Shown here one piece after another: positions 1-64,000 of a stretch of 64,000 nt of DNA. The position numbers were made by a program, and so were the translations under genes. Below the pieces are notes generated by a model that was not told the DNA's origin, did no database searches, and saw only the letters and a program-made list of their open reading frames with translations. Location: NCBI GenBank assembly GCA_038087875.1, contig CM075990.1, forward strand, positions 12,650,001-12,714,000. The letters run 5' to 3'. Positions within the stretch are counted from its first letter, which is position 1; the number at the start of each line of letters is the position of its first letter. This DNA comes from Malacoraja senta (taxonomy: Eukaryota).

Positions 1-202
1 CTTTAGCCCTGTGTGATGGTGTGTAAATTATCCAACATGTCTCCGGACAGTGAGCATTTTCCCTGGAGGTTAGAGAGGAAACTCCGTCCTGGGTCTTTAT
101 ATCATCCAGTCACACCCTTGCTGTTATCTGCTGCTGTCTTGTCTCGTTCTGGCTTAGAATAATTCCTTCCCCTTGAGCCGTGTGTTTTGTTTGATGAGAC
201 AG

Positions 203-340
203 AAGCCCGTGTTTGAAGACGTGTCCCTGGGCACGGTGATTCTCCAGGTGCGCGCCGTGGATGCAGATAACGGCCGATTCTCCCAGATCGAATACAACCT
301 TGTCGACGGCGAGGGCCGGTTTGGAATCAACCATGAAACG
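203..340 (+). CDS. CDH23: Cadherin-23 exon 51 (gene continues upstream of window)
   Basis: ag|AAGCCC...GAAACG|gtgag, 138 nt; KPVFEDVSLGTVILQVRAVDADNGRFSQIEYNLVDGEGRFGINHET, cadherin repeat matching CDH23. Confidence 0.93.
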
Positions 341-446
341 GTGAGATGGATTATAATTCCACCCGCTCAATAATCATCCAGAATAAATGAGCAACTTGTA
401 ATGAAGGACAGGAAACCCTGAAACGAGTCTTATTAAAGGTACAATA

Positions 447-776
447 GGGCGGTCACGGTGGCGCAGCGGTAGAGTTGCTGCCTTACAGCGAATGCAGCGC
501 CAGAGACCCGGGTTCGATCCCGACTACGGGCGCTGTCTGCACGGAGTTTGTACATTCTCCCCGTGGCCTTTCTCCGAGGTATTCTCCGAGATCTTCAGTT
601 TCCTCCCACACTCCAAAGACGTACAGGTTTGTAGGTTAATTGGCTTGGTAAATGTAAAAAATGGTCCCAAGTGGGTGTAGGATAGTGTCAATGTGCAGGG
701 ATTGCTGGTCAGCGCGGACCCGGTGGGCCGAAGGGCCTGTTACCGCGCTGTATCTCTAAACTAAACTAAACTAAAC
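447..776 (+). mobile_element. tRNA-derived V-SINE (HE1-like)
   Basis: A box TGGCGCAGCGG, B box GGTTCGATCCC, V-domain GGAGTTTGTACATTCTCCCCGTG...TTTCCTCCCACACTCCAAAGAC, (AAACT)n tail. Confidence 0.88.
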
Positions 777-952
777 GAGTAAGAATCTTTCTCAATATCC
801 TCCGGGGCGAGTGAGCATCATTGGCTTGGTCGGACATTAGTGCCCATCCCTCGTTGCGCTTGAGAAGGCAGGACCTTCATGCTGCAGACCATGTGGTGAA
901 GGTGATCCTTCAGTGCAGTATCTCCCAGTCTGGGTGGTTTCCTCTGGCTGCA

Positions 953-1238
953 TTAGTTTAGAGATACAGCGCTGAAACAGGCCCTTTGGCCCACCGAGTC
1001 CACGCCGACCAGCGATCCCCACACACTAACACTACCCTACACACACTAGGGATAATTTACAATTTTACCAAGCCAATTAACCAACAAACCTGGGAGGAAA
1101 ACGGAGCCCGCGGGGAAAACCCACGCAGTCACGGGGAGAACGTACAAACTCTGTACAGACAACACCCGTAGTCAGGATCGAACCTGGGTCTCTGGCGCTA
1201 TAAGGCAATAACTCTACCGCTACGCCACCGTGCCGCCC
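953..1238 (-). mobile_element. V-SINE (HE1-like)
   Basis: Reverse complement of the 447-776 family. Confidence 0.87.
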
Positions 1239-2748
1239 ATTAGGAGACGGGGAGAAATCCTTTTGTTCAGACAATGATGACTGTTTGGAATTCTCTACCA
1301 AGGAGAGCTGTGCAGACTTGATTGTTCTTCGAACACTAAGATGGAAGCAGTTCCCTCCCAGGGAACTGAATGAATGGGGAGCAGGCACCAAGGGCTCTTT
1401 GTCTGCTGCTGTTGCTGCTCCTGTTTCTCGTGTCTTATGTTTTATGTTCCTACACCTGGATTTATGATACGAAGAAGTGTTCACATTCCCCAAGGGTTGT
1501 TGGAGAATTTAAATCATTTAATCACATAAATCTGGAATAAAAACCTGCTGTTAGTATTGATCACCACAATACACCGGAGTCTCATAAAAAAAACATCTGG
1601 ATCGATTAATAAAATAATAAAAAAAATTAATTCTTTATTTCAAACAGAATAAAAAATAAAAAGCAAGTATGAAACAGCATACAAAAAAACAAAACAAGAA
1701 TATTTATAAAGTGTCATAAACAATATTTATAAATAAATGAATCGTATGTGTCCGAAAAGGAGCAGGAAGAAGCCAAAGCTTATTAATTCCCACCCCTTAT
1801 TCAACTGCATATTATCTTATACAAATTTAGCAGCTATAAACACCTATTTCCATATGTACATCAAATTATTTATTTATACACTAATCAAATATTTAAAGCC
1901 ATACAAAAAAAGAGAGAGAAAAAAAGAAAAGAAAAAAGAAAAATAAAAACCCCTCATGTACTATACAGTATCTCTTATATACTTATAGGGTGACTTATAT
2001 ATGGGTCATATATACAACCCATCACCCTATAATCGCCCTTCCCAATACAATCAGTATAACAAATATCCCACTCAAAATCACCTAACCTCCTCCATTCATA
2101 GATTATCTGAAGGGGTAGACTGGGCCGGTGCGGAGGCCTGACTGAAACCTGAACCCAGGACTGGATGAATAGTTATGTTTTCTGACCTATGGACCTTTCT
2201 CCTAAGTTGTATTATTGATAGTTGATCTTACATTTTTAATTTCTTCTTTTTATTTCTTTATTTTCTTTATTTTTATTATTTATAAATATAAATAAATAAT
2301 TAGAGGCAACGTTAATATGTAACCGATAAAGGAGGACCCCAGCTGCTTTGGTAACTGGGTACCCGGAACCCTGCATACTTAATATGTAATCGTTATACAA
2401 AGTATGTAATGGGTTGGACTATGATATGCAGATACCTCTAATAAAAAAATTAAATTACATTTTTTTTTTTTTTAAATCACCTATCCTCATCCCAATATCC
2501 TTTTGTACTTATGTACCTTAAGGTAGTAAACCTGCACATGTACCAATCCAGACCAACACTCAGTAAGTGAACCAAACTGTTAGCTTTCTGTAAATGGATC
2601 TTATCAGGGAAATTAAAGAAAATTGATCAATTGTGACTTAATTAAGGGAAACGTTGATAGGATTTGGACCAATGTTTGAAGTGTTAAGTTGAGTGCGTGT
2701 GAGTAAAGTTGCCACAGTGTTAAACGTGCTCTTGTCTCTCAAATAAAG

Positions 2749-2868
2749 GGCGATATTTATATTCTGGCTGCACTTGATCGGGAGAAGAAAGACCACTACA
2801 CGCTGACAGCCGTTGCCAAGGACAACCCAGGCGACATTGCACGTAATCGCAGAGAGAACGCTGTGCAG
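2749..2868 (+). CDS. CDH23: Cadherin-23 exon 52
   Basis: aag|GGCGAT...GTGCAG|gtaac, 120 nt; GDIYILAALDREKKDHYTLTAVAKDNPGDIARNRRENAVQ (not in ORF track). Confidence 0.95.
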
Positions 2869-3203
2869 GTAACTCCCTCAGCGACTCACGCGTGGTGGCA
2901 AATGCTTCAAGATCATGGGACTTTCACAGGAGTTCATTGGAGAAATGTATCGATTCTACTACTCTGGAATTGTCACACTGGGAACACACAACTTGGAAGT
3001 GTGCAGCCCCACAGTACCAGGCCATGGACATGATCCCTATCCTTCCCTTCCCTGCGTACCCATGTACCTACCAATACCTCTACCAAAATGCCTCTTAAAG
3101 CCCACTGTTGTATCTGCCTCCACTACCGCCCCCCACAGTCCATGTCTGCACCCAATGTTGCGAATGTTCTTTGCACAAAAAAATACTTCTCCCTTAAACT
3201 TTG

Positions 3204-3392
3204 AAGGTAGACAAAAGTGCTGGAGAAACTCAGCGGGTGCGGCAGCATCTATGGAGCGAAGGAAATAGGCAACGTTTCGGGCCGAAACGTTGCCTATTTC
3301 CTTCGCTCCAAGGATGCTGCTGCACCCGCTGAGTTTCTCCAGCACTTTTGTCTACCTTCGATTTTCCAACATCTGCAGTTCCTTCTTAAACA
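3204..3392. repeat. Fold-back (inverted) PLE-repeat insertion with 17-bp TSD
   Basis: About 78-bp near-perfect arms 3203-3359 centred on TTTCGGGCCGAAA; TTCTCCCTTAAACTTTG at 3187-3203 and 3393-3409. Confidence 0.85.
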
Positions 3393-4015
3393 TTCTCCCT
3401 TAAACTTTGTCCCTTTCAACTTAAAGCAATGCCCCTCTCGTCTTTGACATTTCCACTTTGAGAAAAGGATTATGACTGTCCATCATATCTATGCCTCTAA
3501 TCATTTTATATACGTCTATCAGGTTGCCCTCAACCTCTGACAATCCAGAGAAAACAATTCCAGTTTGTCTGAGCTCTCCTTATAGCTAATACCTGCTTCT
3601 TCTTGCATATGGCGTGCACAGTCTAAAGTTGTAGGGCAACTTGTTCTATTTGATCTTATTTGATTGTGCATTCGTCGAAACAGGGCAGACCATGTGAAGG
3701 TTGCAATCTCCCACCCCTAGTACCCGCTAATCCATGCATCATTCTGGTCAACATGTCCGCAACATGATAGATATAATCTCCAGGGCCTCCATCTCAGGGA
3801 AGAGGTTGGTCTCGGCGAGGGTGCAGGAGATATTAACCAGAGTAATTCTTTTGTTGAAAGGATTCAACGTGGAGTTCCGGAACTGGGGTTGTGTTCTTCG
3901 AAGTTTAGTAAAATAGCAGGTTTTAATTGAGGGCCTGTAGATGAATCAAGAATGTTGTGGGGCAGGTACCGCTCCCTCTGATGGAAGAGCCCAGAAGAAA
4001 ATGAGCTTTTTTGTT

Positions 4016-4329
4016 CAGTTTGTTAGTTTCGAGATACAACACTGCAACAGGCCCTTCGGCCCACCGAGTCCGCGCCGACCAGTACCGATCTCCGTACACT
4101 AACACTATCCTACACACACTAGAGAGAATTTGCAATTCAACCGCGCCAAGTAAGCTACAAACCTGCACGTCTTTGGAGTGTGGGTGGAAACCGGAGATCC
4201 TGGAGAAAACCCACATGGGTCAGGGGAAGAACATAGAAACTCTGTACAGACAGCACCCGTAGTCAGGATCGAACCCGGGTCCCTGGCGCTGTGAGGCAGC
4301 AACTCTGCCGCTGCGCCACCGTGCCGCCC
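4016..4329 (-). mobile_element. V-SINE (HE1-like)
   Basis: Same family, full length. Confidence 0.87.
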
Positions 4330-4430
4330 AATAGGAGACAGGGAGAAATCTTTTCGCTCAGAAAGTGGTGAATCTTTGAAGTCTACCGCTGTACCACCAT
4401 GCTGCTCGAATCTTATAATAACTAGAATAA

Positions 4431-4980
4431 TAGACAATAGACAATAGAAAATACAATAGACAATAGGTGCAGGAGTAGGCCATTCGGCCCTTCGAGCCAG
4501 CACCGCCATTCAATGTGATCATGGCTGATCATCCCCAATCAGTACCCGGTTCCTGCCTTCTCCCCATATCCCCTGACTCCGCTATTTTAAGAGCCCTATA
4601 TAGTTCTCTCTTGAAAGCATTCACCGCCCTCTGAGGCAGAGAATTCCACAGACTCACCACTCTCTGTGGGAAAAAGTGTTTCCTCGTCTCCGTTCTAAAT
4701 GGCTTACTCCTATTTTTAAACTGTGGCCCCTGGTTCTGGACTCCCCCAACATCGGGAACATGTTTCCTGCCTCTAGCATGTCCAAACCCTTAACAATCTT
4801 ATATATTTCAATGAGATCCCCTCTCATCCTTCTAAACTCCAGAGTGTACAAGCCCAGCCGCTCCATTTTCTCAGCATATGACAGTCCCGCCATCCCGGGA
4901 ATTAACCTTGTAAACCTACGCTGCACTCCCTCAATAGCAAGAATGTCCTTCCTCAAATTAGGGGACCAAAACTGCACACA
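4431..4980 (-). mobile_element. CR1 (HER1-like) LINE 3' fragment
   Basis: QFWSP..KDILAIEGVQRRFTRLIPG..LGLYTLE.RR.RGDLIE; (ATTGTCT)n tail. Confidence 0.9.
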
Positions 4981-5750
4981 ATAATCTTACAATTGTAGCC
5001 AAGCCATCATTGTGCAATGCTAAGAAAGCTTTTAGACACCGAGGCTAGTGGGAACCTAGTAAGGTCATACATTTGCCCAATGTTTCAGTGGTTGTAGGTG
5101 AAGTGTATAAAACTCTACATGAAGCGGAGGAGAGAGTCAGCAAGTGAGAGGGCAGGAGGATCTGTGCGGGATGGAGAGCAATGGTAGGTGGAGGAGATAT
5201 AAGGATGGGGAGGTCATAAGGAATAGGAGTAGAATTAGGCCATTTGGCCCATCAAGTCTACTCCGCCATTCAATCATGGCTGCTCTATCTCTCTGTCCTA
5301 ACCCCATTCTACTGCTTTGCCCCATAACCTCTGACACCTGTACTAATCAAGAATCTATCTGTCTCGGCCTTAACAATATCCACTGTTGGAGATGTGGGGG
5401 AGCAGGAAGTGTCGGTGTGGAAGAGGGGTACATCACACTTCCGTGCTTAATATCGCTGTCAATCCAACAAATTACAAAGCAAGTGTCAAAACAAAGGTCA
5501 TCTCTCTTTATTTGTTTTAACTTGCTGATTCTGTGATTGCATCAGATGTTTTTGAGAAGTGAAAGAGGATGTGGTGACTTTCATAATGTGTCAAGCATTT
5601 GGCCAGTTACGTAGGACTTTGTGCCCGCTCCAGGTTGATTGGCAGAGATACTTCCACGGAGTTCCAATCACTCGTTGCTGAGCTCCTGCCCGGAATTTTC
5701 ACCCGTTTATATCCATGGGACATATCCTGCGGAACCGTTCCCAGGGATGT

Positions 5751-6050
5751 TTTAGTTTCGTTCAGAGATACAGCGCGGAAACAGGCCCTTCGGTCCACCG
5801 AATCCGCGCTGACCACCGATCCCCGCACATCAACACTATTCTACACACACTAGGGACAATTTACACTTATACCAAGCCAATTATCCTACAAACCCGCACG
5901 TCTTTGGAGTGCGGAAGGAAACCGGAGCACCCGGAGAAAGCCCACGTGGTCACGGGGAGAACGTACAAACTCCATACAGACAGCACCCGTAGTCAGGATC
6001 GAACCCGGGTCTCTGGCGCTGTGAGGCACCAACTTTTCCCACTGCACCGC
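5751..6050 (-). mobile_element. V-SINE (HE1-like)
   Basis: Same family. Confidence 0.87.
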
Positions 6051-6240
6051 CCCTCTCCTACTCATTCACTTACAACCCCTCCCATCCCCCATCTTCTATG
6101 AACTATTTTCGCATGACTTTGAGCCTGCATATTTGACACTGTTTAGACTTCATCTGTGGCTTCTCACTGGAGTTGTCCATTCTTCGGAACCGAACATGTC
6201 CCATTTGCCTATTGCGGCGGAGCTTCTGAATATCCAACCA

Positions 6241-6538
6241 GTGGTGCAGCGGTAAATTTGCAGCGCCGGAGACCCGGGTTCGATCCTGACTACGGGTGCT
6301 GTCTGTACGGAGTTTGTACCTTCTCCCCGTGACCTGTGTGGGTTTTCTCCGGGTGCTCCGGTTTCCTCCCACACTCCAAAGACGTACAGGTTTGCAGGTT
6401 AATTGGCTTGGTATAATGTAAAATTGTCCCTAGTGGGTGTAGGATAGTGTTAGTGTACGGGATTGTCGCTGGTCGGCGTGGACTCAGTGGGCCGAAGGTC
6501 CTGTTTCCACGCTGTATCTCTAAACTAAACTAAACTAA
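6241..6538 (+). mobile_element. V-SINE (HE1-like)
   Basis: Same family, (AAACT)n tail. Confidence 0.87.
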
Positions 6539-6627
6539 GCAGTGCAGAGCTTGGATATGGGTGGATAGGCTCTCTGGTCACCATGGCAAACCAGCGCTGG
6601 CCTTCGACTCTCCCCATTCCCACAGGG

Positions 6628-7060
6628 CAATAGACAATAGACAATAGGTGCAGGAGTAGATCATTCGGCCCTTCGAGCCAACACCGCCATTCAATGTGAT
6701 CATGGCTGATCATCCCCAATCAGTACCCCGTTCCTGCCTTCTCCCCATATCCCCTGACTCCGCTATCTTTAAGAGCCCTATCTAGCTCTCTCTTGAAAGT
6801 ATCCAGAGAACCGGCCTCTGAGGCAGAGAATTCCACAGACTCACAACTGTGAGAAAAAGTGTTTCCTCCGTTCTAAATGGCTTACCCCTAATTCTTAAAC
6901 TGTGGCCCCTGGTTCTGGACTCCCCCAACATCGGGAACATGTTTCCTGCCTCTAGCGGGTCCAAACACTTAACAATCTTATATGTTTCAATAAGATCCCC
7001 TCTCATCCTTCTAAACTCCAGAGTGTACAAGCCCAGCCGCTCCATTCCCCCAGCATATGA
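6628..7060 (-). mobile_element. CR1 LINE 3' fragment
   Basis: Near-copy of 4431-4880. Confidence 0.88.
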
Positions 7061-7227
7061 CATGTCCAGAGCCATCATCAAACCACTCAGAACGATGAGC
7101 ACAGCACAGGAACAGGCCCTTCGGCCCACAATCCCTATGCTGAACATGATGCCATCTGCCTGCACGAGATCCAGTGCAACTGCAGCCTAAAGGCACGGTT
7201 TAATTTCGACATTATTTCCTGCTACAG

Positions 7228-7405
7228 GTGCTGGTAACTGTCCTGGACGTTAACGACTATCGCCCCAAGTTCTCGAAGAATGTGTTCAGCACCAGCGTGT
7301 ACGAGAATGAGCCGGGAGGGACCTCGGTGGTCACCATGACAGCAATGGACCTAGACGAAGGGGAAAATGCAGAGTTACAGTACAGTATCCAGGGAGCAGG
7401 AGCAG
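7228..7405 (+). CDS. CDH23: Cadherin-23 exon 53
   Basis: cag|GTGCTG...GCAG|gtaga, 178 nt; VLVTVLDVNDYRPKFSKNVFSTSVYENEPGGTSVVTMTAMDLDEGENAELQYSIQGAGA; DxND and DxD calcium motifs. Confidence 0.95.
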
Positions 7406-7737
7406 GTAGACTCAACAGTTAACTCTTTCAGAAAATATTTCAATTGCACATCATCTTATTTATATTTGGAGCTCTTACTTTCCACGTCTTTCCAGGGACT
7501 GTATGAATGAGTACACTGCTAACCATTTTATTCTTCAGCTGGGGAGAGCTGCTGGCAAGGTCAGCGTTCAATGTCCAGTCCTAACTGCCCTTGAAAAGTC
7601 GACCATCTTCTTTTGTCCAGTATAGTTTCCAAGACTTTTACTTGATGCCATTGAAAAAGCAACCAATGGATTTCAAGTCAAGGAGATCTGAATCACTGTA
7701 GATAGTCTTCCCATGGGCCTTGGAGCCCTCAGTTTCT

Positions 7738-8288
7738 ACTTTAGCCCCAAGAGCTAAATCTAACTCTCTCTTGAAAACATCCAGTGAATTGGTCTCCACT
7801 GCCTTCTGTGGCAGAGAATTCCACAGATTCGCAACTCTCTGGGTGAAAAAGGTTTTCCTCATCTCAGTCCTACATGGCCTACCCCTTATTCTTAAACTGT
7901 GACCCCTGGATCTGGACTCCCCCAATATCGGGAATTTGTTTCCTGCCTCTAGCCTGTTCAATCCCTTCAGAATTTTATATGTTTCTATAAAATTCCCTGT
8001 CATCCTTCTAAATTCCATTGAATATAAGCCCAGTCGATCCTTTCTTTCATCATATGTCAGTCCTGCCATCCCAGGAATTACCCTGGTGAACCTACGCTGC
8101 AGTCCCTCAAGAACAAGAATGGCCTTCCTCAAATTAGGAGACCAGAAATGCACCCAATACTCCAGATGCAGTCGCACCAGGGCCCTGTACAACTGCAGTA
8201 GGACCTCCTTGCTCCTATATGGAAATCCTCTCGCTATGAAGGCCAACGTGCCAGTTGCTTTCTTCATTGCCTGCTGTACCTGCATGCT
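7738..8288 (-). mobile_element. CR1 LINE fragment
   Basis: LLQLYRALVRLHLEY..FWSP..RRFTR..LWNSLP. Confidence 0.9.
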
Positions 8289-8689
8289 GTAGAAGTTTGT
8301 TGGAGTACTCCAAGACATGTTAAATCTCTTTAAGCATCTAAGAAAGTAGAGGCACTGGAGCACCCTCTTCATGGTTCGCTCTGTGTGCTGGGCAGGGGTC
8401 TGATCACCCGTAATGTTAACGCAAGGAATCTGAAGCTGCTGACTCTCACTGACTCACCACTGAAAACTGGAATGTGGTCTCCCGACTTCCCCTTTCCAAG
8501 GTCAACGATGAGCTCCATTGTCTTGTTGATGCTGAGCGAGAGGTTGTTGTGGCAGCAGCACTTCACTTGGTGTCGAGCTGTGCATTGACTCATTGCCACA
8601 TGCTGCCAACCATCCTGGTGTCCTGGACACATTTATGGGACGGCGATGGAGCTGGGAGAGTAGAGAGGGGTCGACACGCCAAAGCAGTG

Positions 8690-9062
8690 CGGGGGGGGGG
8701 AGAGGAGAGGGATGGGGGAGGAGAGGAATGGGGGAGGGAGGTGGAGGGAGTGGAGGAGTGGGATGGGGAGGAGTGGGATGGGGGGAGAGAAGGGAGAAAG
8801 GGGGGTTAGGGGATTGGAGGAGGGAGATGGGGAAGAGAGGGGTGGGGGAGGGGAGAAGAGGGGATGGGGGAGTGGAGGAGGGAGATGGGGAGGGGAGGTA
8901 TGGGGGGGGAGGAGGGAGATGGGGAGGAGCAGGAATGGGGGGAGGGGACAAGGAGGAGGGGGATGGAAGAGAAGGGAGGAGAGGGTGGGTGGCATCGGGG
9001 GAGGGGTGTGTGGGTTAGGGGTGAGAGGAGAGTTAAACTGATAGGGGCAGGGTAGGGGAGTG
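8690..9062 (+). repeat. G/A-rich low-complexity tract
   Basis: About 370 nt of GGG(A/T) runs, nearly C-free. Confidence 0.9.
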
Positions 9063-9316
9063 GAATGAATGAGGAAGCACTGGCCATCCTTTCTGCCCCC
9101 TTGTCCTGCATCGTACAACGAGCCATGTCTGGTCGCAGAAAACAGGTCCGTCAGCAATTTCACAACCATCACTGGAAGTCAACTCCCACCACAAGATGCA
9201 AGCCCAGGAAGTTACAAAACATATTGCAATCATTGTCAAAAAGATTGTTTATGTGAGGGTTTACCGTTAATTAATACTAAAGGCTAGAAGTTGTGTTGTC
9301 AGCAAATTGGATACAT

Positions 9317-9325
9317 TTCCTCTCC

Positions 9326-9372
<47 letters not shown>

Positions 9373-9400
9373 CCTCTCCCCCTCTCTCCCTCTTCTCCTG
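9317..9400 (+). repeat. (CT)n microsatellite / pyrimidine tract
   Basis: ctctctctct... run. Confidence 0.9.
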
Positions 9401-9761
9401 TTCTCCCCCCAATCTCCACCCCACCCATTCCCAGATAGAAATCCAATGACTTAATTCAATCCAATCACATTCTGCTGCCATCAATGTCCCTTTATTGTCA
9501 CATGTACCTAGATACAGTGATTATTTTTGTTTTGTATACAATTCAATAAAATCATACTATACATAAGCACATTTGTATACAAGTACAAAAAAAGTGCAAC
9601 GATTGTGGTGTGAGAACGGTAGACTTCACTGGGACATCGCAGTGAGACAGTCCCAGCGACATCTTGTACCCTTCAAGTTTTGTCTTAAAAATGTTACAGA
9701 AGGGCCTATTCCTTTTCTCCAGACTTGCTGCCTGACCTGCTGAGTTACTCCAGCATTTTGT

Positions 9762-9797
9762 GGGTCTGAAGAAGGATCTCGACCCGAAACGTCACCT
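9762..9797 (+). ncRNA. Putative minimal hammerhead ribozyme (one stem II mismatch)
   Basis: GGGT-CTGAAGA-A-GGATC-TC-GACCC-GAAAC-GTC-ACCT; stem I GGGU/ACCU pairs. Confidence 0.55.
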
Positions 9798-10027
9798 ATT
9801 CCTTTTCTCCAGAGATGCTGCCTGACCCGCTGAGTTTCTCCAGCATTTTGTGTCTATGTTAAAAATGTAGTGTCTTATCTTGGCCTCATAGGCCCGTTGT
9901 CATGGCGACGGTACTGGGTCGGTGTTGCAGGGGTTGGCCTGGCCTGCCGATGCCAACAAAGTCCTCCACCGTCTGATATAAGACATCTGTTCTCCCTCCC
10001 TCTCTCTCTCTCTTTCTCTCGTCACAG

Positions 10028-10239
10028 AGGCCTTCAGGATCGATGTGGACACAGCAGTGATCACTACCACAAGGCTCCTGGAATCCTACGAGAGGTTTAA
10101 CTTGACCGTTGTGGCCACGGATAAAGGCAGGCCGCCATTGTGGGGAACAACTCTGCTCAAGGTCGACGTGATCGATGTCAACGACAATCGACCTATGTTT
10201 GTGAGGCCCCCCAATGGGACGATACTACATATCATGGAG
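10028..10239 (+). CDS. CDH23: Cadherin-23 exon 54
   Basis: cag|AGGCC...ATGGAG|gtaat, 212 nt, phase 1 to 0; AFRIDVDTAVI...DVIDVNDNRPMFVRPPNGTILHIME. Confidence 0.95.
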
Positions 10240-10343
10240 GTAATAGGATGGGCTGGGACCTCTGTTTCACCGGCACTGAAACGCATTGGAATGTTGCCAA
10301 TCCCATGCCCAGGCCACATCATCGCAAAACATTCACAAGATTG

Positions 10344-10646
10344 TTTAGTTTAGTTTAGAGATACAGCACGGAAACAGGTCCTTCGGCCCACCGGGTCCGC
10401 GCCGACCAGCGATCCCCGCACATTAACACTATCCTACACCCACTAGAGACAATTTTTACATTTACCAAGCCAATTGATCTATAAACCTGTACGTCTTTGG
10501 AATGTGGGAGGAAACTGAAGATCTCGGAGAAAACCCAATGCAGGTCAGGGGGTGAACGTACAAACTCTGTACAGACAGCGCCCGTAATCGGGATCGAACC
10601 CGGGTCTTCCTCACTGGATTTGCTGTAAGGCAGCAACTCTACCGCT
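10344..10646 (-). mobile_element. V-SINE (HE1-like)
   Basis: Same family; partial copy also at about 10940-11110. Confidence 0.87.
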
Positions 10647-11174
10647 GACTTAATCCACCGTGTTGTCTCCAAGAAGCTGTTAAATCCGTTAAAATGCAGC
10701 ATTAGAATAAATTTCATTTCAGCACAGTTAGTGTGAAATGTGCTGGTGTTTTTATCAGGAAGTGTGGCTGACTCTAGACACGACTAGAGATGAAAGAGAC
10801 CTCAAGTCAAGTCAAGTTTGGAGGTCCAGAGAGTCAAGAGTATTTAACTGTCATATGTATCAGAACAACCAAATTCTTATTTACTGCAGCATAACAGGCC
10901 TGTAAAGGCAATAACTGTAGATGAGTCTTTTTTAGACTTTTCGAGATACAGTGCAGAAACAGACCCTTCGGCCTCACCGAGTCCGCGCCGACCAGCGATC
11001 ACCCCGTACACTAGCACTATCCTACACACTAGGGGCAATTTACAATTTTTACCAAAGCCAATTAACCTACAAGCCCGTACGTCTTTGGGGTGTGGGGGGA
11101 ACCGGAGCACATTATGAAAATGTTGGCGGGCGTGTGGGCAAGATAGGTGAAGTATGCATTGTGTTCCTTCCCAG

Positions 11175-11366
11175 GAGAGGGAGCCGGGCTTCAATGTGTA
11201 TGAGGTGCTGGCCACTGACAACGATGAGGGTGTGAACGGAGCTGTCCGCTACAGCTTCCTGAAGACAGCCGTCAACAGAGACTGGGAGCATTTCAACATC
11301 GACCCCCTCAGTGGTATCATCAACACCACAGCCAGGTTGGACAGGGAGAAGCAAGCCGTCTATAAT
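11175..11366 (+). CDS. CDH23: Cadherin-23 exon 55
   Basis: cag|GAGAGG...TATAAT|gtgagt, 192 nt; EREPGFNVYEVLATDNDEGVNGAVRYSFLKT...LDREKQAVYN. Confidence 0.95.
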
Positions 11367-12142
11367 GTGAGTCGAGAATTGTAGTCCTTGTACACACCCC
11401 GCAATATGGTGGGAGGAACTCGTCAGAAATCTATCCGTCAGCAAACACTGCCTGATTGTTTGTCGGAAGGAACTGCAGATGCTGGTTTACACTGAAGATA
11501 GACACAAAAAGTTGGAGTAACTCAGCATCTCCGGAGAAGAGGAATAGATAACGTTTCAGGTCGAATTGAAGAAGGGTCTCGACCCGAAACATCACCAATT
11601 ATTTTTCTCCAGAGATGCTGCCTGACCTGCTAAGTTACTCCAACTTTTTGTGACTGCCTCATTGTCTCTTGAGGTCCTGCTGATGGAGTGGGTTGAAGAA
11701 GGGGGTGAGGGTTCAAGGAGGCTCATGCAGAGCACGAACCCTTTGGGCAGAATGGCCTGCTTCTGAGCTATAATGGTCCATGAGAAACTCTGAACTGACT
11801 GACGATTAGAACGCTTCCTAGGTTTTGATGTGTAGCCTCCAAAGTGAGAGCACAGTACAATTAATAGTTTGCTTGTCTTGCACTGCTTACATGGTACATT
11901 GTAACTCTATATAACATCAATAGTAAGTGGACCAGAGAGCTGCAGACCATGGGAATAGGCCTTTCAGCCCACCTTGTCCATGCTGCCAAGTTGGTTTACT
12001 GGGCGAGTCCCATTTGCTTGCATTTGGTCTGGACATGAGCTAATTCAAACACAACTGTACAGCTTGGATACTGACCCAACTTCCAAACACACTTGCTGGA
12101 AGCCTTCTCCATTGGCCTCGAGCTTTTCACTTTGGAATTTAA

Positions 12143-12460
12143 AGCTCTGTCCCACTGTACGAGTTCATTCCAAGAGCTCTCCCGAGTTTAAAAAAAATCA
12201 AACTCGTGGTAAGCACGGAGAATGAATATAGCGGGTATGTCGGAGCTCGGGGACGTCTCTTAGCGCTAACGGCAGGTACTTGGGAAGACTCGCTAACGGC
12301 AGGTAAGCACGGGAAGATTCATGAAGATTTTTCAACATGTTGAAAAATGTCCACGAGAGCCCCGAGTACCGACGAGTGGCCATTACCGTAAATCTCCGAG
12401 TTCGAATCAGGGCAAACTCGGGAGAACTCTTGGAATGAACTCGTACCATGGGACAGGGCT
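12143..12460. mobile_element. Non-autonomous DNA transposon (MITE, PIF/Harbinger-like)
   Basis: TIR CTGTCCCACTGTACGAGTTCATTCCAAGAG / CTCTTGGAATGAACTCGTACCATGGGACAG, flanked by TTAA. Confidence 0.8.
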
Positions 12461-12564
12461 TTAACTCTGCATCTTTGTGATCCTGGTGTCAAAAAGAATG
12501 CAGACCCAAATCAGTTCCTTTCCAGGAACTTTGTAAGAAGAATGCAGACTATTTAATTGTAATG

Positions 12565-12878
12565 GGGCTGTCCCACTGTACGAGCTAATTCAAGAGTTCT
12601 CCCGAGTTTCCCCTGATTCGAACTTGGAGAATTACGGTAATAGCCGCTCGTAGGTACTCGGGGCTCGTGGACATTTTTCAACATGTTGAAAAATCTTCAC
12701 GAGTCTTTCTCGAGCTTACCGCATTTCCCGAGTACCTGCCGTTAGCGTTACGAGCCGCTAAGAGACGTCCCCGAGCTCCGACGTACCCGCTACGTACATT
12801 CTATGTGCTTACCATGAGTTTGATTTTTTTTTAAACTTGGGAGAGCTCTTGAATTAGCTCGTACAGTGGGACAGCCCC
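12565..12878. mobile_element. MITE, same family, opposite orientation
   Basis: TIR GGGGCTGTCCCACTGTACGAGCTAATTCAAGAG / CTCTTGAATTAGCTCGTACAGTGGGACAGCCCC; TAA flanks. Confidence 0.82.
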
Positions 12879-13243
12879 TTAACAGCAAGAAGACAGAGCC
12901 ACCCAGATACTCTCAATGACCTAAACCCACTGCATGTGCCGATCTCTCTCCCAACAGAGTCTCGGACTCCACCGCTGATGCAGTGCTTGTCTGATCGACT
13001 CGGTTGCACTCTGCATTTTGTCATCCAGCACTTTGATGACTGTGAACCTGTGCAGGACTAAGAGCGAGTCTAGACTCCACAAACAGCACAAAACTTCCTG
13101 GTAAACGCCAGATGATATCTCCAGCAAGGAAAGTTGCATTGTTATGAGCAGGAAGGAACTGCAGATGCTGGTTTACACTGAAGGTAGACATACAATGCTG
13201 GAGTAGCTCAGCAGGTCAGGCAGTATCTCTGGAGAAAAGTAAT

Positions 13244-13278
13244 AGGTGACGTTTCGGGTTGGAACCCTTCTTCAGACT
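13244..13278 (-). ncRNA. Putative minimal hammerhead ribozyme
   Basis: Minus strand GT-CTGAAGA-A-GGGTT-CC-AACCC-GAAAC-GTC-ACCT; compensatory T-A in stem II. Confidence 0.62.
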
Positions 13279-13541
13279 GAAGAAGGGTTCTGACCCAAAA
13301 CATTGCCTATTCCTTTTCTCTAAAGATGCTGCCTGACCTGCTGAGTTACTCCAGCATTGTGTGTCTATCTTGCATTGTTCTGAACTGTGTGTCTGATATC
13401 CAGAGGTAATTGCATGGGGACTTTATATTTGCTCCCTTTAAACAGGAAGTTGGGTGACTGTATGATGCCTTTAGTTATCACTGTGAAGGTAGAACGATTC
13501 CAGATGATGAGACTCATCGTTGATTCTTCTTTTCTCTTTAG

Positions 13542-13655
13542 CTCATTCTCCTGGCCTATGACCTGGGTCAGCCCGTTCCCTACGAGACCACACAGCTCCT
13601 GCAGGTGGCCCTGGATGACATCGATGACAACGAGCCACTCTTCCTCAAACCACCC
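13542..13655 (+). CDS. CDH23: Cadherin-23 exon 56
   Basis: tag|CTCATT...CCACCC|gtaag, 114 nt; LILLAYDLGQPVPYETTQLLQVALDDIDDNEPLFLKPP. Confidence 0.95.
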
Positions 13656-14451
13656 GTAAGGACAGTTCAGTGAACGAACCCAATCTGAACTCGTAGTTGG
13701 GTTCTGCAAACGCAGCCCGTTGTGCAGGGAAATTCTTGCTTCGGTTTAGTTCATGATCAGGTGCACCGAGATACAGTGAAAAGCTTTAGTTGGCCATTCA
13801 GCCCATCATTCCTGAGACGACTCCAAGATTAAAGTTAGTCCAAGTCGGTCTCCCCAGCCCTGCACTTACCCCTTCTGCCATCCTTCCAGGCAGTGTGTAC
13901 CTGGACGCAGCAGCTAGCTGAGAAAGATTCTTCTCAACTCTCCTCTGACCTGTTAGTTTGCCTGATATCTTAAAACTGCATCCTTTTCAAAGGCTGCATG
14001 CTTTGAGCTGCTCCGTTGCATCACCCAGAGTAAGTGGAAAGCATCTTCCCTTCATCTCCTTTGTCCCAAGGAGAACAATCGGACTTCTCTGAAAGCAATA
14101 AAGACGTGACTTCACTGAGATGGCGGAGCTGAGCGAAGCCGAGTTGTGGTTTCCCAGAGCTCGTTAGAAACGCTCGGATGATTTAGTGCCGTGCGGTGAC
14201 AGGGTTATGTGACATGAATCAAGTTTTTATGTTTATATTTTTCACGTGAAATGAGACAATGAGACAGGGCAAGAAGGGAGGTGGGAGTGACACGTCAGGG
14301 AGGTAACGATTGATGAGTGATCTGGAGACATGAACGGCAAGGCTGAACATCTGATGAAGACAGTGTCAGATTGCTGCAACAAACGTTGACCTTTACTGGC
14401 TCTGCAATCAAACAGCATAAGTCAGTGAACAGGGACTCTGCAATGGACTGC

Positions 14452-14768
14452 ATGGTGGCGCAGCGGTAGAGTTGCTGCCTCACAGCGCTTGCAGACCCGG
14501 GTTCGATCCCGTCTAAGGGTTCTGTCTGTACGGAGTTTGTACCTTCTCCCCGTGACCGCGTGGGTTTTCTCCGAGATCTTCGGTTTCCTCCCACACTCCA
14601 AAGACGTGCAGGTTTGTAGGTTAATTGGCTTGGTATAAAAAATGTAAATTGTCCCTAGTGTGTGTAGGATAGTGTTAGTGTGCGAGGATCGCTGGTAGGT
14701 GCGGACCTGGTGGGCCGAAGGGCCTGTTTCCGTGCTGTATCTCGAAACTAAATTAAACTAAACTAAAT
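14452..14768 (+). mobile_element. V-SINE (HE1-like)
   Basis: Same family, full length. Confidence 0.87.
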
Positions 14769-15344
14769 TGGGCTACATACGGATCGATTTCTGAAAGCTC
14801 TATTATATGCTGGATCAACTATTAATTTTTCTTCCCATATTTAGAGGAGCTTTGCATCTCCAATGGAAATTGTTCCTTTTTACCCTATTACCTGGGGTAC
14901 AGCGGTGCAGTGGTTAAGTTGTCAGTCTGAGTTCTGCACCATTGACCCAGGGATGCAAGTTCAAATCCCACCACGGCCACTGAGCAATTTGAGTTCAAGT
15001 ACTTAAATAAAGCATAGAATTCTGAAGCATGCAGCTAGACAGAGTAACAGTTGCTTTGAAATTGCTGGGTTAGAATAAAAGCTCAGAATAACAGCTCAGC
15101 CTCGTAGGATTCAACAGAGGAGACATTTCTTCGCTCAGTGGGAATGTGAATCTTCAGAGTTCTCTCGCCCAGGAACCTGTGCATGCTCAAGCCTCCAGGC
15201 CCATTTGTCGGGAACATGGAGAATATGGCAGATGGTGGGAAGGTGGAGTTGATGCGGAGGACGACTCACTGTCTTAGTGAACGGGGAGGGATGGTACAGG
15301 AAGCTGAATTGCTTCCTCCTATTCCTATTCCTTTTACCTTTCAG

Positions 15345-15655
15345 AGATTTTATTATTTATTTTTTTAATTTACATTTTTAAATTTTTATTTATTAGAAGT
15401 ACATTACATTACAACCAATTACATTAGTACTCGCCACGTATATCTTATTATAATTAATGTACTCCGTCATTTTTTACACTAATAGAAGGGAAAGGATGAG
15501 ATTGAGAGAAAGGAGAAAGTGAAGGAAAATAGTGAAAGTGTAAAAAACGTGACAACATGAAATAACAGAGACCCTGTAGAAAGAAATTTAAAAAAAGAAT
15601 TAAGAGATAGACCCTAAAGAAGAAGAAGAAAGAGAAAGAGGGAAAAGAGAAAAAC
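15345..15655 (-). mobile_element. L1 3'UTR/tail fragment
   Basis: TTTATTAGAAGTACATT end and purine-rich body match the reverse complement of the L1 tail at 27400-27780; similar piece at about 35470-35745. Confidence 0.6.
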
Positions 15656-16351
15656 CTTTCAGAGATTTCACACATTGAAACATGTCTTTATCATTCCTGT
15701 CGTAGCAAATTGCAAAGGTGTTTCAAATAAAAAGAGATGAATGGAAGAAGTATGAAATCTTTCAAAGAAAGGATGTCCATCATCTTATTAAATCCATAAA
15801 ACATTTCATAGAACACTGAAAAGTACAGATTTTGGAATTATTTAAGAAAATATACAAGTGAAAGAAAATTAGAAAATATTTTCAAAATGCAGAGACCAAC
15901 ATGAACTTTATTGTAAGCATTAGTCAAACAGTGTCCTTTGGCCCAACTTGCCCACAGCGACCAACATGCCCCACCTGCCTGCGTTTGGCCCATATCCCTC
16001 TAAACCTGTCCTATCCATGTACCTGTCTAAATGTTTTTTTTTTATTACAATAGTACCTGCTTCAACTACCCCGTCTGGCAGCTCGTTCCATGCACCCAGC
16101 ACCCTTTGTGTGAAAAAGTAACCCTCGCCTTAAACTTATGTCCTCTGGTTCTCGATTTCCTTAATCTGGACGAGAGTCTCTGTGCGTCTGCCCGATCTAT
16201 TCCTCTCATGATTTTATGCACCTCTATAAGATCACCCCTCACCCTCCGCGCTCCAAGGAATAGAGTCCTCGAACACGAGAGGATGTTTCACTTTCAGATA
16301 TTCTCACTGGCTTGATCTCTCTAACCTGCTGTGGTGTCCATCTTTTGTTAG

Positions 16352-16478
16352 AGAAGTTCGCAGTACCAGCGCCTCTTTGTGGCTGAGCACTCTGACCCTG
16401 CCACAGTCGTGGGGAATGTGACCGGAGCCATCGATGCGGATGAGGGGCCCAATGCCGTGGTCTACTACTTCATAGCAG
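16352..16478 (+). CDS. CDH23: Cadherin-23 exon 57
   Basis: tag|AGAAGT...GCAG|gtggg, 127 nt; RSSQYQRLFVAEHSDPATVVGNVTGAIDADEGPNAVVYYFIA. Confidence 0.93.
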
Positions 16479-16792
16479 GTGGGTTCCCAGCCAGTTGAGG
16501 TGTGCCTCATCATCTGTGTGAATCTTGTGTATTATGTCCAACTCCATCTGCAACTCTCCCTTCTTCTACTGATCTGACTGCACGGATCCTTGACCTGCTT
16601 TTTCATCACCCGTTCCTTCTCTCCAGAGATGCTGCCTGTCCCGCTGAGTTGCTCCAGCATTTTGTGGCTATCTTCGGTGTAAACCAGCATCTTCCTACCT
16701 ACAAACCTTCCTACAAACCTCTCAGTGTCTACTGAAATGGCCAAGGAAGGGGGCAATTAAGGTGGACAATAAATGTTGCCCTTGCAACTTTA

Positions 16793-17075
16793 AAGGGGAG
16801 GCCATTTAAAACTGAGATGGGGAAAAACTTTTTCACCCAGAGAGTTGTGAATTTGTGGAATTCTCTGCCACAGAAGGCAGTGGAGCCCAATTCACTGGAT
16901 GAAGTGAAAAGAGTTAGATAGAGCTCTAGGGACTAGCGGAATCAAGGGATATGGGGAGAAGGCAGGCACGGGTTACTGATTGTGGATGAACAGCCATGAT
17001 TACAATGAATGGCGGTGCTGGCTGGAAGGGCCAAATGGTCTCCTCCTGCACCTATGTTCTATGTTTCTCTGTTTC
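16793..17075 (+). mobile_element. CR1 LINE 3' end
   Basis: GAGAGTTGTGAATTTGTGGAATTCTCTGCCACAGAAGG...CTCCTGCACCTATGTTCTATGTTTCT tail. Confidence 0.82.
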
Positions 17076-18256
17076 TGTGCCAGGAACGGGTTAATGAAGG
17101 AACAAATGAAAATTCAACGTTTTGCTAATCCTTGCAGACTGAATGCGAACACATAATAATTAAAATCATCATTCCCTTCCCCATAATCACACTATGACCT
17201 TGCCTGCCTTACTTATGCAATGTCCCCCTACCCTATACAACACAGGATGCCATGTTCATATAACCCCTCTCTGTCCCCCGCCAGTAATTCTAATGCCTTT
17301 GACCACATGGTCTGGAACTTCAAATCCCAATCTCAGCCAATTTGTCAATCACATCCTTAATCTACAATTCCTGCCATTGTGTTCATTTCCATGTGCCGGG
17401 AAATTCTTTCAAGATTAAATCAATGATGTTGTTATCTTTGAGCATACGCCTTGCTTCTGTACCTTCACCTTCAATCTCTTCTTTCAACTCCAGAGGAGTG
17501 TCTCTGTCATAAAACTCTTTCCATTGTTACACCATTGACTGCTGGGTTATCAATTTGTTAAAGCATTGTGGAAACAACTGCTTAATCTATACAGGCGATA
17601 AGCAGATGAGTTATGTTGGGTTTGAGTTCAACTCTCCAGAATCAGCCTATAACCTTTCAGTATAATAAAGATTTAACTCCGGGTTATGAAGCAACATGGC
17701 TAAAAACCATGAGGCCAATATAAAGAAAAAAATATTGTAATTTCTTTCTTTGAATTTTGACTTTCGGTTGTTAAGAATAAATGAATATGGGAGAAAAATG
17801 TCCGCATGACTGGGAAGACCCTTCCAATTGCGTAATGACACAAAGGCAGCTTCAAATTAATGTGGGAAGACAGAGCTGAAACGAAACATATATCCGGCAT
17901 CCCAAAGACATGGACGTTGGGAGGTTAATTGGCCACTGTAAATTGTCCCACAGTGTAGGTGTGTGGTGGAACGGGGAAGATGCTGGGAATGCGGTGATTC
18001 TGAACTAGTGTAAGCGGATGTGGTTAATGCAGGTGGGTGCTTGATGGTCAGCATCGATGGTGGAACCTTGGGGCTCTCTGGGCAGTTGGAGACTTTAGTA
18101 ACAAAAGCTCTCACAACCAGAGTTGGCAAGCCCATATTGGTGGGGAAAATAAAGCAGGCAGCTCCCAACTTTAGAATCTGTCCTTGATGCAGCATTAGAA
18201 TATGATCTTAATGTGTTTGCATGGAAGGAAGTTCATTGAAATGTACTTCAACACAG

Positions 18257-18508
18257 CTGGAGATCCGGACAACAACTTTCATCTGAACAGGAATGGGCTT
18301 CTCAAGGTGGTGAAGGACCTGGATCGGGAAACGAACCCATTCTACACCATCATCGTCAAGGCCTCGAGCAACCGCAACTGGAGGTCTTCAAGGCAGAAGA
18401 GTCGGGTCTTTGACCCCAGCACCGACCTCACCCTCCAAGAGGTTCGGATCATCCTGGGGGACATCAATGACCAGCCACCGATATTCACCAAGTCAGAGTA
18501 CACCGCCG
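18257..18508 (+). CDS. CDH23: Cadherin-23 exon 58
   Basis: cag|CTGGA...GCCG|gtagg, 252 nt; GDPDNNFHLNRNGLLKVVKDLDRE...DINDQPPIFTKSEYTA. Confidence 0.95.
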
Positions 18509-18870
18509 GTAGGTTTCCTCACGTCTACACGTGTACGCGTTAGCGGCCGTTTGGGTAGGAGCCTCAATAGGGCAGAGATCTTTAGTTTAGTTTAGAGATA
18601 CAGCACGGAAACAGGCCCTTCGGCCCACCGAATCCACGCCGACCAGCGGTCCTGTACACTAGCATCTAGGGACATTTTTTTTACAATTTTACCAAACCAA
18701 TTAGATTATCAACCCATCCGTTTTTAGAGTGTGGGAGGAAAGCGTAACACCCGGGGGGAACTCACGGGGAGAAGGTACAAACAAATGTGTAAGCAACAGC
18801 AGTGATTAATAAGGGCGGTTACAGAAAAACTAATGGTGAGAAAACTTACATCAAATGTAGTGAGTTTTGG

Positions 18871-19627
18871 TTTTTTTTTTTTATTTTTTTTTTTTAATAT
18901 TTTTATTTTATTAGAAGTAAGTACAATTGTATACAATCATATTTTCATAATACCGTTTATGTACAGCTTCTTATTTTTTAAATTTTTTGTAATAAAGAAG
19001 AAAAAGAGAAAAGTTAGATAATGAAAAATAGAAAAATGTGAGATATATAGTGTGTGAAAAAGAAAAATAGAGAGTGAAAAAAGAAAGTTGAGACATAGAA
19101 AATAGAAGAAAGAGAGTAAAAGAAGAAAAGAGAAGAAAATAAAATAGAAGTAAGGAGATCATTTATAATCTTGACCATCCCCAGTCACGGATTAGCTTTT
19201 ACACTTGTGTTGCACCATATGTTTCCAAAAAGACGACAAATGGAGACCAACTCGTTATGAATTGGTCAAATTTATCTATTAGGAGGAATCGCATTTCCTC
19301 AAGATGTGCGGTATCCAACATACTTGCAATCCACATTTTGAGCGTTGGTATTGGTGTATTTTTCCAAAATTTCAATATTAATTTTTTTGCAATTATTAAA
19401 CCATAATTAAAAATTGACTTTTGAGATGGGTTCAATTTGTTCCCGTCTTCCATTACCCCAAATATAATCAATTCGTTATTGGGTTCCATTTTTGTCTTAA
19501 ATAATTTTGTAAATATTTTTCGAAAATATCACTCCAAAATCCATGAAGTTTTATACAAGAAACAAGAGTGTGTTATAGTTGCGTCTTGGGTTAAACATTT
19601 ATCGCAAATGGGCGATATATTGTGGTT
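18871..19627 (-). mobile_element. L1-clade LINE 3' fragment
   Basis: ORF 19199-19489 homologous to the C-terminus of the 26032 ORF (AKKLILKFWK..PIPT..W..HLEE); T-run tail on plus strand. Confidence 0.88.
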
Positions 19628-20398
19628 TTTGGTTTGATCGTACATGGAACAGTGACCAGATTTCTAGTTGTCATTTTGTAGAGGCTTGTGAGAAGGTTAT
19701 TCTAAAACTGAGAAGTTATTCGTACCAGGATACACTGAGTGCGCTGACCTCATTTTTTTCTGGCAAAGTGGCTGAGGGTGGACCAGGTAATGATAAATGA
19801 AATAGTTTAGTGTGGGAGATAGAGAGAACATTTTTCCATTTATAGGGAGTTCAAGCCCCCAGGTCACTAACATCAACAGGGAGTTTTTTGTTTTAGTTTC
19901 AAAAAGTCAAGAGTGTTTTATTGTCATATGTCCCAGATTGAACAATGAAATTCTTAAAGATACAATGGAGAAACAGGCCCTTTGGCCCAACAAATCCATG
20001 CCGACCAACGATCACCCGTACACTAGTTCTACCCGACACACTAGGGACAATTTACAGAAGCCAATTAACCTACGAACTTGCACGTCTTTGGAGTGTGGGA
20101 GGAAACCGGAGCACCTGGAAAAACCCACACTTTCACAGGGAGAGCAACTCCATACAGAAAGCTGGTCGGTGCGGCCTCATTGGGCCGAAGGGCCCGTTTG
20201 CACGCTGTATCTCTAAACTAAACTAAGATATTTCTTATCTATAATCTATACGCATCTACAAGATGATTTTCCTCATTTCCACGGCTATAAATGTCATTCC
20301 ATATACCTGCAGTTCCTTGTCTATTCAATGTCATTTGATGTTGCTTTCCTCCGATCCCATTTCTGTTGGATACTAATGGACCTGTCTCCCCACTGCAG

Positions 20399-20560
20399 GT
20401 GTTGCCACTGATGCTAAAGTGAGCTCCGAACTGATCAGAGTAAAGGCCTATGATTCTGACATTGGAAACAACAGCCTCACCTTCTATCAGATCATTAACA
20501 TCCGCTACATCAAGCAGCAGTTCAATGATTCTGAAGATGTTGGGAATGTCTTCATCATTG
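20399..20560 (+). CDS. CDH23: Cadherin-23 exon 59
   Basis: cag|GTGTT...ATTG|gtagg, 162 nt; VATDAKVSSELIRVKAYDSDIGNNSLTFY...DSEDVGNVFII. Confidence 0.95.
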
Positions 20561-21216
20561 GTAGGATCATGTGCCTCACTGTACCTTGCTGTGAAACACT
20601 AACACTGAGCATTTGATGTTACCCTATATCAATGTTAGCAGTTAACAAGTTGGTGTGTACTGCCGTTTTCAATGCTTTTAGCTCTTTTCCTTAATGTTCT
20701 ACTTCACATATGATAATTCCAGCAGCATTTCACACGGGCTCACACAAAAACAGTCGGCACCATGGAGATATTGGAAAGGGTGACCAGAGGTAGACAAAAG
20801 TGCTGGAGAAACTCAGCGGGTGCAGCAGCATCTATGGAACGAAGGAAATAGGAAACTTTTCGGGCCGAAACCCTTCTTCAGTGTTTCTCCAGCACTTTTG
20901 TCTACCTTCGATTTTCCAGCATCTGCAGTTCCTTCTTAAACAGGGTGACCAGAGGACTAGTCAAAGAAAGGTTCCCTCTCCTGAGAGAGATAATAATTGG
21001 TCATTTTGTCCACATTCATCAAAATTCTAGTATTCTCTCCGTAAACAACCCTCTGATCCACTACCAAAGCTAGGAAACTACTTCATTGACCAGATTTCTG
21101 CTCACCTAACCATGTATCACCTTTTTTGGACTTGCTGGTAATTGTTATAATGTGTCCAGGTGGAGATGCTGTTTAATCCAGAAAACGATTGTCACATCTC
21201 ATCAGATAACCTAACT

Positions 21217-21999
21217 TGGGTTGTGAGCTTGGGTTTTAAGATGGACAGTGATTTTAAATTAGATCGTCAAATAGGCGCAGTAGTTAAGTCCAGCTTCTTT
21301 CATTTAAGGCAGCTGGCAAAGGTGAAGCCCATTCTTGAACGACAGCATTTTGAAACAGTAACCCACGCCTTCATCATGTCTCGGCTGGATTACTGTAACG
21401 CACTTTATTTTGGAGTTAGCCAATCATCCCTTGCACGTCTCCAGTTGGTTCAGAATGCTGCTGCTCGCCTTTTAACTGGAACACGTAAGAGGGAGCACAT
21501 AACGCCTATTCTGGCCTCCCTCCCTCCACTGGCTGCCTGTGTACTTTAGAGTTCGTTTTAAGATTCTTTTATTTGTTTTTAAATCTTTAAATGGTCTCGC
21601 CTCGCCTTACCTCTCTGAGCTGCTTCATCCCTACGCTCCTGCTCAGTGCCTCAGGTCAACTGATCAGCTGCTCCTGGAGGTACCGAGGTCTAAGTGGAAG
21701 CTCAGAGGGGATAGAGCCTTCTCTGTTGCTGCTCCGACATTATGGAACTCTCTACCTTTGCACATTAGACAGGCCACTTCAGTGTCCATTTTCAAAACTA
21801 GTCTTAAAACCCTTTTCTATTCCTTGGCTTTTGACCCTGCATGAGACTTTGTTCCTGTTTTAGTGTTTTTTATTGCTTTTACTGTCTTTTAATGTTTTTG
21901 TTGTTTTGTGTTATGTTTGTGGTTGGTCATGTACAGCACTTTGTTGCAACAGTGGTTGCTTTTAAAGTGTCTATAAATAAAGTTATTATTATTATTATT
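21217..21999 (+). mobile_element. L2-clade LINE 3' fragment
   Basis: SRLDYCN, LQLVQNAAARLL, HITPIL, HWLP, GDRAFSVAAP.LWNSLP motifs; frameshift at a CTCC duplication near 21520; (TTA)n tail. Confidence 0.92.
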
Positions 22000-22801
22000 G
22001 TAACTGCAAGCAATGTGGAGGTGGCAGAGTTCCAGAAACCATCCTGCTCTTTGCGACTTCATTGTTCATACAACACGCCTTAGTTGTCAAATGGAAAGAT
22101 ACGCAGAAGTGAACCTATTTTCACAGAAAATAAGAAACCCTGTGATGTAAACTGCACCCTCTCCCATCTTTGTTATTCTATTCAGGGTCAACTTGATATG
22201 CGATTAGTGAGTGTGGTATTGACATTCCCTTCATTGTTGGATTATCAGACCTTTCATCAGGGGAGTGGGATTCCAGTCCATCAGGTTCATGGTGGCCAAC
22301 AATGGGCCTGGTTCATCTCATTTCCCACCTATTGGTTCACAACCCTACCCAAAGAGACCTGGTGCCCCTGTACTTCATCCAAGTACTATTTACTCCAGAT
22401 GGTTTCATTATCTATCATTCAGTGAATCGCCGACGAATACCATCTTCAATTCCCATGTAATCCCTCTACCAGTCAGATGCAGTAGGGGCATCTAAGAGGC
22501 TTTTAGATCGTATTATAAATATGCAGGGAACAAGGGGATGTGGGTCACATGCAAGCAGGGAGATCAACCTGGCATCATGTACAGCACCGACATTGTGGGC
22601 CGAAGAGCCTGTTCCTGTGCTGTACTCTTCTATGTTCAATCATTTTAACCTGGGCCCCTCTAGCTACTGACAAAAGGGAACTGGCCCTTTGTGTCCACCA
22701 TCCGTAGGCCTTGCAGATCCCATCATTTTGATGATGAAAGACATTGGAACAGTTGCTGAAGAATCCCATGTGTTAAACGTGTAATCCTTGACCATTTGCA
22801 G

Positions 22802-23058
22802 GGGAGAATGATGGTATTGTGAGGACGTTTGACCTCTTCACAGCCTACAGTCCTGGGTATTTCCTGGTGGACATCATGGCGTCAGACCTGGCCGGGCATA
22901 ACGACACGTCAGTGATCGGCATTTACATCCTGAGGGATGACCAGCGAGTCAAGATTGTCATCAACGAAATCCCCGAGAGGGTGCGGGAGTTTGGCGAACA
23001 ATTCATTAAGTTGCTTTCCAACATCACTGGAGCCATCGTCAACACGGATGATGTGCAG
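22802..23058 (+). CDS. CDH23: Cadherin-23 exon 60
   Basis: cag|GGGAG...GTGCAG|gtaag, 257 nt; ENDGIVRTFDLFTAYSPGYF...LRDDQRVKIVINEIPE...GAIVNTDDVQ. Confidence 0.95.
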
Positions 23059-23182
23059 GTAAGTTCCCCCACTCTGGCCAAGAGATTCTGTGCCTCTTCC
23101 CAATTTATTCCTCTCATACAGCTGATGTGTAAATCACGCGTCAATTCTCCATCGCTGAACCGCTGCGTGTTTGTATTTACAG

Positions 23183-23280
23183 TTTCATGTCGATCAAAAG
23201 GGCCGGGTGAATTTTGCCCAAACCGATGTGCTGATCCATGTGGTGCACAAGGAATCCAACCGCATCTTGGATGTCGAGCG
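23183..23280 (+). CDS. CDH23: Cadherin-23 exon 61
   Basis: cag|TTTCAT...GAGCG|gtgagt, 98 nt; FHVDQKGRVNFAQTDVLIHVVHKESNRILDVE. Confidence 0.95.
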
Positions 23281-23404
23281 GTGAGTCCTCAACTAGACAT
23301 CAGTCTTTTCCACTGCTGTAAAGTGTCAAAACTTGCCAATCCCCTCTGGCCCTGATAGCTCCCAACGTTTACTGTGTGTACCATGCAGGAAAAAACCCTC
23401 GAAA

Positions 23405-23768
23405 ATGGTGTCTGAAACGGGCTGGGAAGATCATTAAAGACCCCTCCCGCCCCAACCATGGACTGTTTGCCCTCCTCCCATCAGGGAGGCGGTACAGGAG
23501 CCTCAGGTCTCGTACCAGTAGGATGAGGAACAGCTTCTACAATTATACCGTCGCATTGCTGAACTCGGAGTCCCACCGATAGATTCCTCCGGTCCCTCTG
23601 TCCCCATTGTTAATTATTCTGTATTTTTGATTATTCTGTATCCTCTTTTTTTTTAAATTTCTATATTGCACTACAACTACGGACTGACGCAAAACTGCAT
23701 TTCGTTGTACCCATACTCAGTATTTGTGCAATGACATTAAAGTTGAATTGAATTGAATTGAATTGAAT
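23405..23768 (+). mobile_element. Rex1/Babar-like LINE 3' end with (ATTGA)n tail
   Basis: KIIKDPSRPNHGLFALLPSGRRYRSLRSRTSRMRNSF; related fragments at 8289-8590 (-) and 49220-49680 (+). Confidence 0.8.
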
Positions 23769-24353
23769 TAACTGAGATTTGAGGGCATTTCCATAATTCC
23801 TTACAATGTGGCAAGCCGTTTGGCCCATTGAGTCAATGCCAGCTCACTGATTTTCTCCGTGACCTGTTCTTCTCATATCCCCATCAATTTTACCACCCAC
23901 CTGTACTAATTGTATATGTAGCCTTTAGAGACACAGCGCGGAAACAGATCCTTCAGCCCACCGAGTACTTTTACAGCGTTTTCTGTTTTGTTTTTATATT
24001 TCCAGCATCTGCATTCTTTGGTTTGCATTTACATCGCACTTTTAATGTAGTGAAATAAATCTAAGGTTTTGTACTACATCGGGGAATAAGAGTACAATGG
24101 TCACAGCACAGTGGTTTAGTCATTTCTGGAGACCTCGATTCTGCGCTGCTCTGGAGATCCTCCTCAGCAGTTGGGGAATTTAATCCATCCAATTTAAGAG
24201 ACTTTTGAATAGACACATTATGTGGGGAATGGAGGGATATGGATTTTGCACGTTACTAATGTTGCATCTCATGGATTTGCACAAGGAAACTGAGAATGCT
24301 TATTCCGTTTCATTGTCCACTTTTACCAAGCTCACCGTACTCTTCCGTTGCAG

Positions 24354-24474
24354 AGTAATACAAATGATTGATGAAAATAAGGAACAACTAAGGAATCTGT
24401 TCCGGAATTACAATGTCCTCGATGTCCAGCCCGCTGTGACTGTCAGAGCAGCTCATGATATGACATCCTTACAG
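24354..24474 (+). CDS. CDH23: Cadherin-23 exon 62
   Basis: cag|AGTA...TTACAG|gtaat, 121 nt; VIQMIDENKEQLRNLFRNYNVLDVQPAVTVRAAHDMTSLQ. Confidence 0.95.
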
Positions 24475-24496
24475 GTAATGCATCATTGGCTGGCTT

Positions 24497-25057
24497 AAGG
24501 GCCTGTCCCACTTAGGCTATTTTTTAGGTGACTACAGATGACTAGATGGTCGCCAGGGTGTCGCCTGTATGGTCGTGAGTAGTCTCCTCAGTCGCCCAAA
24601 GAGTCGTAGCGCCTTTCTGGTCGCTGCTGGATTTTCAACATGTTCAACAATTTTCAGCAACAGTGGGTTGACACCAATGAGCGTAGCTTGACTTCTCCTG
24701 ACGTAGGTGCTGTCGTAGGTTGTCACCAGGTGACGTAGGTTGTCGCCGGTGCTGACTTTGGTGAATTCCATTGGCGACTGCCTACGTCAACCGGCAACAG
24801 GTACCAGCGACTGAATTGTCTTCAGTTGTCGCTGACAGGGTCGTAGCTTGTCGCGAGTGGACGTAGGTTGACTTCGGTTGTCGTAGGTGGACTTCCTAAT
24901 GGGTCGCAGGTTGGCGGTAGCGTGCCGTAGCTTGACATCGACTAGGTTGTTGTAGACATTATCGTAGACATTGTCCAGTTGCCGGTTTTTCGGCGACCTG
25001 CTACGACTATGGCAGTCGACGGCAGTCGCCTAAAAAATCGCCTGTGTGACAGGCCCC
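24497..25057. mobile_element. Larger CpG-rich Harbinger-like MITE with internal GTCGTAG/GTCGCC repeats
   Basis: TTA|AGGGCCTGTCCCAC...GTGTGACAGGCCCC|TTA; shares TTTTCAACATGTT(G/C)AA with the smaller MITEs. Confidence 0.78.
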
Positions 25058-25155
25058 TTAGTGTTAACAGAGATAATGCCTTTATTCTCACGCCTAAAAT
25101 TGTTTAGAAAAGATGGTGGAAAAAATCTTTACGTTACTTTAATATTTTGGAAATG

Positions 25156-25430
25156 GCGGCATGGAGGCTCAGTGCTAGGGTGCCGCCTTATAGTGTTGAG
25201 ACTGGGTTTGATCCTGACTACGGGCACTGTCTGTATGGAGTTTGAATGTTATCGTCATGACAGCGTGTGTTTTCTGTGAGATCTCCCACACTGGTTTGTA
25301 GGTTAATTGGCTTGGTATAAAATATAAACTGTCCCTAGTGTGTGTGTGTGTGTGTAAGATAGTGTTAATGTGCGGGGATTGCTGGTTGGTGCTGACTTGA
25401 TGGGCCGAAGGGCCTGTTTCTGTGCTGTAA
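25156..25430 (+). mobile_element. V-SINE (HE1-like), diverged
   Basis: Same family; partial copies also at 18581-18780, 19958-20226 and 39890-40030. Confidence 0.75.
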
Positions 25431-25516
25431 CTAGACAAGTAATTGGACGGCAGACATAAAAGATCTCATACCCCTGTTTGGAGGAAGCATGTTCTTCCCA
25501 GTCAATAATGATCCTA

Positions 25517-27779
25517 GAATATTAACTAATAACATATTATCCTCGAAATTCCAACTATCAAGGGGAAATAGACAAGGATGCTCATTATCACCACAGCTGT
25601 TTGCTCTCATTATTGAACCGCTAGCAGAAAAAATTAGAATACACCCTGATATTCATGGATATAATACTAAAGACTCATATAATAAAATATCTTTATACGC
25701 GGATGATATATTACTGTATATAACAAAACCTCAAATCACTATACCAAATATATTAAATTTAATTGAAGACTTTGGATCTTTTTCTGGATATAGAATAAAT
25801 TGGAATAAAAGTGAAATTATGTCAATAAAACCGAAAGATTCAACACATCTTTTAAAATTCCCTTTTAAAATAGCTACAGAAAAATTTAAATATTTGGGAG
25901 TCGAAATTACCAGAACATATCAAGGTATGTTCGGGGCAAATTTTGACCCCCTACTTAATAAATTAAATACACTAATTAAATTCTGGAAAACGCTCCCGAT
26001 GTCTTTAATAGGCTGAATAAACGCAATAAAAATGATCTTTTTACCACAAATTTTATACCTATTTCAATCAATTCCTATATACTTACCTAAGAAGTTTTTA
26101 AAAAAACTCAACTCAGATATCACTAATTTTATATGGGACTATAAATCACATAGAATACAAAAAACTCATCTGAATAAACCTAAAGTATTGGGGGGTTTAG
26201 CACTACCTAATTTTATGTATTATTATTGGTCAGTAAATATTAAAAACATGATTCAACTGATGGATAACTCCGCCCAGCAAGTAGACTGGATTGTAATGGA
26301 GAAAGAGGATTGCTCCTCTAGAAACATTGGAGCGATCCTCCTCTCTCCAATGAAACTGAATAACATAAATTATAATAAGAACCCAATTATTCATAGTACA
26401 ATCCGTATTTGGAAACAAATAAAACAAAATTTAAAATTAAGAAATTTATCACTTTTATTACCTATAGTCAATAACCCTTCGTTTAGTCCTTCTATTATAG
26501 ATAAAGCTTATACACAATGGGATAGACTAGGAATTAAAACGTTCGGTGACTTGTATGAAACTGGAAAATTACTTTCATTTCAACAATTACAAATAAAATA
26601 TAAACTCGGAAATAATCAATATTTTAAATATTTTCAAATATGCGACTATTTGAAAAAATATACAAAAGATCATTATAATAACCCAGTAGATGTATTGGAC
26701 GAGGCAATGCAGATAAAAGCGGAATCAGCAAACTTAATATCATATTTGTATAATATTATTTTAAATGTACAAATACCACCTACGGAGGGTATCAGAAGAG
26801 ACTGGGAACAAGAGTTAGCTATTAAAATTTCAAAGGAAAGTTGGAATGAATACTTATTAAACGTGCATAAATGCTCGATTAATGTAAGACACACTTTAAT
26901 ACAATTTAAAATTTTACATAGATTATATTATTCAAAAACTAAAATTCATAAAATTTTCCCAAACGTATCATCTATTTGTGATAAATGTCAATCCCAAGAA
27001 GCTACTATAGCGCACTCATTCGTCTTCTGTACAAAAATTCAAAAATTTTGGAATGAAATTTTTGACATCTTTACAAAGTTATTTAAAACAAGATTGATAC
27101 CCAAAGCAGAATGGATTATCTTCGGAATAACGGAAGATGATCCAGAACTAAATGTGTTTCAAAAGAAATTAATGGACTATGGGTTAATAACTGGAAAAAA
27201 GCTAATTCTAAAATTTTGGAAGAAGGCTCCAATACCAACTATAAATATGTGGATTTCAAATATGTCTGAAACACTACACCTAGAAGAGATAAGACTCCTC
27301 CTAGCAGGTAAACCAGATCACTTCCACCTGACGTGGTCTGCATTTATAGAATTATTACAAACATAGGGTGCAAAAGTACTTTAAAAAAAATAAAAAATTG
27401 AGGTCGGGTAAGGGGGGATGATAGTTGAACAGTTGGTATGTCCTATTTACGTAATGCTCAAAAAAAATATTTGTTTTTCTTTTTTTTTTTCCTCTCTCTT
27501 TTTCTCTTTTTTTTCCTAGGGCCTATTTCTTAACTCTTTTTCTTTTGTTTTTAATTTCGCTCTTATAGGGTCTTCGTCCTTTTTTGTTGTTACATTTTCT
27601 ACACTTTTCTACACTTTCACTTTTTCCTTCACTTTCTTCTCTCTTTCAATCTTTTCCTTTTCTAGTGTAAAAAAAAATAAAAAATAAAGGGAGTACATTA
27701 ATTGTAAGAAGATACAAATGACGAGTATTAATGTATGTGGTTGTAATGTAATGTACTTCTAATAAATAAAAATTAAAAA

Positions 27780-27803
<24 letters not shown>
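25517..27803 (+). mobile_element. 5'-truncated L1-clade LINE (ORF2 RT and C-terminal zinc knuckle, 3'UTR, tail)
   Basis: RQGCSLSP, LYADD and CDKC-x7-H-x4-C motifs; one in-frame TGA at 26014; AATAAA and (AAT)n tail; 13-bp TSD AATAATGATCCTA at 25504-25516 and 27804-27816. Confidence 0.93.
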
Positions 27804-27811
<8 letters not shown>

Positions 27812-28169
27812 TCCTACTCCCAGCGTGAGCTCATCAAATTCTCCATGCAGTTAGTGGGAGTAGCTCTGCACAAACTGACAGTGACTTCAGAAAGAATTCA
27901 TTGTCTGCAGAGACTTTTGATGTCCTGGGTTTGCGAATGACACCACAGAAATGTAAATATTTATTTTGCCCACGATGAGAATTATTCTTTCTTTAAGTTA
28001 ACAAAGCTAAGAGGCCCTAATTGCACGGCAGTGGGGAAGTCCCACTGCAGAGGTGTACAATTTTGATCATACCTGTAATCTTCTTTGTATATGGGACAGA
28101 GCAGCGATCGTTTACTGCGTTGGTTCATGGGATGAGGGGTCGACCATTTGTGGTGAAGTGTGTGAGCCA

Positions 28170-28680
28170 TTTCTGGTCCCTATATCTGAGGAAGGATGTG
28201 CTGGCTCTGGAGAGGGTCCAGAGGAGGTTTACGAAAATGATACCAGGAATGAGTGGGTTAACATATGATGAGCGTTTGACGGCACTGGGCCTGTACTCGC
28301 TGGAGTTTAGAAGGATGAGGGAGGACCTCATTGAAACTTACCGAATAGTGAAAGGCTTGGATCGAGTGGATGTGGAGAGGATGTTTCCACTAGTGGGAGA
28401 GTCTGAGACTAGAGGACATGGACTAAAAATTAAAGGACGTTCCTTTCGGAAGGAGATGCGGAGGAATTTCTTTATTCAGAGGGTGATGAATCTGGAATTT
28501 TTTGCCACAGAAGGCGGTGGACGCCAAGTCAATTAATATTTTTAAGACAGAGATAGGTAGATTCTTGATTTGTACGCGTGTCAGTGGTTATGGGGAGAAG
28601 GCAAGAGAACGGGGTTAGGAGGGAGAGATAGATCAGCCATGATGAATGGCCTAATTCTGCTATCACTCATGACCTTATGA
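28170..28680 (+). mobile_element. CR1 LINE 3' fragment
   Basis: FWSLYLRKDVLALERVQRRFTKMIPG...TRGHGLKIKG. Confidence 0.88.
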
Positions 28681-29465
28681 GTGATATATTTTTCAGAGTT
28701 GTGAATATTTGCAATTCTCAACCTTAGGGATACAGAAAAACATTGAAAGCATCTAAGACAAAGATTTAGATGATAGATACACCAGTGATCATGGAAATGA
28801 CACAGGAAACATTAGCTGAAGTCACAAATCCGATTAGCCATGATCAAGGGAATATATATTCTATCTCTGCTGGCGTTTCTGATATTCTTAGGTTTTGCAG
28901 AAAATATGGTTTACTTAAGCACGGATGAATTTAAGACCAAGTAAAAGGGAGAAAGGAACAGAAAGTTAAACTGAAACTGAAAGATGAAGCAGAGACAAGT
29001 AAAGTTGCCTTGTTTCGGTACTGTACACTTCTCTCTGACATTATGATGTGATTTACTGTGGTGCTATTTACAGTGTATCAACTGTCCCAGTGTCTGTTTG
29101 TCCAACCATTTTATTACATATCAGATGAGATTCAATGGGAGAATCTTCTGTCTACCTTTGACAGCTGGAAAGTTCCAGTAATTGGTGTCACCATCATTCA
29201 GTGGAAAATCTCCCAGTTAAAACTCACTTGAACAGTAAATGAAAATAGGTTAAAACCCTTAGTCTGACTGGATGGGGGGAAAACTGAGGTGTACCTTATG
29301 AGTATTTTGCTGTTTTGATGCAGATAAATCATAGGAATCATTTATCTACAATGATTCAAATGATTGTTGTACAAATCCAAATAACAAAAAGAACTGCATG
29401 CTAAACTAATGCATTGGCTAGTAGTATCTTTCGAAGTGCTTTGTCATCTTTCTTCCCTTTTGCAG

Positions 29466-29545
29466 ATGGCAATAATCATTCTTGCAGTGTTGCTGTTCCT
29501 GGCTACCATGCTGTTCATCTTTATGAATTGGTATTACAGAACAGT
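29466..29545 (+). CDS. CDH23: Cadherin-23 exon 63 (transmembrane helix)
   Basis: cag|ATGGCA...ACAGT|gtaag, 80 nt; MAIIILAVLLFLATMLFIFMNWYYRT. Confidence 0.95.
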
Positions 29546-31363
29546 GTAAGTGCCTTGGTTGATATTTACATTGTACAAGATCTCAAACGTAACAATGAAC
29601 AAAAGAAACTGCAGTCACAGGGAACTGCAGATGCTGGAATCTTGAGGGGAAAAACGCAAAGTGCTGGAGTAACTCAGCGCGGTCAGGCGGCATCTCTAAA
29701 GGCATCACCACAGATGCTGCCCTGCCCGCTGAGTTACTCCAGCACTTTTTGCTCTAAATACACTGCAGGATCATTCATGGTTCTGATGTGGAATGTTAGA
29801 AATGTGGGGGGGGGGGGGGGGGGGGACTTCTGAAATGCTCTGCGACCAACCAGCAAGAGTTTGGTTTAGTTTATAGTTTAATTAAGTTTATTATTGTCAT
29901 GTGTATTGAGGTACAGTGAGACGGTTTTGTCAAGTGCTATCAGTCAGTAAAAAGACTACATGATTACAATCAAGTGTGTAGTCCTCAGTGTACAGATACA
30001 GGGTATAACATTTAGTGCAAGATAAAGTCCACTAAAGTCTGATTAAAGATAGTTTGAAGGTCTCCAATGAGGTAGATGGGAGGTCAGGACTGCTCCTAGC
30101 TGGTGAGAGGACGGTTCAGCTGCCTGGTAGCAACTCCCTGTTTAAAGTACAGACAGATCCCAACCTCACTCGGATAATATTCTCAGCAGTTTTTGCTTCA
30201 AGTACAAGAAGTGGGACTGTACCCTACAGCTCCTCATGCTGACTCTGCCATTCATTAAGATGATGGCTGATCTTTACATCAGTGCCACTTTCCTGCACTG
30301 ATCTCACAAGCTGACTTCACTTAATATCTAAAAATCTAGCCATCTGTTTTGAAACTATTCAACAACATTGGATACAGAATTCCAAAGATGTACTTTCCTC
30401 TGGGAGGAGATTTCTCCTAATTACAGTCCTCGATGGATAGCCTTATGTTTTAAAGACCAAGACTCCTGGTTTTGACAGCACCATACAAGTCAAACATCCA
30501 CTTCTCATCTCCCCACTCAAGCCCATCACGTTTGTGCATTATTCACGTGAGAATTTCTCATTCTTCTGGACGCAAGAATGGGAGTTGATCACATTGAAAT
30601 GCACAAAATCCTTATTTTTAGTCTGCTTAATCCCTCACATGAAAAATCGACCTTTCCAGATATCAAAGTGATAAAGCTATGTGGCATCACAAGCATACCC
30701 TTTCTTAGGCTGGGAGGTCAGATCTATACATAGTATTCCAGATACAGTCTCATCATAGAGTCATAGATAAGAGTCATTGAGTTTTACAGCGAGGAACAGG
30801 CTCTTCGGCCCAACTTGCCCACACCGGCCAACATGTCTACACTACACCCACCTGCCTGCATTTGACCCATATCCCTCTAAACCTGTCCTATCCATGTACC
30901 TGTCTAAATGGGACTATGACTCCATACAATTAGAAACATAGAAAATAGGTGCAGGAGTAGGCCCTTCGATTCAATATGATCATCGAAAATCAGTACCTCC
31001 TATCCCCATATCCCTTGATTCCGTTAGGCCTAAGAGCAAAACCTAACTCTCTCTTGCAGAACCTCTCCAATCTCATGCACAAATACTCATTCAAGGAGGG
31101 CTACCATACTGTTTGCCTTCCTAATTCCTTGCTGTACCTGGATATTATTCTTCAGTCATTTACACTCAAGTCCCTTTAAACATCAACAGCTTTCAATATT
31201 GATTCATTTAAAAAATGTGCTGCCCTTCTAATTTCTCCACCAAATGGATGATCCCATATTTTTCCAGATTATATTCCATCTGCCATGCTCTCGCCTATGC
31301 ACCGAACCTCTGTAGCCTCCTCACAGCCCGCACTGCCGCCCAGCTCTGTAACCTCAAAGACAA

Positions 31364-31661
31364 GGGCGGCATGGTGGCGCAGCAGTAGAGTTGCTGCCTT
31401 ACATCACCAGAGCCCCGGGTTTGTTCCTGACTACGGGTGCTGTCTGTACAGTTTGTACGCTCTCCCTTGTGGCCTGTGTGGGTTTTCTCCGTGATCTCCA
31501 GTTTCCTCCCACGCTCCAAAGACGTACAGGTTTGTAGGTTAATTGGCTTGGTATAACTAAACTGTCTCAAGTGTGTGCAGTAGACTGTAAGCGTGCAGAG
31601 ATCGCTGATCAGTGCGGATTCGGTGGGCCTGTTTCTGCGCTGTATCTCTAAACCAAACTAA
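31364..31661 (+). mobile_element. V-SINE (HE1-like)
   Basis: Same family. Confidence 0.85.
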
Positions 31662-31790
31662 ATTCAGAATAAACCAGCTCTGCCCCAACAACATGATATT
31701 TAAATAGTGAAAGACCATCTCTGCTCTATAATTAGTGAGACTTTACAGAGTGAATCTCCGCTTAGTCCAAGTACTGCTGGTACACAGTGC

Positions 31791-32134
31791 TGGGACGACA
31801 GATGGCGCAATGGGCTAAGTGTTCGGCTGGCAACCGGAAGGTAGCCGGTTCGAATCCCGCTTGGAGTGCATACTGTCGTTGTGTCCTTGGGCAAGACACT
31901 TCACCCACCTTTGCCTGCATGTGAATGTGTGTGAGTGATTGGTGGTGGTCGGAGGGGCCGTAGGCGCAGATTAGCAGCCACGCTTCCGTCAGTCTGCCCC
32001 AGGGCAGCTGTGGCTACAGAAGTAGCTCACCACCACCGAGTGTGACTGAGGAGTGAATGAATAATGCGATGTAAAGCGCCTTGAGTATTAGAAAGGCGCT
32101 ATATAAATCCCATCCATTATTATTATTATTATTA
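31791..32134 (+). mobile_element. tRNA-derived CORE-type SINE with L2-like tail
   Basis: A box TGGCGCAATGG, B box GGTTCGAATCC, GTGTCCTTGGGCAAGACACTTCACC core, stem-loop AGCGCCTT...AAGGCGCT, (ATT)n tail. Confidence 0.85.
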
Positions 32135-32264
32135 GTCTGGCAGGGTATATAAAGAGGGGGAGAATTTGAACTCACGGGTCCAGCTGCAAGAAGAGTGGAT
32201 TTGAGATCAGTCTGATGAGAATTCATGGAGGCAAAGAGCACGGAAATAAACTCCAGCCCAACTT

Positions 32265-32500
32265 CTTGCTTGGGCAGTTTATACCCCAGCGGCATGTACA
32301 TTGACTTCTCCAATTTCAGGTAGTCCTCACTGTCTCCTCCCCTTCTCAGCTCTCCCTCAGCCCTCTGGCTCCTCCTCTTCCCCCCCCCCCCACCCTACAC
32401 CAGTCTGAAGAAGGGTTTCGGCCCGAAACGTTGCCTATTTCCTTTGCTCCATAGATACTGCCGCACCCACTGAGTTTCACCAGCACTTTTGTCCACCTTT
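32265..32500 (+). mobile_element. Penelope-like element 3' end: ORF C-terminus plus hammerhead-bearing terminal repeat
   Basis: 32270-32323 reads LGSLYPSGMYIDFSNFR*, like the LxxLxPxG(L/M)N end of PLE GIY-YIG domains; followed by CTGAAGA...GAAACGTT. Confidence 0.72.
32402..32436 (+). ncRNA. Putative minimal hammerhead ribozyme, second subfamily
   Basis: GT-CTGAAGA-A-GGGT-TTCG-GCCC-GAAAC-GTT-GC; UUCG-capped stem II; palindromic AACGTT. Confidence 0.62.
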
Positions 32501-32951
32501 TTTACCTATATCAAAATGTATTTTAAATGTTATTATTGTTCCTTTCTCAAATCACTTCCTTTTAAAGTTTGTTTCAAATGGGTACCATCCATTGTGTGAA
32601 AAAGTTGTCCCTTTTAAATCTTTCCCCTCACCTCAAACCAATTCCATCTATTTCTTGTGTAGGAAGGAACTGCAAATGCTGGTTCAAACAAAAGATAGGC
32701 ACAAAATGCTGGAGTAACTCAGCGGGACAGATGCTGGCTGTCCTGCTGAGTTACTCCAGCATTTGATGTCCATCTATTTCTTGATGCACAAAGCCTGGGG
32801 AAAAGACTGTGTGTATTCACCATCTCAATAGCTCTTCTTTACGTTAGGGGTCAGTATTTCCTTAGATCTCCCCAGTACATGTGTCCTCCCTTCAAAATAC
32901 GATACAGCCGGCTCCAAATAATGAAAGCATCTCTCTGTTCATTGTCAACAG

Positions 32952-32992
32952 GCACAAAAGAAAGTTGAAGGCCATTGTAGCAGGTTCCACGG
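32952..32992 (+). CDS. CDH23: Cadherin-23 exon 64
   Basis: cag|GCAC...ACGG|gtaag, 41 nt; HKRKLKAIVAGST. Confidence 0.93.
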
Positions 32993-33096
32993 GTAAGTAA
33001 TGCACAGGGTAAGTCATCCAAAGCACTTTACATCAGCTTAGCCTATAGCCAATTCCTGAGTTGGAAGTATGAGGGTTCATGGGCCACAGTAGATTA

Positions 33097-33388
33097 AAAC
33101 CCCTGTCCCACGGTACGAGTTCATTCCAAGAGCTCTCCCGTGTTTGCCCTGATTCGAACTCGGAGATTTACGGTAATCGGTACTCGGGGCTCTCGTGGAC
33201 ATTTCTCTACATGTTGAAAAATCTTCCCGAATCTTCCCGAGTACCTGCCGTTCGTGTTACGAGCCGGTAAGAGACGTCCCTGAGCTCCGACGTACCCGCT
33301 ACGTTCATTCTCCGCGCTTACCACGAGTTTGATTTTTTTTAAACTCGGGAGAGCTCTTGGAATGAACTCGTACCGTGGGACAGGGCTA
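33097..33388. mobile_element. MITE, same family
   Basis: CCCTGTCCCACGGTACGAG...CTCGTACCGTGGGACAGGG. Confidence 0.82.
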
Positions 33389-34738
33389 TGAGTACGTAAG
33401 TGTAATGATGCAAGTAGTCCAATCAATGATTGACAAAGAACACTTCAAGGTTACGAAGAAACCGTGTGTATTAGAGTATAATGAAAAACAGTTAAATGAT
33501 CAATAGATTAAATAAGCTGTAAGTCTCTCAGCCCTCTGTTCGTCAATTCTTCACTGATACGAGCCTCACGTCCTTCAGTCCAGTGGAATCTCCGGCTTGC
33601 AATGGCTGGTCTGGAGAACTCAAGGGTCCTGGCACCATTGTGGATCCCAATCTGAGGAGAAAAGTTCAGTGAGCTCACTCGCACAGGCACTTACATAGTG
33701 AATACGCTCACGCTTATTCTCTAATCTACATGGTACAGTCAACTATGGGTTTTTTAAACTAGTAACCTCCTTAGTGATGGCAACAGGGATTATTTGTTAC
33801 ATTCAGAGCTGAGTTAGAGTTAGAAATCTCTGAGTAGAAACGTTTGACTCATCTTGCCAGTATCTGCCCTAGCAACTGCATGGTGAGGGCTCAAGATTTA
33901 TCAGATCTTCCAAGTAAGTCCAATTATTTTTCTGAGAACCCAATTGTTTTTCTACGTGAGTTTGCTTGCTCCGGAGGCTGTTAGCAGACAGCCTTTTCGC
34001 TGAAAAGTCTTTTTAACCCTTACATTACAGTGAGCCAGTTTGATGCTTAAGTGGTATTCCAAAGAAATGTAGCATGATTTTGTGTTGATTGTTCATTCAA
34101 GGTTCTGTCTGACTTTCCCTCTGATAGATGCTCTATTTGAGCAGCAGTGGTTTACCAGGTAGGTTGGCTAATGTTTTTCCACCAGGATGACCTGATTATC
34201 CATGCAGTGCTGTCTCTTGGACCTTGCTTTGTGCAAACCTGCATCACATTTTTATCAAATGATTGCAAGTTATCCACTTGTGCTACCAGAGAATCAATTC
34301 AAATTATTTTTCTCCACATCCTTTGTAGGGTTTTAATGGCAAATTGCAGTACGCAGGTCCCTTAAATAAAACCTAGTTTCTACACTGGATGGTGAAGTAT
34401 GTTTACCTCACAACCAGGCACGAAGCTACGAATAAGATGCAAAGGCCAAACAACACTCATGCCCAGACTCTGTCCCATGTTTGCCATTAAGTGTTTGTGA
34501 CATTAAAGAGACAATGTTCCATTCTGGCCTCAGCATAGTCAAATGTGCCATGGCTCTATCCTTCAGCCAATCCTCTGGCCTTCAGTGAGAAATACTATGA
34601 AAATGGTGCTCCAATTTAAAGCCATTGTTTGTGTAGTAAATGTGGAAGCTAATTTAATATTCACTGAAATTACTTCACCTTTAAGGGTTAGAGCGAGTGG
34701 CAAAAACTCTTAAATGTGTTAATTAAGTGAATGGTGAA

Positions 34739-35465
34739 CTGAATGGTGGCCGATTAGGAAAAGGGGAGATGCAACGAGACCTGGGTGTCATGGTACACCA
34801 GTCATTGAAAGTAGGCATGCAGGTGCAGCAGGCAGTGAAGAAAGTGAATGGTATGTTAGCATTCATAGCAAAAGGATTTGAGTATAGGAGCAGGGAGGTT
34901 CTACTGCAGTTGTACAGGGTCTTGGTGAGACCACACCTGGAGTATTGCGTACAGTTTTGGTCTCCAAATCGGAGGAAAGACATTCTTGCCATAGAGGGAG
35001 TACAGAGAAGGTTCACCAGACTGATTCCTGGGATGTCAGGACTTTCATATGAAGAAAGACTGGATAGACTCGGCTTGTACTCGCTAGAATTTAGAAGATT
35101 GAGGGGGGATCTTATAGAAACTTACAAAATTCTTAAGAGGTTGGACAGGCTAGATGCAGGAAGATTGTTCCCGATGTTGGGGAAGTCCAGAACAAGGGGT
35201 CACAGTTTAAGGATAAAGGGGAAATCTTTTAGGACCGAGATGAGAAAAACATTTTTCACACAGAGAGTGGTGAATCTCTGCCACAGAAGGTAGTTGAGGC
35301 CAGTTCATTGGCTATATTTAAGAGGGAGTTAGATGTGGCCCTTGTGGCTAAAGGGATCAGGGGGTATGGAGAGAAGGCAGGTACAGGATACTGAGTTGGA
35401 TGATCAGCCATGATCATATTGAATGGCGGTGCAGGCTCGAAGGGCCGAATGGCCTACTCCTGCAC
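34739..35465 (+). mobile_element. CR1 LINE 3' fragment, well preserved
   Basis: RDLGV..LYRVLVRPHLEYCVQFWSP..TRGHSLRI open frame followed by 3'UTR. Confidence 0.92.
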
Positions 35466-36154
35466 TTTAAAAACAAAATTTAATATTTTATTTATAAGAA
35501 GTAATGTACATTACAGTGATATAAGCCCAAAATAACATAATACATTTCCTGTACCACTTCTTGTTTTAAACTTAAAAAAGAAGAAAAATAGAGAGTTAGA
35601 TAAGATAGTAAGTGCGTGAAAGATCAGGAGAAACCCGTAGAAAGGTAAACCACGAGAAAGAGTTAAAAAGAAAACCAAAGGAAAAGAAAAAGAAAAATAG
35701 AGAACAGAAGATATAAAAAGTAAAAGAAGATAAAAGGGACGTACCTACTTCGTATCTGCACCTATTTTCTATGTTTCTATTATATGCTTTCTGGCTACAC
35801 AAGCGATAGATGGCCTGGTGATTTGCTCTCTGCAGTTTGTGGCACTCTCAGTTCTCCACTTTAATACATTTGGACAGCTCTTCATTAATTAGTATATTAA
35901 CTACTTTGTGCCACAATTTTCCCTGATTCCTGTCCTCTTCCCGATTACCAATATTGCATGGTTTCTTCAGTGAACTGTTCACGTGTTTTACTACTAAATC
36001 TGATAGTATCTCTACAATGTCTCTGTCCTGTCAAGTCATTTTTCTGTTGTTCTCCATTTGCCACTCGTACCCCAGAACTTGAAGGTGTCAAATCAAGAAT
36101 GTAGGACTTGCACTTTGAAATACATTCTGAAACTTTGCCTGTGTTTCTATTCAG

Positions 36155-36215
36155 GTAATCAAGGGTTTATGGACATATTGGACATGCCAAACACCAACAA
36201 GTATTCATTTGAAGG
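36155..36215 (+). CDS. CDH23: Cadherin-23 exon 65
   Basis: cag|GTAAT...GAAGG|gtaag, 61 nt; NQGFMDILDMPNTNKYSFE. Confidence 0.93.
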
Positions 36216-37625
36216 GTAAGTCCAGCGAGGGATCAACAAAGGTTCCACATACTGTGTCAGTATTGAGAGGTTAACGATGTCGGTGCAGAGTTTATTTGAG
36301 AAACAAGTGTCTAAATTAATAACACTGGAAGAACAGCTGTTTGTCCCTCTCCCAGTTTATAAGATATTCAGAGATTAGAGAGATTCCTTTATTTGTCATT
36401 CAGACCTTTCGGTCTGAACGAAATTTCGTTGCCTGCAGTCATACATATAATAATAAATAACAAAACACACAATAAACACAAATTAACATCCACCACAGTG
36501 AGTTCACCAGGCACCTCCTCACTGTGATGGAGGCAAAAGTCTTAAAGTCTCTGTCTCTTCCCATTTGTATTTTTCCTACCTGACAATTTTCTTCTTCTGT
36601 TGACCATACCTAGCAAGATTACGGTTATCATCATGAGAACCCTAGGAGTTTGAAAGAAAGCTTCTTCTGAAGTAACCCGGCCCATCTTAGCAAAATACAA
36701 CATCCAAAAGCATTCTGTGCTACTCACTAAAATGTAACACCTGGCCAATTGAGGTGTGAGATTACCAAAAGCTAAGTCAAAGCTTTGAAGTATGTAATAA
36801 AGGAGGGAAAAACAGGTGGGGAGCTAAATCTTAAAACGTCCATCCATGTTTTGCAAATTAACATTTCCTTCCCTATCTCTGTATGATTGTCTCAGTGTTT
36901 CAACACTTCTGTAACTGTGTGCATTAAAGAAGGTAGCAACAGAATTAGCATGGTGCCTACAAAGGAGAGAGAGTGGGGTGATGGATAGTGAGAGAGTGCA
37001 GTGAACTATATGATAAGAAGGGTCTCGACACAAAACGCCACCCATTCCTTCTACCCAGAGATGCTACCTGTCCCGCTGAGTTACTCCAACATTTGGTGTC
37101 TATCTTGAGTGTAAAATACTGGGGATGCAGGAAATCATTCCATCATTGGCAGTTAATATTATCAGATCTAGACCCCTTTCTCTTGACCCCTCTGGCTGGA
37201 GCCTCAGTGAGACCACACCTAAAGTAGCATTCATTTATGGTCAACTTATATAAGAGATCTGCCTCTTCTCCCCATCCAGCTATTGTTGGGCTGTCCATAT
37301 CCATGTTTTGATTAACTTGTTTTCTGTCCTCACAGTTGCTGCCCAACTTGTCTATTCTAAATAAATCCAGTTTGATTTCCTAGTAGGCACAGTATTTGCA
37401 TTCATAATTCATTGCTCTCTCTCTTCCACATTGCTGGATGGAAATTTGGTTGAACTTTGCAACCTCTTTCTGCAAATATTTGATACTTGGCCAATTAAAT
37501 TCATTTTAATAGTGATGGATTCTTGTTAGCCAAAATGATTAAGTGATATAAAACAGAGTTCGCTCTCATTGTCTTGACTATTTTTTCTGTATGAGGATCT
37601 CTCACTGCTAAATGTCTCGTTGCAG

Positions 37626-37755
37626 GGCAAACCCCGTTTGGCTCGATCCTTTCTGCAGGAACCTGGAGCTAGCGGCTCAGGCTGATCACGAGGATGACAT
37701 GCCGGAGAACCTCAGCGATATCACTGATCTCTGGAACAGCCCAGCCAGGACCCAT
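37626..37755 (+). CDS. CDH23: Cadherin-23 exon 66
   Basis: cag|GGCA...ACCCAT|gtacg, 130 nt; ANPVWLDPFCRNLELAAQADHEDDMPENLSDITDLWNSPARTH. Confidence 0.95.
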
Positions 37756-38893
37756 GTACGTTTCTATCTCTCTCTTCCACTGGCATATCTTTCACTATCC
37801 ATCAGCCCAGCAGTAGACTGACGCCTTGTGTAACACATTGACCAACAACCAAAACAAACTTAGTGAAGCAAGGAGCTAGACACTTGTTTACGGCAGTATA
37901 GCCACTTTAGCCGACAGATCAGAACTTCACTTAAAAATTTGATCCTTTGTTTATCTAAAAAGTCTATAATGTGGAAGGCATGACAAACAAACTCTCTCCA
38001 GAAGGATTTAGTTGGAAAAAAATAAGGTTTTAAATGGAATTTTGCCTTTCTTTTCCATAGTTAAAATAAGCTAATTCAAGGGAACAAGGCTCTAGTTAAT
38101 AGCATCCCAAGTGCTTCTTACCTACAAGTGCTGGCATCATGTAGAGAACCTTGGTAAAAAAGGGTATTTTCTTTGATGGAACCATGAGGATGTAAGCATC
38201 GACTACATTCCAATATTATTCTCCATTCTAAATACGGAGAGCACGAGAGATCCAGGAGCCTGTAGTTTCTACCTTCAGCTTGAGACCTCTCTGTGGAAGA
38301 CTCAAGTAAGGTTTATTGTACAGTGTGGTGCTGGTACAAGGAAAGACTTGCATGCAGCAGCATCAGAGCAGAGTTGGTGTTGTGTGGGTTTGCACAGTGA
38401 ATCATAACTGAAGGGTATTGGAATAGCTGGGGTTCTGTATGGAATCCTGATGTTAAGTCCAATAAGTGCTTGAAACATTAGTGATGTTGACAGTCAAAGC
38501 ACTGTGTGTGTCAGAACATCAAGTCCGGGGCAGCGAGTGTTGCTACCTTACAGCGCCAGAGACTTGGATTCAATCGTGACTACAGGTATTATTTGTGCGG
38601 AGTTTGCATTTTCTCCCAATCCAGTTTATTGTCACGTGTACCGAGGTACAGTGAAAAGCTTTGGCTGCATGCTGACCCGTCAGCGGAAAGACAATACATG
38701 ATAGCCATTTACAGTGTACAGATACATGATAAGGGAATAACATTTAGTGCCAGTAAAGTCCGATCAGTTTGGCCTCTGTAAATTGTACATAGTGAGTATA
38801 GAGCTAGTGTACACTGATCTGCAAGGACTCAGTGGGCCGAGAAGGGCCTACTTTCAACACTGTATAACCAAACCTCATTGTTTTCTTTTCCAG

Positions 38894-39016
38894 GGAACAT
38901 TTGGACGTGAACCTCCCGCATCTAAGCCGGAGGATGACGGCTACTTACGTGCAGCCATACAGGAGTACGACAGCATCACCAAACTAGGGCAGATCATGCG
39001 GGAAGGCCCAATTAAG
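38894..39016 (+). CDS. CDH23: Cadherin-23 exon 67
   Basis: cag|GGAACA...ATTAAG|gtaca, 123 nt; GTFGREPPASKPEDDGYLRAAIQEYDSITKLGQIMREGPIK. Confidence 0.95.
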
Positions 39017-39513
39017 GTACAGCTTTTTGCATTGTAATTGTAAGAATTCAAAAATGTTACAGTGTACTTAGGAACACAACTTGGGGAGCAGAAGGATCAG
39101 CAGGTTGCAGATCGAATAAAACCCCTTTTTGCTCTTTGAGGAAAAGTTTGGAAATGTAAGCAATAATGTGATTCCAAAGTGAGGAGAAAGCATGCAGGGT
39201 CAAACCTGATAGCAGTGACAATATACGTTACTTTGAAGCAGTGTTCCATGTAATGACCATGCAAAAGATGGCAGAAACAGGTTCAATACGTTTCAAAAGT
39301 GAATTGAATGATTTTTTAAAGGAACAAACTCTTACCTTCTATATATCTATTCAATTCTCAGATTATTTTAAAGCTATTTAAATGCTTTGATGTTTGTGGT
39401 GTTTAAAAGAGTTGAGAAGATCTGAAAACATTGATCTGCAATGGAGGCTACAGCAGTGAAATGGTAGCCAGTGTCCCAGCTCTGTGTTTTACCCTGCTGT
39501 GCATTACCTCAAG

Positions 39514-39624
39514 GGCTCCCTCTTGAAGGTGGTTCTGGATGACTACCTGCGGCTGAAGAAACTGTTTGCAGCTCGGCTGGCTTACAAATCTACCACCAGT
39601 GGGGATCGGTCGTCTGTGCTGGAG
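39514..39624 (+). CDS. CDH23: Cadherin-23 exon 68 (hair-cell cassette exon in mammals)
   Basis: aag|GGCTCC...CTGGAG|gtaca, 111 nt, phase 0-0; GSLLKVVLDDYLRLKKLFAARLAYKSTTSGDRSSVLE. Confidence 0.92.
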
Positions 39625-40713
39625 GTACACATGGTGTGGAACCAGCCACGTTTGCAGTGTGAAGTGTGGCTTGTCACTTTTGAAGGCTGGGCGTGTTGTG
39701 CATCTCTTCCGGTGTGATCATGATGAGTTTGAGAAGGGAACGGTGAACTATGGAGTGGTGGAGGAGAGAATGAGGAACTAATTTAAAGCTATTTCCCCCT
39801 CAGGTTGTATTGTGAACCTGCAGCTATCTCTGGTTTAATGCATAATTGCTATGCTAAAAACAAAACCGTCAAGGGGCAACACAGTGTTGGCTCAGACACG
39901 GGATCCATCCTGACCTTGGGTGCCGTCTGTATGGAGTTTGCACGTTCTGCATGACCGTGTGAGTTTCCTCCGGGTACTACAGTCTCCTCCCACATCCCAA
40001 AGGCATGCAGGTTATTGGCCTCTGTAAATCGCCCCACATGTGAACTTCACTATCTTTCTCACTAATATTTGAAAAAAAGAAGAGTTTACTGGAATCGGGT
40101 TCAATACAAACTTACCATAACCTCCTTCCTTTTCAAATTAACAAGTATTGAAATGTCGCTCCATTAATGGAGCAACCCAACAACCTTGCTCCACTTTTGT
40201 GTGGAGTCAGAGATGGTTTCCCTGCAAATTCCCTCCTCATTCTTTCCAAATCAAAAAGCCTACCATGAGTGTACTGAGTAAACATGGATTTCATGTGGAT
40301 CGAGCTTAGTGTGTTGGAATCAAAAACTTGCTTTGTGGAACCTCCTTGTTGGTCCTCTGTTGCTGGCCCCGATTTATCCTACTTTCTCTCACTTCCATTT
40401 TTTTCCCCTACTACAATCAGTCTGAAGAAGGATACCGACCCAAAACATCACATCCATTTTCTCCAGAGATAGACACAAAGTGCGAGAGTAACTCAGCGGA
40501 TCAGGCAGCATCTCTAGAGAAGAAGGATGGGTGATGTTTCGGGTCGGGACTCTTCTTCAAACTGCTCCAGAGATGCTGCCCGACCCACTGAATTACTGTA
40601 GCATATTGTGTCTACCTTTGGTACAGTTGTGTAGAAATGGTTGGTTTCTCAGTCCCGCTCCTATAAGCATCCTGATTAGACTCTAATGCCATTATTTCCT
40701 TACCTTCTTCCAG

Positions 40714-41037
40714 CTGATCCCCAGCGACATGGAGGACGATGACGAGAAGCCTCCCAGCCGAGGAACCCTGCGCTTCAAGCATCGCCACCCGGTGGAGTTG
40801 AAAGGGCCGGATGGAATCCACATGGTCCACGGCAGCACCGGCACCTTGCTGGCCTCCGACCTTAACAGCTTGCCGGAGGATGACCAGAAAGTCTTGGTCC
40901 GATCCCTGGAGACCCTGAACACAGAGTGCGGGAGCTACACAGACAGAAACACCAGGACTGAGTCTGCAAAGTCCACCCCATTGCACAAGATGAAAGAAAG
41001 GGTGAGGGACATCCCATTGGAAATCACAGAACTCTGA
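40714..41037 (+). CDS. CDH23: Cadherin-23 terminal coding exon 69
   Basis: cag|CTGATC...CTCTGA; LIPSDMEDD...VELKGPDGIHMVHGSTGTLLASDLNSLPEDDQK...PLEITEL* with C-terminal PDZ-binding ITEL. Confidence 0.96.
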   Translation: MIPSDMEDDDEKPPSRGTLRFKHRHPVELKGPDGIHMVHGSTGTLLASDLNSLPEDDQKVLVRSLETLNTECGSYTDRNTRTESAKSTPLHKMKERVRDIPLEITEL

Positions 41038-41613
41038 CAGCAGGGCCAGCCTGTGGTCGTCACCAATCTTTTACCACGAGTGACAGACTGGGGCTAAAGC
41101 CTTGCAGCAATATTCAGCTGCTATTGCAGTCAGGGGAAGCTGTACAAAAAGAGCGTTTACTACAAACAATCTCCACTGCCACTACCAGAAAGATATCGGC
41201 CCGATGCAAATTAAAAGCCTGAAGACGTACAGAATCATCAAGATGATTCAGTCTGGTGGAGCCCACCATGTGTAACCAGATGCCATCAGCTTGAACTCAA
41301 AGTGGTGTATGTGCGTGTGTACCCGCGTGTGTGAAAACCTGTTCTCCCACCCCCATTTGTAGTTTTAATTTCAATGGCTCAACTTGGTCAATGAGGACAC
41401 AAGGAGCAAAATCCAAGTTTCAAAGAGAAATAGTTGAATTTCTCAGCAAGCTCTGAGGGGGAGTTTTAAGTGTTTTGGGGAATGTGGGGGGGGGGGGGAG
41501 GGAGGGGGGGGGAGGATGTCCACTAGAAATCTCAGTTGCCAGTGTAAATCTGACAAGATCACTGACTACTAAGCAAGCTGTTCTAACATGCAGCGTACAA
41601 AAAAAAAACTGGA

Positions 41614-41624
41614 AATAAAATAAA
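41614..41624 (+). terminator. Candidate CDH23 polyadenylation signal (overlapping AATAAA pair; another near 41754)
   Basis: gaAATAAAATAAAagtg about 580 nt after the stop codon. Confidence 0.45.
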
Positions 41625-43331
41625 AGTGATCAACAAACTGTTGTGCTCTAACAGGCCGAGACCCCTTCCCTGGCCTGGCCGCAGCGGTACGGTTAGTTCT
41701 TCTCTTCAAAGTGGCTGGAGTTGGATCAAACTCCAGCTTTCTCAGAGCAACAAAATAAAGCACACTCACCTGAGCAGTGACGCCCACATCTGAAATACAA
41801 CAATTTGTCACTTCACAGAACAGGGGATACTCAATAGTGGCCAATCCACACCTTAAATCCCATTTGCCACCTTTTCAACTCCATTCAAGTATTTTTGTGA
41901 ACTGCATAAATACAAAATGCCTTCTTTGAAAGGCTGACAAAGAATACAGCGGGATCTATGGCAGATGGACTTTAATCCGAGCAAGTTTAAAGTTTGGATG
42001 GTTGAATGTAAGTGGAGAGTATAGAGTTAATGGCAGGACCATTAACAGCATTGATGCATTCCCAATACATTATAAACAGCAATACGTCGAGGGTCAATAC
42101 TGCCTTTAACTGATCCACAACTACTGGTTACAATTGCATAGGTCCAGCCACTTCCAATATAAACTTCCACTTATGCAAGATACTACCTATAAAGTAAACA
42201 ATGGTTTAACTAATTGATGGCTTCTCTGGAAATTAAGATGGGTGACATCAAGGAGATTCCATTATGCTGAAAACCCTGTCAATACGATATTCTTCGACAC
42301 GGCAAGACATGACATCCTATTCCTGAACATGTGTGTATTTTGTTAAGAGCACGGTTCTTAAACAAAAAGTTATTAAACAGTGATAAACGTGTACATTGGA
42401 CCACAGCTCTGTCCCCTGCAAAGGATTGTCTCTTGATGACAATTTCCCATACAGCATCTCTAGAAGCTTCGAAGTGTCAGGACACTAGGTGATATTGAAC
42501 CACGGTCCATGTTAGTCAGAGACACAACTTCTTGTCAAAAAAGAAAGATGTTTTAAGGGCTGAACGTTATTCTTCAGAAGCATGTGGGCTACATAACAGA
42601 TTTATTGGAACAGTAGACCACAGGCCCTTTGGCCTATTATGTCAGTGCCAGACATGGTCCAGGTTAAACTGATCTCATCTGCCTGCATGTGATCCATATT
42701 CCTATCCAAAAGCCTCTTAAACTCCACTATCATATCTGCCTCCATCACCACCCCTAACAACACATTCCAGGCACCCACCACTCTCTGTGCAAACAAACAT
42801 GTCCCGCACATTTCCTTTAAACATTGCCCTTAAAGCTCTGCACCACAGTAATTTCCTGATCTGTCTGTCTACCTCATCTATGTCTCTCATAATTTTATAT
42901 ACTTCTATCAGGTCTCCTCTCAGCCTCTAACGTTCCAGAGAAATTAATCCAAGTTTGTCCAAATGCTTCTTATAGCTAATACCCTCCAGCTCTGGGTGAG
43001 TCTGAAACAGTTTCTCAAGAACAATTAAACACAGCCAATAAATATCCCACAAGTATATTAAAGATTTGACACAAAACCCATCTTACTTACACTTTCTTTG
43101 GTAATCTTCCTCATGGAGCATTTCAGATCTATTTCCAATGGATGTTGCCCAATCAGTCTGCTTGCTCTGGAGAAATAAATGTTTTAGAACTGCAGATGCT
43201 GGAAAAATCAAAGTTAGAGAAAAATACTGGAGAAACTCAACAGGTGAGTTTCAGGTAGTCCTTGCTTTCTCCCCCCTTCCCAGCTCTCCCATTGTCTCCG
43301 CCTCTTCCTTTCTTCTTCCCACTCCCACATC

Positions 43332-43366
43332 AGTCTGAAGAAGGGTCTCGACCCGAAACGTCACCT
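43332..43366 (+). ncRNA. Putative minimal type I hammerhead ribozyme (PLE repeat)
   Basis: GT-CTGAAGA-A-GGGTC-TC-GACCC-GAAAC-GTC-AC: intact core boxes, stem II, GUC cleavage triplet ending at 43362. Confidence 0.68.
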
Positions 43367-45024
43367 ATTCCTTCGCTCCATAGATGCTGCCTCACCTGCT
43401 GAGTTTCTCCGGCATTTTTGTCTACCCTGAAGAAACAAATGATAATTTTTCAATGGTATTGCTTCCGTACTTAGAGCAGTATCGTGTACCCCACGATGAC
43501 AACCCACTTATTTATTTGCTGCAATCCAATCTAACCACTGTTAAAGAATGAAAGGGAAATTAAATAAACAATGCTGTTTACACTATAGGTCCTTGGCATG
43601 AAATGCCAATGAGTTTGAGCAGATTAAAACTGACGTGGTGATGTACATTGCTTAGCTGTGCAAATTACTTACAATTCAGCAATAATGAAAGACTGAATGC
43701 ATACATGTGTGTTATATATGTAGCACATGTGTTATATATGTAGCACCTGTCATTGTCACAGGTTGTCCAACAATGCTTTGTAGCCAATTAAGTACTTCTC
43801 AGTGTAGATGGTGCAGCCACCAGTTTGGGCACAGCAAGCTCTGAAAAATAGGATTATTATTGACATTCATTATTTCTGCTTCATGGGCATATTTGCCTTT
43901 GAATTTCCCACTGCATCTCAAGATAGTGCCACAGGATCATTTAAGCCGGTGAGAGGTCAGACAGTGGTTTCAGTTTAGTTCCGAGATACAGCGTTGAAGC
44001 AGCCCCTTCGGCCCACACCGACCTTGGCTTTAATATTCCTCATTATGCAGCATCACATCGTCCTGCCTCTTAAACCCACAGAATAGAACCTCACCACCAA
44101 TGCACCTATTAAACTGTGCTTGGTGCTGTTCCTTGCACAGCACGTGCCACATTCCCCTGCTGTGGACATTTCACACCTCTTCCCTCCACCAACACATCCA
44201 ACTTCCCATTCACACACTGTCTAGCTTGGCAGTGAGCCAATGATATTTACCTGCAGCTCAGGAGTTAAAGTAGATTTAACTTAATCCCCAGTTAACTCAG
44301 ATCTTACGAGTACAAAATGACCCTCAACTCTCTCGTCATCCCCAACTTATAAAATAAATATTTACGATGTGACACAGGCTCTCAAGTTAAAATCCTTTGA
44401 AGCCACCTTGTGGCGGCAGATGGTATTGTTGACTAGGCATGAGGTGCTGGAGTAAAAACTCAGCAGCATCGCTGGAGAACGTGGATAGGTGACTTTTCGG
44501 GTTGCGACCCTCCTTCAGTCTGATGACTAAGCGTTTAAAGCAGAAAGTCATTTGACCCAACAGATCTATGATTACACAAAAGCAAATCAATGTGGATTCA
44601 TGTAATCTGAAATAGAAACAGAATATGTTGAAAATACTCAGCAAATCAGGAATCATCAGGAGAATTAGCATTTAAAGTCAATGTTCTCATGGTCATTCAC
44701 CTGTAAACTCCATGCATAAGATCTGCACAAGACTCCGACCTGCACTCTACATGTCAATACATCACATTCCTTCCAGCTTGGTGCATGAACCATTATTGCT
44801 GACTGCTATTTCTATCTAATGCCAGAAAAAAAAGAACATTTCTTAATTCCACTTTCTCATATCGAGCAAGTTTACCATGGGCGATCGTGTTGCTACATCC
44901 TTGGGTTTGAGCAGCATTCAGGGGTCAGACACGTTAAAACAGTGCATCATCGTTATTGCAGATAAGACCTGCATATGTGAATACCTCTTTCATTGAAGGA
45001 AGATCCTTCACGAGAGCTTACTTT

Positions 45025-45310
45025 TTAGTTTTTAGTTTTAGAGATAAAACAGCGGAAACAGGGCCGAATGGCCTACTCCTGCACCCATTTTCTATGTTTC
45101 TATATTAAAACTATCCTACTAGCACACGAGACAATTTTTTAAAAACATTTTATAACCAAGCCAATTAACCTTCACGTCTTTGGAGTGTGGGAGGGAACCG
45201 CACGCAGGTCACGGAGAGAATGTACAATCTCCATACAGACAAGCACCCATGGTCAGGATCGAACCTGGGTCTCTGGCGCTGTAAGGCAGCAACTCTACTG
45301 CTGCACCACC
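45025..45310 (-). mobile_element. V-SINE (HE1-like) with short CR1-tail insert
   Basis: Same family, interrupted by GGCCGAATGGCCTACTCCTGCAC. Confidence 0.78.
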
Positions 45311-45699
45311 ACTTGATCATCCTTGAACAAAACTTCACCCAAGCATGCGCGATTTTATAAAATGCCAAACATTTCCAGAGATTAAAAGCAACAGAGCTGA
45401 AGGGGTGACCGCCAACAGTGGAGCGATGACAATCGGGGTTAAACTTGTGGCCAGAGTTGAAATCACTGGAAGGTCTGAGTAGCAGAATACGGGAAGACAA
45501 ATCTACAATTAACTCGCATTATCCTGGGACTCACAACTCGAACAAGTCACCTGTTTCTCTGGATCGCTTTCCCCCTCATTCATGAATTGCACGTCAATAG
45601 ACAATAGACAATATTGTCAGTGAACAATCACAGCAATGCATGGAAAGAAATTCCTGTCTAAATAAGGCGTTCTCAAACAATGAAAATAATTGACATTCA

Positions 45700-45705
45700 T
45701 TTATT
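45700..45705 (-). terminator. Candidate polyadenylation signal of the SCaMC-like gene
   Basis: plus-strand TTTATT = AATAAA on minus, about 130 nt past the stop codon. Confidence 0.45.
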
Positions 45706-45831
45706 TTTAAGCTTTTCTTTAAAATAAGTGCATTGAGCAATGAGGTATATGACTGAGTACAGAGTTCCAGTTGAACAAAATAAAAAATACCGCCATGTCC
45801 TGTTTTGGGAGCAGTGTCATGTCACGAGTCC

Positions 45832-46016
45832 TTAATGGGAGCGGAGACCCAGCGTGGTCTTGAGGTATTCGTACATGATGTAGCTGATGCACACAGATGG
45901 AATGGCTTTGATCATGTTGGCAGTGAATCCACGATAGAAGCCGGGCAAGCCATCGTTTGTCAGAATATTCCAGAAGTATTCCCGCAATCGTGGTTTTCTC
46001 ATTCCCTTTTCAATCA
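45832..46016 (-). CDS. SCaMC/APC-like mitochondrial carrier (SLC25A23/24/25 family), terminal exon (exon 10 equivalent)
   Basis: tag|TGATT...CATTAA, 185 nt; IEKGMRKPRLREYFWNILTNDGLPGFYRGFTANMIKAIPSVCISYIMYEYLKTTLGLRSH*. Confidence 0.9.
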
Positions 46017-47132
46017 CTAGCAGCAAAAATTTAAAAAAAAACAGTCCTTTCAGATTTCTCAAGAACAACGTCCCGGCTACCCAAGATGTAAGTTATTATT
46101 GGACATTGTGTATTGGAGCAAGGTGTTTAGTCAGAGGGTGGTGAATCTATGGAATTCACTGCCACAGAAGGCTGTGGAGGCCAAATCAATGGATATTTTT
46201 AAGGCAGAGATAGATGGGTTCTTGATTAGTACGGGTGTCAGGGGTTATGGGGAGAAGGCAGGAGAATGGGGTCGAGAGGGAAAGATAGATCAGCCATGAT
46301 TGAATGGCGGAGTAGACTTGATGAGCTGAATGGCCTATTTCTGCTCCTATCACTTGTGAACTTATAGAATAGAACATAATAGGAGCAGGTGTGGACCACT
46401 GGGTTTGTCAAGCTTGTCCGTCCATTCCATATGATCGTGGCTGATCTACACTGGCCTCAACCCCTCTCCTATACCACAAACCCATAGGTTTTAATGTTCC
46501 ATTTTTCAAACTCCGATCTACCTCCACCTTAAATACTTCTAATGATCATGGCAGTCTTGATCCTACCTACATTCACTGTTATTTTGTAAAGAATGTGTCC
46601 CCAATTCATTTTAAGAGTTGTGAGCACTCTGTGTGTCCATGGCACAGAGTGGAGGTCTGCCACTTTCCTGAGCGACTGCAGTCTTTGTGCTGGAGATATT
46701 CCAACAGTGCCGTCAGGTAGGGGCTCCAGCAGTTTGACCCGGTTACAATGAAGGACTGGCCAACCTATTTACAAATCACAACATACTGCACCTTGCAAAT
46801 CATAGCAAACAAGTACCTACGATCTTTACCCTCCTAAATCTGAGGGGCATTTGGGAGGATCGAGGCCACTCATGCACAATAGTGGGTGTGCATCAGTGCA
46901 AGGCGGTGGGAAAGTGTCACTAGACATTTATTATCCAGTTCCTGCAAATATCCTTGGAGGTCCCTGCCTCAGACATGAGCTAGACAAAATCCTACAGCTC
47001 TCACTGGGTACAAATGAATGGAGCTAGGCATTGTTATAGTACTGTGTCACAGTAGTCTGAGTAAATCACCTTGAGTTGGCCAGGCCTACACTACAATAAA
47101 CACTCACAATAGACACTTCCTTATGTATTGTG

Positions 47133-47660
47133 AAGGACATTATTGCCATAGAGGGAGTGCAGAGAAGGTTCACCAGACTGATTCCTGGGATGTCAGGACT
47201 GTCTTATGAAGAAAGACTGGATAGACTTGGTTTATACTCACTAGAATTTAGGAGATTGAGAGGGGATCTTATAGAAACTTACAAAATTCTTAAGGGGTTG
47301 GACAGGCTAGATGCAGGAAGATTGCTCCCGATGTTGGGGAAGTCCAGGACAAGGGGTCACAGCTTAAGGATAAGGGGGAAATCCTTTAAAACCGAGATGA
47401 GAAGAACTTTTTTCACACAGAGAGTGGTGAATCTCTGGAACTCTCTGCCACAGAGGGTAGTCGAGGCCAGTTCATTGGCTATATTTAAGAGGGAGCTAGA
47501 TGTGGCCCTTGTGGCTAAAGGGATCAGAGGGTATGGAGAGAAGGCAGGTACGGGATACTGAGTTGGATGATCAGCCATGATCATATTGAATGGCGGTGCA
47601 GGCTCGAAGGGCCGAATGGCCTACTCCTGCACCTAATTTCTATGTTTCTATGTTTCTATG
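47133..47660 (+). mobile_element. CR1 LINE 3' fragment
   Basis: ORF 47130-47561, near-identical to 34980-35465; (CTATGTTT)n tail. Further CR1 ends at 46124-46365, 55995-56218 and 57411-57690. Confidence 0.92.
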
Positions 47661-48669
47661 TATGACTGAAAGAGTCTCGACCCAAAACGTCAACTATTCC
47701 TTCTCTCCAGAGATGCTGCCTGTCCCGCTGAGTTAGTCCAGCGTTTTGCATCTATCTTCCTTATCTATGTATCTCCCTCTCCCCTGACATCAGTCCGAAG
47801 AAGGGTCTCGACCCAAAACGTCACCCATCCCTTCTCTCTCCAGAGATGCCTCCTGTCCAGCTGAAGTTACTCCAGCGTTAATTGTCCATTTACAATAAAA
47901 CCTGGCTTGTTGTGGATGCTTCTGTTTACTCTGAAAGGGGCGTCTATGGAGGTGACCATAGACACAGAGAGGCATTTCCACAGAAGAGTTTAAACTCCAG
48001 GATGAAAAAGAAAATCACAGCACTGGCATGCTGAGGGCCCACCAGTCACTGAGCACAGAGGGTGGTGATGTGTAAAGTGAGGGGCAAGCTTGAATAAAGG
48101 ATGTTGCATTTTAAATACGGTCATGGGCGATTGACGGGCAGTCCAGAGGTCTAAGATGAGGCATGTTGTTTCAACAGCTTATGAACTGTTGCAGATCTGG
48201 GAAGGTGAGAGACATCAAAATCAACAGCAAAATGGTGGATCAATAAACAACCAAAACTATTCCAAAGAAGGGCAGGAGAATACTCCACAGGATCTAAAAT
48301 GTTGGGATGACTGATGGACCTTTATGTCTTAACAAGGAGGTCAGTAGTAAAAGGAAATGGATTTAAGACAGGAGGACTCTGGGGATCTAGAACCATGTCA
48401 AAAGGGAAATGGAGATAGAAATTTGAAAATGATGTTAACAAAGGGCAAGATTGTCGACCTGGGGAAGTGGGACTTGGCTAAATATTTACCACTACCATGG
48501 GCACAATCGGTCTTATCTGGTGCCAGACAATTCTGTAAAACCTTCAATACTTAAAGAACGTGAAAGGCTCCTTTAGTTATGAAAGGTGCGGTCAACATGC
48601 AAACTTTTTCTTTTAGCAAACGGATGGTCAGGTTGAGATCCATGGCCTGTTGTTCCCAACTGCACTCAC

Positions 48670-48820
48670 CTTCTGCCTGCATGTGAGTGTGTAGCACCAG
48701 CAATGGGTAACTGGCGAGCTGACCGACTATATTGGAAGCTGAGGCACTACCCACCACCAGTAAGACATGGGGCCTTTCACTGCCTGCGGCATATCTCTCT
48801 ATCCATAAGTTCTTCAGTGT
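48670..48820 (-). CDS. SCaMC-like carrier exon 9 equivalent
   Basis: cag|ACACTG...GAAG|gtgagt, 151 nt; TLKNLWIERYAAGSERPHVLLVVGSASASNIVGQLASYPLLVLHTHMQAE. Confidence 0.92.
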
Positions 48821-49695
48821 CTGCAAGAACAAATTTCAGACTCTTTAGAAAAGAACGGCAGCATTTATGGGCCTGGAAGGTGCAAAGTGCAAGTACGGAT
48901 TAAACATGTCCTGTATAAGATTGCAGTGCTAAACATGGAAAATAGAATCACGGAATTCAGTCTCAACTCTGTAAAATACTATAAAGTGTGATACATAGAG
49001 CAACTTGCATTAGTGATCACACAAAATGATAAGAACTGCACAAAATATTGGGTCTAAAATTTGGTTAGAAATAAGTAGAAAGGGACAAAAGGAGATAGGA
49101 AGATAATTTTAGGAAATTAGAGCGATTTTAGTCAAACAGGGGCACAGAGGACTAGTTTAGATGGGGCTCTTTGTTGAGCAGGGATGAGTTGAGCTGAAGT
49201 GCCTGTTCCAGTCAGCATCAATGGGGTAGAAGTGGAGATGGTCGAGAGTTTCAAGTACATAGGAGTGAACATCACCAAATATTTGTCCTGGGGCAAATGA
49301 AACTACGGCCAAGAAAGCACAACAACGCCTCGAATCAATCAGAAGACGAAGGACATATATTTTCAACAACTCGGACCAATTTCTACAGATACACCGTGGA
49401 AAATATCCTATTGGGCTACATCACAGATTGGCGGGCAACAGCTGAATCAAGACCATAAGAAATTACAAAGAGGAATGATACAGAGACGGACCACAAGAAA
49501 TTGCAGAACATTATGGACATCACACAAACCAACCTCCTCCCATCAAATCCATCTACACTTCATGCGGCTTCGGGAAAGCAGCCAACATAATTAAGGACCA
49601 TTTATACCTGGACAATCCCCCTTCTCCCGCCTGGCAAAAGGTACAAAAGCTTGCAATCACACACTCCCAGAGTCAAAAATGCTACGGATACTAAC

Positions 49696-49863
49696 CTCGT
49701 ACACTGCCAGGTCAATGCCAGCATATGGAACGATTCCCATGATATTTGGAACGTAGCCCCTGAAGAAAGTGGAAGCACCTTCATACATGAAAATATTCCT
49801 GACCATGGCGTAGAGTTCTCTTTGCTCTCCTGTCTTGCGCAACATCATTCTTGTTTTCACCAT
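49696..49863 (-). CDS. SCaMC-like carrier exon 8 equivalent
   Basis: tag|ATGGTG...TACGAG|gttag, 168 nt; MVKTRMMLRKTG...EGASTFFRGYVPNIMGIVPYAGIDLAVYE. Confidence 0.93.
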
Positions 49864-50827
49864 CTAGAGGAACCAAAACCAATTGCAGAATCATTAACAC
49901 CAAGGAGTACACAATGATAAAATAACTCAGATCAAGCAGCGTTTTTTTTTTAATGAAGTGAAAGGAAGAAGGCAAATAACCATGGTAGATCTGTGAGCAG
50001 CTGGTGTGGAATGCATGTTATGAAAGGGATGAAGATGATAACCAGGAAGTATATGTAACGGGAAAAATACAGATGAGAGAAGCACAATTATTAGGTGGAA
50101 TCACAAAAGAAAAATTTATAGATATTAGGTAAAAAAAAAATGTTTTAATGCTGATTATCTGCATTCTGGTCTCAATGATAAGAACAAGGCAGTCTGAAAG
50201 CCCCGGTTATGTGCTGTATAATTCTCAGGCTGAGGAGGCTGCAATGTTCTTCAGGAAAAGATGAAGTGCTGTTCCTTGAACAGGGCAGGTAGTCAAGGGT
50301 TGGAAAACGGACATGGGCTGTGATGGAGAATTAAAGGCAGGATTGGCTGGAAGCTCAGCATCATAAAACGTTTCATAAAGGTGTTTTACAAAGGCAGCCT
50401 CTCGATGTGTGATTTGTCTGCCCAGCATTAAGCCTATCAAATTGAAAAATAAATCACATGTGGCATTTTCGTTAATTCCCTCCAGATCGGGACCGGTTTA
50501 AGTGTGCAAACATAGAGACAACCTCCTAACGACGCTCACCAACAGTTATGGATTACCATCAGACTCAACATAACGCTACATTTTAGATCGTGCTTTAGGT
50601 AATATTATCTTTTGTTACAAGCAGATATTGAATAAGTGACTATATTCAAACCACAGTTAAAATTAGCAAGTGATAGTTCTCAAAATCGGACTTCTAGGAC
50701 ATTTGTAATGAGACGGCAATGGAGCAAAGTCTTGATGGCCACACAATGAATCCTTCAGTGGGCATGAATGGGAGTTTTAAAGAAGCGTAGAATTAAATAT
50801 TAGATTCTGAATGCACCTAAACATACT

Positions 50828-51121
50828 TTAGTTTAGAGATACAGCGCAGAAACAGGCCCTGCGGCCCATTGAGTCCACGCCGACCTCACAGTAACACTAA
50901 ACACACTTGGGACAATTTACAATTTTTACCAAAGCCAATTAACCTACAAACCTGGACGTCTTTTTTGAAGTGTGGGAGGAAGCCAGAGCACCTGGAGAAA
51001 ACCCACGCAGGTCACGGGGAGAGCGTACAAACTCCGTACAGACAGCATCCGTAGTCAGGATCGAACCCGGGTCTCTGCCGCTATAAGGGATCAACTCTAC
51101 CGCTGCGCCACCGTGCCGCCC
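50828..51121 (-). mobile_element. V-SINE (HE1-like)
   Basis: Same family, full length. Confidence 0.87.
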
Positions 51122-51439
51122 TACTTGCTACTACTCATCTGAGTAATTCAGCAATGAATGAGTTGATCTGTTTGCATGCATCTATGATGACGCCTATTAA
51201 AATGAGATGTGTTCCCGGAGACTTCACAAGGTGATAGGGCATGATCTCCGAATTATTGTAAGTGTACTGCCTCGGTGAGGTCTGCTACATGATTTTACCG
51301 GGTTACACGCAAAACAAAGCATTTCACTGACAATAACGTATCATTGAATCATTATTTCTAATGAGTAAATATTGCTACATCATAATAGATACATGCTCAC
51401 AATTAATCATAATCCAAAAGCCCGATCATATTGCCCTAC

Positions 51440-51547
51440 CTCAGCAGGATAGGTGGCTGATTGAGAAACTGCACCAGCCATTGATCCTGCAAGGAATCTC
51501 TCTTTCATTTGCAGATTTTGTGGATCAGCTGCAATTATACCCTTTAG
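51440..51547 (-). CDS. SCaMC-like carrier exon 7 equivalent
   Basis: cag|CTAAAG...GCTGAG|gtagg, 108 nt; LKGIIAADPQNLQMKERFLAGSMAGAVSQSATYPAE (not in ORF track). Confidence 0.92.
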
Positions 51548-51951
51548 CTGTAAACACATTTCAAAACCGTCAAGTAGTTAAAAGTTCTGTTGTTAAAAAT
51601 GTCACAGAAAGTACATCCAGTTGGCTTTCTAGTTTAATATTTTTATTCAGTACTTATAAGCATCGTGTAACACTACACCGTCGAGCCGTGTCCATCAAGA
51701 CTCGACACGATAAAGAATGGACACAAGAAGGGTTTCGGCCCGAAACATTGCCTATTTCCTTCGCTCCATAGATGCTGCTGCACCCGCTGAGTTTCTCCAG
51801 CACTTTTGTCCACCTGTCGGCACCCTTACTTTCAACAGTAAGGTTCATCTCTGTGTAGGAAGGAACCGGCAGATGCTGGTTTAAACCGAAGATAGACACA
51901 AAAAGCTGGAGTAACTCAGCGGGATAGGCAGCATCTCTGGAAAGAAGGAAT

Positions 51952-51987
51952 GGGTGACATTTCGGGTCGAGACCCTTCTTCAGTCTG
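51952..51987 (-). ncRNA. Putative minimal hammerhead ribozyme, sense to the carrier gene
   Basis: Minus strand CTGAAGA-A-GGGTC-TC-GACCC-GAAAT-GTC-ACCC. Confidence 0.5.
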
Positions 51988-53633
51988 AAGACCTGAAGCG
52001 TCACCCATTCCTTCTCTCCAGAGATGCTGCCTGTCCCACTGAGTTACTCCAGGCTCATCTCTTTTATCTCCTAAAGGTGACTTAGGGGGAAACAAGCTTG
52101 AAGCAGTAGAATGTTATTTAACTCCCAAAGCCCATCAATTGACTTTTCTTGGCTAATTCAAGATCTAGATATTGCTGTCAAAACCAACATTTATTACCCA
52201 CCCCTGAAAGCCCTTCAGGAGATGCTAGAGGGTCACTTTCTTGTAGTTATAGTCCTTCTGGTGAACATTTCCCCAAAATATTGATGACCAAGTTCCAGGA
52301 TTTAGCCCTTTTGAGTCCTTGCCTTGTAGATGGTAGAAAGGCTTTGTGTGTCAGGAGGTAAATCACAGAGGGGAGGATAAGCAGGTTCTGATCCTCTCTT
52401 GTAGCCACAGTATTCATTGCGGGTGCTCTACATGACATCTTGGTCAATGCTGCTATGAGGATGTTGTTGGTGAGAGATTTGGTCAACGTTAATGCCATCA
52501 AATGCAATGGGCAGCTTCTCTCTAGTTGGGGAGGGTTATCACCTGCTATTTTCTACAGTATAAATGTTACCTGCCACTTATCAGCCCATGCCTGAACATT
52601 TGTCTTGTTGCACGCAGGCAAGAGCGGTTGCATTTGCTGACGAGGTGCCAATGGAATTAAACATTGTGAAATCAGAGATCGTCTGACCTCACGGAAGGAA
52701 GATCAATGATGAAGCAACTGTAGATAGTTGGGTCCAAGACACACTTCCATATGCATCAATATCATGCCATAAGTGATAGGAGTAGAATTCGGCTACTCAG
52801 CCATTCAACCAAGGCTGATGTATCTCTACCTCCTAACCCCATTCTCCTGCCTTCTCTCCATAACCTCTGACACCTGTATATCCATATATATTCTCCCCGT
52901 AACCTCTGACACCTGACATCTCTAATGTCTTTAGTTTACAAACCTCAAATTAAAAAATAAGTTTTGCTCAGAAAATATCTAAACTTCCACCATTCTTTAC
53001 AAGTAGAGCTTCATCCTAACTTCAACCGAAAAGCCTAGCTCTAATTTTTAGGCAACTTCTGCTGGTCCTAAAGTCCTCAAAAAGCATAAAGAGTTACTTC
53101 CCATACATACTAATCACTCCCATTAGCTTCAAGATTGCAATATTGTAATTGAAGTCATTAACACTTTGACTGACCCATGTAATTGCAGCTCGTTAGGAAG
53201 AGAGGAAAGAAAAACTACTGAGGTCAGGGTCTAATTGGTGTGTGGAGCCACAAGAGACCACAGATGCTGCAATCTCGAACAAAACGCAAAGTGCTGGAGG
53301 AACTCAGCGAGTCGAGCACCATCAGGGGAGAGAATGGACAGGTGATGTTTTGGGTCCCAACCCAAAACGCCATCAGTCTATTCCCTCCACAGATGCTGGC
53401 TGATTCACTGAGTTCCTCCAACAGTTTGTGTTTGCTTTTAATTGCTATATGGTCAGTTAAGTTTGTAAACTTGAATGTTCTCCTCCACTTTCGGCTCCAG
53501 CTAAGATGTATCTAACACACCTGCGATAAAGCAGAATGTCTTGATGCACTACATAATGTCTTTCAGTTTTTAAACAGTTAGGTATAATAAGTAATAAAAT
53601 ACAAAACTACAGTGAATATATGCCTGCCCATAC

Positions 53634-53786
53634 CTCTTCATAAGCCATGAACTTAATGGCAAGCTCTGGGCAAATTTTGATAATGTTAGTTAGATTTCCT
53701 CTCCACATTGAACTGAAACCTCCTTCTGCTATCATTTGCTTTATGCCACTCAATATATTTATCTTGTTCTCTCGTGTAGAATAAAC
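53634..53786 (-). CDS. SCaMC-like carrier exon 6 equivalent
   Basis: tag|GTTTAT...GAAGAG|gtatg, 153 nt; VYSTRENKINILSGIKQMIAEGGFSSMWRGNLTNIIKICPELAIKFMAYEE. Confidence 0.92.
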
Positions 53787-54109
53787 CTAGAGAAATAGGT
53801 ACAAAAATAAGCTTTATTCGGGTAACTATAGGTCCAATAGATAGTGCTGATGAAGTGCGTGCACACACCCCCACATTAACTACAGCTGGTTTAAAACAGT
53901 GGATCAACAAAAAAGTCAGAGGAATCATTTGATATTGGGGTCACAATTTTCCTTTAAAAGTGCTAAATGAGTCGAATATGTCTGTGTCAGCTCTTTAGTA
54001 GACCTATCCAATCTACAAAATGGATGGAGTGCTTTGGCTTCTGACAAGTCACTTAACCCAATATAGCACTTTTGCAATGTTCAGGTTTATTTGTCATTGG
54101 CACAAGTCT

Positions 54110-55280
54110 GATGAGGTACACACTCCTTTTCATAGACTACAGCTCTGCTTTCAATGCCATTATTCCATCCAAGCTCATGCTCGTGGAACTTGGAGTCAGC
54201 ACTCCCTCACCTTTGCAACTGGATTCGCGACTTCCTGACCAACGGACCACAATCAGTGAGGATGGGTGACAAATCATCCTCTATGCCAACCCTCAAGACT
54301 GGTGCCCTGCGAGGATGTCTTCCCAGCCCCTTTCTTTTATCTTTACGCACCCACGACTGTGCAGCCTAATACAAATCCAATTCAAGTTACAAATCCGAAA
54401 AGGACACACCCAGAGTGGGCTGGATATCAAATCAGGAGACTGAGAACCTTGTAACCTGGTGCCAGGACAACAATCTGTCCCTCAATGTCAGCAAGGCAAA
54501 TGAGATTGGGATTGACTTCAGGAAGTGAAACGGTACACTTACCCTGGTATATACATTGACAAAGTATATACCAGGGTGCTGAAGTAGAGATGGTTAAAAC
54601 CATCAAGTTCTTAGAAGCAAATATCAGCAGCTAACCTATCTTGGACTAGCCATATAGAAGCGATGGCCGAGAAAGCACACCAACGCCTCTACTTCCCTAG
54701 AGACTTAGGAAGTTCGGCATGTCCCCAATAACTCTCACCAACTTCTACATGCACCATAGAAAGCATTGTATTGGGAATCATCACAGCATGGTTCAGGAAC
54801 AGCTGCATCCAAGACTGCAAGAGGTTGCAGAGAGTTGTGGACTTAGCCCAGACCATCATGCAAACCAATGCCCCTTCCATTTACTGCATCTACAGTTCAT
54901 AATCAAAGACGAGTCCTCACCCTGGTCACTCCTCCTCCTGCCCTCTCCCATCAGACAAGCGGTACAGAAGTGTGAAAACGCATTCCTCCAGATTCAGGAA
55001 CAGTTTCTTCCCAGCTGTTATCAGGTAACTGACCATCCTATCACCGATGAGTGCAGTCCTGACCTACCATCCACCTCACTGGAGACCCCCAGACTATCTT
55101 CAATCAGACTTTATTGAGCTTTATTTTGCTTGATTATGTACTATTCCCTTTATCCTGTATCTGTACACTGTGGACAGCCTGATGGTAATCAAGTATAGAC
55201 TTTTGGTGACTGGATAGCACGCAACAAAAAGCTGTTCACTGTATCATGGAACATTTGACAATACTAAAGTGAACTAAACT
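54110..55280 (+). mobile_element. Rex1/Babar-like LINE RT fragment, degenerate
   Basis: [33 protein letters not shown] and LPSGRR-like segments in shifting frames. Confidence 0.8.
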
Positions 55281-56527
55281 AAAACCTTGCCTGAAAAGAT
55301 TTTTTTGAAAGGCTTTCAATATATTAGAGAAAACAACTTAGGAAGAGAGCCTTGCAGTGCTCAGTAGCTCCATAAATATATATTCCCTTTATCATGTATC
55401 TTTATGCTGCGAATGGCTTGATTGTAACCTGTATTGTCTTTCCGCTGACTAGTTAGCATGCAACAAGAGCTTTTCATTGTACCTCGGTACACGTGACAAT
55501 AAACTAAACTAAACTAAACAAAGACGTCAATGTTTTAAGAATATGTGAATCTTAGTTATGGCTTCAATAAAGGTAGTTCTGCTATAACGTTCCCTTAAGA
55601 CGAATTGGATATAAGGCGAGTGATCGAGTGATGAATTAGAGAACACGGGCTGAACTGACTATAATGCGATTTTAAACAAGATCTAGAGAACCACTTAAAA
55701 GTTACTTTGGAATGTGACAAACAGAAAGAAAAGCTATCTTGGATTCAAACTGTATGTGGGGTGGGGGTCAGGGGAAACTTGTTTCCATGTAACCTACCAG
55801 TATTAATCAGATACCATTTTCTCTTAATAAACCAGCTGCCACTAACTGTGGTGGTCATTAAATTTGACAAGCAGTCGCTTCTATTGACACGTACTTCAAT
55901 ACTCTGTTACATGATGTTACATATTTTGCTGTAATAAAAATAACTTATTGCTATTAAAAAGACCATCTTTGAAAATCTTGTGAGAAAAGTAAAATAGACA
56001 ATAGACAATAGACAATAGGTGCAGGAGTAGGCCATTTGGCCCATCGAGCCAGCACCGCCATTCAATGTGATCATGGCTGATCATCTCCAATCAGTACCCC
56101 GTTCCTGATTTCTCCCCATATCCCTTGACTCCGCTATTTTTAAGAGCCCTATCTAGCTCTCTCTTGAAAGCATCCAGAGAACCTGCCTCCACCGCCCTCT
56201 GAGGCAGAGAATTCCACATATTTTGCTGTAATAAAAATAACTTATTGCTATTAAAAATTACTTATTGTTAAAAACTGCGTTATTATCTCTCGCCCCTAAC
56301 CCCCTATTACCTATTGAGACATTTGCCGTTGTCATACAGCATGGAAACAGGCTCTTCAACCCAACATGATGGCTTTATAACACGATTTTCCTCACCAGGT
56401 TTTCTAGGACGCAACTATTGCTTTACAGCAGAATCCGTGACTCCAAACCAGCAAACACAACAGGATCATTAACACGCTTGGGAAGCATAAATACGTAAAT
56501 TGTAGACACGAGCAATGAGCGTTCTAC

Positions 56528-56683
56528 CTGCATTAGCACTCTTAGACGATCAAAAGGGGCGGTGACAGTTCGTGAAGTTGCTCCAGCTGTGCCTCCTGCA
56601 ATCAGATGCCCCCACCACTTCTCTGGTTCCTGATTCTCCAAGAATTCGTCACAGTTGGTTATATCGTCGTTGATAGAAAAGAT
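56528..56683 (-). CDS. SCaMC-like carrier exon 5 equivalent
   Basis: cag|ATCTTT...ATGCAG|gtaga, 156 nt; IFSINDDITNCDEFLENQEPEKWWGHLIAGGTAGATSRTVTAPFDRLRVLMQ. Confidence 0.92.
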
Positions 56684-57925
56684 CTGTGAAGGTTTATGAT
56701 GAAAGAAAGCATTAAGATGGTAAAGTGACTATTTTTGTAGGTGCTTCCATCATAGGTTAATGTTAAAAGCTCAAATCCTCTGGAACTACCGCCATTTAAC
56801 TTGTGCATGCAGGACCTTCCTGTGTGGAATAAACTGGAGGTACAGACCCTGTTCAAGACTGGAGCACAAATAATGTAGGCATTAAACTCTTCTATTCTTT
56901 GGGAGGAGCTATCCCTCAAATAAGATGTTATTCAGGCCCCTTCTGTTCTCTCAAGTGGACATATGACATCCATATCCCCAATATCCTGACCTATATTTAT
57001 CTTGTGTTCAATATCACACTGCAACTTGGTGAACTTTGTACCTTGGCTGCCACACCTCTAATCCTAATGCACTTCAAAAGTACTTTAACAGATGCAAATC
57101 GGTTCAGGATGGTTCAAATCTATAAATGCTATTTCTTTCAAATGAAATATCTTTTTCTATCATATGTTAGGATTGAACAGACCCAACACCAATATTATTA
57201 TGACAGCGAGATTAAAAGAGATTACACCATTTATATACACGAATCCTATAATTTCTGTCATCTCGATACTTTATAACTTGCAAATCCATTTTTCAAGGAA
57301 GAATTAATGATCCGTGTGATTCTAACTAATCTCAAAGCAAATAACTTACAACCCATTCAATCCATAACCCCATCCATTTTAGGATACAGACCACGTTGAA
57401 CTATACTATTATTAAGAATAAAGGGGAGGCCATTTAGGACTGAGATGAGGAAAAACGTTTTCACCCAGAGAGTTGTGAATCTGTGGAATTCTCTGCCACA
57501 GAAGGCAGTGGAGGCCAATTCGCTGGATGTATTCAAGAGAGAGTTAGATATAGCTCTTAGGGCTAACGGAATCAAGGGATATGTGAAGAAAGCAGGAATT
57601 AGGTACTGATTCTGGATGATCAGCCGTGTTCATATTGAATGGCGGTGCAGGCTCGAAGGGCCGAATGGCCTACTCCTGCACATAGTTTCTATAAACTACC
57701 TTCATCAGTGGGAGTGAATCTGTCCAGCTGCAGACTCTAGATACATGTACATTTCATCATGGCACAAGCAGTCACAGAGCATTTAATCATTATCCAGTCA
57801 CTTGGCCTCCAGCCTTCTGTGGCAAAGAATTCCACAGATTCACCACCCTCTGAATTAAGAAATTACTCGTTATCTCCTTCCTAGAGGAAAGACCTTAAAT
57901 TCATCAATGTGCATACAATACTTAC

Positions 57926-58037
57926 ACTATTATTTCTCCAGACATCAATCATTTTTAGCATATTTTCCTCTTTGTCTGTTACATAGATTTTCCACCATTT
58001 GTTCCAGTCCATGTCCATATATATATCGTTGTCCAAG
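57926..58037 (-). CDS. SCaMC-like carrier exon 4 equivalent (degenerate EF-hand 4 plus amphipathic helix)
   Basis: cag|CTTGG...AATAGT|gtaagt, 112 nt, phase 2 to 0; LDNDIYMDMDWNKWWKIYVTDKEENMLKMIDVWRNNS. Confidence 0.87.
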
Positions 58038-59822
58038 CTGGTGAATTTTGAGAGAGCGACAGCAGTTTTTGGTTTCTTGCCATATTCTGTGCCATTTTAC
58101 TAAATACATACATTTATACCCTCAAAACATTTATTTTTCTCATTTATTCAAGGCAATGAAACATAGGTTTGTGCTTTCCAAGTTTATAATCTTACAATAC
58201 TGTTCTAGCCAAGGAAGAGAACCTGGCTAGAATACTAGCCAGTGTCTCCAGCAATTGAAACCCATTCTCCCCCCACTAATCTTTCAGTTACACATTCATT
58301 TCTCTAATCTTATTTTACACACTATGGCAATTTGCACATAGCTCGGGTAGTAACTGAGAACATCCCCTTTATAAGTTGTACTTTAACTGTTCATTTCTCT
58401 AATCTTATTTACATACCATGGCAATTTGCAGATAGCTCAGGTAGTAATTGAGAAATTGAGGCCATAGCCTCAGAATTTAAGGACTTTCCTATAGGAAGGA
58501 GATAACGAGGAATTTCTTTAGTCAGAGGGTGGTGAATCTGTGGAATTCTACTACAAATTCTACTACAAATCTCAAATTGTGGAGTACAGAGGAAAATAAA
58601 TAAATGATGAGTCTTTGTCCCAAACATTATGGAGGGGACTGTATAAATGCAACCAGGTAGGGTTTTTAAAGCAGTATGGCCTACCAGGGAGGAAGCAGCG
58701 TGTGACCCTTTTATGTTGGGGAATGAGCATGGGCGAGTGGTGGAACTCTCTTTGGTCTGAAGAAGGGTCTCGACCTGTAATGTCGTCCATTCCTTCTCTC
58801 CAGAGATGCTGCCTGTCCCGCTGAGTTACTCCAGCATTTTGTGTCTATCTATCTGGACAATGTTTTGGTCCTTATTCTGTCCGTGTTACCAACCAAAACA
58901 TCTTTACATCTTTGCCTCCACAGATGCTTCCTGACCCACCGAGCACTTCCAGCGATCTGTATCTTGTTTAAAAAAGATTCCCAGTGTTTTGATGTGATCT
59001 TACTGGATTATCTCATCTGTGTCTTGTGAATCGCCCTTTCATCCACCATTACGCAATGCAAATTTAGTTTAACGGTAAAGCAAATCATTCACTTATTCGA
59101 ACTCTTAAGTTTATTTATCGGCATGGGTATCATTGACAAAGCCAGCATTTATCCCACATTCTTAATTGCATTTGGTTCCATAAATTCATGTTAGAGAAGA
59201 AGAATTAGGTCATTCGGCCCATTGAGTCTACTCCACCAAACAATCATGGGTGATCAATCTTTCTCACCCAACCCCATTATCCTAACCATTGACACCCGTA
59301 TTAATTAAGAATCCATCTATCTCTGCCTTAAAAATATCCATTGACTTGGTCTCCACAGCCTTCTGTGGCAATGAATTCCACAGATTCACCAGCCCCTGAC
59401 TAAAGAAATTCCTCCTCATCTCCACCCTAAAAGAACGTCCTTTTATGCTGAGGCTGTGGCCTCTGGTCCTTGACTCACCCCACGTCTGCTCTACCTGGGC
59501 CTTTCACGATTTGGTAAGTTTCAATGAGACCCCACCCCCTCATTGTTTGGCACAATAGAGGGATTTGTTTAATCAATTCATAGAGTCAACCATGTTGCAT
59601 TGGCTGCATGGTTGTTCACAGGTGAGATCAGATAAGAACTGCAGTTTACTTTACCATCTGTGAGCCAAATGAGTTCTGGAATTTCACAAAAAAAAAAAAA
59701 TTCTAGATCCCATAATTAGCTGAATTTAATTTCACTAACTACCATTGCAGAATTGTAACTCCTGCCTAAGAATAATTAGCACAGATTTCTGGATCCAGTA
59801 ATTGAATTGCTACGCTACTTAC

Positions 59823-59910
59823 TGTAGTTTAATCTTTTTCGCTTGGTAGAAACCAAGACTGACATGTAGTTTTCCCATGAGTTGAATAATCTTCAATGTT
59901 CCAACTTTGC
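59823..59910 (-). CDS. SCaMC-like carrier exon 3 equivalent (degenerate EF-hand 3)
   Basis: tag|GCAAA...CTACA|gtaagt, 88 nt, phase 1 to 2; KVGTLKIIQLMGKLHVSLGFYQAKKIKL; phases fit both neighbouring exons. Confidence 0.82.
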
Positions 59911-61036
59911 CTACAAATTTAACAATATAATAGCAAAACAGTGCAGATGATAAAAATATGAAATTAACGTAGAAAAAAATGGAAGCATTAATTTCCCCAC
60001 CTCACAGGCGCTACTTGATATCTTGGAGTTTTAATTCACGCTAAATTTGCTTCCAAACAAAAAGGTAGAGGCTCCAAATTTGAAATAGAAACCGTGCTAA
60101 ACACTCACCACATGAAACAGCTGATGTAGGTAGTGTAGTCACAAGGAACTGCAGATGCGAGTTTACAGAAAAGGATACACAGTGCTGAAATAACTCAGCG
60201 GGTCAGGCAGCATCTCTGGAGTACATGGATTGGGGAGCACGCTTGTACCTCCAACCAGCTGCCAAATGAAAAAACCCTCCTCACCTGTATTCACCTACCA
60301 CTTGCCAGACTTTGTCCTGTCCCCACCTCTCCGCCAGCTTCACACATCATCCCACCCCCCCCACACACACACACACACAATCAGTCTGAAGAACTGTTAC
60401 ATGAACCTCTCCACGTTCTCCAGAGATACTACCAGACCCACTGAGCTCCCAAGCACTTTGTGACATTTTTGGGTATAGAAAGTGCAAGCTTCAGGTCAAT
60501 GATCTTCCTTCAGAAAGTATACGGGAGGCTCTTGAGAAACTGGACAAGCTGGATGAAGAGGGCACTGAAGCATTTTGTTTCACAGGTGGGACAATGCCGA
60601 CCTAAAGACATTTAATGCTCATTCTCTTATCGCCACTGGGAAAGTAAGAGTCAGCATGTAATGGGGACTAAAGTCAGAAAAGGGCCAGGAAAGAGAAAGA
60701 GAAAGATGAGCCATTTGTTTATTATTGGCATTCTACCAGATGTCATTGTTATTTGGTGCCAGATTTATTACATTTCATTATCTTAAGCAAAAACAAATCA
60801 CAGGATTAGCTATAAATACAGGTATCTCTCCAGACCCACTCACCACCCGCAGCCCAAGTGCCCCTTTAAACAACACAATATGGGCTAATTAGGTTTTGAA
60901 ACGATAGAAAACAGTGTCGCAGAGTGCAATGCTGTATCACCTACAAAGCCATGTTCATGCTGAACACAAATTGCACTTTCACAGTGGACAAGCTGATGGG
61001 CTATTTCAATGGCAACCATTTCACTGGCAGACTCAC

Positions 61037-61139
61037 CGGTTGTCTCATTTGCGATTTTCCCGAAGCCAAGTTTTAAATCCTTTTGCCGGCTCTTCAGATA
61101 TTTCCGGAATGCTTCAAAGTCTCTTCCGTCGAAGCCATC
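61037..61139 (-). CDS. SCaMC-like carrier exon 2 equivalent (degenerate EF-hand 2; 5' boundary uncertain)
   Basis: cag|GATGGC...ACCG|gtgagt, 103 nt; DGFDGRDFEAFRKYLKSRQKDLKLGFGKIANETT aligns with SCaMC [32 protein letters not shown]. Confidence 0.8.
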
Positions 61140-61323
61140 CTGTGATATTTTAGGGATATTTATTGAAAAGAAGAAATTTTAATGCCATCGCTTACTGACC
61201 ATCAATCTCCAGTTCACGGAGAGCCAAGAGACAGAAGCCACCTATAAGGAGTATTAATTTCACTCAACCATAGATCTGTGTCTAGATTCCAGATGTGAAA
61301 TATACCATTCTGTCCCCACAGCT

Positions 61324-61601
61324 TTAGTTTAGTTTAGAGATACAGCGCAGAAACAGGCCTTTCTGCCCACTGAGTCCACACCAACTAGTGATCCCCGCAC
61401 ACGAGGGACAATTTACAATTTTACCAAGCCAATTCGCCTATAGACCAGTACGTCTTTGGAGTGTGGGAGGAAACCGAGCGCCCGGAGAAAACCCACGCAG
61501 GTCACTTGGGGAACGTACTAACTCCGTAAAGACAGCACCCGGGTCGAACCCGGGTAACTGACTCGGTAAGGCAGCAACTCTACTGCCGCACCACCATGCC
61601 G
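61324..61601 (-). mobile_element. V-SINE (HE1-like)
   Basis: Same family. Confidence 0.83.
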
Positions 61602-62067
61602 TTTAATTTTGTGATATATATCGTTCCTCATCAATGACCAAATATGGTATAACCTGTAGTAATTAAATATTACTAAACACCTCAAATTGAATGATAATTT
61701 GATCCCCACACAGATGCTACACGTTGCAACAGGTGCAGAGATATATCTTGTACAATTTAGAGGGATATGCTGATTAACCTGTCCACTCCCTGGTCTGCTC
61801 TTACTTCAAATGGTGATAATTCATCATTCTGTCAGAATGGACAGCACATTATTGATATGGATAAACTGCAACTAAGTTAATCAGGCATTTACTTCTTCCA
61901 ATACAAATCAAAGGAAACACATTTCCCAGTACAGAGATTTCTGGTCAGCCTGAAGCTATTTCTGGACCCCACATGGCAAGGAATAATGTAAGGTCAAATC
62001 AAGATAGATCGGGTAGATGCACAGAGTCTCTTGCCCAGAGCAGGTGAATCAAGGACCAGATGACATA

Positions 62068-63663
62068 CAGTGGCTTGCAAAAGTTTTCATACCCCTTAAA
62101 CTTTTCCACATTTTGTCACGTTACAACCACAAACGTAAATGTATTTTATTGGGATTTTATGTGATAGACCAACACAAAGTGGTGCATAATTGTGAAGTGG
62201 AAGGAAAATGATACATGGTTTTCAAACTTTTTTACAAATAAAAAACTGAAAAGTGTGGCGTGCAAAAGTATTCAGCCCCCCTGAGTCAATACTTTGTAGA
62301 ACCACCTTTTGCTGCAATTACAGCTGCAAGTCTTTTGGGGTATGTCTCTACCAGCTTTGCACATCTAGAGACTGACATTTTTGCCCATTCTTCTTTGCAA
62401 AATAACTCAAGCTCAGTCAGATTGGATGGAGAGCATCTGTGAACAGCAATTTTCAAGTCTTGCCAGAGATTCTCAATTGGATTTAGGTCTGGAATTTGAC
62501 TGGGCCATTCTAACACATGAATATGCTTTGATCTAAACCATTCCATTGTAGCTCTGGCTGTATGTTTAGGGTCGTTGCCCTGCTGGAAGGTGAACCTCCG
62601 CCCCAGTCTCAAGTCTTTTGCAGACTCTAACAGGTTTTCTTCCAAGATTGCCCTGTATTTGGCTCTATCCATCTTCCCATCAACTCTGACCAGCTTCCCT
62701 GTCCCTGCTGAAGAAAAGCATCCCCACAGCATGATGCTGCCACCACCATGTTTCACAGTGGGGATGGTGTGTTCAGGGTGATGTGCAGTGTTAGTTTTCC
62801 GCCACACATAGCGTTTTGCATTTAGGCCAAAAACTTCAATTTTGGTCTCATCTGACCAGAGCACCTTCCTCCACGTTTGCTGTCCCACACATGACTTGTG
62901 GCAAACTGCAAACGGGACTTCTTATGGCTTTCTTCTTGCCACTCTTCCATAAAGGCCCGATTTGTGGAGTGCACGACTAATAGTTGTCCTGTGGACAGAT
63001 TCTCCCACCTGAGCTGTGGATCTCTGCAGCTCCTCCAGAGTTACCATGGGCCTCTTGGCTGCTTCTCTGATCAATGCTCTCCTTGCCCGGCCTGTCAGTT
63101 TAGGTGGATGGCCATGTCTTGGTAGGTTTGCAGTTGTGCCATACTCTTTCCATTTTCGGATGATGGATTGAACAGTGCTTCGTGAGATGTTCAAAGCTTG
63201 AGATATTTTTTTATAACCTAACCCTGCTTTAAACTTCTCCACAACTTTATCCCTGACCTGTCTGGTGTGTTCCTTGGGTTTAATGATGCTGTTTGTTCAC
63301 TAATGTTTTCTAACAAACCTCTGAGGCCTTCACAGAACAGCTGTATTTATACTGAGATTAGATTACACACAAGTGGACTCTATTTACTAATTAGGTGACT
63401 TCTAAAGGCAATTGGTTGCACTGGATTGTATTTAGGGGTATCAGAGTAAAGGGGTCTGATTACTTTTGCACGCCACACTTGTCAGTTTTTTATTTGTAAA
63501 AAAATTTGAAAACCATGTATCATTTTCCTTCCACTTCACAATTATGCGCCACTTTGTGTTGGTCTATCACATAAAATCCCAATAAAATACATTTACGTTT
63601 GTGGTTGTAACGTGACAAAATGTGGAAAAGTTCAAGGGGTATGAATACTTTTGCAAGCCACTG
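62068..63663 (-). mobile_element. Full-length Tc1/mariner transposon with long IR/DR terminal inverted repeats
   Basis: TA|CAGTGGCTTGCAAAAG...CTTTTGCAAGCCACTG|TA; about 210-bp near-identical TIRs; inner repeat GTGCAAAAGTATTCAGCCCC resembles the outer end. Confidence 0.96.
62286..63284 (-). pseudogene. Tc1 DD34E transposase, inactivated
   Basis: ORFs 62922-63242 (HTH, GHPPK) and 62286-62888 (WSDETK, PDLNPIEN); likely start ATG->ATT, break near 62890-62925, second catalytic Asp QQDND->QQGND with 34 residues to the Glu. Confidence 0.93.
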
Positions 63664-63930
63664 TAGGTTTAAGGTGAAGGGGAAAAGATTGAATAAGAAT
63701 CTGAGGGGTAGCTTTTTCACACAAATGGTGGGGGGTGTATGGAACAAGCTGCCAGAGGAGGTAGTTGAGGCAGGGAAAATCCCAACATTTAAGAAACAGT
63801 TAGGGTACATGGATAGGACAGGTTTGGAGGGATATGGACCAAACGCAGGTGGGACTAGTGCAGCTGGGACATGTTGGCCGTTGTGGGCAAGTTGGGCCGA
63901 AGGACCTGTTTCCACACTGTATCACTCAAT
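63664..63930 (+). mobile_element. CR1-type LINE 3' fragment split by the Tc1 (other half about 62000-62067)
   Basis: GGACCAGATGACATA | GGTTTAAGGTGAAGGGG rejoin into CR1 ORF2 C-terminus (RFKVKG..FFTQ..VWNKLP). Confidence 0.8.
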
Positions 63931-64000
63931 GACTATTTCTATGAGAACAAGGTAGACCTGACTGCTGGCCTAAGTAGGTCTACGAAATAGTATGCCTTGT

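What the first reader, a model, noticed from the sequence alone, without database searches (positions are those of the whole stretch)
9700..60460. Abundant Penelope-derived repeat family carrying minimal hammerhead ribozymes
Seen: about 15 copies of one short repeat family, many with CTGAAGA-A-[stem II]-GAAAC-GT(C/T): near 9762, 11565, 13244, 32402, 37012, 40420, 43332, 44490(-), 47666, 47791, 51724, 51952(-) and 58754. Stem II varies while keeping pairing (GGGTC-TC-GACCC, GGGTT-CC-AACCC, GGGT-TTCG-GCCC). Established: CUGANGA/GAAA/NUH is the hammerhead core, an extra A after A9 occurs in natural hammerheads, and Penelope-like elements carry minimal type I hammerheads with a short palindromic stem III that cleave as dimers; here that palindrome is ACGU/AACGUU. 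Several copies lie sense within introns of both genes. Many show CpG-type decay (CGAAAC->CAAAAC, ACGT->ACAT). Inference: a very high-copy ribozyme-bearing retroelement family whose intact copies might cut pre-mRNA.
Basis: partly seen in the sequence, partly recalled or inferred. Interest (0 to 1): 0.72.

Follow-up and report, generated by a model that had tools for sequence, protein, structure and literature searches.

The report
Penelope retroelement ends with minimal hammerheads
The repeat is real and very abundant, and it matches the published dimer-type self-cutting RNA motif found at the ends of Penelope-like jumping genes; most copies here are broken, and the few intact ones likely do not cut the host genes' RNA.

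Summary
Confirmed, and undercounted: 34 arms in 19 loci. The majority sequence (CUGAAGA-A, 4-bp stem II, GAAA-CGU-H) fits the published minimal hammerhead consensus of Penelope-like elements (PLEs; PMC4209133). The insertions show the PLE signature: head-to-head inverted arms, a 30-40 nt tail on one arm, target-site duplications, and once an ORF stop 82 nt upstream that resembles a PLE endonuclease end (not confirmed by database search). Only 4 of 15 aligned arms keep the whole core and the ACGU palindrome; CpG decay hits catalytic G12 about as often as a loop CpG. Stem II shows no covariation above shuffles. Intact sense-intronic copies lie only in CDH23 (two, 22.6 kb apart), none in the SLC25 gene. 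24 of 34 arms begin upstream of the cut site, so their template RNA was uncut; 5' ends cluster just before CUGA instead. 35,380 contigs of one run match. Cleavage was not tested. The scan noted the same kind of motif before in shark genomes. Verdict: new member of a known kind; pre-mRNA cutting unlikely.

The parts
32262..32323 (+). Last ~19 codons and stop of the element's ORF (..LGSLYPSGMYIDFSNFR*), likely the end of the GIY-YIG endonuclease
   Evidence: Translation; a related contig end differs at 5 of 5 shared residues by silent changes only (table 7, X20, 2 contigs); resembles the L.T[IL].P.G.N ends of PLE endonucleases in the supplement of PMC8557442; database searches negative
32324..32403 (+). 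Pyrimidine-rich linker ending in CAG (looks like a 3' splice site or an initiator; untested)
   Evidence: Sequence; 79% like 43249-43333 region; no clean GT..AG joint among 15 of 19 joints shown
32403..32434 (+). Core-intact minimal hammerhead, subfamily B (UUCG loop, GUU triplet), sense in a CDH23 intron
43182..43430 (.). Inverted insertion: short tailed arm (-) plus long tail-less arm (+) with core-intact hammerhead at 43333-43364, cut site after 43362; flanked by a target-site duplication; between the two genes' stop codons
9695..9862 (+). Head-to-tail pair, 90 nt apart, inside a 9-bp duplication; first unit lacks stem II and GAAA; second (C3 9766) keeps the core but has an A-C mismatch in stem II; sense in a CDH23 intron
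13148..13370 (.). Inverted insertion joined at CAG-T-CTG; the tailed - arm (C3 13275) is core-intact but pairs with the other arm; 14-bp duplication with one mismatch
   Evidence: stem II probability 0.00 in context, hairpin -137 to -158 kcal/mol
3204..3392 (.). Inverted insertion joined inside stem II, no CUGAAGA; exact 17-bp duplication
11460..11653 (.). Inverted insertion, tailed - arm and tail-less + arm, core broken; 12-bp duplication with one mismatch
20790..20941 (.). Inverted insertion, tail-less - arm (C15.2 changed) and short tailed + arm; 15-bp duplication with one mismatch
29615..29760 (.). Short inverted insertion without the hammerhead part
32658..32769 (.). Short inverted insertion without the hammerhead part; exact 14-bp duplication
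16604..16700 (+). Tailed arm beginning at about the cut site
37012..37113 (+). Decayed single arm
40390..40625 (.). Three nested decayed arms (+,-,+)
44433..44525 (-). Decayed arm (A9 and C15.2 changed)
47664..47899 (+). Two decayed arms in tandem, antisense in an SLC25 intron
51720..52052 (.). Decayed + arm, then an inverted insertion whose tailed - arm (C3 51983) is the only sense arm in SLC25 with CUGA..GAAA; C15.2 is changed to U and the arm pairs with its partner
53255..53442 (.). Older inverted insertion joined in stem II
58754..58976 (+). Two decayed arms, the first starting 2 nt before CUGA
60135..60477 (.). Older inverted insertion with another linker; hammerhead partly deleted
2707..41037 (+). 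Host gene 1, cadherin-23 (3' part; exons seen from 2707 to the stop at 41037)
   Evidence: Cadherin domains; 22792-23055 matches Cadherin-23 chain 8tri_A, E 5.7e-41
45835..61178 (-). Host gene 2, mitochondrial carrier (likely SLC25A23/24/25 type; paralogue not tested), convergent with gene 1
   Evidence: Mito_carr hits in four exons; frames

Best explanation
These are short, 5'-truncated insertions of the terminal repeat (pLTR) of a Penelope-like retrotransposon family, whose sequence matches the known minimal type I hammerhead and which likely act as inert, decaying relics in the host genes. Shown: sequence match to the published consensus; inverted two-arm insertions with target-site duplications; two classes of 3' end (about 80-103 and 113-130 nt after C3); CpG decay of catalytic positions. 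Inferred: the element's RT-endonuclease nicked both target strands and primed cDNA at two internal sites of its RNA, 30-40 nt apart, as shown in vitro for an Anolis PLE (PMC11167929), which would give one tailed and one tail-less arm joined at short palindromes (TCAG-T-CTGA or stem II). Inferred: in the source element two hammerheads pair through the ACGU palindrome to make helix III and would cut after GUC/GUU, slowly and probably with the element's protein. Inferred: most templates were uncut, as 24 of 34 arms start upstream of the cut site. After insertion the copies are under no selection, and the two CpGs that carry G12 and the helix III pair disable them quickly.
For: Consensus fits CUGANGAH-G..C-GAAAN-palindrome-NUH of 56 metazoan examples, which include zero-loop C-G-U-C cores and 2-bp helix I cases such as Culex, Oikopleura and D. 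virilis. 3 descriptor hits against 0.03 in shuffles. Inverted arms, tail on one side and duplications (7 of 19 loci score 9 or more, 9-17 bp) are the PLE anatomy described. ORF end with silent-site divergence 82 nt upstream of C3. Non-CpG core sites vary less than the 3' flank (9 of 178 against 200 of 1441, P=0.0005), but not once subfamily-variable columns are dropped (100 of 1155, P=0.11): subfamily differences spare the core, later decay does not. In run X1, G12>A 9.6%, G16.2>A 7.4%, loop CpG C>T 7.7% of summed depth (40 of 58 rows shown). Predicted stem II pairing in genomic context is 0.00 for 9766, 13275 and 32405 and at most 0.28 for 43335.
Against: No full-length element, RT or endonuclease domain was seen; the ORF remnant found no true relative in four searches (with 63, 65), so PLE identity rests on anatomy and a short motif. 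No covariation signal in the window. Downstream blocks are as invariant as the core, so core conservation is not specific. The folding model lacks hammerhead tertiary energy and undervalues any hammerhead. The two RNA-labelled runs show less G16.2>A (3.7% and 0.9%) than the DNA-like runs (7.4%, 8.7%), which could mean intact copies are over-represented in RNA, though these are depth-weighted contigs and 'RNA' is a guess. No cleavage assay was possible.
Confidence: 0.85

Rival explanations
1. Intact intronic copies pair up, within one pre-mRNA or between transcripts, into double hammerheads and cut host pre-mRNA, dampening or tuning expression.
For: Two core-intact sense copies lie in CDH23 (9766, 32405) with the same ACGU palindrome; the family is very abundant and present in RNA-labelled runs (1672 and 609 contigs); retrozymes are under-represented in Xenopus introns (bioRxiv 10.64898/2026.07.22.740005).
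Against: The two copies are 22.6 kb apart and one has a stem II mismatch; designed dimers score -6 to -7 kcal/mol against -21 to -27 for competing dimers; no sense depletion here (16 sense, 15 antisense arms); published minimal hammerheads are inactive alone and weak as dimers, need protein, and 8 of 9 Xenopus dimers did not cut.
Confidence: 0.07
2. The short copies are a non-autonomous, SINE- or retrozyme-like family made from a short RNA that starts (initiator-like TCAGTCT) or is spliced (pyrimidine tract plus CAG) just before the hammerhead, and is mobilised by PLE protein in trans.
For: 12 of 34 arms start within -7 to +3 of C3 (three rows corrected by eye); contig ends with unrelated flanks pile up at 32402-32403 in X1 (178, 210) and X10 (317, 369); a 90-nt head-to-tail pair sits in one duplication at 9695-9862; the D. 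virilis intron ends at helix I.
Against: The same spot is a short palindrome where inverted arms join, which explains part of the cluster; 5 arms extend further upstream into linker or ORF; no clean splice joint among the 15 of 19 joints shown; contigs cannot show RNA starts, and the reference's divergent linker favours breaks near there. This reading is compatible with the best explanation and only refines it.
Confidence: 0.25
3. The hammerhead likeness is a coincidence or a dead vestige: a purine-rich stretch and a hairpin in a repeat that never self-cleaved in this lineage.
For: Helix I is 2 bp, covariation is absent, competing folds dominate, and templates were mostly uncut.
Against: Eleven core positions, the extra base after A9, G10.1-C11.1 and the palindromic helix III all match the published consensus at the expected place in a PLE end; both subfamilies keep them.
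Confidence: 0.08

Closest known systems
Minimal hammerheads (min-HHR) in pLTRs of metazoan Penelope-like elements (Cervera and De la Pena 2014, PMC4209133)
   Same: Core CUGANGAH, G10.1-C11.1, GAAA-C-G-U-H with no loop 3, short helix I, pyrimidine-rich 5' flank, mostly single dispersed motifs from truncated elements, some pairs on opposite strands.
   Different: Helix I of 2 bp and stem II of 4 bp are at the short end of the published range; no shark, skate or ray is among the species in their alignment (supplement parts 1-2 of 3 read); local density (19 loci in 64 kb) points to far more copies than their 4,000-9,000 motifs in coelacanth and Xenopus (extrapolation).
Poseidon element of Anolis carolinensis (PAc; Frangieh et al. 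2024, PMC11167929)
   Same: Hammerhead about 100 nt upstream of two 3' ends separated by a 30-40 nt tail; uncut RNA as template; both target strands extended.
   Different: No protein or activity data here; clade (Neptune or Poseidon) not determined.
Non-LTR retrozymes (bioRxiv 10.64898/2026.07.22.740005)
   Same: PLE-derived short units with a type I hammerhead; reported in one chondrichthyan.
   Different: Their definition needs tandem units each with a full hammerhead; here no tandem pair has two intact motifs, and most insertions are inverted pairs or single arms.

Membership tests
Minimal type I hammerhead of PLEs | Core CUGANGA, GAAA, NUH in type I order | tested here: met
   Majority sequence and 4 of 15 aligned arms complete with palindrome
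Minimal type I hammerhead of PLEs | One extra base between A9 and 10.1; G10.1-C11.1 pair; stem II | tested here: met
   G-C in 14 of 15 arms; 4-bp stem
Minimal type I hammerhead of PLEs | Palindromic 15.1-16.1 segment allowing a dimer helix III | tested here: met
   ACGU, no loop; same as many rows
Minimal type I hammerhead of PLEs | Helix I | tested here: inconclusive
   Only 2 bp (third position paired in 4 of 15); typical is 3-5 bp but 2-bp cases are published
Minimal type I hammerhead of PLEs | Covariation in stems | tested here: inconclusive
   Not above shuffles in 15 closely related arms; too little diversity to test
Minimal type I hammerhead of PLEs | Self-cleavage as a dimer | not testable with these tools
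   No assay; only contigs were held for the runs found
Endonuclease-bearing Penelope-like element | Inverted 5'-truncated arm, 30-40 nt tail at one end, target-site duplication | tested here: met
Endonuclease-bearing Penelope-like element | ORF with telomerase-like RT and GIY-YIG endonuclease | tested here: inconclusive
   Only ~19 C-terminal codons present; silent-site divergence and motif likeness; searches negative
Endonuclease-bearing Penelope-like element | Clade (Neptune, Poseidon) by RT phylogeny | not testable with these tools
   No RT in the window and no genome held
Non-LTR retrozyme | Tandem units each with an intact type I hammerhead | tested here: not met
   Tandem pairs at 9695, 47664 and 58754 have at most one intact core

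The most novel reading that the evidence does not exclude
One PLE family has seeded this genome so densely with mutually compatible half-ribozymes that any two intact sense copies in a long pre-mRNA (here 9766 and 32405 in CDH23), or in two different transcripts, can assemble a double hammerhead and cut introns: a genome-wide, transposon-made RNA cleavage network that the host keeps in check through CpG decay of the catalytic G.
Probability: 0.05. Interest if true: 0.7.

Novelty: new member of a known kind. Interest (0 to 1): 0.2.

Why it matters
It extends the known PLE minimal hammerhead to a very high-copy family in what is likely a cartilaginous fish. The value is as material, not as a surprise: tens of thousands of dated copies make it easy to test what PLE hammerheads do (are intact cores avoided in sense introns? 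do insertions ever begin at the cut site?) and to test in vivo the two-site priming model proposed for PLE tails.

Tried and rejected
Rfam: no hammerhead family among 11 matches at E<=5; the microRNA-precursor hits, all far below gathering scores, include the inverted insertions folding as hairpins; no match is expected because Rfam models need a helix III (own knowledge). Own genome: none held. Exact pattern scans: 0 in metagenome contigs, 0 in viral contigs, 1 in prokaryote genomes, which has no flanking likeness and is taken as chance. ORF remnant: no Pfam hit, none of 3 candidates scored, one repeat-summed hit to an unrelated repetitive protein, only sub-0.9 Atlas hits. Run search: no RNA holder listed on record. 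Splice idea (GT at 32320 to AG at 32403): no clean joint among 15 of 19 shown; neither supported nor excluded. Cut-site hotspot of 5' ends: only 3 of 34 arms start at +26 to +29. One search used misplaced helix I columns and the first dimer energy used an impossible 2-nt loop; both were redone. Paper searches for a chondrichthyan PLE hammerhead and a supplement search found no description of this family; only the retrozyme preprint includes one chondrichthyan, and its supplements could not be seen and may list this family. Lunse et al. 2017 (RNA Biol 14:1499) was not held; I saw only its title and a review's passages on it, so its ~150,000 variants (recalled) may include this one. Repbase/Dfam were not available.
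Full report
Setting. The window is eukaryotic (no genome held). It has two convergent genes: cadherin-23 on + up to a stop at 41037 (cadherin domains; 8tri_A, E 5.7e-41) and a mitochondrial carrier on - down to 45835. That the host is a cartilaginous fish is my inference from recalled repeat signatures and from two earlier notes of this scan on the same kind of motif in shark genomes; it was not tested.

Observation. An HMM from window copies gives 36 hits at E<0.5, 34 at E<1e-3, in 19 loci, and none on the reversed window. The majority sequence is CAG-U-CUGAAGA-A-GGGU-CUCG-ACCC-GAAA-C-G-U-C-ACC followed by about 65 nt or about 100 nt. A second subfamily has GGGU-UUCG-GCCC and GUU-GCC. Of 15 arms aligned over the core, 4 keep all 11 core positions, H17 and the ACGU palindrome: 9766+, 13275-, 32405+, 43335+; arms that start inside or after the core were left out of that count. 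Three pass a full descriptor, against 0.03 per shuffled window (30 shuffles); 9766 fails on a stem II mismatch.

Hammerhead anatomy. Cervera and De la Pena (PMC4209133; main text parts 1-2 of 4 and supplement parts 1-2 of 3 read) define a minimal hammerhead with no helix III loop, an extra base after A9, G10.1-C11.1 and a palindromic 15.2-16.2, found in PLE terminal repeats; their consensus CUGANGAH..GAAAN-palindrome-NUH fits this repeat. Helix I is 2 bp here (G-C, U-A or U-G; third position paired in 4 of 15); their alignment has 2-bp cases (Culex, Oikopleura, D. virilis).

PLE anatomy. Many loci are two arms joined head to head. By eye and by alignment the 3' ends fall into a short class (about 80-103 nt after C3) and a long class (113-130); in 9 clear inverted loci (3204, 11460, 13148, 20790, 29615, 32658, 43182, 51853, 53255) one arm has the tail and the other does not. 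Seven of 19 loci have flanking duplications scoring 9 or more (9-17 bp, 0-1 mismatch). Inverted truncated copies, a 30-40 nt tail at one end, short duplications and palindromic junctions are the described marks of PLE insertions (passages of PMC8557442, and PMC3846280). In vitro an Anolis PLE protein cuts and extends both target strands, starts reverse transcription at two internal sites that bound the tail, uses uncut RNA, and its hammerhead cuts only with protein (PMC11167929, parts 1-2 of 4 read). Priming from both strands at those two sites would give the structure seen here; this step is inferred. One copy reaches back to an ORF end..LGSLYPSGMYIDFSNFR* at 32270-32323. A related contig end reads IFRLGSLHPE in frame, differing at all 5 shared residues by silent changes (2 contigs). 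It resembles endonuclease ends such as LATIYPYGLN in the supplement of PMC8557442, but no database search confirmed it.

Abundance and decay. The stretch 42700-43900 shares words with runs labelled as seven organisms (shares of about 0.2 were not all laid). Laying four runs on 32240-32510 placed 35,380 (X1), 36,042 (X10), 1672 (X18) and 609 (X20) contigs. That is no copy number, but with 19 loci per 64 kb it points to at least tens of thousands of copies (inference). Among the 40 of 58 difference rows shown, those inside the hammerhead are the two subfamily sites and the CpG sites: in X1 loop C>T 7.7%, C11.1>T 7.2%, G12>A 9.6%, G16.2>A 7.4%; in X10 14.9, 8.4, 9.0 and 8.7%. The catalytic G is not spared. 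In the window, non-CpG core sites differ in 9 of 178 cells against 200 of 1441 in the 3' flank (P=0.0005), and against 100 of 1155 when 12 of 61 subfamily-variable columns are dropped (P=0.11; arms are not independent). This fits selection in the source elements and neutral decay in the copies. Against this, the two RNA-labelled runs show fewer G16.2 changes (3.7%, 0.9%).

Where arms begin. From, with three rows that aligned to a neighbouring arm corrected by eye, 24 of 34 arms begin upstream of the cut site, so their template was not cut at that hammerhead; 3 begin at +26 to +29; 12 begin within -7 to +3 of C3. Contig ends with unrelated flanks also pile up at 32402-32403 (only the best-supported rows are shown, 793 are not). 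The spot is at once a small palindrome used as an inversion junction, an initiator-like TCAGTCT (consensus recalled) and a pyrimidine tract ending in CAG; the D. virilis intron ends at the same position of its hammerhead (intron and promoter passages). No clean splice joint was seen among 15 of 19 joints shown. The cause is open.

Could it cut pre-mRNA? Arms are 13 sense and 7 antisense in CDH23, 3 sense and 8 antisense in SLC25, 3 between the genes. Core-intact sense arms are 9766 and 32405, both in CDH23, 22.6 kb apart. Predicted stem II pairing in context is 0.00 for 9766, 13275 and 32405 and up to 0.28 for 43335; the purine-rich core pairs with the downstream CCUAUUCCUU, and inverted insertions fold into long hairpins (-50 to -158 kcal/mol). 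Designed double hammerheads score -6 to -7 kcal/mol against -21 to -27 for rival dimers; such models omit tertiary contacts, so this is weak evidence. Published minimal motifs were inactive alone and weak as dimers, and 8 of 9 Xenopus dimers did not cut, though one cut very well (bioRxiv 10.64898/2026.07.22.740005, parts 1-3 of 5 read). I put host-RNA cutting at about 5-7%.

Verdict. I found no paper on this family (listings only for papers not cited above), but closed supplements, Lunse et al. 2017 (not seen) and repeat libraries may hold it. Interest 0.2.

Noticed in passing
window 62063-63668 (-): Tc1/mariner element with 225-bp inverted ends (95% complementary); transposase in two frames split by one stop, HTH and DDE_3 hits.
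   Followed up: partly
window 25435-27366 (+): AT-rich LINE ORF2 fragment (RVT_1, zf-RVT) with a long open frame, inside a CDH23 intron; L1/Tx1-like by recall.
   Followed up: partly
window 12125-12480 and 33100-33405: Palindromic MITE-like element with long terminal inverted repeats, two copies; family not identified.
   Followed up: partly
window 942-1290, 4015-4380, 5746-6110, 6259-6540, 10339-10600, 14482-14763, 18581, 50822, 61323 and others: Very abundant tRNA-like SINE ending in TAAAC-type repeats, and LINE 3' ends (4447-4986, 6628-7165, 47132-47632, 55999-56222) sharing a stem-loop; recalled as typical of cartilaginous fishes.
   Followed up: no
window 32411-32444 (tables 5, 5c): Many contigs in X1 and X10 go back about 33 nt, a tandem duplication of stem II through the cut site without CUGAAGA; some copies elsewhere carry it.
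   Followed up: no
window 9695-9862: In this head-to-tail pair the upstream unit's 3' end extends helix I of the second unit to 6 pairs including G-U pairs; 58754 also starts GGTCTG. May be a retrozyme-like relic or chance.
   Followed up: partly
window 9807-9860, 51853-51940 and other arms: Blocks downstream of the hammerhead (CTCCA, ATGCTG, CTGAGT, CTCCAGCA) are as invariant across subfamilies as the core; candidates for the protein-binding and priming signal.
   Followed up: no
window 32050-32255: Just upstream of the ORF remnant: an (ATT)n run, TATATAAA, TCAGTCTGATGAG and AATAAA; another repeat end, not passing the hammerhead descriptor.
   Followed up: partly
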